Shown: positions 1 through 64,000 of the stretch, piece by piece
How positions within the stretch are numbered: position 1 is the first letter of the stretch
How the letters are laid out: every line of letters starts with the position of its first letter
DNA from: Waddliaceae bacterium
Lineage (GTDB): Bacteria > Chlamydiota > Chlamydiia > Chlamydiales > Waddliaceae
Reading direction: 5' to 3'
Assembly: GCA_963724325.1 (NCBI GenBank)
Contig: CAVRUH010000007.1
Coordinates: 138,095 to 202,094 of the forward strand
DNA: 64,000 nucleotides
Made by a program: the position numbers and the translations under genes
The notes under the pieces: generated by a model
Told to the model about the DNA's origin: nothing
Seen by the model: the letters and a program-made list of their open reading frames with translations, nothing else
Database searches by the model: none

Positions 1-67
1 AAGACATGCCTATCCTTAAGCGATCTCTTAGGTATTATATTTAATTTCGGAGAAACTGTTGCAAACT

Positions 68-1858
68 TTATTTTTTTATCACACGCCGCCGTAAATTTTT
101 TCTTTGTATCACTAACCAAATCAGATATATTCCAAGAGCTGTCCCCCAAATAATCAGTCTAGGTACATTGAATATAGGGTAAGGCTTCTGAGCAGGAAAT
201 CCCCAGCGCTCTCCAGGCGGCCACAATATAAAACTTGGCGCCCCTTGCAAATTGTCTTCTGGAATAAACCCGAAAACTCTGCTGTCTGCACTGATAGCAT
301 GGTTATCTCCAAGAAGCAAATACTGCTTCTCAGGGACCTTCAACCCAAATGCACGAATAAAATCGACATCAAAATTACCATCTGTTTTGAGAGGCGCGCC
401 ACGATCCAAAAATCCAACGTACTGCTTATTTGATTCTTTCTCCTTTTCCTTATCAGTGAATTTTTGCAGCAATGGATCGCCCTTCTTCAAGAAAGGGGCC
501 CCCATCACATACAAATCACCATCTCGGTAATAAGCATATCGGTGTGGTAAATAAGTGACTTTTTGAGTATGCGGCACCATTGTCGGATGAAGTTCCATGC
601 AAATATTAAATAAAACCAAAACATTTTCTGGTGTGTGCAGATTCAAAGGATGATCTAGTGGTAGATCATGCAAAATACCCCCCCAACCTACTGAACTGCC
701 CTTTCCAAAATAGAACTCATAAGTTCCATCCGGAACTTTTGGAAATGGAAATCCCCGGATCCTACTCTTGTCCACCACAAATCGCGCAGTATACATATTT
801 TTCATCAACGCATCAAGCTGCTCTTGCTTCAGTGGTATCAAAGAAGGGGATGTAGGTACAGAAATATGACCATGCGACTCATACTGGACATCTTCTACCC
901 GTGGCAGGCGAGGGGAGTGATTCAATAGCAAATACAGGACCCCATCTTCCCCCAATTCTTTTTTCATTTCATCAGGCACTTCACTAGGCAATAAGAGCTT
1001 CGCCACCGCAAAGTTTCCAATTCCCCATATGTCAGAAAAAGTCTCAATCTTATCATGCTTTTTACCAGCCGCCGAAGGTTCATCTTGAATCCATTGCGAA
1101 CCATTATAGATCTCTCCCTTTCCCGAATTGATATCATAACGTGCCAAAGGTTGCTTTACCAATGCATACTCAATGATATTTCGCTTTAACCTGCCATCCA
1201 AATACATGAAAGGAATATTCTCAATTTTTTCCATCCACGGACCCGTGAGGAAGTCCATTAAAGGCTTGCCATCCCGGTCCACAGCATAGATCTTTCCACC
1301 ATAAAAATAGATACTGTCTCCAGGCTTCCCAGCCATCCTCTTAATATAACGTTTTGTATAGGGAAAAATCTTAAAGTAAGTCGTTATATCATCCGCCCCA
1401 GGAATATTCTCACCTGACCAAATCACAACCCCCGTATTTTGTACCAAATCGGGGTCAAAATAAAAATGCTCAGTCTTCAATGGTATATTCAGCCCAAATG
1501 CCGTTTTAGTAACTGTTAAATGATCCTGCTCCCGAAATGTCGGCCGCATCGATCCCGATGGAATTTCGTACAACTCAAACCACATCTGCCGCACCACAGT
1601 AGCAATCGCCAATGCAAATACTAAAGCAAAAACGATCTCAACAACATAATCCTTTAATGACTTCCCAAAATGCTTCTTAGCTATAGTCTCAAGCTCCCTT
1701 GCCAAACGATCCGCCTCAGGGCGATTCAAATCCACTATTGCCTGATCCAACTTCTCCATTTCAGCCTGAATTCCTTGAACATCCCCATTTTTCTGTACCC
1801 ACTTATAACACCCTTTCAAAATGTTTTTTGACTTTCGCAAGCTATATGTTTTGCTCAT
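68..1858 (-). CDS. lepB: Signal peptidase I (long chlamydial-type LepB)
   Basis: 596-aa ORF with Ser box IPSGSMRPTF and box E GDNHAISADSRVFGFIP. N-terminal TM segment. 4-nt overlap with the upstream ORF. Confidence 0.9.
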   Translation of the reverse strand: MSKTYSLRKSKNILKGCYKWVQKNGDVQGIQAEMEKLDQAIVDLNRPEADRLARELETIAKKHFGKSLKDYVVEIVFALVFALAIATVVRQMWFELYEIPSGSMRPTFREQDHLTVTKTAFGLNIPLKTEHFYFDPDLVQNTGVVIWSGENIPGADDITTYFKIFPYTKRYIKRMAGKPGDSIYFYGGKIYAVDRDGKPLMDFLTGPWMEKIENIPFMYLDGRLKRNIIEYALVKQPLARYDINSGKGEIYNGSQWIQDEPSAAGKKHDKIETFSDIWGIGNFAVAKLLLPSEVPDEMKKELGEDGVLYLLLNHSPRLPRVEDVQYESHGHISVPTSPSLIPLKQEQLDALMKNMYTARFVVDKSRIRGFPFPKVPDGTYEFYFGKGSSVGWGGILHDLPLDHPLNLHTPENVLVLFNICMELHPTMVPHTQKVTYLPHRYAYYRDGDLYVMGAPFLKKGDPLLQKFTDKEKEKESNKQYVGFLDRGAPLKTDGNFDVDFIRAFGLKVPEKQYLLLGDNHAISADSRVFGFIPEDNLQGAPSFILWPPGERWGFPAQKPYPIFNVPRLIIWGTALGIYLIWLVIQRKNLRRRVIKK

Positions 1859-2553
1859 TTTTCAACCTTCATTGGAGATTTTAAATTTCTGCCCGAATCC
1901 ACAGTTCTCACTCTTGCCTTTCCAATAAATCCTCGCACCTGCAACCAATAAGGGAAGTAGGAGGGATAGTTGGAACTAGCCTCAGGGAGATACACAGTAA
2001 TAGTTTTATCAGATAACTCAGACGAGTCCTTGGGCCAGTGTGCCTCGTATTCATTAAATGAAACTTGCGGTACTTCTTTGCCTTCAAAAATCAGTGCAGG
2101 CTGCCACACCTTGGAGATAATTCCCGATGTTCTCTTTCGATCCTTATATGCAACTTCATTCAGTTTTAAACTTAATAATTGCGACAAAAAGTTATTCGCT
2201 TGCGACATGTCATACCACGTTTCATTGGTATAGCTATAATATTGCATCATCTTCCCTGTTGAGGCATTGATCGTATACATCACCCAGCACGTATGACCCG
2301 GCGCCCTCCGCTCGACCCACTCTTTCCAACTCATGCCACCACTTTTTCTACTGCTTGGAACCGTAACTTCTTCCAAAGTAATCGTTTCGTCAGTCTTAGC
2401 CTTGATAATCATGACAGTATAATTTTGATTCTGCTGCGTCACCAAATAATCTCCAGCAACAGCATTTTTCAGATTGTCTTTCAGATAAACAAACGACCCC
2501 TCAGCAAATAGCATCAGCGGAAACAGGAAAAATATGAATAAAACCTTTTTCAT
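1855..2553 (-). CDS. Exported hypothetical protein, co-oriented with lepB
   Basis: 232-aa ORF with N-terminal signal-like MKKVLFIFFLFPLMLFA. Translationally coupled (ATGA) to lepB. No recognisable motif. Confidence 0.5.
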   Translation of the reverse strand: MKKVLFIFFLFPLMLFAEGSFVYLKDNLKNAVAGDYLVTQQNQNYTVMIIKAKTDETITLEEVTVPSSRKSGGMSWKEWVERRAPGHTCWVMYTINASTGKMMQYYSYTNETWYDMSQANNFLSQLLSLKLNEVAYKDRKRTSGIISKVWQPALIFEGKEVPQVSFNEYEAHWPKDSSELSDKTITVYLPEASSNYPSYFPYWLQVRGFIGKARVRTVDSGRNLKSPMKVEK

Positions 2554-2633
2554 AATGAGTAAATTATAGCCTGCAACAACTATTGTGACAAGAGAATCTT
2601 GAGTTTAAAGCCTAAGAATGTTATATATTTTAC

Positions 2634-4097
2634 ATGCCATCAACAGGAATATACAACCAGCCTCTAGCATTATTGACCGATCTTTATCAATTGACCATGT
2701 CCTATGGCTATTGGAAAAATGGGCTCGATAAAAAAGAAACAGTTTTTCAACTGTTTTTCCGTAAACAACCCTTTAAAGGTGGATTTACCGTTGCCGCAGG
2801 CCTCGAAATGGCCATAAAATTCATCGAAAACTTTAAATTCGAAGAGAGTGATTTCGCATATCTCGCAACACTTAAAGACTCCACCGGTCACAACCTATTT
2901 ACCCCTGATTTTTTTGACTACCTCCGTGATTTTAAATTCACCTGCGATATCGACGCCGTTCCTGAAGGTACTATCGTTTTTCCATACGAACCTCTTCTTC
3001 GAGTCACCGGACCTCTCATCCAATGCCAACTTCTCGAAACACCTCTGCTTAATCAAATTAATTTTCCCTCGCTCATTGCGACCAAAGCTGCTCGAGTCTG
3101 CCTTGCTGCCAAAGGAGACAGCGTCATGGAATTTGGCCTCCGCCGGGCTCAAGGGATCGACGGAGGCATGTCGGCCAGCCGCGCTGCCTATATTGGCGGC
3201 TGTTCATCCACCTCAAACGTCCTCGCCGGAAAACTCTTTAATATCCCCGTCGCCGGAACCCATTCACACAGCTGGGTCATGATATTCGAAAAAGAAGAAG
3301 AGGCTTTTAAAGCCTATGCTAAAGCCTACCCTACAAATAGCGTTTTTCTCGTCGATACATTCAACACCATAGAAGGTGTTAAAAAAGCAATACGCATTGG
3401 AGAATGGCTTCGCTCACAAGGGAATGAATTGGCCGGCATCAGACTTGATTCCGGAGACCTCGCTCAACTTTCTATCATCAGCCGCAAAATGCTTGACGAT
3501 GCTGGATTTAAAGATGCCAAAATCGTAGCCAGCAACGAACTCGATGAAACTATCATTAACGAATTAAAGCAACAAGGAGCTCAAATTTCGGTCTGGGGAG
3601 TAGGGACCAACCTTGTCACAGGTAAACATCAAGGCGCGCTCGATGGAGTATATAAGCTTTCAGCAGTACGTGATCCAGGTGAACCATGGCACTACAGACT
3701 TAAACTTTCTGAGCAAATGACAAAAATATCCGACCCTGGAATCCTTCAAATCCGCCGCTTCAAAACGGACAATGAAAACATCGCAGATGCCATCTACGAC
3801 ATACATTCTGATGTCTCCAATGGATGCGTCATCTATGATCCGTTAGATCATACTCGTGAAAAAAAATTGGGCAATGGAATGGAAAGCGTCGATCTTTTAG
3901 TACCCATCATGCGAAAAGGACAAACCGTATATAAATTTCCTAAACTTTCTGATGTGAGGCAGAATACCCAAAAGGAACTTAATCAATTTGCGCAGGGGAT
4001 AAAGCGATTTTTGAATCCCCATCTCTATTTTGCTGGAATTGAAAAGTCTCTTTATGAGAAAAAAGTTGAATTAATTAAGCATATACGGAAGTTATGA
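2634..4097 (+). CDS. pncB: Nicotinate phosphoribosyltransferase
   Basis: 487 aa. Motifs YQLTMSYGYWKNG and AGTHSHSWVM are typical of the PncB family. Coupled to the downstream nicotinamidase gene. Confidence 0.9.
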   Translation: MPSTGIYNQPLALLTDLYQLTMSYGYWKNGLDKKETVFQLFFRKQPFKGGFTVAAGLEMAIKFIENFKFEESDFAYLATLKDSTGHNLFTPDFFDYLRDFKFTCDIDAVPEGTIVFPYEPLLRVTGPLIQCQLLETPLLNQINFPSLIATKAARVCLAAKGDSVMEFGLRRAQGIDGGMSASRAAYIGGCSSTSNVLAGKLFNIPVAGTHSHSWVMIFEKEEEAFKAYAKAYPTNSVFLVDTFNTIEGVKKAIRIGEWLRSQGNELAGIRLDSGDLAQLSIISRKMLDDAGFKDAKIVASNELDETIINELKQQGAQISVWGVGTNLVTGKHQGALDGVYKLSAVRDPGEPWHYRLKLSEQMTKISDPGILQIRRFKTDNENIADAIYDIHSDVSNGCVIYDPLDHTREKKLGNGMESVDLLVPIMRKGQTVYKFPKLSDVRQNTQKELNQFAQGIKRFLNPHLYFAGIEKSLYEKKVELIKHIRKL

Positions 4098-4711
4098 AAG
4101 CATTATTAGTCGTGGATATTCAGAATGACTTTCTTCCTGGCGGAGCTTTGGGGGTCAATGGAGGCAATGAGATTATACCAATTGTTAACGCTCTTTTGGA
4201 AAAGCCCTTTGATCTTATTGTTGCATGTAAGGATTGGCATCCTTTGAATCATTGTAGTTTTGCGAAGACGCATAATAAAAGGGTAGGGGATCAGATTGAA
4301 CTTATGGGAAGAAAGCAGATACTCTGGCCGGTGCATTGTGTTCAGAATACCTTTGGAGCAGAATTTTCTTCAAAACTTGATTCTTCGAAAATTGAAAAAA
4401 CCTTTTTGAAGGGGACAGAGGCGCAAATTGACAGTTATGGGGCTTTTTTTGATAATGGCCATTTGCGTTCGACGGGACTTGATGATTATCTTAAGAGTAA
4501 AAAGATTACGGACCTTTACATAGCTGGATTGACAACGGATTATTGTGTGAAGTATACTGTGCTTGATGCGTGTAAACTGAAATATAATACTTACGTGATA
4601 CAGGATGGATGTCGTGCAGTCAACCTCAATCCTGGTGATGGGGTAAATGCTCTCGATTTAATGGCTCAGTCTGGTGCGCACATAATTAATTCGATAGAAT
4701 GTATATTTTAG
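4094..4711 (+). CDS. pncA: Nicotinamidase/pyrazinamidase (isochorismatase fold)
   Basis: 205 aa. Motifs LLVVDIQNDFLPGGALGV, KDWHP and GLTTDYCV (catalytic Cys context). ATGA overlap with pncB. Confidence 0.85.
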   Translation: MKALLVVDIQNDFLPGGALGVNGGNEIIPIVNALLEKPFDLIVACKDWHPLNHCSFAKTHNKRVGDQIELMGRKQILWPVHCVQNTFGAEFSSKLDSSKIEKTFLKGTEAQIDSYGAFFDNGHLRSTGLDDYLKSKKITDLYIAGLTTDYCVKYTVLDACKLKYNTYVIQDGCRAVNLNPGDGVNALDLMAQSGAHIINSIECIF

Positions 4712-4974
4712 CTGTGAAGGTTGTTCCTAATGCATCTAAAAGTGAGATTCTCGCCTGGGAAAATAATGAGCTTAAAATTCGTCTTCATGCAGTGCCTGAC
4801 AAGAATAAGGCTAATTTAGAGTTAATTAGACTGCTGTCGATCACCTTTAAGATACCTAAGTCGCAAATTCAAATAGTTTCTGGGAGTACATCACGTCATA
4901 AAAAGTTAATGTTGCCTGATTTTTCTCCATTGCAGCAGAAGATTCTTGTTGATTTTCAATTTCCGCAATGTTAG
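4699..4974 (+). CDS. DUF167/YggU-family small protein
   Basis: 91 aa. VKVVPNASKSEI...NKANLELIRLLS...IVSGSTSRHKKL matches the YggU (UPF0235) pattern. Confidence 0.7.
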   Translation: MYILAVKVVPNASKSEILAWENNELKIRLHAVPDKNKANLELIRLLSITFKIPKSQIQIVSGSTSRHKKLMLPDFSPLQQKILVDFQFPQC

Positions 4975-4996
4975 TCTATTTGCATATCCTTTAGGG

Positions 4997-5070
4997 GGGG
5001 CAATAGCTCAGTCGGTTAGAGCAGCGGACTCATAACCCGCGGGTCACTGGTTCAAGTCCAGTTTGCCCCA
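4997..5070 (+). tRNA. tRNA with CAU anticodon (Met; tRNA-Ile2/lysidine not excluded)
   Basis: Hand-folded cloverleaf. Acceptor GGGGCAA/TTGCCCC, D arm GCTC-AGTCGGTTA-GAGC, anticodon loop CTCATAA, T arm ACTGG-TTCAAGT-CCAGT, discriminator A. CCA is not encoded. One A-C mismatch closes the anticodon stem. Confidence 0.85.
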
Positions 5071-5685
5071 CATTTTTTTTACAGGACAAACTTATGACAC
5101 TCATAGAATCCAAAATGGAATTTGCCGAAAGGAACCATGCGGTACTTCTATCCCTAGAGGCTCAGATTGTAGCGCACTATCAAAAACGTCCTCGCCTTCA
5201 TGATCACAATGTGATTCGCGTTTTAGAGGCTCTCATAAAGCACTTTAGGGCTTTAGCGACAAATTTCCCATTGCCTCAGCATTCATTATCTGAATTCGAG
5301 GGTGAAATTTATCTTAGCATTCAATACAATCTAGAAAAATCGGAAGCCCTAACTCCGAATGATTCCTGTGTCCTTTTAAAGTTCCTCAAAAAATCTGTAG
5401 AGCTAAACAACAAGAGATCGGGCTCACAGGGTTACTTAAACTTCATCAGCCGCTTCATCGAAGTTGAAATAGAGGATTAGAAACCCGAGTCACTCACCTT
5501 ATTAACATTAAAATATGTGAGTTAGGCTTCCGCATTCCCTAAATGGTTATTTTCAAGAAAAACTTATTTGTTTTTACTCTTCAATAACACAATTGATTTT
5601 CAGTGACTTATCAGCTTTAAAGCATAATCTTCACGTGTTCAAGAAGAGCCTTCGTTCGCTTCGCTCACTACGGCCAGATGCGCCC
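5029..5685 (+). repeat. ~657-bp direct repeat, copy A (tRNA 3' part, 128-aa ORF and ~200 bp downstream)
   Basis: Aligns by eye with 13176-13833 with only scattered substitutions. Homology ends at GGCCAGATGCGCCC. Confidence 0.85.
5094..5480 (+). CDS. Conserved 128-aa hypothetical protein, copy 1 (tRNA-linked family)
   Basis: ORF starts 24 nt after the tRNA. A near-identical copy lies at 13241-13627, a truncated copy at 18414-18620 and relics at 15908-16171 and 29887-29913. Confidence 0.6.
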   Translation: MTLIESKMEFAERNHAVLLSLEAQIVAHYQKRPRLHDHNVIRVLEALIKHFRALATNFPLPQHSLSEFEGEIYLSIQYNLEKSEALTPNDSCVLLKFLKKSVELNNKRSGSQGYLNFISRFIEVEIED

Positions 5686-5941
5686 TCCCTTATTTTTTGC
5701 CTTAGCGAGCGCAGCGTGCGAAGGCATTTCTACACAAGAAGTCGAATTCACCAATTAGGCTCTTCGGGCAGACGACAACTGAGTAATTGATATTTTTGAA
5801 CCAAAACAATGCTCGAGAGGATATGAAAAAGACGAAACAAACACCAGCTATGATATCCTTATGAAATTAAGGAATGGATTCACTCGTAAAAATAAAATAT
5901 AAGATTACAGTAAAAAATATAAATTTAAAAAATAGGAGAAT

Positions 5942-6658
5942 TTACTCATTTGAATTTACTGCCTCAGTTTTTCCAAAGAATTGATTATATGCATCTTCGG
6001 AAACAAAAAACTGCTTCCAATATTTTTCGTTATAAAGATGGTCTTCGGAGGTTATGTTCTTACTCACTAGTTCTATTCCTGACTTATACGTGTTTTTACG
6101 GTTTTTAAGTTCGTTTTTGATTGCTGCAAGTTTAATGATCTTCTGAATAGAAATTTTTTCGATTTCATCAACAACAGATTTCCCTGAAATCTTTGAAAGT
6201 AAATCCGTTTGTTGGAAGTAAAAATTTCTATATTCTTTATGACCAGCGCTAATCGTTAAATTTAGATATACTAATGCCAAGAAAGGGTCTAGATTTTCAT
6301 TAGCATACATTTGAGACACTTCAAATAAAGCTGGGGGATATCCCAAAGAGGCAGCCATTTTAAACTGCTGATTTGCCGCTTTCCTGTTTATTGATGTCCC
6401 AGTTCCTGATAACGAACACTGACCTGCAATATACATAGCAATCTCATCGCCATCAAGAGCAGCATCAAGAACCTTGCTAAGTTCAAATGTATCAGAAGTT
6501 TGAACGCTTTGCAGAAACTCTTCTAAGCCTTTTTTTTCTGTATTAGATAGCTGGAAACCATCTGAAAGATCGCTTTTAGGTGATTCTGAAGAATGGACAG
6601 TTGACGATCCCAATGCCATTGCAAATACAGTCATTCCTATTGCTATAAGTTTAAACAT
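5942..6658 (-). CDS. Exported Sel1-like repeat protein
   Basis: Start chosen at MFKLIAIGMTVFAMALG, with AAGGAG upstream. GTGTSINRKAANQQFKMAASLGYPPALFEVSQMYAN resembles a Sel1/TPR repeat. Confidence 0.5.
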   Translation of the reverse strand: MFKLIAIGMTVFAMALGSSTVHSSESPKSDLSDGFQLSNTEKKGLEEFLQSVQTSDTFELSKVLDAALDGDEIAMYIAGQCSLSGTGTSINRKAANQQFKMAASLGYPPALFEVSQMYANENLDPFLALVYLNLTISAGHKEYRNFYFQQTDLLSKISGKSVVDEIEKISIQKIIKLAAIKNELKNRKNTYKSGIELVSKNITSEDHLYNEKYWKQFFVSEDAYNQFFGKTEAVNSNE

Positions 6659-7035
6659 ACAAGACACTCCTTTACAATTAGTTAGACTAGCATATACAAA
6701 TATCAACAAAACATCAAACTATTAAATCGTTTAATTGTTTGACTTTCTTGAATGATCATGCCAATCTTGTGGCATAAACTCAAAAAAAGGTGGGTCTTGG
6801 TTGTTACAAAGCGAAAAGTATCCGGAGGCAAGCGCCGTGATACAGGGAGAAAATGCCTAGATACATTTTTAAGTTTGAAGCAAACTTGCCTTAAGCTGCA
6901 TATTAATTTTATTACATTTCTTAAAGACAGGGTGTGTGAGCAAAACGAGATTCCTCGGCTTGCTGAAATCATTCGCGGGCGTTCTTCAAAATCCCAAAAA
7001 ACCACTGAGGCCACTTAGAACCAAACTAGGTCCAA

Positions 7036-7083
7036 TTCACAGACATAGGTAACACTTTGATTCACAAACATAGGTAACACTTT
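7036..7083 (+). repeat. Tandem 23-mer TTCACA(G/A)ACATAGGTAACACTTT x2: IS-end-like sequence
   Basis: Two adjacent copies 50-95 bp upstream of the truncated transposase start. The same 21-mer (ACAGACATAGGTTACACTTTT) recurs at 18611-18631 at the edge of another IS relic. Confidence 0.6.
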
Positions 7084-7131
7084 TCAAAATATGGTATAAT
7101 ACTCTCATCATTAACAATTTAGGGAGTATTT

Positions 7132-8148
7132 ATGCCTTGGGAGAACTTGAAAGTGGAAAATCTTAGGTTAAAACTGATTCAATCCTTCTTGAAGGGTGAA
7201 GAGACAATGACAGACTTATGTTTAGAGAATGGAATAAGTCGAAAAACTGGGTATAAATGGTTAGCGAGATATGAGAAATATGGGGCCACTGTGCTTATGG
7301 AATGCAATCAATTGGAAACTTGGCTTTTTGAATCACCAGAGCCTTCTGAAACAGCATCGACTAATGCAGCACACTGCATAAAATGTTGGCGTGATTATCT
7401 TGAAATTAAAGATGCTTACTATGGGGATTTTGAGGAGTTTGAGTTGCCTGAGCCGAAAGAGGGAGAAATTCTGCAAGATTATATCATGCGCATGGCAAGG
7501 TTGGTTGAAGAGGAAGGAAAAGGGTCTAGACTTGAGTGGCGTGCGCTCAAATCCTTTTTGGGTTACATGCGAAATTTGGCTCATGAAGAAATTGCTTTCA
7601 TCGAGCAAATCTTTCCTTTTAAAATGAATATCCACGATTCAAGGATTATTCGACTGATTGAGCCGGAGGTTTACCCGATCTCACAGGCAATTGCCGCGGA
7701 CATTCTCAAGGAACTGGCCAGGATGTGTAAATATGGAAGGCCGAATGCTAAGCATGGGGCTGCTGAAGCACTTGGGTTGTGCTGGTTGTGTTTATCAGCA
7801 TCGCGCATGCGATTGCCTATCACTCTCACTGATATTCATGGCACGAAAAAAACGTCAGTTTTTGCCGATGAAAAATGTGCTAAATTGCTGGTACCAACTA
7901 TCTTTGGAAATAGGTCTCTAAGAATCTCGCGACGACTGGCAAAATACCTGTCAGCGCTTGCTGGGATTTCATCAATAGATCCAAGAAAAACTATTCTGCA
8001 GAGGCCTAAGAGGTCATTAATGAGAGTATTGGATAGAGCTATTGAAAATCTTAGACTCGATCCAAAATTAGGAAATATAACTTTTGTAACCTTAATTTCT
8101 TCGCCCGACATCTCGGGTGGCGATCATCGTTATGTCCGTAATTCTTAA
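7132..8148 (+). pseudogene. Chimeric ORF: IS481-type transposase HTH N-terminus (~60 aa) fused to an unrelated ~280-aa region
   Basis: MPWENLKVENLRLKLIQSFLKGEETMTDLCLENGISRKTGYKWLARYEKYG is the typical N-terminus of IS481-family transposases, but no DDE core follows. The C-terminal part has only faint tyrosine-recombinase-like spacing (SASRMR...LLVPT...ITFVTL) and lacks HxxR. Confidence 0.4.
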
Positions 8149-8242
8149 TAGATAAAAAGTGTCCATCGCTGTGCCGACGTGATTCGATCCATTTCATTTA
8201 CAATGAGCGCAATTCCGAAATTAACAACATCAGGAGGCGCCA

Positions 8243-8448
8243 ATGAGCGATTATCAGTATTTGGATATAAATCAAATTGTAGAGGGTGGCAATACCCCTT
8301 TTCATTAGGGCAATTACGTCACTACCTAATTATGCGGCACAAAAATAATCTTGAGATTGCAGTCCGAAAGATTGGAAAGCGGCTGTATTTGCGTAAGGAT
8401 CTTTTTGAACAATGGATAGAAGATCAAAAGGAGAGGAAAAATGGATAA
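8243..8448 (+). pseudogene. AlpA/Xis-type HTH (excisionase-like) gene, frameshifted
   Basis: AGGAGG plus ATG at 8243 gives MSDYQYLDINQIVEGGNTPFH then a stop. The +1 frame continues LGQLRHYLIMRHKNNLEIAVRKIGKRLYLRKDLFEQWIEDQ, the HTH_17/excisionase pattern. Confidence 0.5.
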
Positions 8449-8819
8449 TTTTCTCCTCGATGAAAAAGGTGTTTGGTTTGCGCCACCCACACATTCCCTT
8501 GGTAGATCATCACGGAAGCAAGGGAACCCTGCAAGATTGGCAACAATATATTGCCAAATTTTGTGTGGACAATTCGCGACTTGGCTTTTGTGTAAGTGTG
8601 GGGTTTACTTCACCCCTTCTTTATTTGTTAGGGGAAGAAAATGGAGGTTTTAACCTTCGAGGACCGAGCAGCGGAGGCAAAACAACTGCGCTAAAAGTTG
8701 GTCTCTCAACTTATGGAAGTGAAAAGATGCTCCATTCGTGGCGAGCTACATCAAACGGTCTTGAATCAATTGCGGCCCTTCACAATGATTGTCTCCAAGG
8801 AGTTGCAAGTCTTACTTAG
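8412..8819 (+). pseudogene. DUF927-type island primase/helicase, truncated fragment
   Basis: NSRLGFCVSVGFTSPLLYLLGEENGGFNLRGPSSGGKTTALKVGLSTYGSEKMLHSWRATSNGLESIAALHNDC matches the Walker-A region of DUF927 proteins. The ORF ends directly afterwards. Confidence 0.55.
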
Positions 8820-9183
8820 GAAAAATGGATATTCTGATGCAAAGGAAATATCAGCCAAACTCATTGAGCTCTATTCCCGACAGAATCAACGCTTGGAAGA
8901 GGACATTCAAAAGCTAATTAAGCAAAAGCTTACGAATGACACATCAAATAAACTCACCTTCATGCTTGGTTTGATCCCTACAGTGGATAACACAGACAAA
9001 GTCCTGAAATATGAGCGCTCCCTACAAAAATCGATTTTCCAGAACCTCCTTATGTTGAAAAAACTGCAAGGGGCTTTCTAGAAATGGGTCTGTTTTGGAA
9101 AAATGCAAAGTTAAAAAAACTGTCCTATGACTATGGCGACCTTCTCTAAGTGTATGGGGCAATGTCACTTGCAATTAGGAGGA

Positions 9184-10191
9184 TCAGAAGGTGCCATAGA
9201 GGTAGTTCCAATATGCCGTGAATATTTCAGACTGTTCTGAGGTCAGAGGCTCAACAATAATAAAGCTTTCATCACTGCGTGTAAATGAAGATTGTGACCA
9301 GTTTGCCGAACCATTAACCAAAATACTGTTATCGATGCACATAAGCTTATTATGCATGAAGCTTAATTTTGGGTTGACCTTAACCTCTATCCCTGCCGCC
9401 ATTAGCTTTGGTAGATTTCCACCAAAATCAGGTGCTACCACCTGTACTTTTATTCCTCGTTGGTGGGCTTTAATTACTGCATTTGCAAGATCATTGTTGG
9501 TCCAAACCATCATGGCAATATGGATGCTTGTATTCGCTTGATCGATTTTTTCAATGAGAAATTGTTTAGATTGCTCGTTGATTGACTTTTCTACTTTTTT
9601 TTGTGGAAACCCATCATGAGGCAGAAGACAAAAATAGATGTCTTGACTGAGTAGAGAAATAAGTAATGGTCCATGTTCGGTTCGGTGAGCACTTAAGCGA
9701 AATATATCTGCTTCGTGATGAAGATATTGCGCTAACTCAGTTGAATTAAATCTTACCATTAAATTTTCTTGGGTTTGATATGCAGATGTTGTAAAGTTTG
9801 CGGATCCAATCCAAATTTCACTTTCATCTACAACCAGTATCTTGTGATGAAGATGACCTTCTCCTGTCGTCCTCGTCACAATTTCAATATTTGGCAGCTT
9901 TTTGCTTGCAATTTCACCTAAATGGTCTCTATCGATCACGACTGTGACTTTTAATCCCTCGTTTGCTTTCTGATTGAGTGCTGCGATAATTTCGGGATCA
10001 GATAGGCTGAATGTAATAATCAGAATTGATTTTTCAGCGTGAAGAATGCTTTCCTTTATCGAAACGCTTAAGTGTTTACGGTCTTGGGTATGATATAGCT
10101 GTGCGTCAGCTGCTACTGTAGCTTCAAGGCTGCCTACGCAAAATACCATAGCTGCTAATAGACTGAAAATTGATAATTTAAATTTTAACAT
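9184..10191 (-). CDS. Secreted phospholipase D-family protein (two HKD motifs)
   Basis: 335 aa with a signal peptide. HKD motifs HHKILVVDESEIWIGSANFT and HNKLMCIDNSILVNGSANWS. Confidence 0.85.
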   Translation of the reverse strand: MLKFKLSIFSLLAAMVFCVGSLEATVAADAQLYHTQDRKHLSVSIKESILHAEKSILIITFSLSDPEIIAALNQKANEGLKVTVVIDRDHLGEIASKKLPNIEIVTRTTGEGHLHHKILVVDESEIWIGSANFTTSAYQTQENLMVRFNSTELAQYLHHEADIFRLSAHRTEHGPLLISLLSQDIYFCLLPHDGFPQKKVEKSINEQSKQFLIEKIDQANTSIHIAMMVWTNNDLANAVIKAHQRGIKVQVVAPDFGGNLPKLMAAGIEVKVNPKLSFMHNKLMCIDNSILVNGSANWSQSSFTRSDESFIIVEPLTSEQSEIFTAYWNYLYGTF

Positions 10192-10205
10192 GGTTAACCT
10201 TCCTT

Positions 10206-11165
10206 TTAATTATTCCAAGCTTGCAATAGATTTTGTCTCAATTTATCTCTCCTCATGGGGTCGAATGTAGAAGATTTGATTAAATTGCGAAGTTCGAGCT
10301 CCCAAATCTTAAGCTTGCCAGGCTGAATTTTTGTATAACGTTTTATGATAAGCGGTGATGTAGGATTAAGTACCCCACTAATGCCTAAAACAAGTCGCAA
10401 TTCTTGTGGAAATTCATCTGAAGGAGTGTCGAGGAAATATTCACTGATCAATTGATTCTCAGCAATGAATCCATTGGGATATGATGCATACCCCACTGTA
10501 TTTCCAAAAGCATATAAAGAGACAGAGCTATCAAAAAATTGCAGAAGAACGCCGGCTTTACTGTCCAGATGTTGATGTGAGATAGTATAAGCCACCTCTA
10601 TCAATGATGAGTCCATTCCAAGTTCTTCGAACATGTGTTTCAAGTCCTTTCGCTGTTGATAGGTGTCGCTACCTACATTCTTCGTAAAATTTAAGACTGA
10701 GTTTAACCCTAGGCGGTTGTGATTCGAGTAGATGCAGAAGTTCAAGGGGAAAGTACTTTCTGCGACCAACTGCGAATAGTGTATTTCACTTACAAATACC
10801 CGTGAAAAAACTTCTAGAGATTCTAGAAAGTTGTTTTTTTTAAATGGCGTTGAAACGAAATGAAAATCCTTTCTGATGGGCACATCTAGGACCTCTTCGA
10901 CAATTATACGAATAATGTCTTGGTAAACTAGAAAATCTAAACTGTCTCCATGATATCCCATGAAGCTGATATTTTCCTGAGCTATAGCTTTATCGAATAA
11001 CTCACGGTAATCTAATCCAACACCTTTTCCTTTCAGATTATACTTAATCTGATCGAGTCCAACAAATGCAACATATTGCTTTGAAGGAGATTCAAATTCA
11101 GCACCATGGATTCTGATGGTCCCACAAATAAATAACAAGCTTAAAAGTAGGATTTTATTATTCAT
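10206..11165 (-). CDS. Exported hypothetical protein, paralog A
   Basis: 319 aa with a signal peptide. Shares FMGYHGDSLDFLVYQDIIRIIVEEVLDVPIRKDFHF and LLQFFD blocks with the adjacent ORF. Confidence 0.6.
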   Translation of the reverse strand: MNNKILLLSLLFICGTIRIHGAEFESPSKQYVAFVGLDQIKYNLKGKGVGLDYRELFDKAIAQENISFMGYHGDSLDFLVYQDIIRIIVEEVLDVPIRKDFHFVSTPFKKNNFLESLEVFSRVFVSEIHYSQLVAESTFPLNFCIYSNHNRLGLNSVLNFTKNVGSDTYQQRKDLKHMFEELGMDSSLIEVAYTISHQHLDSKAGVLLQFFDSSVSLYAFGNTVGYASYPNGFIAENQLISEYFLDTPSDEFPQELRLVLGISGVLNPTSPLIIKRYTKIQPGKLKIWELELRNLIKSSTFDPMRRDKLRQNLLQAWNN

Positions 11166-12180
11166 TTTTTTCTCTCCACATGTTCAATAACAATTCACGA
11201 TACTGTACGACTTTTGTTTCATCGTAAGGCAGTGTTCTGATTGCTTCACGTAAGTTAGATTCATACTCATTGATTAGTTCGGGATCATTCCTGTCAAAGC
11301 GCATGATATATAGAGGGGAATACGGATTTAGAGTGACGGAGTTGTTAATGACAAGCCGGAATTGTGCAGGAAAAGCTGTAGAATTAACGCCAAGGAATAT
11401 TTCGGACATTCTTTTCTCATTGAGAATTGGACGTCCGCCGGGCAAGGCATTATAGCATAATTGATTTATCAAATCATAATGATTTTGAAATGCATTGTGA
11501 TGAGAAAAGTCGAAGAATTGGAATAACACAGCATTATCCATGGTCATCAAAGGGTTGCCTATTGCAAATAAATCAGGTATCGCTTCGGTTGGTATTCCTA
11601 AAGAATCAAATAAATAATTTAGTTGAGTTTGGAATCCAACGGTCGTTGCAGATCTATTCCTTGTAAACCAGTAGACAGTGCATTCCCCAAAGTTATCGAA
11701 ATTCCCAAAGAGTGAATAATTCATCGACAACAACTGCTCTCGTTGTTCTGGTAACGCGTCAATCACTGCAGGATAGTCTTTCAGGAATTGCTCCTCACTT
11801 TCCCGATTTAGCATAGGTTTTCCTGGGATGCGCAGAAAGTGAAAGTCTTTTCTAATATGGATCTCGCAAATTTCCTCTATTATTATCCGAATAATATCTT
11901 GATAAATACGAAATCCTTGAGTGCTGCTATGGTATCCAAAAAAACCAAGCTCTTCGTGGGGAATGATGTGCTCGAAGAAATTGCGATGCTCCAAAGACAA
12001 CCCGTTTGTCTTCAGCGCTTGCAATATTTTCTCGTAATTGTAAAATCCGCAAAAGCGATTTGTTGGGGATGCATATACGGCTTCGGTTCGAATCGGCATA
12101 TCGAAATCTACGATTGCCGGAGTGGCAAGCAATGATAAATTACAAAGTGCAATTAAAATAAATAAAATTAATCTAATCAT
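11158..12180 (-). CDS. Exported hypothetical protein, paralog B
   Basis: 340 aa with a signal peptide. FFGYHSSTQGFRIYQDIIRIIIEEICEIHIRKDFHF is paralogous to 10206-11165. 8-nt overlap with it. Confidence 0.6.
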   Translation of the reverse strand: MIRLILFILIALCNLSLLATPAIVDFDMPIRTEAVYASPTNRFCGFYNYEKILQALKTNGLSLEHRNFFEHIIPHEELGFFGYHSSTQGFRIYQDIIRIIIEEICEIHIRKDFHFLRIPGKPMLNRESEEQFLKDYPAVIDALPEQREQLLSMNYSLFGNFDNFGECTVYWFTRNRSATTVGFQTQLNYLFDSLGIPTEAIPDLFAIGNPLMTMDNAVLFQFFDFSHHNAFQNHYDLINQLCYNALPGGRPILNEKRMSEIFLGVNSTAFPAQFRLVINNSVTLNPYSPLYIMRFDRNDPELINEYESNLREAIRTLPYDETKVVQYRELLLNMWREKNE

Positions 12181-12331
12181 AATTATTTAACCAATATATT
12201 TAAGATGAATACATTTTAACAATTATCAATTTATAAGTCAATCATAAACATGCATTTTTATATCGATTTGAATGGACCAATGCAATATGCTTTGTGGGGA
12301 TAAGTCTAAATTCAACCATAAAGGAGAAATT

Positions 12332-12925
12332 ATGTTGAACAGTTTTATCCGAAAGTTTTTATTTATCATTGTTCTTACGACATCGCTGTCATCCCCTATT
12401 TTTGCTGTGGATGACTTTCAAGTTGAGTATCAACCACAGGTCATCGAAAAAGTAATTCAGTTTGAGAAGAAAAGCATCTTAAAGCAAAAAGCAAATGGAT
12501 ACCTATATGTCGAAGTGTCTCGAGATTTTATTGCCGAGGCTCTTCCTCTAATTGATGCCCCGGGAAAAATTGTACACCCGAGTCATTATACTAGCAAGAA
12601 AGGGATTGGAGCCCATATCAGCATTATTTATGAAAATGAGTTGATTGAACATGAAATCTGGGAGATCGATGAGTTGGGGCAAGAGTTCACATTCTCGGTC
12701 ATGGAGTTGAGGACGGTAAAACTAAATGACAATAACAAGATGAAAAAACTTTGGCTTTTGGCAGTAGCTGCTCCCGAGTTAGAGAAACTTCGTGAGGGTT
12801 ATGGTCTATCATCCCGTTTAAAAAACCATGATTTCCATATAACAATAGGAACTCAAGTACCTGGTAAAGTCTATGTTTTATTCGATGAGATAATCATTGA
12901 AGAGGAGCTGGAAGAAGCAGCATAA
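12332..12925 (+). CDS. Exported 2H phosphoesterase-superfamily protein (two H-x-S/T-x motifs)
   Basis: Start at ATG 12332 with AAGGAG upstream. N-terminal hydrophobic signal. HISI (GAHISIIY) and HITI (HDFHITIG) are spaced ~80 aa apart, as in LigT/cyclic phosphodiesterase folds. Confidence 0.6.
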   Translation: MLNSFIRKFLFIIVLTTSLSSPIFAVDDFQVEYQPQVIEKVIQFEKKSILKQKANGYLYVEVSRDFIAEALPLIDAPGKIVHPSHYTSKKGIGAHISIIYENELIEHEIWEIDELGQEFTFSVMELRTVKLNDNNKMKKLWLLAVAAPELEKLREGYGLSSRLKNHDFHITIGTQVPGKVYVLFDEIIIEEELEEAA

Positions 12926-13175
12926 GGCTGATTCCAAAGATAAAATCGATTTGGTAGCCTAACAACAGGGGATTCGAATGCCTCTTTTGTGCTTTTGCTC
13001 AACTTCAGTTTAAGCACGACTTTCACAACTATCCTTCGCGTTGCAATGGCGGTGCAATGATTTACCTATTTATCCAATAATATCCATCAGAAACCAGTTG
13101 CAATTTGATTGCATATCCTTTAGCATGTTACTCATAGCGGTTGGATGGTGTTGATTGGAGTGGAAGTCCCCCTCC

Positions 13176-13217
13176 CTCATAACCCGCGGGTCACTGGTTC
13201 AAGTCCAGTTTGCCCCA
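13176..13217 (+). repeat. tRNA-Met 3'-part copy 2 (42/42 nt)
   Basis: Identical to 5029-5070. No matching 5' acceptor strand lies upstream, so it is not a functional tRNA. Confidence 0.9.
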
Positions 13218-13240
13218 CATTTTTTTTACAGGACAAACTT

Positions 13241-13627
13241 ATGACACTCATAGAATCCAAAATGGAATTTGCCGAAAGGAACCATGCTATACTTCTCTCA
13301 CTGGAGGCTCAGATTGTAGCGCACTATCAAAAACGTCCTCGCCTTCATGATCACAATGTGATTCGCGTTTTAGAGGCTCTCATAAAGCACTTTAGGGCTT
13401 TAGCGACAAATTTTCCATTGCCTCAGCATTCATTATCTGAATTCGAGGGTGAAATTTATCTTAGCATTCAATACAATCTAGAAAAAACGGAAGCCCTAAC
13501 TCCGAATGATTCCTGTGTCCTTTTAAAGTTCCTCAAAAAATCTGTAGAGCTAAACAACAAGAGATCGGGCTCACAGGGTTACTTAAACTTCATCAGCCGC
13601 TTCATCGAAGTTGAAATAGAGGATTAG
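13241..13627 (+). CDS. Conserved 128-aa hypothetical protein, copy 2
   Basis: Differs from copy 1 at about 2-3 residues (AV>AI, KSE>KTE). The longer track ORF from 13145 reads through the pseudo-tRNA and is rejected. Confidence 0.6.
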   Translation: MTLIESKMEFAERNHAILLSLEAQIVAHYQKRPRLHDHNVIRVLEALIKHFRALATNFPLPQHSLSEFEGEIYLSIQYNLEKTEALTPNDSCVLLKFLKKSVELNNKRSGSQGYLNFISRFIEVEIED

Positions 13628-13948
13628 AAACTGGAGTCACTCACCTTATTCACATTAAAATATGTGAGTTAGGCCCTCCGCGTACCCTCAATGGTTATTT
13701 TCAAGAAAAACTTATTTGTTTTTACTCTTCAATAATGCAATTGATTTTCAGTGACTTATCAGCTTTAAAGCATAATCTTCACGTGTTCAAGAAGAGCCTT
13801 CGTTCGCTTCGCTCACTACGGCCAGATGCGCCCGGCGTTATTAAAGTAGACCCAACTGTCTAGCTAAAAAGAGGAACATTTATTATTATGTGAAAGTTTG
13901 CGAAGTAATACCGAAAAATAATGTTCTCCATTGAGATTAGAGAGATTA

Positions 13949-14275
13949 TCACAAGACAAACTCGATAATTAGACAAAAAGTGTAGACCATTCCTAAAAAG
14001 AGTAGTGGCAGCAAGTGATAAAGTAGAAAAACAGGCAGGGAGGGATCATGGAGATGCTTCCACCCTTTATAGATTCCAAAAGGTGATGAGAGTGGCGATA
14101 GAAGTGTAATAATTATGAAAGTCATTATCGTTTTTGGATAATCAAGTTCATAATCCGCAAATCCCATGGGTAGAATCCATGTAATAAGTAGCAATAGGAT
14201 AAAAAGAAATATGTTTAGGACGGTGAAACCTCTTGCAAGATAAAGCCTGATACTAGCCTTTTCTATAAATTCCAT
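13949..14275 (-). CDS. Small integral membrane protein
   Basis: 108 aa with about three hydrophobic helices. Same strand as, and close to, the two ORFs upstream. Confidence 0.45.
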   Translation of the reverse strand: MEFIEKASIRLYLARGFTVLNIFLFILLLLITWILPMGFADYELDYPKTIMTFIIITLLSPLSSPFGIYKGWKHLHDPSLPVFLLYHLLPLLFLGMVYTFCLIIEFVL

Positions 14276-14444
14276 CTATTAATTCCTTTAAGGTTCTCTG
14301 ATACTGCGGATCGTCAAATCCATGCTGTGGACCCGAACTCTTTTGCTGATAGATTATCCGAGTATTCCTAAGTTCTTCAAGCCTTTTTTTATATCCATTG
14401 AATTTTTCCTTCTTATAGATTTCGTACTCTACTCCACTAAACAT
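14253..14444 (-). CDS. Small hypothetical protein
   Basis: 63-aa ORF between two co-oriented ORFs. No motif. Confidence 0.3.
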   Translation of the reverse strand: MFSGVEYEIYKKEKFNGYKKRLEELRNTRIIYQQKSSGPQHGFDDPQYQRTLKELIDGIYRKG

Positions 14445-14483
14445 AAGAATTGCTCCTAGAAGTTGTTTTAAAAATATATTTTG

Positions 14484-15758
14484 TTATCTAATGTGAAAAG
14501 AAGATACTAACTTATTCCATTCTTCGGAAATTTGTGGAGTTTCGCTATTAAAAGATTGAGTAATTTGATAGAGTCTTCTTTTTTTGAGCACAAACAATGT
14601 TCTATAAATTTTACCTGAATTTTCTGCTAGAAGCTCAATAGAGGGACAACCTTCATGCTCGCCTAAGTTCCAAGATAAAACAATCATTTTATTGCTCAAT
14701 CCGAGCCAAGCTAGATCAATGGAACCGTTTTTATCCATTTGACTTTGAATCTCGTTTATCAGCATAGAGATTGAAGGGTCAGAATATTCAAGAATAATTT
14801 CGCTAAACATCGTCATATTTAAAACTTTCAGCTCAGGGTCTTCAAAATCTGGGTGATTAATCTCTTTTAGAATACCCATATAAGTAACCATTGGTAAAGT
14901 GACAATGGATTCGATAAAATAGCCGCTGTCACCATACTCTCCAAATAAAGTCTTGGGAGCGAAAGGCCCAAGTCTAGAATAGAAAATTCTGTGATAAATG
15001 TTATATTTTGGAGGAATATTAATGTCATAAGTGTTCCGACCCAATAAGATATTGCGTTGTACAGTTTCACAAAACAAATTTGCCCACAAAAGTTTATGCC
15101 AATCATAGTTGAGAATGCTTTGATACTGTCGGTATGATTCTGTAGTAGTTATCCAAGAAGGAATCATTGTGTTTTGAGATTCAATTTTAAATCCTAAATG
15201 ATATGCGGGTGTTCCCGAAAAAGCTGGATATATTCCCCATGCAGAAGCTAAATAGAAGATATTTTGAATTTCTAGGCGATATACGAATTGATTTATAGCA
15301 ACAAGGAGTCCACGCCGTTCAGATAAATTTCGAAAATTTACGCTAAAATTTGTGGCGCTATTATCGCAATAATACACAGACTCTTTGCCATAAACATGTC
15401 CTTTTTTAAAATAGGAAAAGCCGTCGTTTTCAATTTTATTTAAAAGATCATCCATCCAACTTTTATATTTTACTGAGTCATTTGCTATTGAATTTGGAAG
15501 TTTATAAATCCAAACTTTAAAAGGACCCATGTGTGTTTCACTATAATAATGGGTGATTTCCACATTTTCTTCATGATAGCTTTCCATTCTAGTAGCATCC
15601 CAAGTGTGAAGAGTAATGCGATGATCTTTTGGCCCTGGAATTTCTATTGTATATCCCTTGTTAAGCGATAGAAGCCCCATCAAGTCTATTGCTATTCCCC
15701 CAGATAAAGACCCAAAATGCACCAAAATAAAAAATGAGTATATTAATTTTTTCATCAT
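14484..15758 (-). CDS. Exported hypothetical protein
   Basis: 424 aa with signal-like MMKKLIYSFFILVHFGSLSGG. No recognisable domain. Confidence 0.55.
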   Translation of the reverse strand: MMKKLIYSFFILVHFGSLSGGIAIDLMGLLSLNKGYTIEIPGPKDHRITLHTWDATRMESYHEENVEITHYYSETHMGPFKVWIYKLPNSIANDSVKYKSWMDDLLNKIENDGFSYFKKGHVYGKESVYYCDNSATNFSVNFRNLSERRGLLVAINQFVYRLEIQNIFYLASAWGIYPAFSGTPAYHLGFKIESQNTMIPSWITTTESYRQYQSILNYDWHKLLWANLFCETVQRNILLGRNTYDINIPPKYNIYHRIFYSRLGPFAPKTLFGEYGDSGYFIESIVTLPMVTYMGILKEINHPDFEDPELKVLNMTMFSEIILEYSDPSISMLINEIQSQMDKNGSIDLAWLGLSNKMIVLSWNLGEHEGCPSIELLAENSGKIYRTLFVLKKRRLYQITQSFNSETPQISEEWNKLVSSFHIR

Positions 15759-15907
15759 AATGTCAATTATTTTACAGTAATTGTTCTAATAGTGCAACTA
15801 AAAAGACGAGCTAACGGCAATTAGGAGTTTGTTAAATAAAAGATCAAAAATAGAATAGGGTGATTTTGGCCCCAGAAATATTTTTTTTGAGCTCCAAACT
15901 GATTTGA

Positions 15908-16171
15908 GTTTTTGATCAGCTGATAAAATATTTCAGGGCAAAAGCAACTAATTTTCCATTCCAAGAGTCTAAATTTTCTTTGCCTATTGAAAATGATTTA
16001 TATGATTCGCTTAAGGAATGTCTTGAGGAAACTGAAGGCAAAACAGCTAATGAAGCATATAACATTTTTAAATTCTTAAAAAAATCAGTCGAATTTTGGA
16101 ACAGAGAAGGGGGCTCTCAAGGCTGCCTTACATATATATCGCGCTTCATAGATGTTGAAGAAAAAAAATGA
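15908..16171 (+). pseudogene. Relic of the 128-aa family (C-terminal two thirds, diverged, no proper start)
   Basis: LIKYFRAKATNFP...FKFLKKSVEFWNREGGSQGCLTYISRFIDVE aligns with LIKHFRALATNFP...LKFLKKSVELNNKRSGSQGYLNFISRFIEVE. Upstream, TTTGGCCCCA plus a T-run (15865-15888) resembles the tRNA 3' end. Confidence 0.55.
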
Positions 16172-16553
16172 TGGGACCCGGGCGTGAAAAACTGACATTT
16201 TAAAGTAAGCATACGCGTATTAAAAGTAAGCGCATATGCACGCCCGACCCCAATCATTTCTAAAGTTATCTTCGATGCCCCTGGCAACATCTTTAGGGTC
16301 ATCAGGGTCAATCTAAATAAAAAAAATCTTAATATGTATCCTACTTAAAAATTTAAAAAATCCTCCCAATTTAACCCCCCCTTGTTTTCAATGCAAAATC
16401 AGATAGAAAAATTTTAATTCAAGGGTTTATGTCTATTTTGTTGGCTAGGGATTACAGTGCGACACCTACAGCGTAATCTACAGCGTAATCTCCATAAGTC
16501 TGCAGAAGTAGTTTCCACGAATAGTACCATCACAGAGAGGTGTTACCCATACC

Positions 16554-17315
16554 TTAGACAATAATTAATTCTAGAAATGATTTTTGGTGAGCTTTGGGAC
16601 GCAAATAGGGTTCCTTTTTTGTATGAACAACGATTGCGTAGAGAATTCCTGCTTCCGCAAGAGCTATTGCTTCTTTTTTAAGAAGCCACACACTGTCCTC
16701 ATGTGAATTACCAACTAAAAATTCAGTAATGACATGTCGTTTATTGACTCGAACTCCCTGAACTTTCTTTACATCAATATATTCCTCACGTCCCTCTCTC
16801 CATCCTTCATGTTTTTTCATAGCATCAAGCAATTGTTCATATTCTTTGTCGTTTAGGGAACGAATCGTGCGATCCATATCAAATTTAGTAAAAAATTTAA
16901 TCGCTTTTCGATAGTTAATGACTTCTTCTGTATCGGGTTGTCCCTTTTTGACACCAGTGTAAGTACGTACAAATTCATTGAGGGTGCAATCAATATACAT
17001 ATTGCCTTCTTTTAAACGTAAGGCCTGTGCCCTTCTACCAGTTTCATAATCAGGATAAACTGCAAACCTATAATCTTTGTTTTCTTTATTAGGTATCTTC
17101 CCAGCGGAACCGATAGCTCCGTTCCTTTTTGCGAAATCTCCCATTGCGTGATTACCAGGATTATTATTTCTCCATGATCTAGTACTTGCTTGATCCACTG
17201 GCTGTTCTGGATAGGCTTTCCAAAAGCGCTTTAAATGATTCCCATCTTCATCATAATAGATGACCGAATTTTCTGGCCCTTCTACAACTTTTATCCATTT
17301 ATTTTGAGTCTTCAT
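16554..17315 (-). CDS. Hypothetical protein with an RNNNPGN-motif N-domain and a DUF3892-like C-terminus
   Basis: 253 aa. SWRNNNPGNHAM...FAVYPDYETGRRAQ is a motif I associate with phage/MGE proteins. The C-terminal ITEFLVGNSHEDSVWLLKKEAIALAEAGILYAIVV...PYLRP resembles DUF3892. Confidence 0.45.
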   Translation of the reverse strand: MKTQNKWIKVVEGPENSVIYYDEDGNHLKRFWKAYPEQPVDQASTRSWRNNNPGNHAMGDFAKRNGAIGSAGKIPNKENKDYRFAVYPDYETGRRAQALRLKEGNMYIDCTLNEFVRTYTGVKKGQPDTEEVINYRKAIKFFTKFDMDRTIRSLNDKEYEQLLDAMKKHEGWREGREEYIDVKKVQGVRVNKRHVITEFLVGNSHEDSVWLLKKEAIALAEAGILYAIVVHTKKEPYLRPKAHQKSFLELIIV

Positions 17316-17483
17316 ACATTTACTTCAGGTTTAATCAACAAAATAGAATAAATTATAAATTATTAATTTTAAATAACTTGTCTACGAATTATAGCAGATT
17401 AGGAGAAATTTTTCTAATCAAAAATAAATGGTTCAAAATGGTCCCCTTTTGGTAATATCGCCTCTTCTTGGTAGGGAGAAATT

Positions 17484-18179
17484 ATGGTTGATGCAAAACG
17501 TATTAACAGAAATGGTGCATGGATTTCTTTTTCTATAGCTCACAGCCTCCTTATTTTTTTGGGAATACTCGTTGTTGGGTGTGAAAAAAACGGTGAGATT
17601 GACGTAGATGATCTCAATTCTGAGAAAAATATTTTTATTAGTAGGGTTCTTGATGCAGAGCTAGGCGAGGGACCTTTTTTTATAAACTATTCGTTGAGTA
17701 CAGTCTTTTTTTCACAAGATATTGTAAGCATCTTTGGAGAATTCACACGTTATACAGACTTCCCACATGATCGTAAGCATTATGAAGGAAAAACATTTTG
17801 TAGAATAAATGGAAAATTCCAATTAATATCTTTCGATGATCTTTTTTCTGCTGAAAAGCAAAAAGAATTTATCAGAAAGTATTGTGAGGATGTTCTCAAG
17901 GCTAAGTCTATAGGCTATTTTGGTGAGGATCCACCTCTTCGCGATCAACTTGATTTAAAGGAAATTCAAACATTTTTAATTCATGAAAATTTTTTTATCA
18001 TCGTATTCCAACGTTATATTGTAGCCGGTCTTGACGATTATCCGACAACATTACGAATTCCTTACAATATTTTGAAGGGTCATATTAATCCAAACATTCC
18101 TTTGATCACACTCTTAGAAAAAACAGTAAAATCAAATTCTTTTATTTCTTCTTGGGAAGATGTTTTGGGTGGTTCGTAG
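17484..18179 (+). CDS. Membrane-anchored DUF3298/RsiV-like protein
   Basis: 231 aa with an N-terminal TM. The pattern PHDRKHYEGKTFCRINGKFQLISFDDLF...IIVFQRYIVAGLDDYPTTLRIPY is typical of DUF3298. Confidence 0.5.
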   Translation: MVDAKRINRNGAWISFSIAHSLLIFLGILVVGCEKNGEIDVDDLNSEKNIFISRVLDAELGEGPFFINYSLSTVFFSQDIVSIFGEFTRYTDFPHDRKHYEGKTFCRINGKFQLISFDDLFSAEKQKEFIRKYCEDVLKAKSIGYFGEDPPLRDQLDLKEIQTFLIHENFFIIVFQRYIVAGLDDYPTTLRIPYNILKGHINPNIPLITLLEKTVKSNSFISSWEDVLGGS

Positions 18180-18349
18180 ACACACACGAAGCCTCTCTTT
18201 TTATTGCATTTCCCGTGCACTGGCGGTGCAACGGTGCAGTACTTTATCCATTTTCAACCGTCAAAATTCGGTAGCAATAAATACATAAGTCATTTATTAT
18301 CTTACTCAAAGCGGTTGAGTGGTGTTGATTGGAGTGGTAGTCTTCCTCC

Positions 18350-18391
18350 CTCATAACCCGCGGGTCACTGGTTCAAGTCCAGTTTGCCCCA
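18350..18391 (+). repeat. tRNA-Met 3'-part copy 3 (42/42 nt)
   Basis: Identical to 5029-5070. The ~40 nt upstream are homologous to the region upstream of copy 2, not to the tRNA 5' half. Confidence 0.9.
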
Positions 18392-18413
18392 CATTTTTTT
18401 ACAGGACAAACTT

Positions 18414-18620
18414 ATGACACTAATAGAATCCAAAATGGAATTTGCCGAAAGGAATCCTGCAATACTTCTCTCCCTAGAGGCTCAGATTGTAACGCACTAT
18501 CAAAAACGTCCTCGCCTTCATGATCACGATGTGATTCGCGTTTTAGAGGCTCTCATAAAGCACTTTAAGGCCTTAGCGACAAATTTCCCATTGCCTCAGC
18601 AGGTGCGGTTACAGACATAG
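18414..18620 (+). pseudogene. 128-aa family copy 3, truncated after ~62 codons at an IS end
   Basis: Homology to copies 1 and 2 stops at 18601 (NFPLPQ|QVRLQT*), where the IS-end 21-mer region begins. Confidence 0.8.
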
Positions 18621-19395
18621 GTTACACTTTTATTGTTAAAATGTTATATAAAAAGCAGGGGGCAACTAGCCCCCTGCCAAAAAAACATCCGTCACCCATC
18701 GTCTCTCGGTCGCAGCGGGGAGTTTTCTTCTTGGTACCAATAATTATACTATGTATGGTCAAAAGATGCATTAGGAAAATACACAAGAAAACATCTAGAA
18801 TTTTGAGTTTTGAGGGAGCTGTGGGGGTTTCTTCTTGGTCGGGGGTTTGGGGGCTGGCCCCCAATATATTCACTTCCGATCGTTGTCATTAGCGCTGCCT
18901 CCTTCTCTTAACTTTTGGTTTTTCAAGCCCTTCCTTTACAAGTTTTCCTAAGTATATAGGTCCATAATAAACATCATATTCCCCCTGTTCATTAGCCTTA
19001 AGACCAACATATTCTCCAGTAAGCGTTTGTCCAATATAATGATCATTCTGATGTAACCATAAACAACCACTTGCACAAATCTTTCTAACAATCATTTTTT
19101 GTGTGTCGTATTCTGGTTTCCTTAAAACTCCATCCCAAGTCCGTAAGGATTTAGTATAAACACTTGCTGGTGTTTGCATATTCAAGGCTTCATGAGGCCT
19201 TTCAAAGTTATATTCGTCTAAGAATTTGCTGTTCGCTTGTATTTGCAATACAAGGGATGCTTTAGCAGGGTTTGCTACTTCTTGTTGTAGTGTAGAATGG
19301 AATCTCTCGTGCCTTCCATTTTCCTCAGGATGTCCTGGATTTATCCACTCAGGGATAACTCCAGCTTTAATTAGATTGGCGTGATTTAGTCGGAA
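18602..19395 (-). mobile_element. IS481-family element relic (end sequence plus transposase C-terminal ~170 aa)
   Basis: ORF 18889-19395: GVIPEWINPGHPEENGRHERFHSTLQQE...FERPHEALNMQTPASVY is the end of an rve/DDE core (the E region). The terminal 21-mer lies at 18611-18631. The N-terminal two thirds are missing. Confidence 0.7.
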
Positions 19396-19687
19396 TAGCA
19401 ACGTAGACAAAGTGAGGGATTTGTGTGGTGATTTCGTGATAAGCCAAAGCAGAGATCAGGCATATAATTCCGTTAGGAATTTTTTTCAAAACAAGAACAA
19501 GATCAGGCTAGGAAAAGTCTGGGATTTCAATTAGCCCATAGACTCCTCTAGCTAATTGTTCCAAGAGCCCCTCATCTCACATCTGATATAGTGTGCGTGG
19601 GTGAATGCCCAATTGGATAGCTTCACCCGAGCGGAGGAGTCCCTGGTGTGATTTAAAGTGCTTGATCGCTATCTGTTTTGCATTCAT
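19395..19687 (-). pseudogene. AbiEi-type antitoxin N-terminal fragment with an internal stop and frameshift, fused to the IS relic
   Basis: Hand translation gives MNAKQIAIKHFKSHQGLLRSGEAIQLGIHPRTLYQM*..RDEGLLEQLARGVYGLIEIPDFS*PDLVLVLKKIPNGIICLISALAYHEITTQIPHFVYVAIP, the AbiEi_4 N-domain pattern. Confidence 0.55.
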
Positions 19688-19777
19688 GGATAGTAATGTC
19701 GGTAAATGTTAACATTTTACTACATTCTTATCCATATTGCAGAGTATTCCTATGAGCTCTTACTGCCTAGAAACAAC

Positions 19778-20556
19778 TTAAAGTTCTAAAAGCTTTTTCA
19801 TAGTTTTTTCAAAATGAAGCTTACGTAGCCTGCCAGAGGGGTCTTGCGCTTCCAATTTAACCCAGTCATTTGGAGAGGCATTGTCAAGCCAGATTCGTAG
19901 ATTTTTCTGAAGAGTTTTAAACCATTTCGGATGCTGTTTTGCCAATACGTTGAATTCAATTAGAGCCCGATCAGAAAAATCGCCTAATTGGGAAGTGACA
20001 TACCAAATACCATAAAGATCCTTAAGAATCTTTAAAGCACTTTTGCGTTTCGTAAAAGTAAGCCCCTTATGGAATATCCAAGCACCTGGTGTAACTACAT
20101 TTCCTGCAATGTTTGAGTGGGTATGAAACTTTATGGTTGTCTGCAAGCTTAAGGTTAAATAGCTTAGCGGTTGGGCAACCACACCAGCAATGACGACATT
20201 TTTATTTTTGTTTTCCTGACTAGAGTCATCCGTCAAAAATTCAATTTCAATTTCAGCGCCTGCAATTTCCTTCACATAGGCTTCTGTCGCAGGATCTCTA
20301 AATCTTTAAAAACATGATTGAAACCTGCTTCTCGAAGATAATTTTGAATGTTCTTTTTCGAAATTTGTGGGATTTTCCTTGGAATAAGAGAATCGATATC
20401 TCTTGTTCCTACTGGAGGGTTCTTTAATTTTGGATCAGCTAGATAAAGCTTGTAGATAAAGAGTGCAAATCCACCTCCAATGACGATAAAATCTCGCCAT
20501 GGACCAATAGATTCTAAAAATTCTGAAATGATTTTGTCTTCTTGATTAGATGTCAT
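19778..20556 (-). pseudogene. Nucleotidyltransferase-fold toxin-like gene (GSU2403/AbiEii-like), split by a frameshift near 20272-20275
   Basis: The two ORFs (94 + 165 aa) would together make one ~260-aa protein. IVIGGGFALFIY...GTRDIDSLI is the NTase G[GS]...D-x-D motif. Lies downstream of the AbiEi-like gene. Confidence 0.55.
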
Positions 20557-21285
20557 GACGATTTACCACTTTTATAAATACGCTTAAGCTCTGGAAGACG
20601 TTCTGCCATAAATTCTGCTTGTTCTTGTCCACGTAAAGGAAAGTGATATAAATCCAAAAAAGTCAAAATAGAAGGAGAGACATTGATATCTAGATTTGAG
20701 TCAGAAGCATGCTTAAGCAAGCTTTTGTAGTAAGGTTCTATAAGCAAAACTTCATAGCCTCTTTCTTGAGGTTCTAATAGTAGCTTTTTCTCAAGTTGTG
20801 GTCTAACCAAAGGATCAAGCAGGTATAGTTCAAGAGTGTTTAAGTTGGTGTTTTTATATCCATGCGCTTCAGCAGCAGAATGAAGAGCCAATGCTACCTT
20901 ATTGCTTAGATTTGACTTTTTAATTGCCTCTAAAAGCTCTGCTTTATCTTGGAACCCAGAACGATAAGTTCTCATTTTGCATTTTTTTACGATGCTGTAA
21001 TGTTCTAGCCAGCTTTCAAGAAGGCGTTTGGGATCTTTCAAGAAAAACTTTTTGGCGGTTCTTATTCCTTCGGCTTGCAAAATTCCTTTTAAAACTAAAG
21101 TCCCAAAGACGCGTTGTACTGATCCAAGACTTACCCCAGCTTCTTTAGACACATTTCGCACGGATAACTCTCGACTCTTTGATGCCTTCTCTCAGCAACC
21201 AATCAAGAACCACGGCAGATTTGTCCGAATAGATATTCCCTTCCACAGGTTTTTCATTCGAGCCTATCAAAAACCGACCTTCCAT
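20553..21285 (-). pseudogene. AbiEi-like antitoxin/transcriptional regulator, frameshifted near its N-terminus
   Basis: GGAGG plus ATG at 21285 opens MEGRFLIGSNEKPVEGNIYSDKSAVVLDWLLREGIK. The frame then shifts (~21165-21190) into ...SRELSVRNVSKEAGVSLGSVQRVFGTL... 4-nt overlap with the NTase gene. Confidence 0.5.
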
Positions 21286-21310
21286 ACGACCTCCTTATCT
21301 GTTCATTATT

Positions 21311-21354
21311 TTATACTGTTCAATATTTATGGAACAGTATAAAATATGGAACAG
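21311..21354. promoter_or_regulatory. Operator-like inverted repeat in the divergent intergenic region
   Basis: TTATACTGTTC (21311-21321), N10, GAACAGTATAA (21332-21342), plus a third half-site GGAACAG (21348-21354). Lies between the AbiEi-like start (21285) and the HEPN gene start (21397). Confidence 0.45.
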
Positions 21355-21396
21355 CGAATATTAACGTAAAAAGTTTAAAGAAACAAGGAGAGTCTA

Positions 21397-21939
21397 ATGA
21401 CGAACACAACAAATTCTTCAAGTCAAAAACAAATCAGAATGCCAGTACCTGTCGATTCCTTAATCACCATTCTACATAATATACAATTGAAAATTGATTC
21501 AGCTGCTGGCGCTGCAACAGCGCTAGAGCTCCGGCTGCGAATTATCGCTCAGATAGAAGAGAAAGTTCGAGATGAACTAAAGAAAAATACAAAAGACCCT
21601 TTTCATCAGGCAACTCTTAAACATCTCATTTCAGCAGTCCTTGAGGTATTTCAAGATAAACTTGATGCAACCGAGCAAAGTATAATAAAACAATGCCGCC
21701 CCCCTCGCAATAAAACTGCGCATGGCAGCTTTGCTGAGTTAATGATCGAACTGGCAGGGGAGGCTTCTGGTAGACAGCTTGATAATCGCACATTGAAACC
21801 ATTACCTTTAGCAGAAGATGATATAATTGAAGGAGCAATATGCATTGAGAGAAATGGTGGTTTAGAGGATTTTTCAAAACTTGCAAACCGTGCAGTATCA
21901 ATTCTTGAAGAAAAAATTATACGCCATTTAAAACCTTAA
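21397..21939 (+). CDS. HEPN-domain protein candidate (R-N-x3-H-G motif)
   Basis: 180 aa, predicted helical. CRPPRNKTAHGSFAELM (R104-H109, nt 21706-21723) fits the canonical HEPN RNase motif R[NSHDK]xxxH. Confidence 0.5.
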   Translation: MTNTTNSSSQKQIRMPVPVDSLITILHNIQLKIDSAAGAATALELRLRIIAQIEEKVRDELKKNTKDPFHQATLKHLISAVLEVFQDKLDATEQSIIKQCRPPRNKTAHGSFAELMIELAGEASGRQLDNRTLKPLPLAEDDIIEGAICIERNGGLEDFSKLANRAVSILEEKIIRHLKP

Positions 21940-22210
21940 TTGTAATTGTAAAATGACTCATCATCAATCGGACCTATTGAATGGCCCAATGCTGATTGTC
22001 CTCATGATAAAACCATTGTCATTTTTCAACTTTTGCATACGTTTTTATCATTTGCAGATCATGCAAAATCCGTGGACCACTGGTGGGCCAAATAGGGGCA
22101 GCAAGTGGCATGAAATAGTATCAAATTGGCTTGGACGAAAAGGGCTTTTCGCTGTATAGTGGTTGATGTCAGCTACTGTATGTTGCGGTGGTTTATTAAC
22201 AGGGGATGGC

Positions 22211-22252
22211 CTCATAACCCGCTGGTCACTGGTTCAAGTCCAGTTTGCCACA
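22211..22252 (+). repeat. tRNA-Met 3'-part copy 4 (40/42 nt)
   Basis: CTCATAACCCGCTGGTCACTGGTTCAAGTCCAGTTTGCCACA. About 140 bp upstream are homologous to the region upstream of copy 5 (for example GGACCA..GGTGG.CCAAATAGGG). Confidence 0.85.
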
Positions 22253-22273
22253 CTTTTTTCTGTGTTGGAATTC

Positions 22274-22660
22274 ATGATTTCTAAAGTGAAGAAAATATTC
22301 ATTATTTTGTATGCCCTCCCGAACCCTATTGTGGACACTGAAGAAGATCGATGCAATTATGTAATTACAAAGTACATATTTGCATTCTTCATGGTTGTAG
22401 GTAGTATTTTAACATCCTATATGATGGCTGATTTAATAAATGAATTGGTTCCGTTAACATTAATAAAAATTAAAATTATGGAAATTATTTCAGTGTCCAT
22501 ATTGACTGTTGGAGCTTGGGGGAGTCTTAGATGGCCAGCACAAACTACGAAAATAAAGTCCCATGCAGAAGATTTTGACGATTATATTTCGAGGATATTC
22601 TCTTTTTGTGGTTTTTTGATGACCTTGGTTTCATATCAATTAGTCCCCAATGATTTGTAG
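22274..22660 (+). CDS. Small membrane protein (hypothetical)
   Basis: Start set at MISKVKKIF downstream of the tRNA fragment. 3-4 hydrophobic segments. No motif. Confidence 0.35.
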   Translation: MISKVKKIFIILYALPNPIVDTEEDRCNYVITKYIFAFFMVVGSILTSYMMADLINELVPLTLIKIKIMEIISVSILTVGAWGSLRWPAQTTKIKSHAEDFDDYISRIFSFCGFLMTLVSYQLVPNDL

Positions 22661-23002
22661 GTTAATTAGTATATTCTTTAACATAGATTATGCTGGATGA
22701 TCATAAAAAGGGTCATAAAAAAGAGAAAAGAATGTGGTCAGGCCTGCACATTTTGACCCTATTTGGATCTTGCAGCAAGTCATGAGGTGCCCAAGCACTA
22801 TCTTTGCCACTACTCCAAGAAATAAGAGTTTTTCTACTCATCATAACTCACAAAAACTTCCGATGGAGAATCTTCCATCTTCATAATTTAAAAGCGCATA
22901 TCCATCCTTGGCATTAGTAACTCAAGGGGGCATATGCCCTTACTTGTTACCGTTACTTATATATAAAATGTATATTAATTAGGATATATTTTTATAAAAA
23001 AA

Positions 23003-23950
23003 TTATCCCCAATAACAATTTTTTTTACTAAATTGCTGGTTTACAAATTTTCGACGTAATTTCAGGTTGACTGGTTTGGAGCCCATGTCTTCAATAAAAT
23101 TCATAAAATCTTTCATCCATCGTGAACACATTCCTTGAGGTGTATGTTTCATATAATCCCAGCTTTTATAAGCTGCATGTAAAGTATGAAAAGGACGAGA
23201 GGCTTGATGTTTTCTCTGTCCGCTTCCTTTTCGTTCACTGAGTCCTAATTTCACATAATCATTATTAGACATGCCAACCTTGCAAGTTTTAATTTTATCT
23301 AAATTCTCAATAACCCATTTGATGCCTTCTCGTTTCAACCATTCCGCTGCTTTACTTCGCGTGATTCCCCATCTTTCAGCCCATCTTGCAATTGTTAAGT
23401 TTTCACCATTATGTGAATAGAAAATACATCCTCTTTTATTATCGTTTTGGTTTTTTACCGAAGCCCAACGACAGTTATCGGGAGAATATCCTTTATTATT
23501 GTCGATTCTATCAAGAGAGGTGTTTTCAGGTTTCATTCCCATATCCAATAAAAAATTATCAAAGGATCCTGTATCCCGATGCCATCGGTCACAAACGTTG
23601 ATTCCACGATCGACATAATTTTTCTTTTCTTTAATTGTTTTACCTTCGCATCGACGATGCATATAGTGCCAAGCCATATACGTTTTGTAATTAGGACTAT
23701 TTATAGCACAGCATCCATGTGTTCTTCTAGGTCCCCCAAGTAAAGTTTGAATTTTTTGGGAGCACTCATCACAACACATGGTCTTAAAAATTTGCGCACT
23801 ACTTTTAGTACGTAGTTTCCCGCAATTACAACGAATAATATATTTTCGAGTGCGTCCTACCACTCCAAGCAACTGAACAACAGTCCAATGATTGATGCAC
23901 TGGCCAATAACAATCTTTTTATTTTGCTTATTTTGTATTGATGACAGCAT
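23003..23950 (-). CDS. Phage/MGE-type HNH-like DNA-binding protein with an N-terminal Cys cluster
   Basis: 315 aa. CNCG...CCDEC zinc-ribbon-like cluster. YMAWHYMHRRC...DRGINVCDRWH...FDNFLLDMGMKP...LDRIDNNKGYSPDNCRWASVKNQNDN, plus a degenerate second repeat. I associate this pattern with phage HNH-like proteins. Confidence 0.5.
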   Translation of the reverse strand: MLSSIQNKQNKKIVIGQCINHWTVVQLLGVVGRTRKYIIRCNCGKLRTKSSAQIFKTMCCDECSQKIQTLLGGPRRTHGCCAINSPNYKTYMAWHYMHRRCEGKTIKEKKNYVDRGINVCDRWHRDTGSFDNFLLDMGMKPENTSLDRIDNNKGYSPDNCRWASVKNQNDNKRGCIFYSHNGENLTIARWAERWGITRSKAAEWLKREGIKWVIENLDKIKTCKVGMSNNDYVKLGLSERKGSGQRKHQASRPFHTLHAAYKSWDYMKHTPQGMCSRWMKDFMNFIEDMGSKPVNLKLRRKFVNQQFSKKNCYWG

Positions 23951-24025
23951 TGATTATAGTTTTTTGTTTGTAAAATGATTGAATTCAAGAAATGGCCCGA
24001 AGATCTCGAACCAAAAAAGCTTATC

Positions 24026-24613
24026 TTAAAAAGGTAAACGACTTTGATAAGGATCACTTTTAGCAGATTCGAAAGACTGATTATAATTTGGAGAATACTC
24101 AAAAATATTATCTTGATCTTGCTGTGTTTTTAAAGCTTCAATAATCAGCTTGTAAAAACTTGATAGTTCCTTTTCGATTTTAATTCGAAAATGCGACTTT
24201 GTCTCAATTAGAGGTTTGGATTGAGATAGAATTGATTTTCCATCTTCGTATCTTTCAAGAATTTTTTCTCCATCAGCATACTTGAAAACTTCGCTTTGAG
24301 TAACATAGACGTTATAACTAAAACGATATTCAGTCTTATTTTTTCCCCATACTATGCAATGATCTGTATGTCTTATGAATTCGTCCTGATAAGGAAATTT
24401 TTCCGTTGAATTTGGTCTTACAAATCTTGTTTTTTCAGATGAAAAAACATAAGTAAAGGTAAATGGAATACCTGCTGTTTTCAACCTTTCTTCTAATGCT
24501 TTAATGTCATTAGAAATACGGTCCAAATCTTGAAGATGATTAGAAATTACGGAGTCCGCTTCAGAATTAAGTATTTGAAGGGAGGTTGATACAAAAGATT
24601 TTGTTGATGTCAT
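24026..24613 (-). CDS. Hypothetical protein
   Basis: 195-aa ORF co-oriented with the HNH-like gene 75 bp downstream. No motif. Confidence 0.45.
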   Translation of the reverse strand: MTSTKSFVSTSLQILNSEADSVISNHLQDLDRISNDIKALEERLKTAGIPFTFTYVFSSEKTRFVRPNSTEKFPYQDEFIRHTDHCIVWGKNKTEYRFSYNVYVTQSEVFKYADGEKILERYEDGKSILSQSKPLIETKSHFRIKIEKELSSFYKLIIEALKTQQDQDNIFEYSPNYNQSFESAKSDPYQSRLPF

Positions 24614-24937
24614 AATATAAATCCTTAAAATTTGTGAATTTTATTTTTTTTAATAATTACACAACAGTGCAATTACCCAGATTCAACCTTGGTTTTTCAT
24701 TCAAGATTCAGGATTCCAATTCAAGGAAAAGCCCATTCAAGGGTTTAAAACAAACTGCTATCAAGCAGTTAATGAGAATGACTTTAGCAAACATTATAAT
24801 TACATACAAGAAAAAAGAAAATTGTTGTCGGTGTTCGAGTTATTTGGCTTTCGAGAAATTTGCATTAATATGCACATGCTAAGTTCATTTATTTCCTTCT
24901 ACTGCCTTACCTTCAGAATCTATAAAGATAAGGGGGG

Positions 24938-24993
24938 CAGGCTTGGCATGCGGACATTTGATCGGGATCAAATGTCCGCATGCCAAGCCCGAC
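24938..24993. repeat. ~55-bp palindromic intergenic repeat, copy A
   Basis: GGCTTGGCATGCGGACATTTGATC-GG-GATCAAATGTCCGCATGCCAAGCC, followed by CGACTCTTTTTT. Family members lie at 38458-38512 and 42925-42975, with a half copy at 37646-37668. Confidence 0.85.
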
Positions 24994-25247
24994 TCTTTTT
25001 TCTACTGATCATTAAGAGAAATATTGTCTTTAACTTCTTCATATTTATTTTCAGCTTCAACAAAAATTATTTAAACAAGTCTATAATTTGATTTTTTGAA
25101 ACTTTCATGATAAGATTTTAAAAAATAACATCGGAAAATTCAATACAAATACTATCAAAAGCATCTTGCTTTTGGCTTTATGATTTTTTGTATGTTTTGA
25201 AATATGAGTACCCGCTTGACTTAATTGGGCACCTGACTAATTACCAA

Positions 25248-26354
25248 TCACGATGTACATAGCGTAAGAGGGATTAGGTCCGTATAAGCAACCATCTCTT
25301 TAGGAGAAATGTAGTTGTGCGCAAAAAAATCGGTTGATGCCGCATTTCTTTTCTCCGCATTATCATTATTTTTTTGAGGAATTGGGATTTGATTGTACGC
25401 TTGAAATGCCGAAGGCTCAAGCAACAGCATTTTGATGACTGAAATGCGAGAGATTTCCAACAGATCAAACAAGTCTTTAATTTCGGGTGTCTTCTCCTGG
25501 CGGATCGAGGACCCCGGGAAAGAGAGGTCTTTGACATACCCATGGAGGCCTGGAGGTCTATGGTCATCCCAAATAGCCTTTAGCCTTGCCTCAATCTCTT
25601 GTGAAGTGAAAGATTTTCCATTTATAGCAGAGGAAGTATTTGCTAGGAATGATCCTAACCTTGAAGCAACTCGATTAGCATGATGACGACTAGGATTGCC
25701 CACCAAAGCGTCAAGTAAAGGAAACAGCTTGGAAAAAGAGGAACTCGCATAGTGCAGGCGCTCCCAGATTACCGCTTCAAAAAACAATTGTAATGTTAAG
25801 TATGGGCGTGGCATGTGTTGACGTTGTTCAAGACAGTTTAGGATGAGAGGAAATAGTTTACCTGCCAGTGAGAAATCCTCTACTTCGTACTGTAGCAAGG
25901 GTTTGCCATTGACATCATGTGGAAAGAAACTGTCAAGACAAACATTAGTGCGATGGTTGATGTGGTTTGTTTCATGACCCAATAGCCCATCTTCCAGTGT
26001 ACCGTATGTGAAAGATCCTCCGATTACCATACGAATAGGTTTTGCCAAGTGTAGTGCACCCAGCATGGCCCAACCATAACGCCGAGCCCTCTCAACGGAA
26101 AGAGAGGAGTCAACCTTAAGACATGCATGACATTGATCCATTCCAAGCCCATGTCCAGGGTAAACCCATGCACCTAGTCCGACATGGCGTTCTGGTGGGG
26201 AACCTGGGTGAGCTCCATGTACCACGGCGTGATATGGGGTTGAGGCTAAGTAGATGCCGGAAGAAAGAGGAATTGGCAATTGGCGATATAATTCGCCTGC
26301 TATTGGGAGGTGCGTGAAGAGAAAGTAGTGGTCGCCGTGTTGTGGTTCTTTCAT
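25248..26354 (-). CDS. Orphan 368-aa protein, visibly GC-richer than its flanks; weak HEPN-like R-x4-H-G near the C-terminus
   Basis: Long ORF with clean coding appearance. AIWDDHRPPGLHGY (R266-H271), preceded by helical blocks. No firm family assignment. Confidence 0.55.
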   Translation of the reverse strand: MKEPQHGDHYFLFTHLPIAGELYRQLPIPLSSGIYLASTPYHAVVHGAHPGSPPERHVGLGAWVYPGHGLGMDQCHACLKVDSSLSVERARRYGWAMLGALHLAKPIRMVIGGSFTYGTLEDGLLGHETNHINHRTNVCLDSFFPHDVNGKPLLQYEVEDFSLAGKLFPLILNCLEQRQHMPRPYLTLQLFFEAVIWERLHYASSSFSKLFPLLDALVGNPSRHHANRVASRLGSFLANTSSAINGKSFTSQEIEARLKAIWDDHRPPGLHGYVKDLSFPGSSIRQEKTPEIKDLFDLLEISRISVIKMLLLEPSAFQAYNQIPIPQKNNDNAEKRNAASTDFFAHNYISPKEMVAYTDLIPLTLCTS

Positions 26355-26475
26355 GATTTTATTCCGTCTGCTGGTGTTTTTCTAGTGTTTTGAGTCCTTA
26401 TAAGAGCCATGCCTAAGATCCTTCAAAGTTTATATTTGCAAATGACTCAATGATGTTTGAAATCATAACATGTAT

Positions 26476-26504
26476 TTGCATAAAATTGCAACATATGTTA
26501 TAAT
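26476..26504 (+). promoter_or_regulatory. Sigma70-like promoter of the XRE-Panacea/toxin operon with an embedded palindrome
   Basis: TTGCAT (26476-26481), 17-nt spacer, TATAAT (26499-26504), 24 nt before the ATG. The palindrome AACATATGTT (26490-26499) overlaps the spacer and the first base of the -10. Confidence 0.5.
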
Positions 26505-26528
26505 AAAAAGAAACAGGGGATTGTGTTT

Positions 26529-27320
26529 ATGGAAACATCTTTAGGTAAACGAATAAAAGCCTTGCGTGAGGCTCTGAGAATAAGCCAAGAGGAATTATCG
26601 CAAAGATTAGCATTGGATAGAGCTTCGCTGTCTTTAATCGAAAATGACAAACGCTCATTGAAAGCTGATGAACTTATTTTACTATCAAAATCTTTGAATA
26701 TTTCGATTGATGAGTTGTTAAATCTCAAGTCGTCAACAGAAGTTATTTTGGAACAGGCTCAGAAGCCAAAAGAAAAAAGAAATGACTTACGGATTAGCGT
26801 TCCAAGAAAAAACCTGAAAAAGTTTAAGGAAGTTCTTCTCTATATATTGGGAAAGGTTGGAGCAAAACCAAATGTGGGTGAAACTGTCTTGTATAAGCTG
26901 CTGTACTTTATAGATTTCAACTATTACGAGAAATATGAAGAACAACTCATTGGAGCCACATACATCAAAAACCATCATGGCCCTACCCCAATCGAGTTTC
27001 AGTCCATTGTAAATGAGATGATAGAAAACAAAGAAATCGAAGTTGTGAAAAGTAAATATTTTCAGCATCTCCAAAAAAAATATCTACCTCATCAAGAACC
27101 CGATCTTTCTGTCTTTAATGCAAATGAGATCAAAGTGATAGATGATGTGTTGCAAAAATTATCTGGCATGAATGCTTCAACAATAAGTGAATACTCTCAT
27201 CAAGATGTCCCATGGATGGTCACATCGGAAAGGCAAAAAATTGATTATGAATCTGTATTTTACCGAACCCCTGCATATAGCGTAAGAGAGTATAGCAACG
27301 ATGAAATTCAAGCACATTGA
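26529..27320 (+). CDS. XRE-family HTH fused to a Panacea (DUF4065/SocA-like) antitoxin domain
   Basis: N-terminus LGKRIKALREALRISQEELSQRLALDRASLSLIENDKR (HTH_XRE). C-terminus GETVLYKLLYFIDFNYYEKYEEQLIGATYIKNHHGPTPIEF (DUF4065 signature). Confidence 0.75.
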   Translation: METSLGKRIKALREALRISQEELSQRLALDRASLSLIENDKRSLKADELILLSKSLNISIDELLNLKSSTEVILEQAQKPKEKRNDLRISVPRKNLKKFKEVLLYILGKVGAKPNVGETVLYKLLYFIDFNYYEKYEEQLIGATYIKNHHGPTPIEFQSIVNEMIENKEIEVVKSKYFQHLQKKYLPHQEPDLSVFNANEIKVIDDVLQKLSGMNASTISEYSHQDVPWMVTSERQKIDYESVFYRTPAYSVREYSNDEIQAH

Positions 27321-27669
27321 GCAGCTAGATAAATTCAAGAAAGATCTAAAAAAACTCCTTAAAAGATTTCCCAGTCTTGAGGAAGATTTAGACTCGCTTG
27401 TGAAAGCACAATTGATTGCTTATCATAAACTCAATGTCGACAATCATGGCATCTTTGCAATCGAAAATCTTGCAATTCAAAATCCTAAAATTTTTAAAGT
27501 TAAGAAGTTTGCTTGCAAATCGTTAAAAGGAAAAGGTGTTCATTCTGGTATTCGCGTCACATATGCATATTTTCCAGTTGAAGACAGAATAGAGTTCATC
27601 GAGATCTACTACAAGGGTGATCAAGAGAATGAGGATAGAGAAAGGATCAAAAATTATTATATAAAATAA
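27301..27669 (+). CDS. RelE/ParE-superfamily-like toxin candidate
   Basis: 122 aa, overlapping the antitoxin gene by 20 nt. KSLKGKGVHSGIRVTYAYFPVEDRIEFIEIYYKGDQEN resembles the KGKSGGYRVIYY...IY.K..ENL core of RelE/HigB-like toxins. Confidence 0.5.
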   Translation: MKFKHIEQLDKFKKDLKKLLKRFPSLEEDLDSLVKAQLIAYHKLNVDNHGIFAIENLAIQNPKIFKVKKFACKSLKGKGVHSGIRVTYAYFPVEDRIEFIEIYYKGDQENEDRERIKNYYIK

Positions 27670-27793
27670 CCTATGCTTTTAAAATATTAGCTATTACTTT
27701 AAATCACCTAGTAAGAAAAGGATTAAGTCTAGAAGAATGGAGATCTTTAAGGATGCAGTACTCTGTATAATCCATTGATATTGGATTCCATTA

Positions 27794-29542
27794 TTAATTT
27801 ACATTGTACGTAAATTCTACCGATTCCTTTCTTCTTTCATCTTTTGGGACATAAGTTTTTAATAGATTTCCGAGTAAATTTCCTTTTTTAATCTCATAAG
27901 TTTTAAAATAACGATTAACACGTTGTTTATTAGCTCCCCAATAACTACCAAAACCATCGGGTTGATTAATCCAATCCCAATCTTTCTTTTGGACCATGCC
28001 GGTAACTCCTGAGGAAACATTATTTTCAAGAAATGGAATATGACGGAAATTCATATATTCTGTATCAATAAAGTAAATTCCTTCTTCACCTTGCGAATCC
28101 CTTCCTAACATGAAATTGTCGCCAAGAAAGTCTCCAAAACCGGTTGCTTCTAATATTTTGAGAAATTCAGTGACTTCTTCTCTTGTAGTGCCTCGTTCCA
28201 GAGGAGTGATATTTTCCGCAAAAATAGTTACTTGATCGGAAGTTAATTCTAAATTGTAAGGACTTACTACTGCAGGAACAGAAGTGATTCCTTCATTCAA
28301 TACAGCAATTTTTTTGGGAACCTTAATATGTTTTAAGCCTAGCTCCTCAGCTATTCTTTTTATGTAATTTGCCCCTTGAATTCTACCTAAGTCCCTTCCT
28401 TTATCCCAATAAGCTCCCTTAGGATGATTTTGATCAACAAATTCCTGCTTAGTCAGCAACCTACCAGATTCTCTTAAATCTTCAAAAAATTCTATTCCAA
28501 TTTGTTGAACCTCTTCATTGCTCATAGAATGTCTAAAAATACTAGGTCCTAGGGTCCTCTGTTCTATTTTTGTGCGCAATTCAAGATTTTTATGAGGACA
28601 TTTCTTGTTAAGCGCTTGAATGAAGTTTGTTTCAAGAATAAGGGCCTTCTCAATGATTTTTTCATTGACCGCATTGAATGAATTCGCAGTTTGAGTAAAA
28701 TTAAGTATTTGAAAAATTATAGATTCACTAAGACCATCATAAAATCCTCGAATCTCTTCTTCTGTAACTTCTTCATTCTTGATGATGGCTATTAATTTTT
28801 TTGTATTTTGCTCCTCTTCAAGGCGACCAGTATCTTCTTTAAGCCAATTTAAAAATTCTGGATTTGTTAATTCGTCAACTGGTTTAGGCTCTATCTTAAC
28901 ACCAACATTTGAAGGAACAAGATTTGACGAATTTTCTTTTGCTTCCGGTTCTTCAACTTTCTTTAGATATTCTTCATCTCGTTCCCTTGCTTCGTTTTCA
29001 AGTTCGGACTTTCTTCTTTCTTCTTGAACCCTTAGTGCCTCTTCGCGTTCATTTTTTAAGTTTTTGAATGCTGACCGAGCTAAGTGACCCCTAAATAGGC
29101 TTTGAATTTTTGTTGCGGCGATGTTTTTTGTTTGTTCTGTTGGTTCGTTAATCTTTTCCTGTGAAGATATGTCATTAATATTTTGATCTAAGGAAGAATT
29201 AGAGGGTTGATCATTGGAAGGAATAGAAGATTCAAGCAGAGCAAAACGAATATTTTCTTTAGACTTAATAAATAGGTTTCTTATGGATTTTGAGAAGAGT
29301 GCTAAACATAAGGTGCATATGACAGCAACAGTTCCCAATAATCCTCTTCCAAAATGTTCTAAACCGGAGAAGGCGCGTTCTCTTTTTTCAATAATGCGAT
29401 ATTGACGACCTTTATAATCAGAGCATACTCTATGTCCTTTTTCATCAACGAGTCTATTCGTGCTGTTAAATTTCGTCGCTAAAACCCATTTATCACTAAG
29501 GCTAATTTCGTTTATTATGCTAATTATTTTAAACCCTGGCAT
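27794..29542 (-). CDS. Membrane-anchored protein with a perfect IQ motif, a coiled coil and a kinase-like C-terminal domain
   Basis: 582 aa. TM GLLGTVAVICTLCLALF. IQSLFRGHLARSAF (nt 29066-29107) fits IQxxxRGxxxRxxF. Glu/Lys-rich coiled coil. C-terminal GFGDFLGDNFMLGRDSQGEEGIYFIDTEY resembles the catalytic D..N / ID.E of Kdo/RIO-type atypical kinases. Confidence 0.6.
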   Translation of the reverse strand: MPGFKIISIINEISLSDKWVLATKFNSTNRLVDEKGHRVCSDYKGRQYRIIEKRERAFSGLEHFGRGLLGTVAVICTLCLALFSKSIRNLFIKSKENIRFALLESSIPSNDQPSNSSLDQNINDISSQEKINEPTEQTKNIAATKIQSLFRGHLARSAFKNLKNEREEALRVQEERRKSELENEARERDEEYLKKVEEPEAKENSSNLVPSNVGVKIEPKPVDELTNPEFLNWLKEDTGRLEEEQNTKKLIAIIKNEEVTEEEIRGFYDGLSESIIFQILNFTQTANSFNAVNEKIIEKALILETNFIQALNKKCPHKNLELRTKIEQRTLGPSIFRHSMSNEEVQQIGIEFFEDLRESGRLLTKQEFVDQNHPKGAYWDKGRDLGRIQGANYIKRIAEELGLKHIKVPKKIAVLNEGITSVPAVVSPYNLELTSDQVTIFAENITPLERGTTREEVTEFLKILEATGFGDFLGDNFMLGRDSQGEEGIYFIDTEYMNFRHIPFLENNVSSGVTGMVQKKDWDWINQPDGFGSYWGANKQRVNRYFKTYEIKKGNLLGNLLKTYVPKDERRKESVEFTYNVN

Positions 29543-29824
29543 TTTTCACCTAATTGATTACAAGTTAATGACTTTAAAGAAAATTGTAACAGATTAGATA
29601 ATTTAAATCAAGACCAAACTTCTACACCTCTACGCCATGAATGGCACTTTGTGACCAACAGGTTTAATCTGATAAATGTAAGAATTGGACCAACGGTGGA
29701 CCAAATAGGGACATCAAATTACATGATATCAGATAAAATTAGAATAGACTGAAAAGTCTTGAGGCTGCTATCTTGATTTATGTCAGCTCTTGTAGTAAGC
29801 GATAGTTTGAGGATCGCTGACAGA

Positions 29825-29866
29825 CTCATAACCCGTGGGTCATTGGTTCAAGTCCAGTTTGTTCCA
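29825..29866 (+). repeat. tRNA-Met 3'-part copy 5 (38/42 nt), followed by a relic of the 128-aa ORF start
   Basis: CTCATAACCCGTGGGTCATTGGTTCAAGTCCAGTTTGTTCCA. Downstream, ATGATACCCATAGAATTTGCCGAATAA (29887-29913) is MTLIESKMEFAE with a 12-nt deletion and a stop. Confidence 0.8.
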
Positions 29867-30212
29867 CTTTTTTACGGTACACACTTATGATACCCATAGA
29901 ATTTGCCGAATAAATCCCTAAAAAATATGCGACCGGTTCAGCACAGGTTTCATCTCATTTCACAAGATTTTCGGATGCATCAACATACTATTGAATTTTT
30001 ACTTTACAGCTTTACTCTGCTATTTATGTGAATCCAATAAACATCGTCTGTCTGGATAAAATAAATAATTTTGATTCTGGATTTTTCACAGCGCATGTGT
30101 TGGAGTATATGGAAATTTCAAATAAAATCTCCGTCTAGACATGGAATAGTTTTAGTATTATAGTGAGTAAATATGTTATCGTAGAACCTTTAGTTTTGGA
30201 GACCTTGTGGCA

Positions 30213-30656
30213 ATGAAGAATTACAGAGTTGAATTTATTGATAAAGTTTCTGAAGAATTAAAGAAAATAGTGCTTGAAGGTTTTGGCCGTCACTCTATCG
30301 AAATGACAGGGCATGATGAAAAATTTGAATCTGTTGCTTTTGTGGCCTATAATGGTGATAATTTTGCTGGAATAATTGAAGTTGTTTTATTTTGGGGAGC
30401 TCTTCACATCAAAAAAGTTTATATAAATGAAGACTGCCGCGGGCAAGGACTTGGCAATAAACTAATGGAACTTGCTTGTGGATATGGTCGGGAAAATAAA
30501 TGTCCATTCGCATTCGTTGAAACGATGAGTTTTCAAGCACTGGGTTTCTACCAAAAAAATGGGTTCCAATTAGAATTTACTCGTCCTGGATATTCACATG
30601 GATGCTCATTTCATTACTTAAAAAAAGACCTTATGGTACACCTACGCTTCATTTAG
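30213..30656 (+). CDS. GNAT-family N-acetyltransferase
   Basis: INEDCRGQGLGNKLMELA (motif A R/QxxGxG/A) and FYQKNGFQ. ATG at 30213 preferred over GTG at 30207. Confidence 0.8.
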   Translation: MKNYRVEFIDKVSEELKKIVLEGFGRHSIEMTGHDEKFESVAFVAYNGDNFAGIIEVVLFWGALHIKKVYINEDCRGQGLGNKLMELACGYGRENKCPFAFVETMSFQALGFYQKNGFQLEFTRPGYSHGCSFHYLKKDLMVHLRFI

Positions 30657-30868
30657 CTTGCATACGACCCCTTCTGATTTTGCAAAGATCTATTAATCGA
30701 CTGGGAACAATTTGATACTTGCAGTAATGACGCTGCCGACAATGAGTTTCTTGCCAACTGGTGGAAAAACTATGCTCTCTGATAAAATTATGAAAACAAT
30801 CTTACACGAAGAAAAAGAGACCGATGTCAATCAGAGATATGAAAGTAAATAATTATATGGTTTAGGAA

Positions 30869-31282
30869 ATGCGCAATATGAAACAAATAAATCGCTACGG
30901 TGCCTATGGGATTGTTCTAGTGGATTCGAAAATTCTGCTTACTCAAAAAAGAGGAGGCCCATACAAAGGGCTATGGGATTTGCCTGGAGGTGGTATTGAG
31001 TTTGGCGAGTCCCCTGAAGAGGCTCTTCGGCGTGAACTACATGAAGAGGCAGCATTGACTGCAGATGAGGTCCATCTGTCAAGAGTCATAACCTTCAATG
31101 GAAAATACGATAATGACGGTGAAGAATATATTTTTCACCACATCGGTCTCATCTATAGCGTTTTGAATGTAACATCAAATCCAAATCTAATGCCCGAAGA
31201 AGAATTGCGATGGGAGGTGCCAAGGAATATCGACAGGGAAGAGCTAACGCCGTTTGCTAAACAAGTAATAGAAGGCTTGTAA
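30869..31282 (+). CDS. NUDIX hydrolase
   Basis: Nudix box GGGIEFGESPEEALRRELHEEAAL. Confidence 0.85.
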   Translation: MRNMKQINRYGAYGIVLVDSKILLTQKRGGPYKGLWDLPGGGIEFGESPEEALRRELHEEAALTADEVHLSRVITFNGKYDNDGEEYIFHHIGLIYSVLNVTSNPNLMPEEELRWEVPRNIDREELTPFAKQVIEGL

Positions 31283-31433
31283 CATTTCGATGCAGAAGTC
31301 ATGGCACGCATATGGAACAGTTCGGCCCTATAAATCTAACCAAGTCTCAGCTTTTGCCTGTTGAACTTTTGCAACCCTTCTGATATCCTATTGCTGAGAA
31401 CAGTTAATGACTATTGTAAAGTATTGGAAATAA

Positions 31434-31469
31434 GCGGCCTCATAACCCGCGGGTCACTGGTTCAAGTCA
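31434..31469 (+). repeat. tRNA-Met 3'-part copy 6 (partial; 35/36 nt, ends inside the T arm)
   Basis: AGCGGCCTCATAACCCGCGGGTCACTGGTTCAAGTC versus tRNA AGCGGACTCAT...; diverges after GTTCAAGTC. Confidence 0.8.
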
Positions 31470-31494
31470 AAACCACTTTAAGAAGGAAGATATT

Positions 31495-31977
31495 GTGAAG
31501 GATTACACACTCATTCAAAAGCCCCCCATAAATGTAATAGGAATCGAATGCAGAACATCAAACGCTCCTGAAGATGGCCCTCAAGACATCCCAAGCCTCT
31601 GGGGACGATTTTATAGCGAAGATATCATTAATAAAATTCCAAACAAAGCCTCTAATGAGGTCATAGCTCTCTACTGCGATTATGAAGATGATTACACAAA
31701 ACCTTATTCACTAGTAATAGGATGTTCTGTGACTTCCTTAGACAATATTCCCGAAGGAATGGTAGCCAAAATAATTCATGCTGGATCATATGCTCTTTTC
31801 CGTGCCATTGGAGAATACCCTGCAAGCTTGATTGAAACTTGGGGAAATATTTGGCAAACTGAATTGAAGCGTACCTACACCGGTGATTACGAATTTTACG
31901 GAGAGAAGTTCAGCTCTGGATCACTCCAGGAAGTTGAAGTATTTATCGCTGTTGAAAAAACTTTTCTGGGGAATTAA
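31495..31977 (+). CDS. GyrI-like/AraC-effector-binding small-molecule-binding protein
   Basis: 160 aa, GTG start with AAGGAAG upstream. VIGIECRTSN...LWGRFYSE...YSLVIGCSV...AGSYALFRAIGEYPASLIETWGNIW...YEFYGEKF is the typical Cass2/GyrI-like pattern. Confidence 0.7.
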   Translation: MKDYTLIQKPPINVIGIECRTSNAPEDGPQDIPSLWGRFYSEDIINKIPNKASNEVIALYCDYEDDYTKPYSLVIGCSVTSLDNIPEGMVAKIIHAGSYALFRAIGEYPASLIETWGNIWQTELKRTYTGDYEFYGEKFSSGSLQEVEVFIAVEKTFLGN

Positions 31978-31979
31978 CT

Positions 31980-32699
31980 ATGAAAAAAGCAATTATCATC
32001 GGTGCTTCATCAGGAATAGGCAAAGAACTTGCCATTATCCTCGCAAACAATGACTACGAAGTGGGTTTAATGGCTCGACGCACTGAATTGCTTGAAGCTT
32101 TAAAAAATGAGATGTCAACTAAAAGTCAACTTGGCCACATCGATATCAGTAAAACTGCTGATGCGATCGATAAGTTTAGGAATATGATTCAAAAGATGCA
32201 AGGTGTTGACCTTGTGGTGATCAATGCTGGCATCGGTTTTTTAAATCCCGAATTAGATTGGTCGAAAGAGCAACAGACTATAGATGTTAATGTCTGTGGA
32301 TTTTGTGCCTTGGCTGGAGAGGCGTATAAGCTTTTCGCAAAACAAGGGCACGGACACTTAGTAGGCATTTCATCAATAGGAGCGTTAAGAGGTAATCCGA
32401 TAGCTCCTGCCTATAATGCATCTAAAGCCTTTATGTCTAATTATCTAGAAGGATTAAGGAAAAAGGCCTTCCAAGAAAAATCTCCCATCATCATTACAGA
32501 TATTAAACCAGGTTTTGTAGATACAGATATGGCTAAAGGTGAAGGTAAATTTTGGGTAGCAACGCCTCAGAAAGCTGCTGAGCAAATTTACTTAGCAATC
32601 AGCAAACAAAAAAAACATGCCTATATTACTCATCGTTGGCGACTCATTGGTTGGGCTCTGAAATTAATGCCCGAGTGGCTCTACCAAAGAATAGGTTAA
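31980..32699 (+). CDS. Short-chain dehydrogenase/reductase (SDR)
   Basis: IIIGASSGIGKELA (TGxxxGIG-type) and YNASKAF (YxxxK). Confidence 0.85.
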   Translation: MKKAIIIGASSGIGKELAIILANNDYEVGLMARRTELLEALKNEMSTKSQLGHIDISKTADAIDKFRNMIQKMQGVDLVVINAGIGFLNPELDWSKEQQTIDVNVCGFCALAGEAYKLFAKQGHGHLVGISSIGALRGNPIAPAYNASKAFMSNYLEGLRKKAFQEKSPIIITDIKPGFVDTDMAKGEGKFWVATPQKAAEQIYLAISKQKKHAYITHRWRLIGWALKLMPEWLYQRIG

Positions 32700-33058
32700 C
32701 GGAGAGATTTTCATGAACAACGAAACTTTTGCTGTAATCGATGAGTGTTTCAGCGGTACGCCAACGCACTGAGAATTGTGTTCAGCAAGTCGTCGAGATG
32801 CTTGCCTACATCTTCTGCGAGGAATCTGAGCACTAGATAACCATCTTACCTGATTTGAAGTTGTTTTAATCGCTCTAATCTTTTTGGTTCAAGCTTTTTA
32901 AACCACTCGTCTTTGGAAAGGTCATCGTAAGCCAGTCTTGCAAAGTCTTTTGCCTTAGTGGTATAAATTTCAGCAAGCTCCTCATAGACCAAACCTCTAA
33001 GACAGGGTAGCATTTCGACAGGAAGGGCACTTTTTGTAATATAAACATTCCTTTTTTC

Positions 33059-33505
33059 TTAGCTTGGGATCTGATGAAAGTCGTCGAAGTCGCCCTTGCC
33101 ATTTGAAAGAAAGATGCTAATATGATCTACTCTGCAATTTCCTGCAGGTCCAGATGAAGGTTCAATCATTATGCGTTTTACCAAGTTATCAAGAGCCTCT
33201 TGTGAACCTTCTGCCCATATTTCTACCGTTCCATCAGAAAGATTTTTTACTGTTCCCTTTAAACCAAGCTCCAAGGCAATACGGTTTACGGTGGGTCGAA
33301 AACCGACACCTTGAACCAACCCACTGACGATGGCGTGTATGCGTTGAGATTGGTGGTCATCAGCGAGCAGTTCCATAGACTCATTTTTGAGCACAATTAC
33401 ATGATAGGAATGTGTAGCATTAAGTATGGGGATAGGTTCGATGCTTATGAGTGCAAGAGGTGTTGATAGAATTATGGTTGATAATATTAATTTTATTCTC
33501 TTCAT
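33059..33505 (-). CDS. Acylphosphatase-domain protein with an N-terminal signal peptide
   Basis: MKRIKLILSTIILSTPLALIS signal. IHAIVSGLVQGVGFRPTVNRIALELGLKGTVKNLSDGTVEIWAEG is the acylphosphatase signature. Confidence 0.75.
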   Translation of the reverse strand: MKRIKLILSTIILSTPLALISIEPIPILNATHSYHVIVLKNESMELLADDHQSQRIHAIVSGLVQGVGFRPTVNRIALELGLKGTVKNLSDGTVEIWAEGSQEALDNLVKRIMIEPSSGPAGNCRVDHISIFLSNGKGDFDDFHQIPS

Positions 33506-33566
33506 ATCTGATCCTTGATTTGAAATAAATCATTTGTTAATATTTGTGGTTCATAGGCTATCATAT

Positions 33567-34508
33567 TTAGTCACAGCTGTTTTTATAAATTTCTAGATCA
33601 GTCTTTAATTTACTAACAAGAAAGTGAACAGAAATTTTTTTCAATTTTGTATTTGGATGTTTATTAATAAAATCATAGATTGCTTTTAAAAAAATACAAG
33701 CCGCTCTATCCTTGGGAAATCCAAAAATACCTGTACTAATTGAGGGAAATGCAATACTTGTTTTATTGTGATTGTCTGCGAGCACCAAACTATTATAATA
33801 ACAAGAATAAAGCTGATCTTCTTTTTCAGGACTAGTCTCTCCTTTAGGTCCTGCAACAACGATTACATTGTCAATGTTATAATCTGCCTTAAGTGATCCA
33901 CTTTTTATCAAGGAAGCATAGCCAGAAACATATTTTGATTTATACTGTACTTGCAATTCACGGTGCGCTGCTTTATATTTATGACCACCTTTTTTATGAA
34001 TTGCCCCATCAATACCACCACCCCCTCTCAATTGAGTATTAGCTGCATTTACAATAACCTGTGCATTGCTACTGAATATATCTTGTTGGCGAATAGTAAC
34101 ATTAAATCGACGAGCTTTCTTGAAAACAATTTTAAGCGTATTGTCATCAATAAAATTTGCTTTCATCTTTGATTTTTGTAATAAATTTAAATCACCTGTA
34201 TAAGAATGCACTAATTTAGAATCACAAGGTGGAATAATTTGATCTTCACTTATTTCATTTAATTTTAAATGTTTTCTTCCTTGAACATTTACCCTTTTAT
34301 CATTAGAAGAAAGAGATTCTTTTTTGCTAACACGAGCATACAAATAGGCTGTTCCATATGCAACAGAAAAACCAAAAGGAATCACGACTGTGAAATATGA
34401 AAATATTTTTAGTACAGCTAAGACATTGGTTTTTGCATCATTTTTTTTATAATTTGAGACATCTTGAAAACCATTAAAATAACTTTTGCAAAAAGTTTTT
34501 ACTTGCAT
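33567..34508 (-). CDS. Macrodomain protein with an N-terminal ~30-aa hydrophobic anchor
   Basis: VNAANTQLRGGGGIDGAIHKKGG and AFPSISTGIFGFPKDRAA (macro domain). N-terminal VLAVLKIFSYFTVVIPFGFSVAYGTAYLYA. Confidence 0.85.
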   Translation of the reverse strand: MQVKTFCKSYFNGFQDVSNYKKNDAKTNVLAVLKIFSYFTVVIPFGFSVAYGTAYLYARVSKKESLSSNDKRVNVQGRKHLKLNEISEDQIIPPCDSKLVHSYTGDLNLLQKSKMKANFIDDNTLKIVFKKARRFNVTIRQQDIFSSNAQVIVNAANTQLRGGGGIDGAIHKKGGHKYKAAHRELQVQYKSKYVSGYASLIKSGSLKADYNIDNVIVVAGPKGETSPEKEDQLYSCYYNSLVLADNHNKTSIAFPSISTGIFGFPKDRAACIFLKAIYDFINKHPNTKLKKISVHFLVSKLKTDLEIYKNSCD

Positions 34509-34997
34509 GATAAATCCTATTATTTTTAACTTAAATTATATATAATAACAATTGTATACTATTAATTATTAAAATTCAAGGAGAATATCAACTTTCATAG
34601 CGAAATCATCTTTCACCTTTAATTTTATCAGGGCTCGTTAAGATACTGATAAATTCCAGTAGTATTTTAGCCTTAAATACCTGGACATCGAAATCACATC
34701 TTAATTCACGTCTTCAGCTTATCTATCTTTAAACCCTTCACTATAAGGATAATGTTAGATATTTTGTGAGTGAAAAATGGTGCAATTGCTAATTGAGATT
34801 TCGTTCAATTTTATAAAATGCTTTCTAGAAAGTCTTTGTATTCAAATATCTTAGTTATCTTGGGGCATCAAGGGGATGTTGATCAACTATGCAAATATAC
34901 TGATCCATTTGTCAAAACAGGACCACTTTATTTTAGGTAGACATAAAAACCTATTATATAGTAGCATGTTTCACATAAACATATTTTTGGAGTTAAA

Positions 34998-36170
34998 ATG
35001 TTTTTTAAAAAATTTATTGGAGTTGCAATTATGTTAGGTATTTCGAGCTTTAGCCATGTTCATGCCGTTAATACAGCCACTGAAATTAAGGGAATCCATA
35101 GGCTCCCAGATGAAATAATTCGCAACGGCCAGTATATTGTTACCGATTTGGATGGTACTATTCTAAACACATTTAATGGAAAGTACGAACCACCACTTAG
35201 TGAAAGTCCTTGCCAAAAGCCTTTATTAGATTGGTTAAAATCTGGTGGAAGAGTTGTGGCAATTACGGGAAATGACTTGAATAGAACGATTGATCGTTTC
35301 TTCAACCATATTCCAAAAGATCTTCGAGCCAACAATCAATTGATTGTCGTTGCTAATGGAGGTTCAGCCTTTTACGGAACAGATTCGGAAGGGAACCTTG
35401 TTGAAGATGTCGATTACAGAATGCAAGGGCTTCATGGTGAATCAACGCTTATTCCTGCTGAACATGTTGATGAATTAGTTAAAGGTGGAATAGACATTAT
35501 AAATGCATTTTTTGCAGATCTTAGAAAAAATCCAAACTTGCTTGATAATTTACCTAAAAAGTTTCCATTTCTTGTAGAAATTGCTCAGGGTAGAACAAGC
35601 GACTTTACAGCTGAAGAACTATTAACAACTGATATTTCTGTTGTCCCTCGTATTGAAAAAAGGTGCATTGCAGACGCAAATCTTCAACCTAACTCCGATC
35701 TAGTGACGCAAATTGGTATCGTAGGCATTCCTGCTCTATCAAAATATCCTTTAGATAGATTATTCTCGGATAAGTCCGGTGAGAAATCCTTGGGATTAAT
35801 AATAAAATGGGATGGTCTCACTTTGGAAATTAACCGCAGTGGAATGGATAAATCTGTATCTGTGCTTTGGATTGTAAAAAATGCATCTAAATTCGATTTT
35901 ATTCCTGAAATGTCCTTCTCCATGGGAGATAGACCAAATGAAAATGATGGTCCGCTCATGAAGCTACAGGAAAAACTGAACATGCCATTTATTTCTGTCT
36001 CGGAAAAGAATGAGAAACTTCCAGAAGGCGTTTATAACGTTGGTGGAAACTGCACTGGTGCAGCAAAAGTGCTGAACGGTCTTGTCAATAAGGCCTATCA
36101 ATTGGAAGCGGAGAATGAACTCTCGCCCGTTATTCCAACAAAGCTTGAGGAAGTTATTCGTGAGCTATAA
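34998..36170 (+). CDS. Exported HAD-superfamily (Cof/IIB-like) phosphatase
   Basis: Signal MFFKKFIGVAIMLGISSFSHVHA. Motif I VTDLDGTILN. ITGND. Motif IV MGDRPNENDGPL. Confidence 0.65.
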   Translation: MFFKKFIGVAIMLGISSFSHVHAVNTATEIKGIHRLPDEIIRNGQYIVTDLDGTILNTFNGKYEPPLSESPCQKPLLDWLKSGGRVVAITGNDLNRTIDRFFNHIPKDLRANNQLIVVANGGSAFYGTDSEGNLVEDVDYRMQGLHGESTLIPAEHVDELVKGGIDIINAFFADLRKNPNLLDNLPKKFPFLVEIAQGRTSDFTAEELLTTDISVVPRIEKRCIADANLQPNSDLVTQIGIVGIPALSKYPLDRLFSDKSGEKSLGLIIKWDGLTLEINRSGMDKSVSVLWIVKNASKFDFIPEMSFSMGDRPNENDGPLMKLQEKLNMPFISVSEKNEKLPEGVYNVGGNCTGAAKVLNGLVNKAYQLEAENELSPVIPTKLEEVIREL

Positions 36171-36204
36171 ATATAAAATTTTCAATATAATTCTAGGGAT
36201 TTTT

Positions 36205-37356
36205 ATGCATACAACTTTATTATCAGCAAGTCCTTTCACGGTTGCTTCATTTAACATGGGTGGAATTCCCATTAAAACAACCTATCATCCGGATTCAGCG
36301 ACAGTCACTAGCTACGACTATCTCATGTCTATTTCAAGCAATGTGGTTATGAGGGAGCGTTATGAAATAGAGCCTGAACAATTGCAGAAGCTTCTCCGAA
36401 TTCAAGACGTTGCCTTGCAACGTCTTTTCGGGGAAGGTCAACAGCTTGAATGGGCTGAGAGAGAATGGCAAGAGGCGGAGTATGAAAAATTACTTCCCCA
36501 ACTTACAAATCAAATCAAAAATGCTCCATGGTATAAGCGCAGCGGTGAGATCATAACGCCATTTATGGATGTTCAGCGCGCAGTGCTTTCTGGAAAAACA
36601 ATTGATATTAACATTATTGATGCAAAAGTTCGTGCGATTCTATGCGAATTTCTCGGTATCGAAGATTCTAGATTAATTCCAGGGGCCGATGTAGATGCCC
36701 TGCTCTTAGCAAAACGTGTTGATAATGCAAAACATATTTTTAATGGTGAACTCGCAGATAAGGATATTCTTTGCCTACTAGAATACAATGACTTCGTTGA
36801 TGCAAAGCCCTTATCGGATGAATATGAAATTCGTTGGCACTCAGAAACATTTGTTACCACGGCGATTGCCTGGAAAAAAGCTCGTTTTGAGTATGTTCAA
36901 AATGTGGGTGTAGGAAAGCTAGAACGTGCTTTTTCCGTTCTCTTGAGAGATAAAGAAACCCATAAATTAGTTGTTGTTGGAGCTTTGCATCCTGCTGGTT
37001 GCGACCCTTTTATGGGTGACGCTAGTTCAAAAAAAGGGGATGATAGTTTGGCGATTGCCTTATCTGAAATGGAAGATGTTCGTGCAGATATGATGGTCGT
37101 GGGTACCGATGCAAATGTGACTCCGACCCACCCACGCTTAAAGATGTTTTCGAATGCTGGCTATAAGATTGATCCTAAATACTTTTCTGCCACAGCTACA
37201 AACCCGATAGATTATGTTGATACAAAGATAGACTATATCGCAGTGAAAGGGGGGATTGTTCACAATCTTCCTATATCCGACAACATAGGTCTAAATAGTA
37301 TGAGAACGAACTTAGGCGATCATAAACCTGTGTCCGCTCGTGTTAGCTATCCTTAA
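36205..37356 (+). CDS. Endonuclease/exonuclease/phosphatase (EEP) family protein
   Basis: Start moved to MHTT (the track start at 36082 overlaps the HAD gene). FTVASFNMGG at the N-terminus, GTDANVTP, IDYIAV and C-terminal GDHKPVSARV, as in EEP/5-phosphatase folds. Confidence 0.6.
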   Translation: MHTTLLSASPFTVASFNMGGIPIKTTYHPDSATVTSYDYLMSISSNVVMRERYEIEPEQLQKLLRIQDVALQRLFGEGQQLEWAEREWQEAEYEKLLPQLTNQIKNAPWYKRSGEIITPFMDVQRAVLSGKTIDINIIDAKVRAILCEFLGIEDSRLIPGADVDALLLAKRVDNAKHIFNGELADKDILCLLEYNDFVDAKPLSDEYEIRWHSETFVTTAIAWKKARFEYVQNVGVGKLERAFSVLLRDKETHKLVVVGALHPAGCDPFMGDASSKKGDDSLAIALSEMEDVRADMMVVGTDANVTPTHPRLKMFSNAGYKIDPKYFSATATNPIDYVDTKIDYIAVKGGIVHNLPISDNIGLNSMRTNLGDHKPVSARVSYP

Positions 37357-37474
37357 GAAAGAAAGGATCTATTTTATATTGAATTCTCATTGACACCAAT
37401 TAAATAGTGGAAGAAAAAAAATTTAAAGTGATGGAAATCTTGATAAACTGAATTGCAAAAATAAGGGAGAAAAT

Positions 37475-37645
37475 ATGCCCTATAACGCAAAGATAAAAAA
37501 AGTAAAAATTGGAAGTATTGAGCTTCACACGGAGTACTTTGGAAATACGGCGAATCAAGCTTGTCTGCTCATCGCAGGGGCCATGGCTCCTTGTTATTTT
37601 TGGACTGATACTTTTTGCAATATTCTTGTTCAAAACGGCCTCGAT
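37475..37645 (+). pseudogene. Possible alpha/beta-hydrolase N-terminal remnant
   Basis: IELHTEYFGNTANQACLLIAGAMAPCYFWTDTFCNILVQNG resembles the start of an alpha/beta hydrolase. It is cut off where a half copy of the palindromic repeat begins, and the rest of the track ORF runs antisense to 37685-38371. Confidence 0.3.
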
Positions 37646-37668
37646 AATGCCAAGCCCGACCCTTTTTT
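37646..37668. repeat. Half copy of the palindromic repeat family
   Basis: AATGCCAAGCCCGACCCTTTTTT matches the right arm plus tail of the copies at 24938 and 38458. Confidence 0.6.
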
Positions 37669-37684
37669 GCCCTTTTTTTATATA

Positions 37685-38371
37685 TTAGTTGCCGTACCAA
37701 AAAAATACTTGGGTTCTAAATTCATAGGGGAAATTTGCATTTGCACCAGCATATTGATACAGGATGCCCGGAGAAGTGAAGTTTTGACTGAAGAAAAAGT
37801 TAAGAGATGGATTGTTTTTAACTGGATAAATAAAGACATCGCTTATAAGCCCGTGAGGCTTTATTGTTTTACCAATCTGAATGAGACGAGAACCTATCTT
37901 CATTCTTGAATAACCTGGTCTAACTGCAATTTGTTTGATATAACCTACAGCAGGATCAGATAGCCAATCATGAACATTTGAGAGATTAAGTCCGGTTTCA
38001 AATAGCCCTGTAAGGGCATCTTGATAAAATTTCTCAAATTCTGCGGCTTTTATGAGAATGATGTAACCAAGCAGTGTTTGATCCTGATAAATACAAATAA
38101 TCTGACCTTCTTTTTTTTCAAGGAGGGAAGCAACATATTCTGGAGTCATGGAAACTAATAGAAATCCAGTTTGTATAAATGGTTCAGGGATTTGTGAAGG
38201 ACAAACGATGAGAGATTTTTGAAGAGATAGTAGATCAGAAATAATTTTGTCATATGATGAATTGTTTCTATCAACAACTAAAGAGGTAGTAGAAAAATCT
38301 TGATTAATTTGGTTAGCTGATGCAGTTGTTAGATAAAATAATGAAATTAAAAGGAAAAAGTATCTGTTCAT
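37685..38371 (-). CDS. Exported GNAT-like acetyltransferase
   Basis: Signal MNRYFFLLISLFYLTTASA. GYIKQIAVRPGYSRMKIGSRLI resembles GNAT motif A. Confidence 0.5.
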   Translation of the reverse strand: MNRYFFLLISLFYLTTASANQINQDFSTTSLVVDRNNSSYDKIISDLLSLQKSLIVCPSQIPEPFIQTGFLLVSMTPEYVASLLEKKEGQIICIYQDQTLLGYIILIKAAEFEKFYQDALTGLFETGLNLSNVHDWLSDPAVGYIKQIAVRPGYSRMKIGSRLIQIGKTIKPHGLISDVFIYPVKNNPSLNFFFSQNFTSPGILYQYAGANANFPYEFRTQVFFWYGN

Positions 38372-38457
38372 CTTTTGGAATCCTTCGTAGGTAAAAGCAA
38401 ATTATAGTTCGATGAAGCAAATTTACTCCAGTCAAAAGTTTTGAAAATTCTATGATT

Positions 38458-38512
38458 AGGCTTGGCATTCGGACATTTGATCTGGATCAAATGTCCGAAT
38501 GCCAAGCCTGAC
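38458..38512. repeat. ~55-bp palindromic intergenic repeat, copy B
   Basis: AGGCTTGGCATTCGGACATTTGATC-TG-GATCAAATGTCCGAATGCCAAGCCTGACCC. Lies 40 bp downstream of the M3 peptidase stop. Confidence 0.85.
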
Positions 38513-38551
38513 CCTTTTTCCTGGACTATACTTCAATAGAAAGTAGTTAGA

Positions 38552-40666
38552 CTATTCACTGGAGATTCTTTTAAGATAAGTTTCGACTGTTGGAAATCTA
38601 CCTAAAAATTGAAATGCTTGGTCATTTGGGTTGAGGCCTCCTCCATGATCCAATACCAACTCACGAAATTTCAACCACATATTAGAAATTCCTCGTTTTT
38701 GTTGGTCGATTATATGGTCATATGAATCAAAAGCAAATACATCAGACCAAAAGTACACATAATATTTTGAGCGATAGAAGTGTTCAGCCAAGTGCAGGAA
38801 GGATGCTTCTTTGTTTATTTGTGGATCACATGCAATATTTGGTAGAAAATCTTTTTCTATTTCTTCTCTTAATAGTTTCGGATTTTCTACATTACTTAAA
38901 AAACACTTCAAAGAAAACATTGATAAATAAAAATATCTAGTGAATGTTATTCCAGATGTAGCATTTTTGGAATTAATTTTGGCATCTATTAATTCATCAG
39001 GAATAGGAAGGCTTGTTTCAAAATGTTCGCCAAATTTCTTTAGGTTTTCTTTTTCCCATATAAGAAACTCAAGCAGTCTTGATGGCCATTCTATGGCATC
39101 TCGTTGAATCATATGATAACCAGAACGAGAGGGCATTTCAGCAATACCCAATAATTGATGAAATGCATGCCCAAATTCATGCAATAAGAAGTCTAATTCA
39201 TCATGTCGAAGGATAGACTCTCTCATGTCACTAGGAGGTGTAAAATTTACTAAAAGCAGCACAATTGCCGGATTAACATCGCCGGATGGTAAACGACAAG
39301 GGGATAGAATATCAACACAATAGCCGTGAGGAAATTTTCCTTCTCGTGGAAAAGGATCGAGAATGATATGGCCCGCAATTCTTCCTTTATTAACTTTGTC
39401 TTTAACGACTAAAATCCAACCAGGAGTATTCCATAGGCCTTTATTTTCTGTATCAATGATTTCGATCTCTAAAGAAAAAATTTCTTCAAACATTATCATT
39501 AGCTTTTTTAGAGTTCTTTCAAAAGGAAAATATTGCTGCAAAGCGATTTCATTTACGTTGTAATGCTTTTTTTTGTAATCCTCTTGCAAATACATGAGGT
39601 CCCAAGGTTTGATACAGTTATTTTCATCTAAGCTGAACCCATCAGGAAGCTCTTTTGTAAGCTGTTCAATTTCAGATTTATACTTGCCCTGAATACCATC
39701 TTTAAGTGAAAGAATAAACTTTTCAACAGCCTCTGGTGTTTGAGCGAGCTGATCAGAAATATCTAAATGAGCAAAGCTTGCATAACCTATCAAATTTGCG
39801 AGCCTGTTTCTCTTTTGAATAAGCTCTTTCAAAATAGGGACATTTTTTTCAGCAGCGCGACTTTCAAATGCTCGATAAAGAGATTGCCTTGTCTTTTCTA
39901 CTTTGCAATAGCGCATAACAGGAAAATAATGAGGATATTGGCAGGTAATTTTTTTTAAAAAGGTATTTTCTTTTATGAATGTGTTCATAGTGCTTTCAGG
40001 AACGCCTAATAATTCTTCATCACTAACCAAGATAAATGATTGATCTTCATCAATATTTTTCAAAAAGGAGCTCTCTAAACGACTGATATCTGTTTTCAGA
40101 GCTTGAACTTGCAAATATTCATTTTCTTCGAGATGCAAACCCTCCGCTCGCAGAGATTGCATCTTCCAGTTCATGTAATCCTCTTTCTCTTTTGATAAAG
40201 AGACCCCATGTTTTTCTATATTTTGGCATGCTTCGTTATACATGTTATATACAGACTTGCTGGAAAACAGATTTAAAGAAAATTCAATAAGTTGATCTTT
40301 GCAGACAGTTCCCTCATTTCGAAAGGAGGAGTCCGGATGAGTTTTTGATATGGATTCAATTGTGCGTCTTCTAGAATAAATTAATGTTTCTGCAGCATCA
40401 AGAGCATAAAAGGTGTTATTGAAATCTTTCAGATCCGGAGGGATTGTACTGACTAAATGAAGACTGAATTCCACTTCGTTCTGAGCTTTTTGAACATAAT
40501 TGGACAATTCACTGCTATTTTGAGGAAAGAATTGAAGCACTGCACTTAAGTTATCTACAGTTAAGGTCTGTAATGGGTGAGTTTGTGGAAATAACTGGCT
40601 AAATAAAATATCTACTTCAGTGTTTTTTTGAGCAAACTGTTTGAGATTTTCATTTTCTTTATTCAT
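38552..40666 (-). CDS. M3-family zinc metallopeptidase (oligopeptidase A/thimet-like)
   Basis: 704 aa. LLHEFGHAFHQLLG (HEXXH in M3 context). Confidence 0.9.
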   Translation of the reverse strand: MNKENENLKQFAQKNTEVDILFSQLFPQTHPLQTLTVDNLSAVLQFFPQNSSELSNYVQKAQNEVEFSLHLVSTIPPDLKDFNNTFYALDAAETLIYSRRRTIESISKTHPDSSFRNEGTVCKDQLIEFSLNLFSSKSVYNMYNEACQNIEKHGVSLSKEKEDYMNWKMQSLRAEGLHLEENEYLQVQALKTDISRLESSFLKNIDEDQSFILVSDEELLGVPESTMNTFIKENTFLKKITCQYPHYFPVMRYCKVEKTRQSLYRAFESRAAEKNVPILKELIQKRNRLANLIGYASFAHLDISDQLAQTPEAVEKFILSLKDGIQGKYKSEIEQLTKELPDGFSLDENNCIKPWDLMYLQEDYKKKHYNVNEIALQQYFPFERTLKKLMIMFEEIFSLEIEIIDTENKGLWNTPGWILVVKDKVNKGRIAGHIILDPFPREGKFPHGYCVDILSPCRLPSGDVNPAIVLLLVNFTPPSDMRESILRHDELDFLLHEFGHAFHQLLGIAEMPSRSGYHMIQRDAIEWPSRLLEFLIWEKENLKKFGEHFETSLPIPDELIDAKINSKNATSGITFTRYFYLSMFSLKCFLSNVENPKLLREEIEKDFLPNIACDPQINKEASFLHLAEHFYRSKYYVYFWSDVFAFDSYDHIIDQQKRGISNMWLKFRELVLDHGGGLNPNDQAFQFLGRFPTVETYLKRISSE

Positions 40667-40690
40667 GACGTCGTAGACTCCTCTGAAGTT

Positions 40691-40795
40691 CTATGGCTGC
40701 AAAATCGAGTTGGATTTCGATCGACTATTATCATGAGACCTTCTCATGATTTTCGTAATCATTGTATCAAAAAAGTGAATTACATGTCAAAAAAA
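40691..40795 (-). promoter_or_regulatory. Promoter plus ~90-nt leader cassette, copy 1 (upstream of the M3 peptidase gene)
   Basis: Minus strand: TTGACA (40790-40785), 18 nt, TACAAT (40766-40761), then a leader with the palindrome CATGAGA-AGG-TCTCATG. About 105 bp homologous to 42758-42860. Confidence 0.55.
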
Positions 40796-40947
40796 GGGTC
40801 ATGAGGGCTTCCTGACTGCTTTTTTTCTTAATGGTCGGATTATTTATTGAACAGTCTTTTAAACCCCTTTTCGCAGTCGAATTTGTTGATGGAGGGCAAT
40901 CTCTAAGTGCGAACCTAGCGTTTGGCTTTTTAAAGTGTAATTATTTT

Positions 40948-41158
40948 ATCCCGTAGGGATATTTTTCAATAATAGCCCATGATGTAGCTCCGTTAGGTGC
41001 AAATCGTGGGTACTTGCGAATACTGCCCTAGCCGCGTAGCGGCGATTAAATTTTATGCTATCGCCGCTACGCGGCTAGATATATTTTTTGTCGCACCCAT
41101 GATTTGCGCCTAACAGCGCTACATCATGGGCTATTATTGAAAAATATCCCTACGGGAT
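40948..41158. repeat. 211-bp nested imperfect palindrome (MITE-like or structured element)
   Basis: Outer arms are 41 nt perfect (ATCCCGTAGGGATATTTTTCAATAATAGCCCATGATGTAGC), followed by ~22 nt with 4 mismatches. After an asymmetric bulge comes an inner perfect 19-bp stem, CTAGCCGCGTAGCGGCGAT, with a 13-nt loop. Confidence 0.85.
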
Positions 41159-41214
41159 ACAGGAATTATGATCTAAAAGGGTGACAAATTCTGCTTGCTA
41201 TTGCCCAAGGAGAG

Positions 41215-42726
41215 TCATTTAGACGTGCTTTTATCATTTATCAAAGCAAGAAAGAAATCAAAAATTTCTTTTTGCTTATGTTGGATCGCCACGAGTGCTA
41301 AATTTTCTATTAGTTCCTCAGAAAGAGAAAAATGCTGGCTGTATAGTTTTAAAATTTCTAAACGCCCACTCTCAACGCATTTATATAAATCCTTTTCAGT
41401 GAACTGATTTTCATTTTTCAATAAAATCGCTGCAATTTTAATCGCATTATTCTCAATAATTTTTTCTGTCAAGCCAGACATTGAATATTTATTTACAAAC
41501 TGCTCAAATAATTCGCTAATATCTTTTTCAATAATCATTTCAACAGCTTTCTGGTCTAACAGGCCAGCTTCAATCAAAAGGGTTGCAGCATCATATTTGT
41601 TTGCCTTGATTGCTGCGTAAAGATCTGTACAATCACCCAATCCCTTCTCTAATAAGTTGTTAAGCACATCTATACGATCATAAAGAATAGCATCCTTCAA
41701 ATATAATTGAGAAGGGAATTGAGCGATTAAAATATCTACAAATTCAGAATTCGAATGTTCTAAGGCGGTACCGAATAATGTCTTACTCGTTTGCGCATTT
41801 TTATTTTCTGGATTTGCTCCATAAGCCAAAAGAGTTTCGAATCCTTCAACATCGTTAGCTTGCATTGCTTGAAACAGTAATGTTCCTTCCTGTGGATTTT
41901 TACCATAAATTCTGAAAACACGTACGACCTCATCAGATATATTTTCTATTGAAATTGAAGTATTTGACCTAGCTAGTTTATGCGCAATTATCTTTTTTAA
42001 TACGTCATCACTGCCCCAGGCAGCAGCAGTTTCTATGGCATCTACATGTATGCTATTTGGTATTTGAATTTTCATTATAGTTGGATTGGTTGAAGTTTCT
42101 GAATACGTTTGTGTTAAGTCCACATTTTTTTCTAACAAAATTTCTAAAGGTTCTGAATTTGACGCTAGAATTGCCCAGTATAAAGGTGTCGTCGTTCTTA
42201 ATTTAAGTGGAAATCGATTAATTTCCTTTACCCATTCATCTATAGTATAATAAGAATATCCTCCGATTGAAAGTTCTTTAGTCCATGAATCAATATATGG
42301 TCCCTCAAGTTCTTTGCGTCGAATATTGATATCATTCTCTGAAATACTATGCAGAATTTTTATAGCCAAAGCTGGTTGATCTTTCATAAGCGATAATTCT
42401 AAAGCACTAAACCCGTCCTCAAATCCATAATCATAATGGTAGCATAATCTTATATCACTACTTGGGCAGAATAATACTTTAATCTTTACATCAGGAGTTT
42501 TAAGTTGAACTGTATCACTATAGTTATTCAAAAGCCATTCTGCGGCTTCAAAGTGATTATTAAATAGGGCATAATGAAGTGCTGGCCAATTTCTGTTATT
42601 ATTCATAGAATCGTAAATATTTTGTCCCAATTCTGTAGGGATTTGTTTACTTGTCTCGGCAAACACTGTTACATTCATATTCAAGCAAAAAACTATAAAA
42701 ATTGAGAGTAATAATCTATTTATCAT
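41215..42726 (-). CDS. Exported ankyrin-repeat protein
   Basis: 503 aa with a signal peptide. Multiple ANK-like units (ALHYALFNNHFEAAEWLL, TPLYWAILASNSEPLEILLEKNVDL, TLLFQAMQANDVEGFETLLAYGANPENKN). Confidence 0.85.
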   Translation of the reverse strand: MINRLLLSIFIVFCLNMNVTVFAETSKQIPTELGQNIYDSMNNNRNWPALHYALFNNHFEAAEWLLNNYSDTVQLKTPDVKIKVLFCPSSDIRLCYHYDYGFEDGFSALELSLMKDQPALAIKILHSISENDINIRRKELEGPYIDSWTKELSIGGYSYYTIDEWVKEINRFPLKLRTTTPLYWAILASNSEPLEILLEKNVDLTQTYSETSTNPTIMKIQIPNSIHVDAIETAAAWGSDDVLKKIIAHKLARSNTSISIENISDEVVRVFRIYGKNPQEGTLLFQAMQANDVEGFETLLAYGANPENKNAQTSKTLFGTALEHSNSEFVDILIAQFPSQLYLKDAILYDRIDVLNNLLEKGLGDCTDLYAAIKANKYDAATLLIEAGLLDQKAVEMIIEKDISELFEQFVNKYSMSGLTEKIIENNAIKIAAILLKNENQFTEKDLYKCVESGRLEILKLYSQHFSLSEELIENLALVAIQHKQKEIFDFFLALINDKSTSK

Positions 42727-42757
42727 TATAATTCCTTATATTAAAGAGTTATTATAA

Positions 42758-42860
42758 CTATGGCTACAAAATCGGATTGGATTCTGATCGGTCTTCATGA
42801 GACTTTCTCATGTTATTTTACACTATTCTATCAAAAAAATGAATTATATGTCAATAAAAA
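42758..42860 (-). promoter_or_regulatory. Promoter plus leader cassette, copy 2 (upstream of the ankyrin gene)
   Basis: Minus strand: TTGACA (42854-42849), 18 nt, TAGAAT (42830-42825), then a leader with CATGAGA-AAG-TCTCATG. Homologous to 40691-40795. Confidence 0.55.
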
Positions 42861-42924
42861 ATTATATAATATATGCACTCAATATCATTTAGACATTTCT
42901 ATTTAAAATGATAAATAGGAATCA

Positions 42925-42975
42925 GGCCTTGCATCCGGACACTTGAGTAGATCAAACGCCCGAATGCCAAACCCG
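42925..42975. repeat. Palindromic intergenic repeat, degenerate copy C
   Basis: GGCCTTGCATCCGGACACTTGAGTAGATCAAACGCCCGAATGCCAAACCC followed by GAGCCCTATTTTTTT. Confidence 0.65.
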
Positions 42976-43236
42976 AGCCCTATTTTTTTATGCCTGATCC
43001 CATTTCTCGAACCCTAATATTCTAATGAAAGGGACTATTAAATCTCTTTCATGGCTCTTTATATTAATGCACAATTACCACTTGGCCACTAAGAGCCAAT
43101 AATAAATATATCACCAATATAAATAATATGATTCCAAAGGGATTATATCCCCAGCCTCGGCTGTATGGCCAGGCTGGAAAGGAACCAAACAACAATAATA
43201 TTAAGAGAATTAACAATATGAGTTCCATACTTCCTC

Positions 43237-43479
43237 CTAAATTTCTTTTTCTTCTTCATTTTCTTCATTATCTTCTGTATCAGCAAAAGAATCTTCAAAT
43301 GTTTTTAATTCTTTTTCTGCTTTGTCCTTTTCATATCCATATCTCTTTTGCAACTTCCCAAGCAACTGATCTCGTTTACCACTTATTTGTGTAAGGTCAT
43401 CATCAGTCAATTTTCCCCATTTTTCTTTCACCTTTCCTACCATTTCATTCCATCTACCTTTAAAAGTTTGCGTATTCAT
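43237..43479 (-). CDS. CsbD-family stress protein
   Basis: FKGRWNEMVGKVKEKWGKLTDDDLTQISGKRDQLLGKLQKRYGY is the CsbD signature. Confidence 0.85.
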   Translation of the reverse strand: MNTQTFKGRWNEMVGKVKEKWGKLTDDDLTQISGKRDQLLGKLQKRYGYEKDKAEKELKTFEDSFADTEDNEENEEEKEI

Positions 43480-43512
43480 AGCATACCTCCTGATTAATAT
43501 TTATTTAAAAAA

Positions 43513-44199
43513 TCAAGCTGCCATAGCAACTTCTTCTTTTTCTTCTACTTTGTAAGCGATTTTATTTACACCAGTTGTAAATATAGTGCCCTCCGCTATT
43601 TTTGTGAGGGTTTTATCAGCGTTCGCTTCTTCATCCAAAGTTTCTTTTAATAAATCAGAAACTTGTTCCAATCCTAATTGAATTGCATGGGATCTGGCTG
43701 TGCCATAGCCAGCCATTTCATAATGTTCAACCCTTTGTGCAATTCCTATAATGAATGCATCTCGAAGTTCAGCATCCATTTGCTCATTTAGCAATTCTGA
43801 GCCTTCTTTTAAAATACCTTCCATACCTTTACAGGTTTTTGAAACAGGTTTTTCACCAATAATGGAAAATACTTTTTTTAATCTAATTACTTGATTTTTT
43901 GTTTCTTTCAGATGTGTTTTCAGAGCTTCTTTCAATTTTTCATTTTTTAATGCGTGAATGATAATTGGCAATGCAACGACCATTTGATTTTCTGCACTTA
44001 AAAGATCAGAGATCTCGTCAGAAAAAAGAGCCTTAAAGTCATTGTGCTTTGAATTGTTTTTTGAGTGATTATTTTTTGGAGAACTATTAGTTTTTTCATT
44101 CTTTAAGGAATTAGATTTAATCTTCTTATGAAAAGCTTTTACCTTTTCCATAATTACCTCCTTCCTTTTTTTATCTATCTTCTTAGGGAGTTTCCTCAT
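43513..44199 (-). CDS. YciE/DUF892 ferritin-like stress protein with a Lys-rich N-terminal extension
   Basis: LLSAENQMVVALPIIIHA...HLKETKNQVIRLKKVF...QRVEHYEMAGYGTARSHA...LDEEANADKTLTKIAEG. Confidence 0.8.
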   Translation of the reverse strand: MRKLPKKIDKKRKEVIMEKVKAFHKKIKSNSLKNEKTNSSPKNNHSKNNSKHNDFKALFSDEISDLLSAENQMVVALPIIIHALKNEKLKEALKTHLKETKNQVIRLKKVFSIIGEKPVSKTCKGMEGILKEGSELLNEQMDAELRDAFIIGIAQRVEHYEMAGYGTARSHAIQLGLEQVSDLLKETLDEEANADKTLTKIAEGTIFTTGVNKIAYKVEEKEEVAMAA

Positions 44200-44390
44200 T
44201 CCTCCCTAATTCCACAATGCACATTTTCGAATATTTTGTCAAATAATTTTTTATATTTAATTTGTTAAAATACTTATTGTAAGTAACTTAAGTAAAATCA
44301 TATTAAATAATAAGTGAAAAATAATTGATATAAAGTATTAGAAAAAGTATGAGTAAATTATAAGGTAAAAAATTATGCATAGGTGTAGTT

Positions 44391-44900
44391 ATGGCAAAGG
44401 TTGCTGTTATCATTGATGAGGACTTTGAAGATAGTGAATACACAAAGCCTGTAAAAGCTTTAAAAGATGCAGGGCATGAAATTATTCATGTCGGGCTAAA
44501 AAAGGGAAAAAGGCTTGAAGGAAAAAAGGAAGGGACTAAAGTCACTGTAGATATTTCTGTAATGGATGCTTCAGCTAATGATTTTGATGCACTTTTCATT
44601 CCTGGGGGATATTCACCTGATCATGTACGAGTTGATAAAAAGGCTGTAGAATTTACTAAGGAATTCATGGATAAGGACAAACCAGTATTCTCAATATGCC
44701 ATGGAGTTCAATTGCTTATTACAGCTCAAGTATTAAAAAATCGGAAAGTTACAGGTTGGAAATCTCTTGAGCAAGATATAAAAAATTCTGGGGCGATATA
44801 CCAGGATAAGGAATTAGTTGAAGATGGTAATCTGATTAGTAGTCGGCAACCGGATGATTTACCTGTATTTTCGAAAGCAATTGTAAAAGCATTAAAATAA
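44391..44900 (+). CDS. DJ-1/PfpI-family protein
   Basis: FDALFIPGGYSPDHVR...KPVFSICHGVQLL (Cys-His nucleophile elbow). Confidence 0.85.
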   Translation: MAKVAVIIDEDFEDSEYTKPVKALKDAGHEIIHVGLKKGKRLEGKKEGTKVTVDISVMDASANDFDALFIPGGYSPDHVRVDKKAVEFTKEFMDKDKPVFSICHGVQLLITAQVLKNRKVTGWKSLEQDIKNSGAIYQDKELVEDGNLISSRQPDDLPVFSKAIVKALK

Positions 44901-44911
44901 AAAGGTGTTTT

Positions 44912-45064
44912 ATGCTTCGAAAACTTAAGTCAGGTCAGTATCGTTTATATTCTCGAAAAAAAAATCCTAATACTGGCAAAAGGCGTAATCTCGGAACTTT
45001 TAGTACACGTGAAGCTGCCTTAAAGCATGAGCGTGAAGTCCAATATTTTAAAAAACATCATTAG
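44912..45064 (+). CDS. Small basic protein (50 aa)
   Basis: MLRKLKSGQYRLYSRKKNPNTGKRRNLGTFSTREAALKHEREVQYFKKHH. Lies 11 nt after the PfpI stop. The pattern recalls small conserved proteins seen in stress clusters. Not in the ORF track because it is under 60 aa. Confidence 0.4.
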   Translation: MLRKLKSGQYRLYSRKKNPNTGKRRNLGTFSTREAALKHEREVQYFKKHH

Positions 45065-45309
45065 AATTTCTACATTCATGTTCTAGATCTTTTTTAAATA
45101 AAATTGAATTCTTTTATTTACTCTAGGCGTATACAAAAAAATGATCTTAAGTTTTTAATTTTAAAATAATTATATTAATTTTTATAAAATTTGATCTTAA
45201 GTTATTAAGTTCAAAATAATTATATTTTTTTTAAAAAAAAAATTGATGAAAAATACTGACTAAATGTATAAGAAAAATTGCCTGTAAACAACCAAAAAAG
45301 GAGGGTGAA

Positions 45310-46119
45310 ATGTTACAGTATATTTTAAATTTTGCAGTTGCTTTTGTAAGCATTGCGGGGATTATTCATGCATCTGAAGTTTCAGATCAGGAACTTTCAA
45401 GTAAAATCCATGATAAGATTGGTTCTGGTTATTTTTCTAAAGGCTATGATCAAGTTACTGTTCAAGTTAAAGATGGTGTTGTTACTTTACAAGGTCAAGT
45501 ACAAAATATTGATGATAAAAACAAATTAGATAAAGAAGTTAGAAATATGAATGGTGTAAAGGAATTAAACAGTGAAGTTACTGTTGTTGAAAAAGGAAAA
45601 GACAATAGATCCCATGAATTTGCTCAAGATACTTACTTGACATCTGCTGATGAACAATTAAATAATAAAATTAGAGATAAGGTAAGCCGCGGATGGCTCT
45701 GGAATAGTTACAAAAATGTTAAATTAAAAACTTCAAACGGAGTTGTGACTCTTGAAGGTAATGTTAATGATCTGAGTGACCAGCAAAAAATTATGACAGA
45801 GATTCAAAAAGTTGAAGGTGTAAAACAAGTTAAAAGCGACCTGAAAATAAATAATGTTCCTCAAACAAAAAAAGACTTTAAACAAGATACTTTTGCAAGT
45901 CAGGCAGATGAAGCATTAAATAGAAAGATTCGAAATGATGTTAGTCGAGGATGGCTTTGGGATAGTTATAAAGAAGTTGTATTGAATACTTCCAATGGCA
46001 ATGTGACTTTAGAGGGGAATATTGATACTACAGAAGATCAACAGAAACTTATAAATGAAATACAACAAGTTCCTGGAGTGAAATCTGTAACAAGCAATTT
46101 GAATATTAAAAAACCTTAA
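45310..46119 (+). CDS. Exported triple-BON-domain protein (OsmY-like)
   Basis: Three repeats of the VTV/LKTSNGVVTLEG.V....Q.....E...V.GVK.V.S.L type. Confidence 0.85.
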   Translation: MLQYILNFAVAFVSIAGIIHASEVSDQELSSKIHDKIGSGYFSKGYDQVTVQVKDGVVTLQGQVQNIDDKNKLDKEVRNMNGVKELNSEVTVVEKGKDNRSHEFAQDTYLTSADEQLNNKIRDKVSRGWLWNSYKNVKLKTSNGVVTLEGNVNDLSDQQKIMTEIQKVEGVKQVKSDLKINNVPQTKKDFKQDTFASQADEALNRKIRNDVSRGWLWDSYKEVVLNTSNGNVTLEGNIDTTEDQQKLINEIQQVPGVKSVTSNLNIKKP

Positions 46120-46369
46120 CTATAAGGAGATCCCATGGGAAAATTCCTATTGTTATGGTTATTAGGTGTTCCGTTAAGTGTACTTATTATCCTAAAAATT
46201 TTTGGTATTATTTAGAACAACTGAACGGGTAATATTTATTACCCGTTTTACTTTAAAACTAGGGTATTAAATTAAAAAAGGTTTAATATGAGTTTAGAAG
46301 ACTTAGCAAGAAGGCTAACATGCCTTCAGTCAAGGAGAAAAAGCAAAAACAAAAGAAGGGGGTAAAATT

Positions 46370-46570
46370 ATGTTGGGTTTAGCAATTTTATTTTTAATTA
46401 TAGCTCTTATTGCAGGTGTACTAGGTTTGCCTGGGGTGGCAGCAATTTCTGTTGAAATTTCCAAAATACTTTTTGTAGTATTTATTATTATTTTCATTGT
46501 GACGTTGATTTTCGGAGTGGGCATATTTAGTCCAACACCAGTGGTAACAACGACGCCTGTGGTGCATTGA
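46370..46570 (+). CDS. DUF1328 (YtjA-like) small membrane protein
   Basis: MLGLAILFLIIALIAGVLGLPGVAAISVEISKILFVVFIIIFIV matches the UPF0391 pattern. Confidence 0.7.
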   Translation: MLGLAILFLIIALIAGVLGLPGVAAISVEISKILFVVFIIIFIVTLIFGVGIFSPTPVVTTTPVVH

Positions 46571-46798
46571 TTAAGCAGAGGCAGGAGAAATTTTGTCATT
46601 TTGTTTAATTTTGGGTTGGGGACTTTCTGTGAAAATAAGTCCAAGACCTAAAATTAGCAAAATGATAAAAATGATTAAAAAGAGTGTAAATAGGAATCTC
46701 GATATTTCCATTGAAAATATAGCAACACCCCGTAATCCTTTATATCCGATAATTAAAGCGAAAATTAAAAAAATAATTGATAATCCAAGCATAGACAC
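46571..46798 (-). CDS. DUF1328-like small membrane protein (convergent paralog)
   Basis: MSMLGLSIIFLIFALIIGYKGLRGVAIFSMEISRFLFTLFLIIF. Its stop abuts the stop of 46370-46570 with zero spacer. Confidence 0.6.
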   Translation of the reverse strand: MSMLGLSIIFLIFALIIGYKGLRGVAIFSMEISRFLFTLFLIIFIILLILGLGLIFTESPQPKIKQNDKISPASA

Positions 46799-46862
46799 TC
46801 TTTTTTTGCTACTATTACATGAATATAGCTGTTTTGGAATGTTGTCAATAGGATATTTTTAA

Positions 46863-47288
46863 TTAATGATTGCATTTGGACACAGAAGGTTCTATTAGTA
46901 AGGACTGCACTATCTCACCCACATCAGCTAGCGGGCAGGAAAGACGGGTGATGTCAGGATGATGATAGAATGCATTTGTCTGAGGTCCAAGTTCAAAAAG
47001 TAAAGGGTCTTCGCTATGAAGAAAAACTTTTTTTCCCCTTGCGATTGCAAACCCAAGCTCCAGGTGAGTACCGCCGCCTCCAGGAAGGAGAACAACTACA
47101 AAATCGGCATCCGAAACGCCTTGTAGTTCAAGAGCAGCCACTTCTTGAAGGCGTTCTTTGCTAATAGACTTTACACTCCCATGCCAAGTCCAATCATACG
47201 AGAGTTCATGACCGCATATTTTTAAGGAATCTCTTACCACATGATGTGAGGTCGCTCTTGAAAGGGATGTTGCTATATAAAACTTCAT
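46863..47288 (-). CDS. Nucleoside 2-deoxyribosyltransferase-like protein
   Basis: MKFYIATSL... and DADFVVVLLPGGGGTHLELGFAIARGKKVFL resemble the family fold and catalytic Glu context. Weak assignment. Confidence 0.45.
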   Translation of the reverse strand: MKFYIATSLSRATSHHVVRDSLKICGHELSYDWTWHGSVKSISKERLQEVAALELQGVSDADFVVVLLPGGGGTHLELGFAIARGKKVFLHSEDPLLFELGPQTNAFYHHPDITRLSCPLADVGEIVQSLLIEPSVSKCNH

Positions 47289-47957
47289 AAGATTTTTTGG
47301 GGTTTATGATTAAAGAACAAAGTCTAACAGTCATTTTGGATTTTGTCGAGTTAAAAGTTAGCTTATTTTTGTTAAATAACAAAAAAAATTGATAGATTTT
47401 TTGATCTTTTTATAGTAAAATTATATGGAAACTAAGTGGGGAGAGGATTGCGATGAATAAAGTAAATATAAAAAATAAAAAGGTCAATCAATTGATTGTT
47501 AGTTTTTCGTCGTCTGTAAAATCAATAAGCTATCTTCAGTTGAAAGAAGCCGATGACCTCCGATCATGGGACCCGGCCAATTTTATGCTTGCATAAAATT
47601 CAAGAAACGTGTACCATTCTATTAACTTTGCAGAATATTGCCAAAGTGAAACTCATTTAGGAGAATGAAATGAATACAATACAATTTGATTATGGAGCGC
47701 GGTTAATCCCTGTGCAATCCAATCGTTATCTCAATTCTTTGTCAGCGTCTGTTTCCTCCATTCATCATCTTTCCCATCATCACGAGCATCCAGCTCATTA
47801 ATAGTTCCCTGTAAATTTTTATTAAAATTCAGGATTAGATTGAGTCATTTAGAGGCTTCCATCTCATTCAGAATCAAAACATATTTTAGATAAATTTATT
47901 AACGATTCACCTGTTCACTAGTTTATGTGGAAGGTGGAAATAATTTGAGGATTTTTT

Positions 47958-48617
47958 ATGAAACCAAAATCAATTGGCATTATTGGCGGAGCTGGCCCTT
48001 TGGCAGGAGCTTTGTTGCTTGAACGTATACTTATCCTTTCGGGAAGTGAATATGGGTGTTATAAAGATGCAGATTTTCCAGAAGTAATTCTTCTTAGTTT
48101 TCCTTTTTCGGAAATGTTGACTCCTGAAAGAGACGTCTTGCAAATTGCGAAGAGAGCTGAGTGAGTGTTTAAATCGATTACGTAAAAATGGCGCTGCTGT
48201 TCTAGCTATAGCTTGCAATACACTGCACGCATTTTTAGAGGAGAATGAAGATTTGTCAGATCTCATACACCTGCCGCGAGTGGTAGCAGAGGAGATTCCT
48301 GCATCAGAGGTACCATTGGTCCTTTGCACCTCAACATCTGTTCAATTTGGGGTACATAAACAGTTTTTCCCTTGCGTGTATCCAGATTCAAAGACTCAGT
48401 TGCAGGTGGATGGGATCATTGACCGAGTTCTAAAGGGAGAAATCAAATTGTCGATGAGTTGTTGACGATTCTTCGGGCTCAGGAGGCACGTACAGTTGTA
48501 TTGGGATGTACCGAATTATCCCTTTTTACGAAAAGTTTATCTGTAAGTGATCTGATAATCATAGATCCGTTAGAGGTTGCAGCAAAAAAAGTATTAGAAA
48601 AAAGTTTTTTAAAATAA
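47958..48617 (+). pseudogene. Asp/Glu/hydantoin racemase-family gene with two frameshifts
   Basis: Three consecutive frames carry IGIIGGAGPLAGALL, AVLAIACNTLHAF and RTVVLGCTELSLF, the conserved racemase blocks including both Cys motifs. Confidence 0.7.
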
Positions 48618-48629
48618 TAGGAGTTAATT

Positions 48630-49643
48630 GTGTTTTCAATTGTAGAAAAATCAGAAATGTCAACTTTCCCTGCCACAATGCAGGAAGAATTCGTTTCTAT
48701 TAAGCTCTTTAAGGAACCGTGTTCTCCAGATATGGTGGTTGAGGAGATAGCAAGCATTAAAGGTCCAGTGGATGTTTATTGCTGGTATGAAGGGGTCTCT
48801 GGTCTTCCGATAGCTGGCGCCAAATTTATGAAGCAGAATATTTTGGAGCCTCTTGCTAAACAAAAGGTAGATGTAAAATTATGTCTTTATTCACTTCGAG
48901 GGTGGGACTTTAAAGAAGGCATTTCAAACATGCCGGTTTTAACGACTTTGGGAGAGGCGATTAATCGCATCAATACGAAGGTTATTGAGTGTTTTTACTC
49001 ATCCTCATTTTTTCGGTATTGTGCCGATGTGTCAGATAAGGTTGCTCTTTATGAATATTTAAATAAGGAGTTACCCAAAAAGGTGCGACTCATCAAACAT
49101 TCAGAAGGTCGAGAGCCATGCGGCATATCGATAGGGAAATTTTTTGAGGAGAGAGTGTCATTATTTGATTGCATCAACGAGATGGATGTCTGTAAATCTT
49201 ACTCATTGATGCAGTACATCGAGGGTTATTACCTGATTCAAGAATCAATTAAGAGGGGATTAGAGCAGGGACGAAGGCAAATTGAAATTGCTTTTGTACT
49301 TCCCAATGATGAAGGTGAATATTATTTAGAGCTTCCGGATGAGATTGAAAGAATGCTTAAATTGGATTTCGGTGCAAAACTTACAAATATCAAGGTCAAC
49401 ATTACTTTTAGATTTTTTAAGTACAAAAATAGTCTAAAAGCTAGGCCATATAACGACCAATGGGGACAAAAGGTAGAAGCCGAAGAAATCGGCGCCTTAT
49501 CTACCAAAATGCCCTCAAAAATTAATTTAAAAGGAGAATTTAAAGATGAATGTTTCAATTTTTGTTTCTATGCTGTTTATCTTGCAGTTTATTTATTGGG
49601 CTGTGGGAAGACGGTCTTCAAAAAATTTGAGTGGCAAGGATGA
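48630..49643 (+). CDS. Hypothetical protein
   Basis: 337-aa ORF, GTG start with AGGAG upstream. No motif. The 3' end overlaps the transporter gene by ~100 nt, so the true end is uncertain. Confidence 0.45.
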   Translation: MFSIVEKSEMSTFPATMQEEFVSIKLFKEPCSPDMVVEEIASIKGPVDVYCWYEGVSGLPIAGAKFMKQNILEPLAKQKVDVKLCLYSLRGWDFKEGISNMPVLTTLGEAINRINTKVIECFYSSSFFRYCADVSDKVALYEYLNKELPKKVRLIKHSEGREPCGISIGKFFEERVSLFDCINEMDVCKSYSLMQYIEGYYLIQESIKRGLEQGRRQIEIAFVLPNDEGEYYLELPDEIERMLKLDFGAKLTNIKVNITFRFFKYKNSLKARPYNDQWGQKVEAEEIGALSTKMPSKINLKGEFKDECFNFCFYAVYLAVYLLGCGKTVFKKFEWQG

Positions 49644-50922
49644 TTATTTCTTAGCTGGAAAAACTGTAAGGCTTTTTCCTTTGATGATGACATTTCTAGC
49701 TACACAAGTAGGTGGGGGACTAGTTCTTGGAGCCGCTGAAGAGGCCTATATATTTGGATGGCCAGTGCTATTATATCCTCTGGGATCTGCTCTTGGGCTT
49801 ATGTTGCTTGGGTGCGGCATTGGTCGTAGATTAGCAGGTTTTCAAGTTTCCACTGTTTCGCAAATCTTTGAAGTGGTCTACGGATCGCCATTTTTAAGAA
49901 AAATAACATCGATTTTATCGGTGATCGCTTTGTTCATGGTGCTTGTGGCGCAAATCATAGCCTCAAACAAGTTTTTGATTAGCATGGGGTTCAGCAATGT
50001 TCCTCTTTTCATTGTGTTTTGGGCAATTGTGATTATCTATACTGCGCAGGGAGGACTGAAAGCAGTGATCTCCACTGACATGGTTCAGGCAGCTTTCTTT
50101 TCGTTTATTTTTCTGCTTTGTTTTGGATTTGTCCTTTATACAAATACTTCAATCGCATCAGTGGGATTGCCGCAATTGGAGCAATTTTCAGAGGTTTCTT
50201 CAAAATTTTGTGGATGGCTTTTAATGCCCCTTCTTGTTGTAGTGATAGAACAAGATTATGCGCAACGTTGCTTTGCAGGTAATTCTCCCAAAATTGTAAC
50301 CAAGGCCTCCTTCCTAGCTGGTATTTTCACCATGATTGTTTGTATTGTACCCGTTTTCTTTGGTGCCCTCGCAAATAGTATGAATCTCGAAATCCCTGCG
50401 GGAAGCAGCGTATTAATGGAAGTGATTGCAATAACCACAAATCCGTGGATTGCGGCACTTGTCGGATGTGCAGTGTTGGCTGCAATTATTTCAACAGCTA
50501 CTTCCCTTATCAACGCCATTAGCTCGAATTTATCGAGTGACTTTAAATTAGCCGTTCTTGAACGTTTCGATACGATACGTATAGTGCAATGGACCACCTG
50601 TACTATTTCGATCGCAGCCATATTTTTCGCATTCTATTTTGATAATATCGTTGATATGTTGATTCAAAGTTATGAGCTTTCGGTTAGCTGTATGTTTGTT
50701 CCCGTTCTTATTGCTTTGTTTAAGAAAAGAGGAAATTTTCTGGCGGCATGTATTGCTATGATATTTGGTGCTTTAGCATTTGTTTACTTTCGGATATGCC
50801 CTATAGAGTTTCCAAGAGAAATTGCGAGTATCTTGTTATCGTTCATGGGATATTTTTTGGGTGAAATGATCGCTAGGTACAGTGCAAGTAAGATCAAGTC
50901 GGTTGAAAGAGCAGTTTTATGA
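49546..50922 (+). CDS. Sodium:solute symporter (SSF) family transporter
   Basis: 458 aa with about 12 TM segments. DYFLAGKTVRLFPLMMTFLATQVGGG is typical of PutP/PanF-type SSF proteins. Confidence 0.85.
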   Translation: MNVSIFVSMLFILQFIYWAVGRRSSKNLSGKDDYFLAGKTVRLFPLMMTFLATQVGGGLVLGAAEEAYIFGWPVLLYPLGSALGLMLLGCGIGRRLAGFQVSTVSQIFEVVYGSPFLRKITSILSVIALFMVLVAQIIASNKFLISMGFSNVPLFIVFWAIVIIYTAQGGLKAVISTDMVQAAFFSFIFLLCFGFVLYTNTSIASVGLPQLEQFSEVSSKFCGWLLMPLLVVVIEQDYAQRCFAGNSPKIVTKASFLAGIFTMIVCIVPVFFGALANSMNLEIPAGSSVLMEVIAITTNPWIAALVGCAVLAAIISTATSLINAISSNLSSDFKLAVLERFDTIRIVQWTTCTISIAAIFFAFYFDNIVDMLIQSYELSVSCMFVPVLIALFKKRGNFLAACIAMIFGALAFVYFRICPIEFPREIASILLSFMGYFLGEMIARYSASKIKSVERAVL

Positions 50923-51572
50923 AAAGTAGAATTGCAACAATCGCGGAGTTGCAGCAAATTAGGTGCTGTGAAAATGGAGAGCTTCTTGTGAGTTTGACTG
51001 ACGAATGCCCTGATATCATTTGTGAGTATCGCAGAAAAGATTCTGACCAGAACAAAGTTTTGGTCAGAAAATCTGTTTGTAAAAGGCTGCAAAAGGTGCA
51101 AAGCAAGCTTTGTGCTTACGATTCTCAACTGAGACTTTTGGTTGTAGAGGGATACCGGAGCCCTGTTTATCAGGAGTCTTACTATTTGAAAGAACTTCTC
51201 ACTCAATATAAGGAAGAGCCTGACTTGGACTTTGAGGCCCTTTTGGAGAGGGTGCATCAATTAGTCGCCCTTCCAAGTGTTGCCGGGCACCCCACCGGTG
51301 GAGCTATTGATTTATCAATTGTGCGTGGTGAAGATGAATTGGATATGGGAGGGAGAATTGCAGACTTCAGTATTCCAGCAATGCTTCCAACGCATTCACC
51401 ATTTATCACCCCGGAGCAAGCAAAATGGCGCTTTCAGCTTCATGATTTAATGGTTGATGAAGGTTTTGCGCCATTTTATGGAGAGTGGTGGCACTTTTCC
51501 TATGGAGATCGTGAATGGGCTGCATTTTATGGCATGCAAGAAGCATTTTACACTTCAATTTTATTGTGTTAA
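50919..51572 (+). CDS. ddpX: D-alanyl-D-alanine dipeptidase (VanX/DdpX, peptidase M15D)
   Basis: VVEGYRSPVYQ, AGHPTGGAIDLSI and GEWWHFSYGD. ATGA overlap with the transporter gene. Confidence 0.85.
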   Translation: MKSRIATIAELQQIRCCENGELLVSLTDECPDIICEYRRKDSDQNKVLVRKSVCKRLQKVQSKLCAYDSQLRLLVVEGYRSPVYQESYYLKELLTQYKEEPDLDFEALLERVHQLVALPSVAGHPTGGAIDLSIVRGEDELDMGGRIADFSIPAMLPTHSPFITPEQAKWRFQLHDLMVDEGFAPFYGEWWHFSYGDREWAAFYGMQEAFYTSILLC

Positions 51573-51603
51573 AAATTTGATGCCCTTGTATGAAGACTTT
51601 TGG

Positions 51604-52389
51604 TTACTTGGTTTTTACAGCTCCCATAATTTTTTCGATGAGTGGGGATGAAAGTGCCAAGTATGCTATTTTATTTCGGATATCTTTCGGCATTTTCTGT
51701 GTAGAATGGTATCGTTCCGTGAAATGCTTCCAAGCGCAAAAAACACTGAGTAATGATTTATAATGAGGATTATGTGATAATTCGGAATTGGAATCGCTTG
51801 TACAAATAAGGTTTATTGTAATAGTATCAATATTTGACTGATTCCTAAGATTTTTAATTACTTTGCATTTGCATAAATCGTGCAATAAGATTAAAGAAGC
51901 CATTAAAGATGTTTTGTACGTTGCATCCTCCTTGGACCACTCTATATGATCAGGTCGAGTATTTTTAAAAATGCCTAGATCATTACTCAAATAATCATCA
52001 GAAAGTTGCTCAAGATTGAAGGTTTCCGATCGCAACTGAGTATCATCTTTTAAAAGTTTTTCTAGTAATATTTTTTGAAAATCGGAAGAATTATTCATTG
52101 ATGCAAAGGCAACCAGCAGTAAGGCAGTTTGGCCTTTTGAAGGATAACTATTATCACAGGCTGGTAGTTGTAAAAGTTTCACCATATTTGGAATATTCCG
52201 TGAGCGATGATCGTCTTTTATTTCATTTGCAGAATCTATCATGGCTTTCCCCAATGCCTTAAAGTCTGTAAAAAAATAATTGGGGTTATTTGCGTGAAGA
52301 TTACTTGCCGTTGGTGTATAGAAATAAAGGTTTGTTAAATAATAATTCTCGTCAAGTGGATCAAAATTACTCATAATAGCTGCGTGCAT
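51604..52389 (-). CDS. Hypothetical protein, tandem paralog 1
   Basis: 261 aa. Shares FKALGKAMIDSANEIKDDHRSRNIPN..., ALLLVAFASM and the C-terminal SPLIEKIMGAVKTK with 52594-53457. Confidence 0.6.
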   Translation of the reverse strand: MHAAIMSNFDPLDENYYLTNLYFYTPTASNLHANNPNYFFTDFKALGKAMIDSANEIKDDHRSRNIPNMVKLLQLPACDNSYPSKGQTALLLVAFASMNNSSDFQKILLEKLLKDDTQLRSETFNLEQLSDDYLSNDLGIFKNTRPDHIEWSKEDATYKTSLMASLILLHDLCKCKVIKNLRNQSNIDTITINLICTSDSNSELSHNPHYKSLLSVFCAWKHFTERYHSTQKMPKDIRNKIAYLALSSPLIEKIMGAVKTK

Positions 52390-52593
52390 AAAAAACTCCT
52401 TGTTTGTGATTAAAATTATTTAATTCTTTTTCTGGATCATCGACTTAACTTTGATTTTTCAACAAAAAGCGCAGTAAATATCCAAATTTCCTATATTATA
52501 ATAAAATTTCGGGATTTGTCAATCCGCTTTGCCATTTGATATTTTGTGGTTTGCATTTATTTTCTTTAAGATATGCCCTATGCAAAGCAAGCT

Positions 52594-53457
52594 TTAATTT
52601 GCTTCATGATTTTTGGTTTTTACAGCTCCCATAATTTTTTCGATGAGTAAGGGTGAATATGCCTGATATACCAAGCTTGTTATTTTCTTTAGGATATCTT
52701 TCGGCATCTTCAGACTAGTGTATTGTACCATATCATACTTCCAAGCGCAAAATAATGTTAGTAATGATTTATTGAGTAAGGATATATCAAGAGGAATAGG
52801 TGATAACTTGGAATCTGTACAAATATTGTTTATTGCAATACTATCAATATTTTTTCCATCATAAATAGTTTCAATTACTTTGCATTTTACTAAATCGTAC
52901 ATTAAGATTAAAGAAGCCATTAAAGATGTCTTGAACATTGTATCATGTTGTTGTTTTTCTGAAGGGGTTCCCTTAAATTCGTGCAAGCCAAACTTTTTCT
53001 CGTACATGTGTACAGGTGTGTTTTGATCAATTTTAAAATTTTTTAGCTCACTACTCAAATAAGTATATGAAAGTTCATCAACATCGAAGACTTCCGACTT
53101 TAAACTAGTATACGACATAATAAATCGATTTGTTAAAAGTTTTTCTATTATTTTTTTTTTAAATTCGGAGAAAGTATCCATTGATGCAAAGGCAACTAGC
53201 AGTAAGGCCTTTTGGGCTTTTGAAGGATAACTATTATCACTTAGTGGTTGTTGTAAATTTTTCACTATATTTGGAATATTTCGTGAGCGATGACCTGTTT
53301 TTATTTCATTTGCAGAATCTATCAAGGCTTTACTCAAGGCCTTAAAGTTTGTATAATAATAATCGGCGTCTTTGGCGTGAAGATCTAGGCCCCAATCGAT
53401 TCTTATTTTTTCACTGGCATCATAAAAGATAGGAAGACTATTATCAGGTACGTTCAT
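52594..53457 (-). CDS. Hypothetical protein, tandem paralog 2
   Basis: 287 aa. Paralog of 51604-52389. The ~150-bp upstream regions are also homologous. Confidence 0.6.
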   Translation of the reverse strand: MNVPDNSLPIFYDASEKIRIDWGLDLHAKDADYYYTNFKALSKALIDSANEIKTGHRSRNIPNIVKNLQQPLSDNSYPSKAQKALLLVAFASMDTFSEFKKKIIEKLLTNRFIMSYTSLKSEVFDVDELSYTYLSSELKNFKIDQNTPVHMYEKKFGLHEFKGTPSEKQQHDTMFKTSLMASLILMYDLVKCKVIETIYDGKNIDSIAINNICTDSKLSPIPLDISLLNKSLLTLFCAWKYDMVQYTSLKMPKDILKKITSLVYQAYSPLLIEKIMGAVKTKNHEAN

Positions 53458-53609
53458 AAAAAAACTCCTTGTTTGTAATTAAAATTATTTATTTTTTTCT
53501 GGATTATTGACTCAAGTTTGATTTTTCATCAAAAAATGCATAAAATATCCAGATTTTATAAATTATAAATAAAATTTCGGGATTTGTCAATTCCTATTTA
53601 ATATGGTTT

Positions 53610-55439
53610 CGGGAAAGTAGGGGCACATGTTGACCCCCCTACCACCTATGATAAGATTAAATTAAAGTGTTTAGGAACCAAATATAAAGAGAAATTAATG
53701 TATGCAATGAAAGTTTATTATGAAGATATAAAAATAATTTTAAACATTCCTAGAAAAATTTGAATATAATAAGGCAATGAAAATTAAAGTTGGCTTCGAT
53801 TGTGCATTGCCACCACTGCCCTGCGAAATTCTGCTGGTTGTATGGTTAGCGATAAATCATCCCCTGTTATTTTATCTTTCACATACTTCTCATAAACGTT
53901 CAGGCTTTGCCAAGGATGATCTTTCATAAATAGCTTGAGAAATTCGAGATTGTTATGACAGTTATCGTTTACTACGGGAGAGCCGTCTTTGAGTAGCTTA
54001 TGTATCCACCCCCCGATATTTTTGATTTGTTATCCTTCGTGTATTCTTTTATAGGCAAATTTCACTACATCTACTAAGCGTTGTGAATGGTATTTTCTAG
54101 TCCAATAATTAAGAGTGTCATCATCTACATTAAGCTTTTGCTCCTTTAGCCATAAATATACCCTATTTTGTTCCGCGGTTAATTTGTAGGGTGACTTGCT
54201 GTTGATTTCGTTGGTTTTACTGGTATTATTCAGATGCATACTTCTACCTCCAATTTGGCATGCAATATGCATATTTATATCAAGAATTTGTTTTAAAAAA
54301 AAGACTTCATTACTAGGATGACCTTCGAGTAAAGGAGGCATCCGTAATGAAGTCAAAACATGAACCAACACCGTACTGTAATATGGTTAACAAAAGAAGT
54401 AAAGCAGAACAAGAGGCAATTCGCTTGCAAATGGTGAGATATGCCGAAAAACATGGGAAAAATGCTACCGAAAAGAAATTTGGGTGTAGCAAAAATACTG
54501 TTGATCTTTGGGTTGAAAGATATAAAATTGAAGGACGTTCCGGACTAGTTAATCGTAGCCGGGCCCCTAAGAATATTCCACATAAAACATCTCAGGAAGA
54601 CGAAGATTATATCGTTAAGTGTCGCAAGGAAGTTCCGTGTTACGGACCGAAACGACTGAAATGGTTTTTTGAGATTAAGGCTTCTGAAGATGCTATAAGA
54701 AGGATTCTTAAGTCCAGGGGCTTGGCAAGAAAGCGAAAGAAAAAGCACCATACAAAAAACGATCTCCGAGCAATTAAGGCAAAATATAAAGCACTCACAC
54801 ACCATCAAGAAGATGTTAAGCATCTGAAGGACATTCCGTATTATTGGACACAAATGCAATCACTAGGCCTTCCTAAATATCAATATACGATTAGAGATAC
54901 GAAAAGTGGTGGTACAGTTTTAGGATTCGCTGATGAATACAGTGAACAGTATTCAATACTATTCACTTCGTTTTATTTAGATTGGCTAAAGTATTTCAAG
55001 GTTGATTTGAGTGAAGTAATTGTGCAGACGGACAATGGAAGCGAATTTGGTGGTGGAAGGCAACGCGGTGTAAAGGTGGATGGATTTGTCGATCTTATAG
55101 AGAGTCGGTTTGGTGCCAAGCATAATTATATTCCTCCGAGTATGAGCAATGCGAATGCAGATGTCGAAAGTATACACAATACGATTGAAGTTGAATTTTT
55201 TGATTTAGAGAAGTTCAGTTCAAGGGATGATTTCTTCATAAAGACTCAAATGTATCAAAATTTCTATAATTTTTCGCGACCTAACTTTTCTAAAAAAGCT
55301 AAGACACCTGTACAAATAATAACAGAAGATAGAAATATTAGCCCGTCCGTGTTATTTACACCTATAGTTGATCTCGATAAATTATATAGAAGTCAGTTTT
55401 TCCCTGGAGAGGGGGGTCAACATGTTCCCAATTTGTCCG
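53610..55439 (+). mobile_element. IS481-type insertion sequence (~1.83 kb) flanked by a 15-bp direct repeat
   Basis: Imperfect ~31-bp terminal inverted repeats sharing ACATGTTGACCCCCCT (53625-53640, and the reverse complement at 55410-55425). The direct repeat TATTTAATATGGTTT lies at 53595-53609 and 55440-55454. Confidence 0.75.
53784..54239 (-). pseudogene. Passenger ORF inside the IS, interrupted by an in-frame TAA
   Basis: MHLNNTSK...VKFAYKRIHEG*QIKNIGGWIHKLLKDGSPVV...; stop at 54027-54029. GGAGG precedes the ATG at 54239. Divergent from the transposase gene. Confidence 0.4.
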
Positions 55440-55510
55440 TATTTAATATGGTTTTTTTTTGTGTTGCATTCCCTAATATCTCTTGCTATACAACCAGATA
55501 TAACTTTTAA
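54347..55510 (+). CDS. IS481-family DDE transposase (rve integrase core)
   Basis: 387 aa. HTH region ...NTVDLWVERYKIEGRSGLVNRSRAP. DDE blocks HQEDVKHL, VQTDNGSEFGG and NADVESIH. The ORF reads through the right IR. Confidence 0.8.
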   Translation: MKSKHEPTPYCNMVNKRSKAEQEAIRLQMVRYAEKHGKNATEKKFGCSKNTVDLWVERYKIEGRSGLVNRSRAPKNIPHKTSQEDEDYIVKCRKEVPCYGPKRLKWFFEIKASEDAIRRILKSRGLARKRKKKHHTKNDLRAIKAKYKALTHHQEDVKHLKDIPYYWTQMQSLGLPKYQYTIRDTKSGGTVLGFADEYSEQYSILFTSFYLDWLKYFKVDLSEVIVQTDNGSEFGGGRQRGVKVDGFVDLIESRFGAKHNYIPPSMSNANADVESIHNTIEVEFFDLEKFSSRDDFFIKTQMYQNFYNFSRPNFSKKAKTPVQIITEDRNISPSVLFTPIVDLDKLYRSQFFPGEGGQHVPNLSVFNMVFFCVAFPNISCYTTRYNF

Positions 55511-55537
55511 TTCACCGCTACTTCTTTGGAGACTATT

Positions 55538-56499
55538 ATGTTCGATAAATCCTTGAAAAGACTGATAGCACGCTTTGTCTGGAGTCAGCTTTTCCTTGTC
55601 TTTACTATCAATAATCCATCACTGTACGCTGACACAATCTTCGTCACTAGCTTCGTAGCGACTATGGAGAGGGTACTCTAGGAGCCGCTATTCTGGCTGC
55701 GGGAGATGGCGATATTATCGACTGTTCTCCCATTGCTGGACAAACAATCTACCTGTCAGTCTCCTTGCCTGCGATAGGATACAATTTTACATCGTTAACA
55801 TCATTCCTCACCATTCTTGGAAATGGCGTGATTATCGATGGTGGAAGCACTTACCAAGCTTTCTCATTAGCCTTAGGGTCTGCAACTATTACAGATCTCA
55901 CCGTTCAAAATGCCGTCTCGCATGGTGGTGCAGGTGGTTCAGGACTCACTGGCGGCGGCGGAACCGGGGGCGGAGGCTTTGGCGGCGGCTCTGGAGGCAG
56001 TGCAGTCGAGCTTAAGCTATACCTATGATAACTTTGATTGGAAACATTCTGGCGGCAAAGCAACAATTAACAGCTACTATGGCGGATTCTACGGTCTTTG
56101 GAACTGTGATGGATTTTACATTAATGCGGCTGTTCTCGGCGGACAAAACAGATGTAGAACTTCACGCCATCTTAACTTTGGAACGATAGATAGACATGCC
56201 CGCTCGCACCACACCGGGGATGAATGGCTGACCAATTTCGGGTTTGAAACTGTTCGCATTAATCTGGATATTTCTTGACGAATCTACACAAAATGTGTAG
56301 ATTCGTCAAGAAATATCCAGATTTATGCGAACAGTTTCAAACCCCTTATATTAATCTGGATTATGTCCAACTTCATGAACACAGCTTTACTGATCAAGGC
56401 TTCTGCGGTATGTTTGATGCCTCGATCTATTAAGATACTGAAATAGGTAATAGATACTGGGTACAGGATGTCAGATTCGACGCCAGTCTTCATTTCTAG
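55538..56499 (+). pseudogene. Pmp/autotransporter-like gene relic (multiple frame breaks, internal loss, palindrome insertion)
   Basis: Signal-like MFDKSLKRLIARFVWSQLF. Passenger GAAILAAGDGDII and Gly-rich GGAGGSGLTGGGGTGGGG. Beta-barrel pieces YYGGFYGLWNCDGFYINAAVLGG... and PYINLDYVQLHEHSFTDQG... ending RFDASLHF*. Confidence 0.65.
56241..56343. repeat. 103-bp near-perfect palindrome inside the Pmp-like relic
   Basis: 50-nt arms (GGTTTGAAACTGTTCGCATTAATCTGGATATTTCTTGACGAATCTACACA and its reverse complement) with 1 mismatch, around a central AAA. Confidence 0.9.
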
Positions 56500-56532
56500 T
56501 ACTCTATTTAATTGAGAAGGAAGATTTAAGCA

Positions 56533-58704
56533 CTAAGGATATTCTTTTTCCATGTCTTTAAGTCTAAGTTGTAAATTCATAATATCTTGATAGTCAGATC
56601 CAAATAAATTTTGATCTTTAGTTGATATTTTTTTATTAAGGTCATCTTGTTTCGCTTTGATTCTTGATTTTAACGAATCAATAGTTGTTGAATTAGACTT
56701 TTCCCTGCTGAAATGGGGTATGGTAATTCCGATGGCATTGGCATTGTCGGCTTTGCCTTGTCGAACGTGACCCCCTTCGCTAAACTTACTGCGATTTTCC
56801 AACCTACCAATTTTATCATCTACGCTTGCTGTAACATATGCGTGTTCTTGTAGTGTTTTTAGTGCACTATCCACAGTGTCTGTTCCTTGGGTCAGTTTTA
56901 AGACTTGACTAGCCATGAATTTGCTAATTGCTGACTCGCCCTGCGCATGATCTACTGCATCCCACGATGTGACGTTGCTAAACTGTTGAGGGTCTAACAT
57001 TTGGGGTGTGATGCCGAGATTGTCCGGATTCAAGTTGTCGTGAATCCCATCAGACATTAAAATGATCTGGTCACCTGGTTTAACCATTAGTGTTGCAACA
57101 CTAAGGCTTCGTAAGTCGTCAGGTTCATTCTCTTTGCCTGATACCCTTCCACCGCTATCAGTTGGGTCGGTAAGGTTGCCTCGACTGCCGACGCTAATCT
57201 CTTGGCACTTTCTTGGATTCCCATTACTGATAACAAATGCCTTACAGTCACCTATCCATGAAACTACTGCATGTCCCCCAATTATGCTGACCTGTCCCAT
57301 TGTTGCCTCACCGCCTGTATTAGCAGCAGTGGCTGCACTTTTTGCTTCCCTTAAAGCCATAAGGTGCTGTTTGGCTACATCGCGCAGGCTTGACACGTTC
57401 TCGGGCTTGATTCCATCTTTGAGGGCTTTAGCTGCTGCATTGGCTGCTTTTTGTGCGCACTGCTGTGATGCCACGCTTTGTCCGCACCCGTCAGCAAAAA
57501 CCAGATTTAGGGAGTGTTGAGATGTACTCGATGTGCAATAGTCGTGGTTCCTCTCAGTGGAGGCATTCTGGAAAATCATGCCATCTGTATGTCGCCAACC
57601 CTCATTGTTTTTATTTTCTATTGTTGTCTCGTGGCCATTTGGGTCTATCGTTACAAATGAAGTTATACGTCCCTCGGCATTTAATAAGACAGAACCTTCT
57701 TTAGGTCGCAAGCCGTAATTGTTGAAAGAGCGTGAGGCAATTGTTTCGTCTTTCGGTATACCACCACCCCCTTTGATGTTGACAGGAGTATCAGGGATTC
57801 CTTTTAGAATTTCATTTTCAATCTGTTCACGTTTATCGGAAAGACTTTTCACGTGCTCTTTCAACTCTGTGCCAATTTTATTTTTTAGCAAACTATCGAG
57901 TCCGAAGACATCTTTTTCGGGATCGGATTTCTCCGTTAAAAGTGTTAAGATCTGAATGGAACCATAAGGTTGTTTATAAGGTATTCCCTTTTCGACATCT
58001 TCAGTCGATGGTTTTTTTGCCTCTGATTCTGCTTGTTGGCGAATTTTCTTCACGTCGCTAGATGAAGCCCAGCCCAATTTAACAACCTCATTTTCCAATG
58101 TGGCCATGGCATTTTCGTGCTTATTTTTATTTTGATCATCTTTGGCATAATTCTTGCCAGTGGCCAGCCCCAAGAATAGGTCTTTGATAATTTGGGTACT
58201 TGATTCAGCATTTTTACTTTTCCAGTCGATATGGAAATCTTTGGGAACACCGGATGATACAATCTCACCTTTCTGCATTCCCAATTCTTGAGTTTTAGTA
58301 TCTTTAGCAAGTTTTAAGATTTCGTAAAATTTTTTAGTTACAGCGTTATTATTAATGTTTCCACTTGAAATGGAGCCTGCGTGTTCATTGACCCATTCTT
58401 TTGCACTTTTTGATGCTATATTGTCTAACTGGGTATGGAAATCTTTCAATTGTTGAGCTGTTACTTTTTGTACTTTTGCGCTACCGGTTATTAGGTCTAT
58501 TAGGCCTTTTCCAATCCCGTTTTTGAATACTTCTTTTGTCGCCTCCATGCGGGTCATAGCTTTAAATTCACCCTCTTGGAGGTAAACGTACTTTTTCCCC
58601 GACAATGAACCGGCTTTTGGTTCTTTTGCAGCCTCTTTGTATGCATTTTGTAATGATTCTAGATTATGATGAGCTGAGATGGATGAGTTTTTTGAAGCAT
58701 CCAT
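56533..58704 (-). CDS. Large protein with a PP2C-like (PPM) Ser/Thr phosphatase domain
   Basis: 723 aa. LVFADGCGQS, VSWIGDCKAFVI and IILMSDGIHDNL match PPM motifs (DGxGG / GDSR / SDG). Long N-terminal region without motifs. Confidence 0.6.
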   Translation of the reverse strand: MDASKNSSISAHHNLESLQNAYKEAAKEPKAGSLSGKKYVYLQEGEFKAMTRMEATKEVFKNGIGKGLIDLITGSAKVQKVTAQQLKDFHTQLDNIASKSAKEWVNEHAGSISSGNINNNAVTKKFYEILKLAKDTKTQELGMQKGEIVSSGVPKDFHIDWKSKNAESSTQIIKDLFLGLATGKNYAKDDQNKNKHENAMATLENEVVKLGWASSSDVKKIRQQAESEAKKPSTEDVEKGIPYKQPYGSIQILTLLTEKSDPEKDVFGLDSLLKNKIGTELKEHVKSLSDKREQIENEILKGIPDTPVNIKGGGGIPKDETIASRSFNNYGLRPKEGSVLLNAEGRITSFVTIDPNGHETTIENKNNEGWRHTDGMIFQNASTERNHDYCTSSTSQHSLNLVFADGCGQSVASQQCAQKAANAAAKALKDGIKPENVSSLRDVAKQHLMALREAKSAATAANTGGEATMGQVSIIGGHAVVSWIGDCKAFVISNGNPRKCQEISVGSRGNLTDPTDSGGRVSGKENEPDDLRSLSVATLMVKPGDQIILMSDGIHDNLNPDNLGITPQMLDPQQFSNVTSWDAVDHAQGESAISKFMASQVLKLTQGTDTVDSALKTLQEHAYVTASVDDKIGRLENRSKFSEGGHVRQGKADNANAIGITIPHFSREKSNSTTIDSLKSRIKAKQDDLNKKISTKDQNLFGSDYQDIMNLQLRLKDMEKEYP

Positions 58705-59064
58705 AAAAAACCTCCGAGAATATGATTAAATTATAATGTTTTAGCATTTTGATTCAGGTGTCTTGTTTGGTGCATTTTTATTATTAGCAATAGCTTTAGA
58801 GTCTTGGTTAGATTCTGTTTGCATATTCCAATTTCCGTCATGGAAACCTGAAATTCTGTTCATAATTTACCTCATTATTTATAAAAAATATTATAAAAAA
58901 ATCAATTTATTAACAATCACTAAACTACCTAAGCCAATTATATCATTTATTGATATTAATTCAAATATTTTTTAAACAGAAAAAAGGCAATATAAAAACA
59001 GCATAAAGCAGGAGTTATGTTGGGCGGTAAGCTTTCTATTGTTTAATCGTAAGGTCTGAACCTT

Positions 59065-60060
59065 TCATCTTAATGCATTATTAACAATATTTTGAGCGTC
59101 AGCTAGGATTTTTTTTAGGTGATCTTCGCCTAAAAAGCTTTCTGCATAAATTTTATAAATGTCTTCTGTTCCTGAAGGGCGGGCAGCAAACCACCCATTT
59201 TTTGTTATTACTTTCACTCCGCCGATAGGAGCGCTGTTCCCAGGGGCTTGAGTTAATATAGACTGAATTTTCTCTCCGGCAAGGTCCGAACTTCCCATGT
59301 CTGTCGTGGTCTGTATCACAAGCGAAGGCGATCTCAAAGCGATCCTTCAAATGTATTAAACGTTGCATGGCATAAGGAGAAGAAGGATCCATGCGAATTT
59401 GACCGTCCCAATCGACAGTCATAAAACTAAATGCGGGGTCGACAACTTCGCTGACGACAGTAAGATTCAAATTGTATTGATCAGCAATCTTCTTCCAATA
59501 ATGAACACCTGCACCTCCAAGAGGATCTACTCCTAGGCTGATTTTGGATTTACTTATGATATCCATATCAATCACGTTGATAAGATCATTAATATATTTT
59601 TCTTGATAATTATGCCGATGAGTTGTGGGAGCATTTATTGCCTTTTCATATGCAATTCGTTTTACACCAGACAATTTATTTTCAAGATATCCATTAGCTT
59701 TCTTTTCGATCCAGCTTGTGACTGCGAGGTCTGCAGGGCCGCCGTTTGGAGGGTTGTATTTAAATCCACCTTCATGAGGGGGATTATGGGAGGGTGTAAT
59801 GACAATTCCATCGGCAGGGTTTGTTTTTCTGTTAGAGTTGTAGGTAAGAATGGCATGAGAGATCACTGGAGTTGGGGTGTATTCATCACCTTCAGAAAGC
59901 ATGACTTGCACACCATTGGCAGCGAGCACTTCCATACTGCTTGCCAGTGCTGGGGTAGAAAGTGCATGTGTATCCATTCCTAGAAATAGGGGACCATTAA
60001 TTTTTTGTTGGAGACGATAATCGCATATTGCTTGGGTAATTACCAAGATGTGATTTTCAC
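59065..60060 (-). pseudogene. pgm: Phosphoglucomutase copy lacking the N-terminus and carrying a ~0.48-kb internal deletion with a frame change
   Basis: Contains the active-site loop TPSHNPPHEGGFKYNPPNGGPA. Relative to the 63-kb copy, sequence 63301-~63777 is missing (junction ~59293/59294). Homology to Pgm starts only at SFSENHILVITQAI. Confidence 0.8.
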
Positions 60061-60064
60061 TAAA

Positions 60065-60263
60065 TGATTTGCTGAAGGAATTGCAGGTCCATGAATCCAA
60101 GCTTCAAATCCTTCAGAAAACAAGGGTTTATCAGTTAAAGCTAAAGTCCAGGCCTGTGCATAGTACACCAGTTTTTGCAACTTTTTATTTGAAATGCTTT
60201 TTTAGAAGATTTCAGGCTAAGATAGATAAAATATTCTGCGATGTCTTCAGCGCTTTTGAGCAT
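60065..60263 (-). pseudogene. DUF4065/Panacea-domain gene fragment (frameshifted) abutting the pgm relic
   Basis: MLKSAEDIAEYFIYLS..., then in another frame ISNKKLQKLVYYAQAWTLALTDKPLFSEGFEAWIHGPAIPS, the DUF4065 N-terminal signature. Confidence 0.55.
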
Positions 60264-60444
60264 AAAAATCCTTATTTATTCGACCATTTGGAAAACCGAA
60301 AACGATAACTTCAGCCACTTTAGCAGAATAAACCTTTATCAATCAAGGTATAATCTATTTTTCTGCACCCACATAATTGTTATATAAGTCTTTGGTAAAA
60401 ATCTGGCAAGAGCTTTTTTTCCAGCAACAGGGTCTAATCTGGTC

Positions 60445-60477
60445 GTGGAAAGCACCGATTTAATCGGTGCTTTCCAC
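60445..60477. terminator. Perfect 15-bp hairpin (possible terminator) 11 nt downstream of the stop of gene 60489-61742
   Basis: GTGGAAAGCACCGAT-TTA-ATCGGTGCTTTCCAC. No clear U-tract on either strand. Confidence 0.35.
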
Positions 60478-60488
60478 AACCCCTTTCT

Positions 60489-61742
60489 CTAACCATTAAG
60501 GATGTTTTTCTTTATCTCTTCGGCATCTTTGATTAATTGCTGTGAGTCCTGTTTGTGAAAATTGAAGGTATCGAGTGCTCTATTTATATGTTTAACTGCC
60601 AGATCTTTTTCTTTTTTTGAAAATTTAACCTTGGCCATTTGCATGTTATACAATCCGAAATATTGATGATCATTTTTGTGGTCAAGGAGCTCGTCAGTTT
60701 CGGGATTTCGCTCGCTTCTGCAAGCATCTGCGTGTTCTAAACTTTTTGCAATATAGAGTTCTGCTTCATCGAAATTGCTTTCTTTGAGGGCAAAGCCCGA
60801 TCTTCTACAATAGAGATTTGCCACCAAAAATGGATCTTGCTCTTCAATTTTTAAGCTTTCTCGAATTCTTATTGCTTCCATAAGAAATTTCTTTGCCTGC
60901 TCTAGGTTGCCGATCACTGCGTAGTCGCAGGACTTCAAATTGGCAACTCTTGCCAAGAAATGAAGTGAGGGATTAATTTGAGAGGCTTTATCAAGCCATA
61001 AATGCGATGCATCAACACTTTCCGGATTTTTTCTTCGTTCAATACGGCTTAATCCATTATAATAAAGTTCCGCAAGCTCCAGCTTGGATTTTGGGTTATC
61101 TAAACGACTTAACAGGCTATCAGCAAGGAAACAGACCTGATCAATTCTTTTATGATTTAAGGCTTGTCTATCTGCATTGTCATCTTTTTCTTGAAAGCCT
61201 GCTGTATGACCTAAGCCATTACACAGCCAATAAAGCGTGTAACCTAAGGTATGTATTTGATCCTCATCTAGATTGGAATTAAGAATTTGTTCTGAAAATG
61301 CTTTAATATCAAGACTGAGTAGTAGATTATCAAATGCTGAGAAGGGTCCGTGATCCATAAATTCATTTAACAAGTGAGCTAGGCTGCCTGTTTTTCCATC
61401 GATGCAGCAAAGATTGCACAGTTTGATTGCGTACAGTTGCAGATTTAGAGAAGCGCGCATCATTACCATGCAGTGAGGGTAGCAGTCTTCGTAGCAAAGT
61501 CTTCCGTATTTTGTAAAAATTTCGCTAATTAAGAGCAAGCTTTCAGGGTCCCTGGATTGAATTTCGGAATAAGCCCGCTCGAGAGTTAACTTTGCTTTAT
61601 CTTTTGAACTGATGGCATCTTTTTCTTCGCCCTTTACCACAGGAATCGGAATGACTAATTCTCTTACTTTTTCCTTTATTGTGTTTAAAAGGGATGGCTG
61701 TTGGTCAAAATTTGTCTTTGTGCTGGTTAATGATGAAATCAT
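60489..61742 (-). CDS. Hypothetical helical-repeat (TPR-like) protein
   Basis: 417 aa. Repeated A/L/Y-rich helical pairs (for example LANLYCRRSGFALKESNFDEAELYIAKSLEHA). No firm motif. Confidence 0.45.
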   Translation of the reverse strand: MISSLTSTKTNFDQQPSLLNTIKEKVRELVIPIPVVKGEEKDAISSKDKAKLTLERAYSEIQSRDPESLLLISEIFTKYGRLCYEDCYPHCMVMMRASLNLQLYAIKLCNLCCIDGKTGSLAHLLNEFMDHGPFSAFDNLLLSLDIKAFSEQILNSNLDEDQIHTLGYTLYWLCNGLGHTAGFQEKDDNADRQALNHKRIDQVCFLADSLLSRLDNPKSKLELAELYYNGLSRIERRKNPESVDASHLWLDKASQINPSLHFLARVANLKSCDYAVIGNLEQAKKFLMEAIRIRESLKIEEQDPFLVANLYCRRSGFALKESNFDEAELYIAKSLEHADACRSERNPETDELLDHKNDHQYFGLYNMQMAKVKFSKKEKDLAVKHINRALDTFNFHKQDSQQLIKDAEEIKKNILNG

Positions 61743-61955
61743 GAAATTTGTCCCCTGTCTTTTATTTATGGGTTCATATTAAAGGATTTTGATTTAAAAA
61801 TCAATAATTATTATTCATCCCCTCGTCTTACTCTTATTTTTATGCTGTTTATATTTGTTATTATCTTGTTTTTATATATTACTATTTTGACACTTTGTTG
61901 ACATTTAATTATTTTTATGTTTTAATAAAAACAGTGATATTGAGGGAGGTACGTT

Positions 61956-63038
61956 ATGCAAATGCCAACTGGAGAGAGTCATAATCTTGGAGTTTGGAAG
62001 AGGGCTGGGGTGGACCCAACCCTGAAGGATGCCAAAGAAGGTTTGCAGCTCCCCAAAATGGGAGTATATCAAGGTAGAAAGATATCACAAAGCGAGGGAA
62101 GTTCTAAGGCAAAAGATGTGTTCGAAGGCTTTAATGAGGCTCTACGTAAAATGCCTGATTGGGGTGTTCGCAGATCACCTCAATCCTTGGACAAGCAGGT
62201 AAATCTCCAATTTACACGATCTAAAAAAAATATAACCCATATAGATGGCCAACAAGAGAAAGGGTCCGATAATGTTAATACAAAATCAATCCTTAAAAAA
62301 ACAAATGCGGTGACCAGAGTTATTGCAAAAGTTAACCCTTTTAAGACAACAAAAGAAGTAAGTCTTGGATTAACAGAAGAAAAATTAGAATTAGAAGATA
62401 AAAAACCATATAGATTTGGGACAATAAAGGCGCCCGATAAAAATACTGGAGAAATGGTTGACAAAACATATTCATATGAGAGAAAACTAATGATTGATGC
62501 AAAGAATAGGCCAGTACTTTCGGATTATCTAGATAATTTAATGTCATCTGGAAAATCAGTCACTCCTAATAATCTTACCGATGCTTTTGAAAAACAACTC
62601 GTCAAGCATTACCCAGATAAATTTTCAGATCAAAGAACTGCTATAAATTTTGTTAAGGGAACCATGACAGATGTTTTGTCTGAATTTTATGTGCAAGTAA
62701 AAAATAGACAATTATCATTGAGTGATGCAGTAAACAACTTTAAAGATGAGTTTATTAAACAACTAAAGGCGAAAAATAAAAATGAAGTCGAACTTGATGC
62801 TGAGACCCTAAAGGATATACTTGGGGAACATATTGGGGGAAAGTCAGCTAATGTGCCAGAAGATTTCCCAGCAGATATTTTCGCACAAAAAAAGGAAGAG
62901 TATGCAGAAACAAATGAAGTTACTTCGGTGATTTATACTGATGAGTTCATCAAGGATTGGGAAAACATGACACCGGCCTTAGAAAAAGTGATGGATAATG
63001 CCGCATTCAAGAATCTGCTTCAAAAATGCTTTACTTAA
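61956..63038 (+). CDS. Hypothetical Lys-rich protein
   Basis: 360-aa ORF with GGAGG upstream. No motif. Confidence 0.45.
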   Translation: MQMPTGESHNLGVWKRAGVDPTLKDAKEGLQLPKMGVYQGRKISQSEGSSKAKDVFEGFNEALRKMPDWGVRRSPQSLDKQVNLQFTRSKKNITHIDGQQEKGSDNVNTKSILKKTNAVTRVIAKVNPFKTTKEVSLGLTEEKLELEDKKPYRFGTIKAPDKNTGEMVDKTYSYERKLMIDAKNRPVLSDYLDNLMSSGKSVTPNNLTDAFEKQLVKHYPDKFSDQRTAINFVKGTMTDVLSEFYVQVKNRQLSLSDAVNNFKDEFIKQLKAKNKNEVELDAETLKDILGEHIGGKSANVPEDFPADIFAQKKEEYAETNEVTSVIYTDEFIKDWENMTPALEKVMDNAAFKNLLQKCFT

Positions 63039-63071
63039 GCACCCACTTTGACTACAAAGGGTCTGAACCTT

Positions 63072-64000
63072 TCATCTTAATGCATTATTAACAATATTTT
63101 GAGCGTCAGCTAGGATTTTTTTTAGGTGATCTTTGCCTAAAAAGCTTTCTGCATAAATTTTATAAATGTCTTCTGTTCCTGAAGGGCGGGCAGCAAACCA
63201 CCCATTTTTTGTTATTACTTTCACTCCGCCGATAGGAGCGCTGTTCCCAGGCGCTTGAGTTAATATAGACTGAATTTTCTCTCCGGCAAGGTCCGAACTT
63301 GTGATTTGTTTAGAAGACAATTTTTTCAATCGCTCTTTTTGTTCTGGCGTAGCTTTGGCTTCTACTCTGTCATATATGGGATTGCCGAGTTCTTGTGTTA
63401 ATTCTTTGTATATTTCACCGGGATCTTTGCCTAGGCGTGCCGTCATTTCAGCAGCAAGAAGTGCAAGAATAATTCCATCTTTATCTGTGGACCAAACAGA
63501 GCCATTTTTTCGAGCAAAGGAAGCCCCTGCGCTCTCTTCTCCACCGAATGTAAGTGATCCGTCGAACAATCCGTCAACAAACCACTTAAAGCCAACAGGA
63601 ACCTCATAGAGTTTTCGCTTAAGTTTGTCAGAGACTCGATCGAGCATTTGGCTGCTTACCAAAGTTTTTCCCACCATTGCTTCTTTACTCCATTGTTCCC
63701 GATGGGTGAAGAGATAGAAAACAGCTGCTGAAAGGTAGTGATTTGGCGGCAGCAGGCCCGAACTTCTGCTTACAATTCCATGTCTGTCGTGGTCTGTATC
63801 ACAAGCGAAGGCGATCTCAAAGCGATCCTTCAAATGTATTAAACGTTGCATGGCATAAGGAGAAGAAGGATCCATGCGAATTTGACCGTCCCAATCGACA
63901 GTCATAAAACTAAATGTGGGGTCGACAACTTCGCTGACGACAGTAAGATTCAAATTGTATTGATCAGCAATCTTCTTCCAATAATGAACACCTGCACCTC
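63072..64000 (-). CDS. pgm: Phosphoglucomutase (alpha-D-glucose phosphate-specific), C-terminal part; continues beyond the window
   Basis: [10 protein letters not shown]...[29 protein letters not shown]...[16 protein letters not shown]...[22 protein letters not shown] aligns along its length with E. coli Pgm as I recall it. The ORF is open at the window edge. Confidence 0.9.

Follow-up and report, generated by a model that had tools for sequence, protein, structure and literature searches.

Tandem genomic islands at tRNA and tmRNA genes have been catalogued in Islander (Hudson, Lau & Williams; PMC4383910), where a tandem call requires that each member has its own integrase, and where arrays of three or more account for 4 cases against 3919 islands. 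In Streptococcus thermophilus, tandem accretion and CIMEs related to ICESt1/ICESt3 are known, as outlined in secondary accounts (Pavlovic et al. 2004, cited in PMC3146451; review PMC5704250). In Dehalococcoides, many direct repeats of the ssrA 3′ end, located within 100 kb downstream, delimit tandem islands, and some of these have no integration module and were read as CIME-like or fixed (McMurdie et al. 2011, PMC3146451). Among the chlamydiae, a genomic island with short direct repeats, Pam100G, is outlined for Protochlamydia amoebophila UWE25 (Greub et al. 2004, PMC548262).

Here we analysed a stretch of 64,000 nucleotides from a Waddliaceae bacterium (hereafter the window), in which copies of the 3′ part of a tRNA-Met gene follow the intact gene. 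The region is probably a tandem accretion array, with six or seven leftovers of integrative elements (five to six elements at the least, from at least three arm families), which entered one tRNA-Met gene by tyrosine-integrase recombination and then decayed. It is a clear but ordinary case of a known process, tandem accretion and decay.

Copies of the tRNA-Met 3′ part and gene F

ARAGORN and Rfam each detected exactly one tRNA in the window, a tRNA-Met(CAT) on the + strand (4997-5070/71), which served as the integration target and now forms attL (Table 1). The att identity block is its 42-nt part from the anticodon loop to the discriminator (5029-5070). Five clear copies and one relic of this block were recovered, all on the + strand, all downstream of the tRNA and within 26.5 kb, and a low-stringency search gave no copy in the remaining 37 kb of the window and none on the − strand, as the original prediction of same-strand copies had it. 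The two perfect copies and the one with two mismatches recur where they had been placed, and for these three (13176, 18350 and 22211) none of 100 shuffles gave any match; the predicted copy with four mismatches was also recovered. These four reach the 3′ end of the tDNA (discriminator A), and no att copy folds as a tRNA in ARAGORN or Rfam.

The distal copy does not reach the tDNA end. Its 36-nt length and single mismatch were confirmed, but its position was corrected by one base, from 31434-31469 to 31433-31468. It begins 6 nt further 5′ than the 42-mer, is without the last 12 nt and stops in the T-loop; it is a different, truncated tRNA stretch with its own arm. A Cass2/GyrI-like gene begins past it, at 31495 (Pfam). 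A further relic had been suspected at 15865-15888, and it proved real: the att tail, the T-run and the region where the next gene starts can all be aligned to it, at a score that only 2 of 2000 shuffles reached, and directly behind it lies an N-truncated relative of the gene found after other copies (tblastn E 5e-15).

The att copies delimit six segments (A, B1, B2, C, D and E), and the repeats are longer than 42 nt. A 667-bp block starting at the tRNA (5029-5694) recurs at 13176-13842 with 97% identity, 5029-5281 recurs at 18350-18601 with 96%, and 5027-5109 resembles 29823-29902 with 86%. Upstream of the copies, 13042-13175 matches 18216-18349 and 22073-22210 matches 29686-29824. What recurs in the blocks of 80-667 bp is att together with a gene that we call F; beyond these blocks and the upstream arms, the segments have no common sequence and the rest is unique to each. 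A simple tandem segmental duplication was considered and rejected, as its units would share content and only att + F and the arms are common.

Gene F encodes 128 aa and sits directly after att, intact or as a remnant, at the left end of five segments. Copy A starts 23 nt past the tRNA. By eye, copy B2 shares motifs with P0010, a protein of another genome whose ORF runs through a family-1 arm and an att copy into F. Only a few codons of F remain after att copy 4 (up to ~29909), and segment D has no gene F at its left end. An AF2 model of the protein is all-helical (pLDDT 89.5) and gave no PDB match, and no Pfam or NCBIfam family was assigned. Left-arm motifs are absent from the att-to-F DNA, so the segments that begin with F are not simply complete elements minus one gene.

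Table 1. Features of the tRNA-Met region, in window coordinates. L numbers denote loci of other chlamydial genomes.
Feature	Position	Strand	Remarks
Intact tRNA-Met(CAT)	4997-5070	+	ARAGORN; Rfam RF00005, 69.9 bits
Att copy 1	13176-13217	+	42/42; boundary of segments A/B1
Relic att tail	15865-15905	+	TTTGGCCCCA + T-run + start region; boundary of B1/B2
Att copy 2	18350-18391	+	42/42; boundary of B2/C
Att copy 3	22211-22252	+	40/42, 2 mismatches; boundary of C/D
Att copy 4	29825-29866	+	38/42, 4 mismatches; boundary of D/E
Distal att copy	31433-31468	+	36 nt, 1 mismatch; tRNA positions 27-62; last recognisable boundary
Family-1 right arm (P arm), segment A	13034-13175	+	74-87% identity to arms in L002, L043, L016, L015, L008
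Family-1 right arm, segment B2	18215-18349	+	Tandem motif at 18214-18232
Family-2 right arm, segment C	22062-22210	+	78-80% identity to arms in L013, L046
Family-2 right arm, segment D	29686-29824	+	84% identity over 186 nt to L021; ~70% to L013, L046
Third-family right arm, end of segment E	31357-31432	+	Sequence match to L019, L028, L034
Gene F copy A	5094-5480	+	128 aa, intact; inside the 667-bp block 5029-5694
Gene F copy B1	13241-13627	+	128 aa, intact; 7 nt / 2 aa differences from copy A
Gene F copy B2	15908-16171	+	N-truncated, divergent; 48% aa identity to copy A
Gene F copy C	18414-18620	+	Truncated after ~62 codons; homology stops at 18601
Decayed family-1 element core, segment A	7132-9081	+	tblastn collinearity with L042, L011, L036, L028, L064 (37-84% aa identity); L042 reference annotation
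338-aa protein, segment A core	7132-8148		
HTH_17/AlpA-like small protein, segment A core	8179-8448		
DUF927 primase-helicase, segment A core	8412-8819		Internally deleted; Pfam DUF927
C-terminal remnant of the gene next in core order, segment A	8698-9081		
PLD-like enzyme, segment A cargo	9184-10191	−	Pfam PLDc_2, 7.5e-45
Two ORFs without family, segment A cargo	10206-12180	−	
2H phosphoesterase, segment A cargo	12272-12925	+	Pfam 2H-SAK, 1.7e-17
IS481-type transposase fragment (rve_3)	18889-19410	−	Beside gene F copy C
AbiE-type toxin-antitoxin set, segment C cargo	19778-20275, 20272-20556, 20553-21161	−	Nucleotidyltransferase, small ORF, AbiEi; Pfam
HEPN protein, segment C cargo	21397-21939	+	Pfam
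Segment D cargo	22253-29685		Orphan ORFs and the next two entries; Pfam
HTH-SocA/Panacea antitoxin-type protein, segment D	26523-27320		Pfam; partner ORF 27301-27669
582-aa IQ-motif protein, segment D	27794-29542	−	
GNAT acetyltransferase, segment E cargo	30207-30656	+	Pfam
NUDIX hydrolase, segment E cargo	30869-31282	+	Pfam

Right arms, relatives and segment contents

For five copies, the relic at 15865 being the exception, the 75-190 nt upstream are homologous to right arms that elements have in Chlamydiota genomes unrelated to this one. The window has arms of three families, and five of the six segments keep a recognisable right arm. Across genomes, family 1 is conserved in seven sequences and family 2 in five; a third family accounts for the distal copy. 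The arm of segment A contains the tandem 11-mers GCGTTGCAATG GCGGTGCAATG at 13038-13059 and GCGGTTGGATGG at 13136-13147. This tandem GCGGTGCAAyG motif lies ~130 nt upstream of att (13038-13059 and 18214-18232) and within the window is found only in the two family-1 arms. Together with the inverse of GCGGTTGGATGG, it also occurs in five intact elements, within the conserved spacer of 155 nt that separates att from the integrase gene; a motif shared by the right arm and this spacer is the layout expected of a two-armed attP. Matches to the family-1 arms include the right end of the L002 integrase element and also L016, whose genome contains the L036 integrase element as well. Cognate integrase-bearing relatives were found for family 1 and not for families 2 and 3. 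The family-2 arm at 29686 is 84% identical to that of L021, against 71% to the window's own arm at 22073, and 31357-31468 is 73% identical to L019 (597-708), with further matches to L028 (76%) and L034 (88% over 49 nt).

We defined the chlamydial tRNA-Met integrative element from L042, L011 and L036. The order in intact relatives is tRNA/att, a 155-nt left arm, integrase, YhcG nuclease, a 341-aa protein, an HTH_17 protein, a DUF927 primase-helicase, cargo, right arm and att, with a Phage_integrase gene directly after the tRNA or att copy. Integrases are present in L002, L011, L036, L042, L053 and L064; their lineage comprises 788 clusters at E ≤ 1e-30, and the best 120 of those listed are all at least 69% identical. 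Of the 43 matches that the 3′ part of tRNA-Met has in species-representative genomes, ~20 represent fragments and not tRNA genes. Comparable arrays at tRNA-Met are present in several other chlamydial genomes. The nearest orthologous locus, L008 (Waddliaceae), has a tRNA identical to that of the window and two copies within 4 kb; L039, L021 and L025 each have two fragments 4-5 kb apart, and L053 has att and integrase with no tRNA inside 10 kb on either side. An identical array shared among relatives, for which the original prediction would have preferred internal duplication, was not found at the nearest orthologous locus: L008 has its own array, with cargo that differs from the window's.

Segment A retains a decayed part of the element core, in its original order (338-aa protein, HTH protein, DUF927 fragment and C-terminal remnant), with integrase, YhcG and left arm missing, and the other segments retain no core genes. 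Homologues of the segment C cargo (66-81% aa identity) directly adjoin tRNA-Met or att copies in L009/L033 and L017; in one genome (L033 and L009), the AbiE module makes up the entire 1.9-kb interval from tRNA-Met to its copy. A homologue of the NUDIX hydrolase (55% aa identity) lies ~400 nt from an att copy in L018. For the 582-aa protein of segment D, a PDB sequence search gave IQ-motif matches only. The predicted unrelatedness of the cargo holds in that most of each segment is unique, but not throughout, as five segments begin with gene F or its remnant and arms are shared. The comparison of GC per segment suggested with the prediction showed no contrast (35-39%, against 35-37% for the DNA right of the array), so composition offers no independent boundary.

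The expectation that no intact integrase lies in the window was upheld. Pfam scans of the main ORFs (about 70) gave no Phage_integrase hit, and tblastn with 12 integrases from related loci gave no match. Pfam also detected neither integrase nor relaxase in any of the six segments, and no left arm or left-arm motif was found in the window, so that all six are without both integrase and left arm. Judged from the DNA, the absent motifs would speak against autonomous attL function, and the segments would be immobile unless an integrase acts in trans, which is the CIME condition. An integron was also considered and rejected, as there is no integrase and the boundaries consist of tRNA fragments behind arms of 75-190 nt rather than of attC sites; by Pfam, the Cass2 domain (31495-31977) is a GyrI-like ligand-binding domain only.

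Origin of the array

The reading of the att copies as attR scars of tyrosine-integrase elements is supported by the right-arm homology upstream of them, the integrase after att in relatives, the decayed core in segment A and the absence of any remaining integrase; the original prediction of attL/attR scars is borne out. The attP of such an element would reproduce the part of the tRNA between anticodon loop and 3′ end, so the crossover would be of the anticodon-loop type. Every integration would remake the tRNA from the element's copy and push the former 3′ part, with all earlier insertions, beyond the far side of the new element. As a result, older scars would lie further away and be more degraded. 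Outward from the tRNA the copies have 0, 0, 2 and 4 mismatches, followed by the truncated copy, with an exception to this age order in the deleted relic at 15865 between two perfect copies.

Homologous (Campbell-type) recombination or duplication through att + F probably also built or reshuffled the array, given that the att + F blocks of 253-667 bp are 96-97% identical. The neighbouring family-1 arms are only 83-87% identical, and by sequence comparison this difference points to recent duplication or gene conversion of att + F, not to independent arrivals. Of repeated integration and duplication, which the original prediction left side by side, both seem to have taken part, with the three arm families on the one hand and the long att + F repeats on the other. 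It also counts against serial integration that five segments start with gene F where a left arm and integrase would be expected.

The 667-bp (97%) and 253-bp (96%) repeats of att + F, the F copies A and B1 only 7 nt apart, and the F-led left ends without left-arm motifs would also fit mainly internal amplification, in which one island with att + F was multiplied by unequal crossing-over or Campbell-type recombination and the resulting segments grew apart through deletions and insertions, independent integrations being few. We consider this unlikely, because the segments have no common sequence outside att + F and the arms, and because each of the three arm families is as close or closer to arms of other genomes than to the other families of the window. 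Moreover, F copy B2 has only 48% identity to copy A and resembles the foreign P0010 in motifs seen by eye, and other genomes contain homologues of the AbiE and NUDIX cargo next to att.

Serial integration followed by decay could be mimicked if an assembler had joined alternative islands of co-existing strains, all at one tRNA-Met, in series via the same flanking repeat. The source is apparently a draft genome contig of 561,902 bp, and the order of segments rests on this single assembly; the independent Logan short-read assembly of ERR11523662 breaks at repeats, both in the tRNA and in the att copy that starts at 22211. Such an artefact is nevertheless improbable. Collapsed or duplicated assembly paths would not give copies that differ as these do (0, 0, 2 and 4 mismatches, besides the truncated copy and the relic) and that have different arms before them, and multi-copy arrays like this one are also seen in assemblies made independently, for instance on contigs of 464 kb and 2.67 Mb. 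Genomes commonly contain tRNA fragments, and many copies of the 42-mer do lie within one region. The 42-mer might then be a dispersed repeat of tRNA origin, either SINE/MITE-like or belonging to a pseudo-tRNA family, with no tie to site-specific integration. Fragments of this kind are discussed in PMC9897764. This last explanation is hardly credible and is contradicted already inside the window: the copies are all on the same strand, downstream of a single cognate tRNA and confined to 26.5 kb, each consists of the 3′ part only, from the anticodon loop, and none has a tRNA fold. Conserved arms of the integrase type stand before them, and in relatives an integrase gene comes next. The 42-mer is not the dispersed repeat that the original prediction had named as one refuting outcome.

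Comparison with described systems

As in the islands of Islander, the island ends are marked by displaced 3′ fragments (five and one relic) that lie behind an intact tDNA and share its orientation, the identity block begins at the anticodon loop as in an attP of the “A” type, and the integrases, here in the intact relatives, are tyrosine integrases. Unlike in Islander arrays, no segment contains the tyrosine integrase that is sought inside each island; with 6-7 boundaries and zero integrases, the array of the window would be rejected by that pipeline.

The Dehalococcoides ssrA islands are similar in that a single small-RNA gene has repeats of its 3′ end downstream and nucleotide conservation extends beside the repeats. 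They differ in having a tmRNA target, a 20-bp repeat and a serine recombinase, and many of them retain the integration module (PMC3146451). Pam100G, as it is outlined, is likewise island DNA in an environmental chlamydia flanked by direct repeats, but it consists of one island of 100 kb, with repeats of 17 bp and genes for F-like conjugative transfer, whereas the window contains stacked, small, decayed elements at tRNA-Met.

The S. thermophilus CIMEs, as summarised in the secondary accounts, have several features in common with the array: the six segments are bounded by att and free of recombination and transfer genes, the family-1 arms relate att and arms to an integrase-bearing element, and the segments, their recombination genes lost, were probably stacked at one site by site-specific recombination. 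Compared with the CIMEs of ICESt1/ICESt3 in the same accounts, the array is without a functional partner element; its segments have also lost one arm, several bear a captured or duplicated gene F in its place, and the host is an obligate intracellular chlamydia.

Copies of the tRNA-Met 3′ part and the segments between them

The sole tRNA gene of the window is a tRNA-Met(CAT) (ARAGORN; 69.9 bits with Rfam). The 3′-terminal 42 nt of this gene (5029-5070), which begin with the anticodon loop and end with the discriminator base, recur downstream as the copies termed “att”, which bound segments A to E (Table). The original prediction of same-strand copies was borne out: two matches of 42/42 nt, one of 40/42, one of 38/42 and a 36-nt partial copy with one mismatch were all found, and only the coordinates of the last, predicted as 31434-31469, were one base off. 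Relative to the others, this distal copy is extended by 6 nt on its 5′ side, and it ends in the T-loop. The relic suspected at 15865-15888 is also real, as its alignment score was reached by 2 of 2000 shuffles and an N-truncated homolog of the 128-aa gene F lies directly after it (E 5e-15). A low-stringency search of both strands over the remainder of the 64-kb window found no additional att copy.

Table. Positions in the window of the tRNA-Met gene, its copies, the segments that they bound and the genes discussed in the text
Feature	Position	Strand	Size	Remarks
tRNA-Met(CAT)	4997-5070	+		
Segment A	5071-13175		8.1 kb	
F copy A	5094-5480	+		intact
338-aa protein	7132-8148			segment A core
HTH protein	8179-8448			segment A core
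DUF927 fragment	8412-8819			segment A core
C-terminal part of next gene	8698-9081			segment A core
att copy	13176-13217	+		exact; 0/100 shuffles matched
Segment B1	13218-15864		2.6 kb	
F copy B1	13241-13627	+		intact; 7 nt, 2 aa different from copy A
att relic	15865-15888	+		aligned to att tail, T-run and following start region
Segment B2	15889-18349		2.5 kb	
F copy B2	15908-16171	+		divergent (48% aa), N-truncated
att copy	18350-18391	+		exact; 0/100 shuffles matched
Segment C	18392-22210		3.8 kb	
F copy C	18414-18620	+		truncated
att copy	22211-22252	+		two mismatches; 0/100 shuffles matched
Segment D	22253-29824		7.6 kb	
att copy	29825-29866	+		four mismatches
F remnant	after 29866	+		few codons
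Segment E	29867-31432		1.6 kb	
Distal att copy	31433-31468	+	36 nt	one mismatch; tRNA positions 27-62

Self-comparison revealed that the repeats exceed 42 nt and extend both upstream and downstream of att. Downstream, 5029-5694 matches 13176-13842 (97% over 667 bp), 5029-5281 matches 18350-18601 (96%) and 5027-5109 resembles 29823-29902 (86%). Upstream, 13042-13175 resembles 18216-18349 (the enclosing match of 13042-13428 to 18216-18601 is 87% identical) and 22073-22210 resembles 29686-29824 (71%).

By GC content, the array and its right flank could not be told apart. The DNA beyond the last att copy (31495-46119) is as low in GC as the array (35-37%) and has genes of an accessory type (Cass2/GyrI-like, SDR, macro domain, GNAT, an ankyrin protein, DUF892 and DJ-1), so the variable region may extend past the last recognizable scar. 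A palindromic element of ~65 nt (AGGCTTGGCATGCGGACATTTGATC...GATCAAATGTCCGCATGCCAAGCC) occurs once within segment D (24934-25003) and twice outside the array (38455-38522 and 42921-42985), and is possibly a repeat of the REP/MITE-like or terminator type. Longer imperfect palindromes are found at 40938-41168 (231 nt, 80% self-complementarity) and 56240-56344 (105 nt, 95%). Tandem paralogs without a Pfam family lie on the - strand at 51604-52389 and 52594-53457, and are ~71% identical over 1 kb with their flanks included (51604-53591). A phosphoglucomutase gene, also on the - strand, is present in two partial or duplicated forms, 59153-60100 (domains I-II) and 63072-63953 (domains III-IV), ~3 kb apart with two orphan ORFs in between. 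As 59053-59293 equals 63060-63300 and 59295-59517 equals 63778-64000 (99% identical), the region 59053-64000 has the appearance either of a rearrangement or of a duplication that includes an internal deletion. The window also encodes a CT021-family protein, which, with its closest loci being in genomes of Waddliaceae and other Chlamydiota, assigns the source to the environmental Chlamydiota.

Arm families and intact relatives

A survey of one genome per species in GTDB with a degenerate 37-mer taken from the 3′ part of the tRNA returned 42 loci, all in metagenome-assembled genomes labeled as Chlamydiota, Verrucomicrobia or unclassified uncultured bacteria. About 22 of 43 matches are full tRNA-Met genes, and about 20 of 43 are fragments of the 3′ part that lack the 5′ half. 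The 150 nt that precede each of these fragments, which we refer to as the right arm, sorted into families. Family 1 comprises the arms of the window copies at 13176 and 18350 and those of loci L002, L015, L016, L043 and L008; family 2 comprises the copies at 22211 and 29825 with L013, L021 and L046. The DNA before the distal copy (31357-31432) forms a third group with L019 (73%), L028 (76%) and L034 (88%). The seven family-1 arms have three blocks in common: a tandem GCGGTGCAAyG pair ~130 nt from att, ACCAGTAG, and GCGGTTGGATGGTG, which adjoins att. Within the window, the tandem motif occurs in the family-1 arms only, in both of them (0.05 expected by chance).

At L042, L011, L036, L053 and L064, tblastn and Pfam/PHROGs searches showed element genes following tRNA-Met or an att copy. 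A conserved spacer of ~155 nt comes first, followed by a 355-aa tyrosine integrase (Phage_integrase 4e-29; phrog_1) and, except in L011 and L064, a YhcG/DUF1016 nuclease; a 341-aa protein of no family, a small HTH_17 (AlpA/excisionase-like) protein and a DUF927 primase-helicase (phrog_1139) complete the series. The spacer has the tandem GCGGTGCAAyG motif, like the family-1 right arms, and also CCATCCAACCGC, the inverse of GCGGTTGGATGG in the right arm; this is how a two-armed attP is laid out, with the spacer as left arm. L002 is a complete 3-kb mini-element, with the tRNA end, left arm, integrase, YhcG, ORF173, family-1 right arm and att. The integrase lineage comprises 788 clusters at E ≤ 1e-30, and the best 120 of these are all at least 69% identical. 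A phage origin was considered and rejected: no close integrase relative was found among IMG/VR viral contigs (best 25% identity), and therefore the elements are not recognizable prophages.

Segment A holds a decayed remnant of the core of this family-1 element, with the genes in order and 37-84% protein identity to intact elements; it has lost the integrase and YhcG, and the DUF927 gene for the most part. IS481-type HTH models match the initial ~55 residues of its 338-aa ORF (7132-7300). As originally predicted, no intact integrase lies in the window, based on Pfam scans of the main ORFs and tblastn with 12 related integrases. The IQ-motif ORF was considered as an integrase remnant; its tblastn matches to the 12 queries reached only E ≥ 0.001 and are taken as chance, because neither Pfam nor PDB sequence searches detected a recombinase in that ORF. 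Motif searches found no left arm remaining in the window, and the apparent source contig (561,902 bp) has no member among the best 120 of the 788 integrase clusters.

The AbiE-type toxin-antitoxin genes of segment C have homologs (66-81%) adjoining att in L017 and L009/L033, and in the L009/L033 genome AbiE genes fill the entire 1.9-kb interval from tRNA-Met to its copy. The toxin-antitoxin end of the element seems to be the part that survives decay. This mini-island (contig JAPLSW010000041.1, ~46.8-48.8 kb) consists of AbiEi, a small ORF, a nucleotidyltransferase and the right arm only; its arm family also precedes att in L017 and L035, and in L017 its AbiE module is again beside that family's att. 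The NUDIX gene of segment E has a 55% homolog in L018, where an att copy lies ~400 nt away. In segment C, an rve_3 fragment (18889-19410) truncates the F gene; a full-length IS481-type transposase of the same kind (HTH_32 and rve_3) lies outside the array at 54347-55510.

Similar arrays were found elsewhere. The nearest orthologous locus, L008 in a Waddliaceae genome, has an identical tRNA with pncB upstream (73% aa) and two more att copies within 4 kb, one of them after a family-1 arm; no integrase was found there, and its cargo is unrelated to that of the window. L039, L021 and L025 each have two fragments 4-5 kb apart. The 2.67-Mb contig of L053 has att and the integrase, and the 10 kb to each side of them contain no tRNA; an AbiE module and transposases lie between. 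A 189-nt stretch of the window (47944-48130) is 69% identical to positions 399-585 of the Parachlamydiales locus L011, which lie just upstream of tRNA-Met; the window counterpart is 43 kb downstream of the tRNA, and may reflect synteny around the tRNA that has since been rearranged. The overlapping ORF (47970-48329, - strand) has no Pfam family.

Gene F and the origin of the array

Gene F is encoded in the block shared downstream of att and occurs five times in the window. A profile search returned 538 clusters at E ≤ 0.001, and F has no Pfam, NCBIfam or PHROGs family. Its AlphaFold model is confident and all-helical (six helices, pLDDT 89.5) and had no match in the PDB with Foldseek (best E 0.66). 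Conserved motifs of F and its homologs P0009-P0158 are TNFPLP and KFLKKS..WN..GSQGYL..ISRF. Members of the close subfamily (window, L002, L045, L046, L068 and P0010) always adjoin a tRNA or att, the position held by the integrase gene in intact elements: F follows family-1 or family-2 arms in L002, L046, L068 and P0010, and an intact but different tRNA(CAT) in L045. F of L047 and the distant members are not next to a tRNA; the distant members are in ordinary chromosomal contexts, and one F-like gene of this kind lies just upstream of a family-1 arm in L073. A metagenome scan for F with a poor back-translated pattern gave no match.

Since no left-arm motifs occur between att and F, the order arm, att, F looks like attR joined to non-element DNA. 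There are two readings. F may have been a chromosomal flank that was picked up when an element excised aberrantly and that returned by Campbell-type recombination through att and F, which would directly yield the 667-bp direct repeats around segment A. Alternatively, F may belong to the elements themselves, as a gene of modules that have no integrase. Copy B2 has only 48% identity to copy A and shares motifs, by eye, with P0010 from another genome, which suggests that at least one att and F unit was imported.

We infer that integration was site-specific and of the anticodon-loop type, because identity begins at the anticodon loop, the “A” site of Islander (PMC4383910). Every integration would regenerate the tRNA and shift the older 3′ part distally, and later decay would have taken away the integrase-side ends; the att and F blocks would require a step beyond integration and decay. 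Outward from the tRNA, the att copies have 0, 0, 2 and 4 mismatches, followed by the truncated copy, which fits the newest lying closest to the tRNA; the relic at 15865, a deleted copy, breaks this gradient.

Internal duplication contributed to the array through the att and F blocks, but as its sole origin it is contradicted by the three arm families, the unique content of each segment and the att-adjacent homologs of the cargo in other genomes. That the 42-mer is a dispersed tRNA-derived repeat can be practically dismissed given the strand, position and arms of the copies. Instead, as the original prediction had held, it is tied to tRNA-Met loci, because arrays recur there in other genomes; L008 has its own array and not an identical one, and the difference in cargo between genomes fits serial integration. 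On the order of the segments, an independent short-read assembly (Logan), in which run ERR11523662 gives sequence identical to the window, is uninformative because its contigs end at the tRNA and within the 22211 att copy; this leaves some room for an assembly artifact. The copies have decayed differently from one another, though, and similar arrays are present in other assemblies, making an artifact very improbable.

It is unlikely that the array is a working gene-capture platform and not a graveyard. Small integrase-less modules, each comprising cargo, ~75-190 nt of right arm and the 42-nt att, may then be inserted, excised and exchanged at tRNA-Met. Integrases may be supplied in trans by the very widespread chlamydial tRNA-Met lineage, or RecA acting on att and F may drive the exchange, and the F protein could be a functional part of the platform.

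Tandem accretion and decay in known systems

The results mark tRNA-Met as a recurrent hotspot of gene gain in environmental Chlamydiota, which are usually regarded as poor in mobile DNA. They define an element family at this gene, with a conserved tyrosine integrase and two-armed attP, a YhcG nuclease and a DUF927 primase-helicase. They also show a route of decay in which the integrase-side end is lost and the right arm stays, together with toxin-antitoxin and defense-type modules (AbiE, HEPN, SocA/Panacea) and possible host-interaction genes (PLD, IQ-motif protein).

The array is a case of tandem accretion and decay, a process already known. It has been described for Dehalococcoides ssrA islands (PMC3146451) and for Streptococcus ICESt1/CIME elements (PMC3146451; PMC5704250). 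Current concepts are unchanged, and the array adds a well-documented instance. It fits the Islander signature, save for the integrase requirement, and pipelines demanding one integrase per island would overlook it entirely. By Islander's own criteria, arrays of at least three islands are rare, with 4 cases vs 3919 islands in all (PMC4383910). The array is notable for how many boundaries it has, for having lost every integrase and for its setting in environmental Chlamydiota.

Follow-up and report, generated by a model that had tools for sequence, protein, structure and literature searches.

A putative tandem array of small islets at a chlamydial tRNA-Met gene, and the conserved 128-codon gene at its tRNA-proximal ends

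The window analysed here, a stretch of 64,000 nucleotides from a Waddliaceae bacterium, reads as a region of a Parachlamydiales (Waddliaceae-like) chromosome in which five small islets, none with an integrase, stand in tandem behind one tRNA-Met gene. Four of the five att-bounded segments carry the same 128-codon gene, or what is left of it, at their left and tRNA-proximal end, and we refer to this gene as ORF128. The explanation that we consider likely is tandem accretion of islets integrated in tRNA-Met, with ORF128 as the tRNA-proximal gene of one islet lineage. The process as such is already known as tandem island accretion, of which the window is a tidy example.

A single tRNA-Met(CAT) was detected by ARAGORN and Rfam (69.9 bits). 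The att core corresponds to its 3' part, from the anticodon loop to the 3' end (5029-5071), and self-BLAST recovered this part five more times downstream (Table 1). All six cores begin at CTCATAACCCGC, which is the anticodon loop. The segments in the window hold two to nine genes each, use both strands and measure 1.6-8 kb, versus 0.6-3 kb for the islets of relatives. Their cargo is typical of islands and includes AbiEi/NTase, HEPN, Panacea-HTH, PLD, DUF927 and IS fragments.

Table 1. Features of the tRNA-Met locus, in positions of the window
Feature	Position	Strand	Remarks
tRNA-Met(CAT), intact	4997..5071	+	ARAGORN, Rfam, self-BLAST, alignments
Segment S1	5072-13175		first gene is ORF128 copy 1
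Spacer	5072..5093	+	22 nt: T-run (8 T) and AGGA Shine-Dalgarno
ORF128 copy 1, intact	5094..5480	+	128 aa, 14.9 kDa, pI 6.3
Non-coding stretch	5481..5694	+	common to copy 2 flank 13628-13842
Island arm type 1, right end of S1	13039..13175	+	
att copy 1	13176..13218	+	43/43 identical to tRNA-Met
Segment S2	13219-18349		first gene is ORF128 copy 2
ORF128 copy 2, intact	13241..13627	+	2 aa changes relative to copy 1
Diverged ORF128 pseudogene	15899..16171	+	inside S2
Island arm type 1, right end of S2	18214..18349	+	
att copy 2	18350..18392	+	43/43 identical to tRNA-Met
Segment S3	18393-22207		first gene is truncated ORF128 copy 3
ORF128 copy 3, 62 codons left	18414..18601	+	
DDE (rve_3) transposase, C-terminal fragment	18889..19410	-	in DNA replacing the rest of copy 3
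Arm type 2 before att copy 3	about 22140-22207	+	
att copy 3	22208..22259	+	arm type 2 upstream
Arm type 2 before att copy 4	about 29735-29822	+	
att copy 4	29823..29870	+	arm type 2 upstream
Segment S5			opens with 8-codon ORF128 relic; GNAT and NUDIX cargo
8-codon ORF128 relic, 12-nt deletion	29887..29913	+	start of S5
att copy 5, partial	31433..31468	+	lacks the 13 terminal nt of the tRNA; closes the array on its right

A sequence-only reading of this DNA had placed a 128-aa ORF directly behind tRNA-Met, which we confirm, at a distance of 24 nt, which is in fact 22 nt. No promoter-like site was found in this spacer and, at 22 nt, it is too short to hold a promoter between tRNA and ORF128. 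Across att core and spacer, copies 1 and 2 show no difference in 65 nt, and ORF128 starts 21-22 nt behind each tRNA 3' end. Copy 2 is, as described earlier, near-identical and equally spaced; the two genes are separated by five synonymous and two non-synonymous codon differences (dN/dS about 0.11). They are joined by a repeat of 667 bp (5029-5694 and 13176-13842, 97%), in which the 3' non-coding stretch is more diverged (12/214 nt) than ORF128 (7/387 nt). Homologous recombination or gene conversion may in part account for this repeat, in place of two independent integrations.

The remaining copies are remnants. Copy 3 retains 62 codons (18414-18599) at 92% amino acid identity; homology stops at 18601 and the frame meets a stop at 18620. 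It had been said to be cut at about codon 62 by an IS end, and of this the cut holds and the IS end is not proven, the truncating DNA being unique within the window and containing only the transposase fragment listed in Table 1. The diverged C-terminal relic reported at 15908-16171 is real and begins at 15899 (tblastn E=1e-21). It corresponds to residues 40-125, has an in-frame stop close to its 5' end, and is 49% identical to copy 1 and 60% to the homologue at locus L081 (see below). It represents a second ORF128 lineage within S2, and two lineages with 49% identity in one array point to independent acquisitions. The 8-codon relic with a 12-nt deletion, assigned earlier to a fifth copy, is likewise genuine. 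The att copies at 22208 and 31433 are without ORF128. The former is followed, 14 nt past the T-run, by another co-directional ORF (22274-22660) encoding a 128-aa membrane protein, and behind the latter, at +27 nt, stands a Cass2/GyrI-like gene (31495-31977). A co-directional first ORF is found behind all six att copies of the window, 14-27 nt from the T-run or the truncated core.

ORF128 is a real gene under purifying selection, predicted to encode a cytoplasmic protein of six helices (AF2 model, pLDDT 93.8). That it has no recognisable motif, as remarked from the sequence, agrees with searches of curated families and solved folds, all of which came back empty: Foldseek against PDB and BFVD gave no structural neighbour (best E=0.2, TM 0.38), Pfam, NCBIfam and PADLOC scans of 97 family members gave no match, and neither did a PDB sequence profile search. 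The family comprises at least 541 clusters at 50% identity (E<=1e-3). Its members are mostly ordinary chromosomal genes of Chloroflexota, and hundreds of them are stand-alone genes in housekeeping surroundings, away from any mobile element. One JGI record labels a family member 'predicted transcriptional regulator'. The tRNA linkage is a trait of one chlamydial clade and not of the protein, and ORF128 appears to have been captured from this widespread, otherwise chromosomal family.

Close homologues (40-60% identity) are linked to tRNA-Met or att in seven of nine independent metagenomic loci from other Parachlamydiales, a frequency ascertained on the ORF and not on att sites, as the loci were collected by an ORF128 search. 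Whether homologues elsewhere are tRNA-adjacent had been put forward as a check, with a complete lack of tRNA linkage as the refuting outcome; they are linked in the close chlamydial clade, which therefore escapes refutation, and they are not in the wider family, which is mainly from Chloroflexota. An att followed by ORF128 is present at L001, L003, L007 and L081; L005 has a decayed att and a conserved spacer before the gene, L006 an arm motif upstream of it, L002 two real tRNA-Met genes with ORF128 at +69 nt, and L004 has ORF128 without a tRNA. In L003 and L007 the att core has the sequence of a Parachlamydia tRNA-Met. L081 contains a one-gene segment, att-ORF128-att, and at both L014 and L081 a different 74-aa gene occupies the same post-att position. 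In other subclades a conserved spacer of 105-160 nt separates att from ORF128. The gene is found next to att in subclades sharing only 40-50% identity, with changing cargo, and dN/dS is 0.12 between ORF128 of L001 and L003.

Every displaced att copy in the window has one of two conserved arm types directly upstream. Type 1 consists of tandem CGGTGCAA(T/C)G repeats, plus CTCATAGCGGTTGGATGGTG touching the att core, and is also found in L001, L007, L014 and L081; taken together, types 1 and 2 are conserved over the window, L001, L003, L007, L014 and L081. At L001, in a genome other than that of the window, the order is tRNA-Met end, Phage_integrase (E=1e-29), DUF1016, a 173-aa ORF, arm type 1, att and ORF128, which places ORF128 beyond attR and outside the integrase islet. 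No recombinase was found by Pfam scans of 27 ORFs from 5-32 kb of the window, and a tblastn search with the L001 integrase gave no match in the window. The window islets therefore lack the integrase that, according to the sequence-only reading, normally occupies this position, whereas L001 has one adjacent to its tRNA. The islets of the window look like remnants akin to cis-mobilizable elements (CIMEs), from which the integrase was lost.

The lepB-pncB-pncA-tRNA-Met synteny is conserved, and no ORF128 homologue was found in 64 chlamydial loci, among them a stretch of 6.8 kb downstream of the tRNA-Met in the nearest relative, whose tRNA is identical. Because of the att and tRNA linkage, the L001 integrase with the same arm and this absence in the nearest relatives, we regard ORF128 as island-borne and not as chromosomal flank. 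The earlier suggestion of an island-proximal gene in a family of related islands is upheld by the four segments, the seven loci and the absence behind the syntenic tRNA-Met.

We propose that small islets came in successively, through recombination by a tyrosine integrase in the anticodon loop. Each arriving islet would bring its own tRNA 3' half, which would restore tRNA-Met and push the previous half downstream. In one islet lineage this half would be contiguous with the T-run, the Shine-Dalgarno and the 128-aa gene, so that the unit of tRNA 3' part, T-run and ORF would be the tRNA-proximal end of the islet and would be copied whenever such an islet lands. A cognate integrase with the same arm survives in the related metagenomic islet at L001. 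ORF128 would have no promoter of its own and would be expressed by read-through from upstream, presumably from the tRNA-Met promoter if its islet is first in the array, and co-transcription with tRNA-Met is plausible. Such read-through would make ORF128 a moron-like passenger and not a part of the recombination machinery. The ordinary chromosomal contexts of the family in Chloroflexota also suggest a passenger.

It is unlikely that ORF128 is a passive flank, that is, an ancestral neighbour of tRNA-Met unrelated to islands and copied within the array by aberrant excision or by Campbell-type homologous recombination across the long repeat of tRNA 3' part and ORF. Such an origin would be in line with L002, where real tRNAs precede ORF128 and island signs are missing, with the chromosomal setting of the wider family, and with a 97% direct repeat that at 667 bp far exceeds the att core. 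The position of the ORF outside the integrase islet of L001, and the single attR before it there and at L003 and L007, are also compatible with an old chromosomal flank. However, ORF128 is missing behind the nearest relative's syntenic tRNA-Met, identical in sequence, and from all 64 chlamydial loci, and the array holds at least two ORF128 lineages. Furthermore, att copies flank the gene on both sides at L081, both full copies are under purifying selection, and the left boundary of every copy is an anticodon-loop crossover beside a conserved arm, which is the signature of site-specific and not of homologous recombination.

We consider it improbable that ORF128, and the 74-aa gene, belong to the island backbone and control the islet, for instance as directionality factor, integrase regulator or maintenance factor at att. 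The att-adjacent position persists across the divergent subclades while the cargo varies, an excised circle would have the gene on one side of attP and the arm on the other, and the JGI label would suit a regulator; against this, the protein is not basic, Pfam, NCBIfam and PHROG-independent structure searches matched it to nothing of the HTH, Xis or AlpA type, its gene at L001 is not part of the integrase islet, and hundreds of its relatives have no mobile element near them. Recombination directionality factors of the Xis/TorI/AlpA-like kind are small, basic DNA-binding proteins with a winged helix or HTH whose gene sits inside the integrase-bearing element, a description that does not fit ORF128, given its pI of 6.3, six-helix bundle, lack of any Pfam or structural match and location outside the L001 integrase islet.

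An equally doubtful speculation takes the tRNA-Met 3' half plus arm as a cassette-type site. The Parachlamydiales locus might then be an integron-like platform for gene capture that uses an ordinary tyrosine integrase to stack tiny modules behind the tRNA, the first gene of each being driven by the tRNA-Met promoter. Some modules would consist of one gene without a promoter, and ORF128, the 74-aa gene, the membrane protein and the Cass2-like protein would be examples.

That the arm and the tRNA 3' half form a tRNA-like RNA needed for transcription or processing of the ORF128 mRNA at displaced copies is very improbable: the short promoterless gap behind each tRNA 3' end and the recurrence, in the arm of copy 2, of 15 nt that immediately precede the real tRNA-Met speak for it, whereas shuffled sequences fold as well as arm plus 3' half (z = -0.23), alifold gives an unfavourable covariation term with covariation solely in the native T-arm, ARAGORN and Rfam detect the real tRNA alone and none of the copies, tandem direct repeats like those of the arm are typical of integrase arm sites, and other subclades have the 105-160-nt spacer. 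The 5' element that had been described as tRNA-like is the conserved arm of the island, which does not fold as a tRNA would.

Under the accretion reading, the lepB-pncB-pncA-tRNA-Met locus is a recombination hotspot in environmental chlamydiae, where miniature islets bring together genes of the toxin-antitoxin, defence and effector-like kinds. Other genomes can be mined with the att core and arm sequences, which are defined well enough for this. If the tRNA promoter does drive att-adjacent genes, the locus would show how promoterless cargo is expressed upon integration. The ORF128 family is large, has a confident fold and is entirely unannotated, and one of its clades has long been carried under purifying selection at the extreme end of mobile elements, so that the family deserves study of its structure and function.

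Integron cassette arrays are headed by an IntI-type integrase with attI and Pc, and their attC sites are imperfect palindromes that form single-strand hairpins. They may share with the window co-directional, putatively promoterless ORFs with a ribosome binding site just behind each recombination site, which one promoter upstream could express, and they share with L081 the single gene between two sites. Unlike integrons, the window has no integrase at or near its tRNA, the repeated site, made up of a tRNA 3' half and an arm, folds like shuffles and has no attC-type hairpin, and most segments contain several genes, which occupy both strands. Phage morons and lysogenic-conversion genes lie by att, and promoters may read across att junctions, as does Pcirc of ICEclc. 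ORF128 resembles these as a putative passenger gene at the very end of an element, its predicted expression set by the DNA across the junction; the element is not a phage.

In the tRNA-gene islands catalogued by Islander (PMC4383910), as proposed for the window, the island supplies a tRNA fragment that makes the gene whole again, and the fragment it displaces comes to lie at the far end. The crossover in the anticodon loop is shared with the window, whereas typical Islander islands carry an integrase beside the tRNA and the window segments none. The ssrA islands of Dehalococcoides stand in tandem behind one small RNA gene and are bounded by direct repeats of its 3' end (PMC3146451). As in the window, a conserved motif lies just upstream of each repeat and some integrase-less segments are read as CIMEs. 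The Dehalococcoides islands have a six-gene integration module with a serine recombinase adjoining attL, whereas here a tyrosine integrase is the cognate enzyme and ORF128 or some other small ORF adjoins att. Integrative elements and CIMEs also accrete in tandem, by site-specific integration, in the ICESt1/ICESt3-related arrays of Streptococcus thermophilus (reviewed in PMC5704250). The window differs from these in its target, a chlamydial tRNA-Met, in its very small segments (0.6-8 kb, with those of relatives), and in a tRNA-proximal gene that is a small uncharacterised ORF and not an integrase. In these arrays and, on our reading, in the window, elements integrated in succession behind a single target gene, at its 3' end, att direct repeats form the boundaries, and the older segments, with mixed cargo, have kept att and lost the integrase and transfer genes.

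The region has the anatomy of a tandem array of tRNA-integrated islands, the members of which have decayed to att-bounded remnants lacking an integrase. Self-BLAST of positions 4901-5900 revealed that the 3' part of tRNA-Met from 5029, the att core, is repeated at 13176, 18350, 22208, 29823 and 31433. Alignment of the six att copies with their flanks showed that all displaced copies start at exactly CTCATAACCCGC in the anticodon loop, and that each has one of two conserved arm sequences in front of it. In arm type 1, CGGTGCAA(T/C)G is repeated in tandem ~135 nt upstream of att, and these repeats are candidate integrase arm-binding sites. The five inter-att segments (S1-S5) measure 8.1, 5.1, 3.8, 7.6 and 1.6 kb, and no recombinase gene is encoded in any of them.

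The tRNA, the 128-aa ORF behind it (ORF128) and all the copies and relics described in the sequence-only reading were recovered by ARAGORN, Rfam, self-BLAST and, for the diverged relic, tblastn. The ORF does lie directly behind the tRNA, at a measured distance of 22 nt rather than the 24 nt first given. Copy 3 is indeed cut near codon 62; the truncating DNA, however, is not demonstrably an IS end. It is unique in the window, with neither a second copy nor a terminal inverted repeat found, and it holds only a C-terminal transposase fragment.

Features of the tRNA-Met array (positions without prefix are those of the window; L081 and L001 are loci with ORF128 homologues)
Feature	Position	Remarks
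tRNA-Met(CAT)	4997-5071	sole tRNA in the window (ARAGORN, Rfam)
Run of eight T and AGGA Shine-Dalgarno		in the 22-nt gap from tRNA-Met to ORF128 copy 1
ORF128 copy 1	5094-5480	128 aa; starts 22 nt past tRNA-Met
ORF128 copy 2	13241-13627	intact; spacing identical to copy 1; two amino-acid changes
ORF128 copy 3	from 18414	62 codons; homology ends at 18601
ORF128 stub	29887-29913	8 codons; 12-nt deletion
Diverged ORF128 relic	15899-16171	49% identity to residues 40-125 (E=1e-21); in-frame stop
DDE transposase fragment, C-terminal	18889-19410	in the DNA replacing the rest of copy 3
Arm type 1	13039-13175, 18214-18349	CTCATAGCGGTTGGATGGTG adjoins the att core
CGGTGCAA(T/C)G repeats	13039-13059, 18214-18233, L081:1831-1850, L001:2858-2880	
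Arm type 2		before the att copies at 22208 and 29823

The segments carry a 2H phosphoesterase, a DUF927 fragment, IS481-type fragments, and GNAT and NUDIX genes, together with cargo of toxin-antitoxin/defence type and of effector-like type. The former includes AbiEi (20553-21161) paired with a nucleotidyltransferase fragment (19778-20275) and a Swt1-like HEPN protein (21397-21939); an HTH-Panacea (SocA) antitoxin (26523-27320) is overlapped by a 122-aa partner (region to 27669). Effector-like genes encode a two-HKD phospholipase D (9184-10191), tandem paralogous unknowns of 319 and 340 aa (10206-12180) and a 582-aa protein with an IQ calmodulin-binding motif (27794-29542). Elsewhere in the window, two overlapping phosphoglucomutase-like gene fragments (59153-60100 and 63072-63953, minus strand) share ~60 nearly identical residues (ending in DTDHDRHG) and have two unrelated genes between them, suggesting that the gene was rearranged or duplicated.

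A word-indexed search of 5.8 billion proteins returned only three non-self homologues of ORF128; four further loci were found by a metagenome scan and one by a profile search (P0006/L081). Among these eight loci (L001-L007 and L081), L004 is the sole one without a tRNA signature. L002 has an initiator and an elongator tRNA-Met, followed by the homologue at +69 nt. The order is arm type 2, att and homologue in L003, and arm type 1, att, a conserved spacer as in L001 and a decayed homologue in L007. In L005 the gene follows a decayed att and this conserved spacer, and L006 has an arm motif upstream of a homologue broken by a palindromic insertion. A cognate tyrosine integrase (Phage_integrase, E=1e-29) exists in L001. 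This contig begins with the 3' end of a genuine tRNA-Met; the integrase gene comes next, then DUF1016 and a gene for 173 aa, and beyond these arm type 1 leads into a diverged tRNA 3' half, which 155 nt of spacer separate from the ORF128 homologue. In L081, arm type 1 and att precede the homologue; 175 nt further on comes a second att, with a different gene of 74 aa behind it. The att-proximal position of the gene thus recurs in other genomes. L003 and L007 have att cores that match a Parachlamydia tRNA-Met exactly, and the tRNA-Met of L001 is of Parachlamydiaceae type, so the linkage spans families of the Parachlamydiales and all three subclades of close homologues, which are 40-68% identical with one another.

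Several other features of these loci were observed. L081:1969-2633 is a minimal segment with one gene between att copies, and downstream of it lie an AbiEi fragment, an AEP-TOTE helicase, a TrbI fragment (a conjugation remnant), rpiA and tyrS. The att-to-ORF128 spacer of another subclade is conserved over ~150 nt (L001:3040-3196, L005:3400-3545, L007:305-465; TCCTGGGGCATCAGA...CCTGT..CAGGAGT...CACTTTGAGGCGTCA); it opens with an apparent second, decayed tRNA 3' end and may represent a promoter or an arm region. The surroundings of the islets are rich in palindromic MITE-like repeats (window 16172-16250; L006:6190-6470; L021:4440-4700, at another locus; L007:755-850), and the one interrupting the L006 homologue has duplicated its target.

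Searches of phages and plasmids by tblastn and a viral-contig scan gave no homologues, so ORF128 is not a phage or plasmid gene of those collections. Scanning GTDB genome contigs with the close-clade alignment gave no match either, in a collection that apparently lacks the window's own genome. In nine distinct distant contexts, the family member stands alone among housekeeping or metabolic genes with no conserved neighbour, and none adjoins a tRNA (six loci checked). The tRNA adjacency raised in the sequence-only reading is therefore a property of the close clade, L004 excepted, and not of the distant relatives.

Between ORF128 copies 1 and 2 there are differences at 7 of 387 positions (five synonymous and two non-synonymous codons; dN/dS 0.11) and, in their common 3' spacer, at 12 of 214. 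The diverged, att-linked homologues of L001 and L003 gave a dN/dS of 0.12. Judged from these substitutions, ORF128 is under purifying selection. With a close-clade profile, 541 cluster representatives matched at E<=1e-3, of which 202 also passed E<=1e-10; almost all of them are 125-140 aa long. In a 90%-clustered database there were 745 matches at E<=1e-5, all annotated as hypothetical, the named ones being from Anaerolineae/Chloroflexota. As already noted from the sequence, the protein has no recognised motif: the single protein matched nothing in Pfam, NCBIfam or PDB sequences, nor did a 97-member alignment in Pfam, NCBIfam or PADLOC. From that alignment AlphaFold2 predicted a six-helix model (pLDDT 93.8), for which Foldseek against PDB and BFVD found only insignificant helical-bundle matches, so that no function can be inferred. 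Nearly invariant positions are E22, D37, S101, W105 and G110-x-x-G-Y-L. The protein is mildly acidic (pI 6.3), with no signal or membrane segment. The family is thus large, well folded and wholly uncharacterised.

GNAT genes occur near ORF128 or its homologues in L005, L008/L009, L010 and segment S5. Such a partnership was dismissed as coincidence, since five of the nine distant contexts have no nearby GNAT and gene order varies. A role of ORF128 in the control of recombination is less likely, as the protein is not basic and bears no DNA-binding signature, the gene lies outside the integrase islet of L001, and its relatives are ordinary chromosomal genes.

The genes that flank the array, which encode a long LepB, a protein of 232 aa, PncB and PncA, assign the window to Chlamydiota. 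Their best match is a Waddliaceae MAG (LepB 67%, PncB 76%), followed by Parachlamydiaceae, and the lepB-p232-pncB-(pncA-p91)-tRNA-Met block is syntenic in several of the matching genomes. No ORF128 family member was found within the 10-kb flank of any of 64 chlamydial lepB loci, including L014, the tRNA-Met locus of the nearest relative. The L014 tRNA-Met is identical in sequence to that of the window, and the 6.8 kb read downstream of it holds no family member; its array consists of the tRNA and two att copies, one of which has arm type 1 in front of it. Directly behind both displaced L014 att copies lies a 74-aa gene (MERDFGEQPIKQIIEQHDL...; L014:2696-2917 and 4919-5140, minus strand), 95% identical between the two, without a Pfam match and with a third occurrence at L081:2657-2881. 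In L014 and L081 it takes the position behind att that ORF128 takes elsewhere.

That ORF128 is a passively duplicated chromosomal flank is hard to reconcile with three findings: two lineages (49% identity) occur inside the window's array, the gene stands alone between att copies in L081, and relatives lack it at the syntenic site. The same three findings are expected for a gene at the tRNA-proximal end of a mobile unit, as the sequence-only reading had proposed for an island-proximal gene. Upon integration in the anticodon loop, the tRNA 3' half left of each segment would come in with that segment, so that the tRNA 3' part, T-run and ORF would be one contiguous piece of island DNA. This would explain why att and spacer show zero differences over 65 nt between copies 1 and 2. 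Probably a single capture brought ORF128 from an ordinary chromosomal family into a lineage of tRNA-Met islets, where it may have remained the first gene after the tRNA 3' half that the island brings along.

The 22-nt spacer contains a ribosome-binding site and no promoter; when the surroundings of copies 1 and 2 were scanned for promoters and terminators, nothing informative rose above shuffles. From this spacer we infer that ORF128 must be transcribed from upstream: in the first islet of the array presumably from the tRNA-Met promoter, and in displaced copies by whatever reads through the arm. A co-directional ORF starts 14-27 nt past the T-run or truncated core at all six att copies of the window. 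Four of these ORFs are ORF128 (three copies and the stub); the other two are a gene for a membrane protein of 128 aa (22274-22660) and one that is Cass2/GyrI-like (31495-31977). Together with the 74-aa gene of L014 and L081, this makes placement for read-through look like a general design of the islets.

The suggestion of a tRNA-like 5' element found no support. Arm plus 3' half folds no better than shuffled sequence (z = -0.23), the covariation term is unfavourable over five orthologous arms, where the native T-arm alone shows compensatory changes, and ARAGORN and Rfam detect the real tRNA alone. The idea that arm type 1 is what remains of a tRNA 5' half plus promoter was likewise rejected, the alignment being weak (matches at about 10 of 22 positions). 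The 15-mer TTGCATATCCTTTAG occurs twice, immediately upstream of the real tRNA-Met (4980-4994) and within the arm of copy 2 (13110-13124). It is common to these two places alone, possibly through gene conversion or because the arm derives from the tRNA flank.

Integrase-less att-bounded arrays of this kind are described in the literature as site-specific accretion and cis-mobilizable elements (CIMEs) (PMC5704250). The logic of a regenerated tRNA and a displaced fragment is known from tRNA islands (PMC4383910), and tandem ssrA islands of Dehalococcoides follow the same pattern (PMC3146451). The window's array agrees with tandem accretion of tRNA islands or CIMEs in every testable respect. We found no paper on chlamydial tRNA-Met islands; the mechanism is familiar, and no prior description was found for this lineage, the environmental chlamydiae, and this target. 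The array lacks the IntI and attC-type hairpins that define integrons, but resembles them in its promoterless, co-directional first ORFs and in the single-gene segment of L081; in this respect the miniature islets are cassette-like.

Follow-up and report, generated by a model that had tools for sequence, protein, structure and literature searches.

ApeA, which Gao et al. reportedly described in 2020, is said to be a single-protein HEPN anti-phage defence. The protein has about 560 residues, as judged from the residue numbers given for it, and comprises an N-terminal domain (residues 1–198), a Mid domain (199–309) and then the HEPN domain (10.64898/2026.01.26.701840). An Abi2/Swt1-like clade of HEPN proteins is also described (Anantharaman et al. 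2013, PMC3710099). Among toxin–antitoxin (TA) systems, HTH-PanA antitoxins, which carry a Panacea (DUF4065) domain, are paired with mRNA-interferase-type toxins in PanAT modules (Kurata et al. 2022, PMC8832971). Type IV TA or abortive-infection systems of the AbiE class combine the antitoxin AbiEi with the nucleotidyltransferase toxin AbiEii. Environmental chlamydiae carry plasmids with TA systems, and plasmid genes are often integrated in their chromosomes (PMC7846284), which weakens the premise of an initial annotation of this DNA that such genes are unexpected in an obligately intracellular organism.

Here we analysed an 8-kb stretch of a chlamydial chromosome that lies within a window of 64,000 nucleotides, the whole stretch of DNA that was examined. 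This 8-kb stretch is likely to be a mosaic of independent TA and nuclease-like genes from mobile islands, not one new defence system; it probably represents ordinary conflict cargo of mobile elements plus one probable new HEPN family. The new item is an unannotated protein of 368 residues that probably carries a C-terminal RNA-cutting HEPN domain. The stretch would consist of five or more modules, each selfish or conflict-related, independent of the others and at its own stage of decay, and the biochemical activities proposed below for its genes are predictions from sequence. Every gene listed in the initial annotation lies where it was placed, and the description of the region as rich in toxins, nucleases and regulators, like a defence island, is apt: toxin, antitoxin and nuclease-like genes are dense within an array of islands bounded by tRNA sequences. 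In relatives, the same modules adjoin defence-type genes (SIR2_2, helicase-methylase, AbiEii, DUF5677 and AAA_14/DUF4143). The intact genes of the stretch are under purifying selection, with dN/dS values of 0.04–0.24. Values of 0.10–0.19 for the three uncharacterized intact genes mark them as real genes and not as relics.

Probable island remnants bounded by tRNA fragments

The window contains a tRNA-Met gene (4997-5071), the 3′ half of which is repeated at 13170, 18344, 22205, 29819 and 31433, giving five fragment copies. The fourth, att-like copy (22205..22240, + strand; repeat family D7) is 86% identical to the tRNA and is the boundary between two island remnants. The stretch would thus hold the cargo of two adjoining, integrase-less remnants of integrative islands (18379-22205 and 22240-29819), both bounded by tRNA-Met 3′-fragment copies in the chlamydial chromosome. 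Because five integrases from related loci, used as tblastn queries, found no integrase remnant in the window, support for the island model comes from the tRNA fragments and from synteny with relatives. In one related locus (L005), the orthologous block of the 368-residue protein and PanAT genes sits in an integrase-bearing island that adjoins the same tRNA-fragment sequence.

An open reading frame (ORF) with three hydrophobic stretches (22163..22660, +; taken from the ORF list) had been described as a membrane ORF just after the fourth fragment copy, and actually overlaps it. The first third of this ORF is translated tRNA fragment, and only that part matches other loci. The ORF forms a singleton cluster at 90% identity, and its shorter start variants are absent from the protein collection. 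Probably, either the real start lies downstream or the ORF is spurious.

A candidate HEPN protein of 368 residues

The 368-residue protein (25248..26354, − strand) was assessed by means of its homologue family, an AF2 model, motif conservation and GC content. The gene is GC-richer than its surroundings, as had been noted (45.6% versus 37.1% for the window), and it is not the orphan that it was taken to be: its homologues fall into 24 clusters when grouped at 90% identity and into about 80 at 50%. The model (pLDDT 86.6, pTM 0.88) comprises an N-terminal alpha/beta domain (residues ~1–135) and a C-terminal helical domain that carries a nearly invariant R266-x4-H271, plus E300 and R303. Among 49 family sequences with a mean identity of 25%, only eight columns are at least 90% conserved, and R266, H271 and R303 are among these. 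Distant members read Y..RNxLAHG and LHEIxRL. In the model, R266 terminates helix 251–265, after which come a loop and helix 290–310. The nearly invariant Rx4H motif thus stands at a helix end, as in HEPN RNases, and we read the protein as HEPN with moderate confidence.

Distant family members give sporadic weak matches to HEPN_Apea (1.1e-3), PADLOC ApeA (7e-3) and Csx1/Csm6 (2e-3), with one member weakly matching the PADLOC ApeA model and two matching Pfam HEPN_Apea. The protein of the window itself has no significant HEPN match in Pfam, NCBIfam, PADLOC or PHROG, or in the PDB by profile. A Foldseek search with the confident model yielded nothing at E<0.001 in the PDB or BFVD, and HEPN structures (sacsin and Csm6) appeared only at ranks 42–44, with E values of about 5. 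When the family was compared by hhalign with that of the 180-residue HEPN candidate described below, the two motifs were aligned, without significance.

Similar to ApeA, the 368-residue protein is encoded by a solo gene in variable or mobile regions and combines a C-terminal Rx4H domain with an N-terminal region that lacks annotation. However, it has two domains rather than the three of the longer ApeA, and the copy in the window shows no significant sequence or fold match. By analogy with ApeA-type proteins that combine a sensor with HEPN, this single-gene module would be an RNase effector in which the novel N-terminal alpha/beta domain would sense or regulate. The family occurs on mobile elements, such as one with integrase, excisionase and copper-resistance cargo, and one homologue resides on a 20.09-kb circular contig (55-nt terminal overlap). 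Immediate neighbours of the homologues are DnaB_C, AAA_14/DUF4143, ankyrin or DUF5677 genes, uncharacterized genes or housekeeping genes.

Predicted toxin–antitoxin modules, intact and decayed

An HTH(XRE)-Panacea antitoxin of the PanA type (265 residues; 26523..27320, +) matches PF13274 with E=1.6e-19 (71 bits) and HTH_3 with E=1.6e-11. Its gene, which has a dN/dS of 0.05 and belongs to a 60-member cluster at 90% identity, overlaps by 20 nt the gene for a 122-residue toxin candidate (27301..27669, +). On the basis of homologues and a PDB profile search, this candidate is placed in the RelE/ParE superfamily as HigB-2-like. It has 1926 homologues, some given a RelE name by JGI, and a dN/dS of 0.04. 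Both genes are also kept together in another assembly. Thus, the initial annotation of an intact XRE-Panacea/RelE-like pair holds for its intactness and for the Panacea and HTH domains, which score far above cut-off, whereas the RelE-like call is marginal: the best PDB match is HigB-2 at E=0.02, over the motif KGKG..G.R.IY...IY.K.

As in PanAT modules (PMC8832971), the Panacea domain is preceded by an N-terminal XRE HTH, and the pair forms an antitoxin-first operon of two overlapping genes with a small, basic candidate toxin of the RelE/HigB-2 type. Unlike in PanAT, none of the Pfam toxin models is matched by this candidate at threshold, and the HigB-2 match is its best link. Going by what is known of the family, this would be an intact type II PanAT in which the HTH-Panacea antitoxin would bind and neutralize a HigB-2/RelE-like mRNA interferase and repress the operon, and the module would stabilize the island or abort infection.

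Two further modules, of the AbiE type, appear to be dead. Direct reading of the sequence reveals an AbiEi-type antitoxin relic (19367..19687, −) that retains only the N-terminal part, has two in-frame stops (TGA and TAG) and ends after about 107 codons. Beside it lies an insertion sequence (IS) fragment encoding 173 residues of an rve_3 integrase core (18889..19410, −; from the ORF list; PF13683, E=3.7e-15), which overlaps the 3′ end of the relic and is just outside the start of the stretch. A 40-residue ORF in the relic matches, by tblastn, genes named ‘type IV TA AbiEi family antitoxin’ on 120 plasmids. The other module pairs an AbiEi_2 regulator/antitoxin pseudogene (20553..21285, −; PF09952, E=4.2e-8) with an NTP_transf_8 nucleotidyltransferase pseudogene (19778..20556, −; identified by a weak PF12281 match and by alignment to intact homologues). 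The frameshift in AbiEi_2 maps to a 1-nt insertion at ~21181, which leaves a 202-residue ORF and a 46-residue N-terminal fragment (intact homologues have 243 residues), and a 1-nt deletion at ~20297 splits the nucleotidyltransferase into ORFs of 94 and 165 residues (intact homologues in L002–L004 have 257–265). Neither indel is in a homopolymer. The 94-residue N-terminal fragment clusters with 95- and 79-residue products of other assemblies, and the N-terminal fragment of AbiEi_2, too, shares its cluster with products of other assemblies that are similarly short.

The in-frame stops and single-base frameshifts bear out the earlier description of AbiEi and nucleotidyltransferase relics; each gene of the pair would have been killed by one such frameshift. 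As in type IV AbiE systems, the AbiEi-family gene overlaps the downstream nucleotidyltransferase gene by 4 nt. However, the nucleotidyltransferase here is NTP_transf_8 (PF12281) and that of AbiE is AbiEii (PF08843); furthermore, both paired genes are frameshifted here, and of the second AbiEi copy only a fragment with stops is left.

Other nuclease-like and uncharacterized genes

An intact gene for a Swt1/Abi2-like HEPN candidate of 180 residues (21397..21939, +) has a dN/dS of 0.14. The protein matches HEPN_Swt1 (PF18731) with E=3.3e-5 and 24.6 bits, below the cut-off of 27.5, and its Rx4H motif R104-N-K-T-A-H109 (RNKTAH) does not vary among homologues down to 60% identity; these two features support the candidate of the initial annotation. 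As in the Abi2/Swt1-like clade (PMC3710099), the protein is small, helical-looking and island-borne, and its best Pfam match, HEPN_Swt1, spans RNKTAH; in contrast to that clade, its score is below the gathering threshold and it lacks its own MNT-type partner. A 59% homologue has no AbiEi_2 or nucleotidyltransferase gene beside it and comes after an ORF that resembles a tyrosine integrase by eye. Intact and solo, the 180-residue protein would be a latent RNase.

The initial annotation of an HNH-like protein (315 residues; 23003..23950, −) is supported by matches to PHROG ‘HNH endonuclease’ families 3377, 374 and 8790 over two stretches (1e-37 to 1e-41) and by similar proteins in 884 phage records, where they are annotated as HNH or homing endonuclease; there is no match in Pfam, NCBIfam or PADLOC. 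An N-terminal Cys-rich stretch is followed by a core domain, which is partly repeated at the C terminus. In these strong profile matches the protein resembles the free-standing HNH/homing-endonuclease genes of phages. It differs from them in its location in a bacterial island, in the missing Pfam HNH match and in its core, where the translation reads LDRIDN in place of the ‘DH’ of the His-containing motif, so that the HNH histidine is absent. With the catalytic histidine lost, the gene would be mainly DNA-binding or selfish.

A co-oriented gene that ends 75 nt before the HNH-like gene encodes 195 residues (24026..24613, −), has a dN/dS of 0.17–0.18 and is followed by a terminator-like hairpin. 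Its family comprises 28 clusters and appears to be restricted to chlamydiae, in that the few source-named members are chlamydial. The AF2 model (pLDDT 72.5) predicts a long helix, a beta-meander and a helix, with no fold match in the PDB; the protein has no family match. In other loci, what comes after the gene is either an unrelated 406-residue gene or a DUF2779 gene in convergent orientation.

Independent genes or a multi-gene system

The intact uncharacterized genes might act together in a multi-gene defence system, or several, not described before, for example with the HNH-like and 195-residue proteins as nuclease and sensor, or with the 368-residue protein acting alongside the XRE-Panacea/RelE-like pair or under its regulation. 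Both pairings are adjacent and compact, and each is seen again in one or more other assemblies. The intergenic region of 168 bp from which the 368-residue and PanA genes diverge has promoter-like sites on either strand; such sites are no more frequent than in shuffles. However, when neighbourhoods in relatives were compared, the uncharacterized genes showed no conserved association with each other. The pair 23003+24026 is kept only in L012, L013 and the identical L035 (70–79% identity), and no HNH-like partner was found around the 56% and 49% homologues of the 195-residue gene. Similarly, the set 25248+26529+27301 is kept only with an 84% orthologue: the 368-residue gene has different neighbours at 77%, and its pairing with Panacea is lost there and in all 43–48% homologues. 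The trio of the 180-residue HEPN, AbiEi_2 and nucleotidyltransferase genes is broken up at 59% identity. All recurrences are in close relatives (70–92% identity), where shared synteny is expected. Also against a joint system are the hairpin after the 195-residue gene and a strong palindrome between this gene and the 368-residue gene, which is a 65-nt repeat element (24939..25003; family D11) with a second copy at 38458-38522. Furthermore, PADLOC finds no known system and matches only an HTH domain. The neighbourhood data largely refute a multi-gene system, which we regard as very unlikely. The suggestion that the three uncharacterized genes are novel effectors or sensors survives for the 368-residue protein, a plausible new HEPN effector, but not as a mutually associated set.

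Chlamydia-specific intact genes, namely the 195-residue gene and possibly the 368-residue gene and the membrane ORF, could instead encode host-directed effectors secreted into amoebae, as likened to other variable-region genes of environmental chlamydiae. The only source-named member of the 195-residue family is from a Parachlamydia metagenome-assembled genome, there is no fold or family match to narrow down what this protein does, and eukaryote-like genes are nearby, including, in the window, an ankyrin protein and an IQ-motif protein (27794-29542) and, in L020 and L026, the ankyrin proteins that adjoin 368-residue homologues. This role is unlikely given that integrases, primase-helicases and resolvases accompany both families, that the 368-residue family reaches non-island chromosomal contexts with housekeeping genes (L032–L034), and that its invariant Rx4H looks catalytic. 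The 368-residue protein might also help to maintain a chlamydial mobile element or belong to its backbone (as an accessory of replication, partition or transfer) and not be an RNase toxin. Its gene is directly 3′ of a DnaB_C/AAA_25 helicase-like gene in L006–L008 and precedes a 68-residue gene, RHH-like by eye, in L006–L010 and L027, and the circular element shares backbone genes with the integrase/excisionase element. We consider such a function quite unlikely, and an RNase effector remains our preferred reading: genes flanking the 368-residue gene are not conserved across the family, the gene is found alone in chromosomal contexts and persists in the window without replication or transfer genes and, with no NTP-binding or DNA-binding signature, the conserved core of the protein is the Rx4H motif.

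Intact genes in a tRNA-fragment array

The window carries one tRNA-Met gene (4997-5071, found by ARAGORN and Rfam), the 3′ half of which is repeated at 13170, 18344, 22205, 29819 and 31433. The feature under study (19395-27669) covers the end of the segment at 18379-22205 and most of the segment at 22240-29819, both of which are bounded by tRNA fragments. The first fragment copies (5029-5328, 13176-13475 and 18349-18648) include the first part of the 128-aa gene downstream of the tRNA, at 98% and 76% identity, and thus growth of the array duplicated flanking sequence as well as the att core. When five integrases from related loci served as queries, the window yielded no integrase remnants. By exact look-up, its proteins fall on a contig of 561,902 bp, and the protein clusters of the window include members named 'Parachlamydiaceae bacterium'.

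All of the ORFs listed in the initial annotation are present in the sequence, and its treatment of the intact unknowns as real genes rather than relics is borne out by low dN/dS values (0.10-0.19). Specifically, pairwise comparison with orthologues gave values of 0.14 for a 180-aa HEPN candidate (HEPN-180; 21397-21939, plus strand), 0.17-0.18 for a 195-aa protein (24026-24613, minus strand), 0.10-0.19 for a two-domain 368-aa protein (25248-26354, minus strand) and 0.24 for a 315-aa HNH-like phage-type protein (23003-23950, minus strand). The lowest values belong to the HTH-Panacea antitoxin PanA (26523-27320, plus strand; 0.05) and the 122-aa toxin candidate that follows it (27301-27669, plus strand; 0.04). 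Judged by these ratios, the intact genes are functional, not relics. One placement needs correction: the small membrane ORF described as lying just after the fourth tRNA-fragment copy (22163-22660, plus strand) overlaps that fragment. It forms a singleton cluster and has no usable match in PADLOC, NCBIfam, Pfam or PHROG.

A rare chlamydial protein family with a candidate HEPN domain

The 368-aa gene is GC-richer than its surroundings, as first described (45.6% versus 37.1% for the window), and its GC3 is 40% versus 19-33% in neighbouring genes. It is not the orphan that it was taken for. Relatives that are 42-88% identical to the query form 24 clusters at 90% identity, and a profile search returned 80 matches (E ≤ 1e-3) among 1.84 billion representatives; the family is therefore rare. 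All genome matches belong to Chlamydiota or to unclassified MAGs, and a tblastn search of PLSDB plasmids gave no match. One homologue is carried by an integrase/excisionase element with copper-resistance cargo (loci L006/L007). Another resides on contig CAZOAX010000005.1 (20,142 bp; L026/L027), the ends of which share an exact 55-nt overlap such that circularizing restores the full gene. This contig is probably a 20.09-kb circular element, and it has backbone genes in common with the integrase/excisionase element. In several mobile elements (L006-L010 and L027) the 368-aa homologue is directly followed by a conserved 68-aa gene (MKDAVRLSFDISAAEHATLK...) that by eye has the look of a ribbon-helix-helix protein and has no counterpart in the window.

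A confident AF2 model built with 23 sequences (pLDDT 86.6, pTM 0.88) shows an N-terminal alpha/beta domain (residues ~1-135) and a C-terminal helical domain. In the latter, a helix at 251-265 ends where an R266...H271 motif starts, followed by a flexible loop and a helix at 290-310; extra helices occupy 203-217 and 225-236. An alignment of 49 sequences averages 25% identity; just eight of its columns reach a conservation of 90% or more, R266, H271 and R303 among them. A distant subgroup reads Y..RNxLAHG and then LHEIxRL. HEPN proteins are described as all-alpha domains whose Rx4-6H motif lies where helix 3 ends or the loop to helix 4 begins, and with inserts typically between helices 2 and 3 (PMC3710099). 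By our own mapping of the helices, made without superposition, the motif and the extra helices of the 368-aa protein sit at these described positions (PMC3710099).

The 368-aa protein has no match in Pfam, NCBIfam, PADLOC or PHROG, and three versions of the family profile (the close set, the 49-sequence set and the C-terminal domain of the distant subgroup) found nothing meaningful in the PDB. A designed repeat protein in the PDB (1.3e-3) was dismissed as a low-complexity artefact. Foldseek comparison of the model with the PDB and BFVD returned nothing at E<0.001, and single-sequence PDB searches with five proteins likewise gave nothing. When the 368-aa and HEPN-180 families were compared by hhalign, the motifs aligned, but at a probability of just 0.4%. 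A few distant members weakly match HEPN_Apea, PADLOC ApeA and Csx1/Csm6, and three match MauJ at ~0.04-0.08. On balance, we favour the view that the C-terminal domain is a divergent HEPN RNase domain, while allowing considerable room for error. In HEPN RNases the active site is composite and lies where the two subunits of a dimer meet.

In ApeA, non-HEPN domains make a ligand pocket that turns on tRNA cleavage (10.64898/2026.01.26.701840). By analogy with ApeA, we read the N-terminal domain of the 368-aa protein as a putative sensor or regulator. Membership of the ApeA family itself was rejected on size, domain count and model matches: ApeA has three domains (N, Mid and HEPN), whereas the window protein has two within 368 aa and does not match the PADLOC ApeA model, which is matched by only one of 49 relatives (7e-3). 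The newness of the family, as we read it, lies within the HEPN superfamily, in an unmatched N-terminal domain and a lack of existing annotation. A bolder proposal, which we hold only tentatively and consider rather improbable as a whole, is that the family constitutes a new class of single-protein HEPN RNase effectors, carried on plasmids and integrative elements of Chlamydiota, whose N-terminal fold, absent from the PDB, would sense infection or stress. Together with the solo HEPN-180, such a class would show that obligately intracellular chlamydiae keep abortive-infection-type immunity or element-addiction toxins active against their own phages and plasmids.

If the HEPN reading is true, the 368-aa family would enlarge the set of single-gene RNase effectors by a compact sensor-plus-HEPN architecture whose N-terminal fold is unmatched, and would provide a concrete, testable handle on the conflict systems of environmental chlamydiae. 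To our knowledge, experimental data on such systems in these organisms are almost absent.

HEPN-180 and decayed AbiE-type genes

HEPN-180 matches HEPN_Swt1 with 24.6 bits (E=3.3e-5), below the cut-off of 27.5, and has no sequence match in the PDB. Its RNKTAH motif (R104-NKTA-H109) does not vary among six homologues, which reach down to 60% identity. Four loci show the gene, at 92-98% identity, divergent from a pair encoding AbiEi_2 and a nucleotidyltransferase (NTase). A 59% identical homologue is instead preceded by an ORF resembling, by eye, a tyrosine integrase gene and followed by a gene for a 256-aa membrane protein, of which no remnant is present in the window.

The decay of the AbiEi and NTase genes, noted at first reading, is real and proceeds by in-frame stops and by one frameshift per gene. 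The relic at 19367-19687 (minus strand) translates as an AbiEi N-terminus with in-frame TGA and TAG codons; an rve_3 IS fragment overlaps its 3′ end, and its 40-aa ORF has matches on plasmids that carry an AbiEi antitoxin annotation. The AbiEi_2 gene (20553-21285, minus strand; PF09952, E=4.2e-8) and the NTP_transf_8 gene (19778-20556, minus strand) are, indels aside, 81-95% identical to intact homologues of 243 aa and 257-265 aa. Each carries a single-base indel (+C at ~21181 in AbiEi_2 and -T at ~20297 in NTP_transf_8), both outside homopolymers. The N-terminal fragments of both proteins cluster with comparably short products of other assemblies, and because such products recur, the frameshifts are probably not assembly errors. 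An AbiEi-family regulator is shared with AbiE (type IV toxin–antitoxin) systems, whereas intact frames and the cognate AbiEii toxin (PF08843) are absent; the downstream NTase instead matches PF12281 (NTP_transf_8). These AbiE-type modules are dead.

An alternative considered is that the NTase could be an MNT-type antitoxin of HEPN-180, as in type VII toxin–antitoxin systems. We rejected this reading because the 59% HEPN homologue lacks an NTase, and because HEPN-180 is intact and conserved here despite a frameshifted NTase. HEPN-180 and the 368-aa protein may both be latent RNases, predicted to cause growth arrest once triggered.

In two relatives, an intact NTase/AbiEi_2/HEPN trio adjoins large defence-type genes. 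Those beside the trio in L002 (1-7889) encode a 1236-aa SIR2_2 protein and a 1264-aa helicase-methyltransferase, and in L003 (1-7844) a 2074-aa Pkinase-DUF4011-AAA_11/12-MTES_1575 protein is encoded.

A Panacea antitoxin with a putative RelE/HigB-2-like partner

The antitoxin half of the annotated 'intact XRE-Panacea/RelE-like pair' is unambiguous: PanA scores 71.3 bits with PF13274 (cut-off 25.7; E=1.6e-19) and also matches HTH_3. Its gene overlaps that of the 122-aa protein by 20 nt, and the pair also occurs in L005 (92% and 90% identity), the one independent context examined. The RelE/HigB-2-like label for the toxin candidate is only of marginal significance. A profile of 23 homologues matches HigB-2 in the PDB at E=0.02 over 41 residues; one homologue each matches the Pfam models RelE and YafQ (0.11) and ParE (0.38), and some carry a RelE name in JGI. 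Across Pfam, NCBIfam, PADLOC and PHROG, the sole match of the 122-aa protein is a weak one to a PHROG of unknown function. From what is known of PanAT toxin–antitoxin systems (PMC8832971), the HTH-Panacea protein would bind the toxin and repress the operon, such that island loss or an expression block would free the toxin to cleave mRNA.

In the 168-bp intergenic region of the divergent 368-aa and Panacea genes (26354-26523), both strands have promoter-like sites, one of them TTTGCA-18-TATAAT with an extended TG; the HTH antitoxin may conceivably co-regulate the two genes. Across the region as a whole, such sites show no excess over shuffles.

The HNH-like and 195-aa genes

Profile matches link the HNH-like protein to PHROG 'HNH endonuclease' families (1e-41), and 884 phage records contain similar proteins, but none of the HNH models in Pfam matches it at E<0.01. 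Its core, by translation, reads SLDRIDNNKGYSPDNCRW (with LDRIDN within), placing Arg where the consensus of HNH_3-type proteins has His. Unlike an HNH (His-Me finger) endonuclease, it appears from this reading to be missing the catalytic histidine. The gene is most likely a selfish passenger of the homing-endonuclease type, with doubtful nuclease activity.

The 195-aa protein belongs to a family of 28 clusters, the sole source-named member of which is chlamydial. Its AF2 model, of moderate confidence (pLDDT 72.5), has a beta-meander between a long helix at the N-terminus and another helix at the C-terminus. Foldseek found nothing in the PDB at E<0.001, and identities as SSB/PriB or a capping protein were rejected (TM <0.3). 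PADLOC, NCBIfam, Pfam and PHROG hold nothing usable, PLSDB plasmids gave no tblastn match and IMG/VR contains no family members. Homologues in mobile contexts accompany a primase-helicase, a resolvase and integrases. That the protein is a host-directed effector is a live alternative in view of the chlamydia-only distribution of the family and the eukaryote-like neighbour genes.

Independent cargo with shared island ancestry

The initial annotation raised the prospect of an undescribed system, and named conserved association of the unknowns in other genomes as its test. This test fails in the neighbourhoods of relatives. The HNH-like gene follows the 195-aa gene only in L012 and L013 (70-79% identity) and in the identical short contig L035; downstream of a 49% identical 195-aa homologue lies the gene for an unrelated protein of 406 aa, and a 56% homologue faces a convergent DUF2779 gene. 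Similarly, only in L005/L019 (84%) does the 368-aa gene stand divergent to the Panacea pair. Its 77% homologue neighbours ankyrin and DUF5677 proteins, its 43-48% homologues neighbour DnaB_C, AAA_14/DUF4143, uncharacterized or ankyrin proteins, and a very distant member stands alone amid housekeeping genes. In L005, the island that carries the block of 368-aa and Panacea genes also has an integrase, adjacent to the same tRNA-fragment sequence, and a T5orf172 (GIY-YIG-like) gene occupies the place held in the window by the HNH-like gene. Nor did PADLOC recognize a known defence system: one of ten proteins matches, the Panacea protein, and through its HTH domain only.

Gene neighbourhoods thus indicate that the modules are independent cargo whose co-occurrence reflects shared island ancestry. 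We advise against treating the stretch as a single candidate system; its gene pairs speak for that ancestry, not for function. Most parts are further members of familiar kinds. The dead AbiE-type modules, set against HEPN and PanAT genes under strong purifying selection, show which modules are still useful, or addictive, once an island has lost its integrase. Chlamydial plasmids are already known to carry toxin–antitoxin systems, and their genes to pass frequently to the chromosome (PMC7846284); a cluster of conflict genes in an environmental chlamydia is therefore no major surprise.

Other clusters and repeats in the window

The first island segment has another conflict-like cluster (9184-12925), in which the gene for a nuclease-like protein of the PLD family (PLDc_2, 7.5e-45) is accompanied by co-oriented genes for uncharacterized proteins of 319 and 340 aa and by a divergent gene for a protein with a 2H-SAK phosphoesterase domain. 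After the fifth and sixth fragment copies, 30207-34508 holds GNAT, NUDIX, Cass2/GyrI-like (integron-associated) and SDR genes and one for a 313-aa Macro-domain protein, a small-molecule or ADP-ribose-related run.

The window has two copies (24939-25003 and 38458-38522, 91% identical) of a near-perfect 65-nt palindrome, GGCTTGGCATGCGGACATTTGATC|GGGATCAAATGTCCGCATGCCAAGCC, with a T-run behind it; it resembles a REP- or MITE-like element or, alternatively, a terminator shared by both sites. Two minus-strand genes in tandem at 51604-53457 are paralogues (261 and 287 aa) with repeat blocks of 77-90% identity in common, which points to a local duplication. Finally, repeats of 99-100% identity ~4 kb apart (59053-59517 and 63060-64000) flank ORFs at 59153-60100 and 63072-63953; an insertion sequence is probably present here in two copies.
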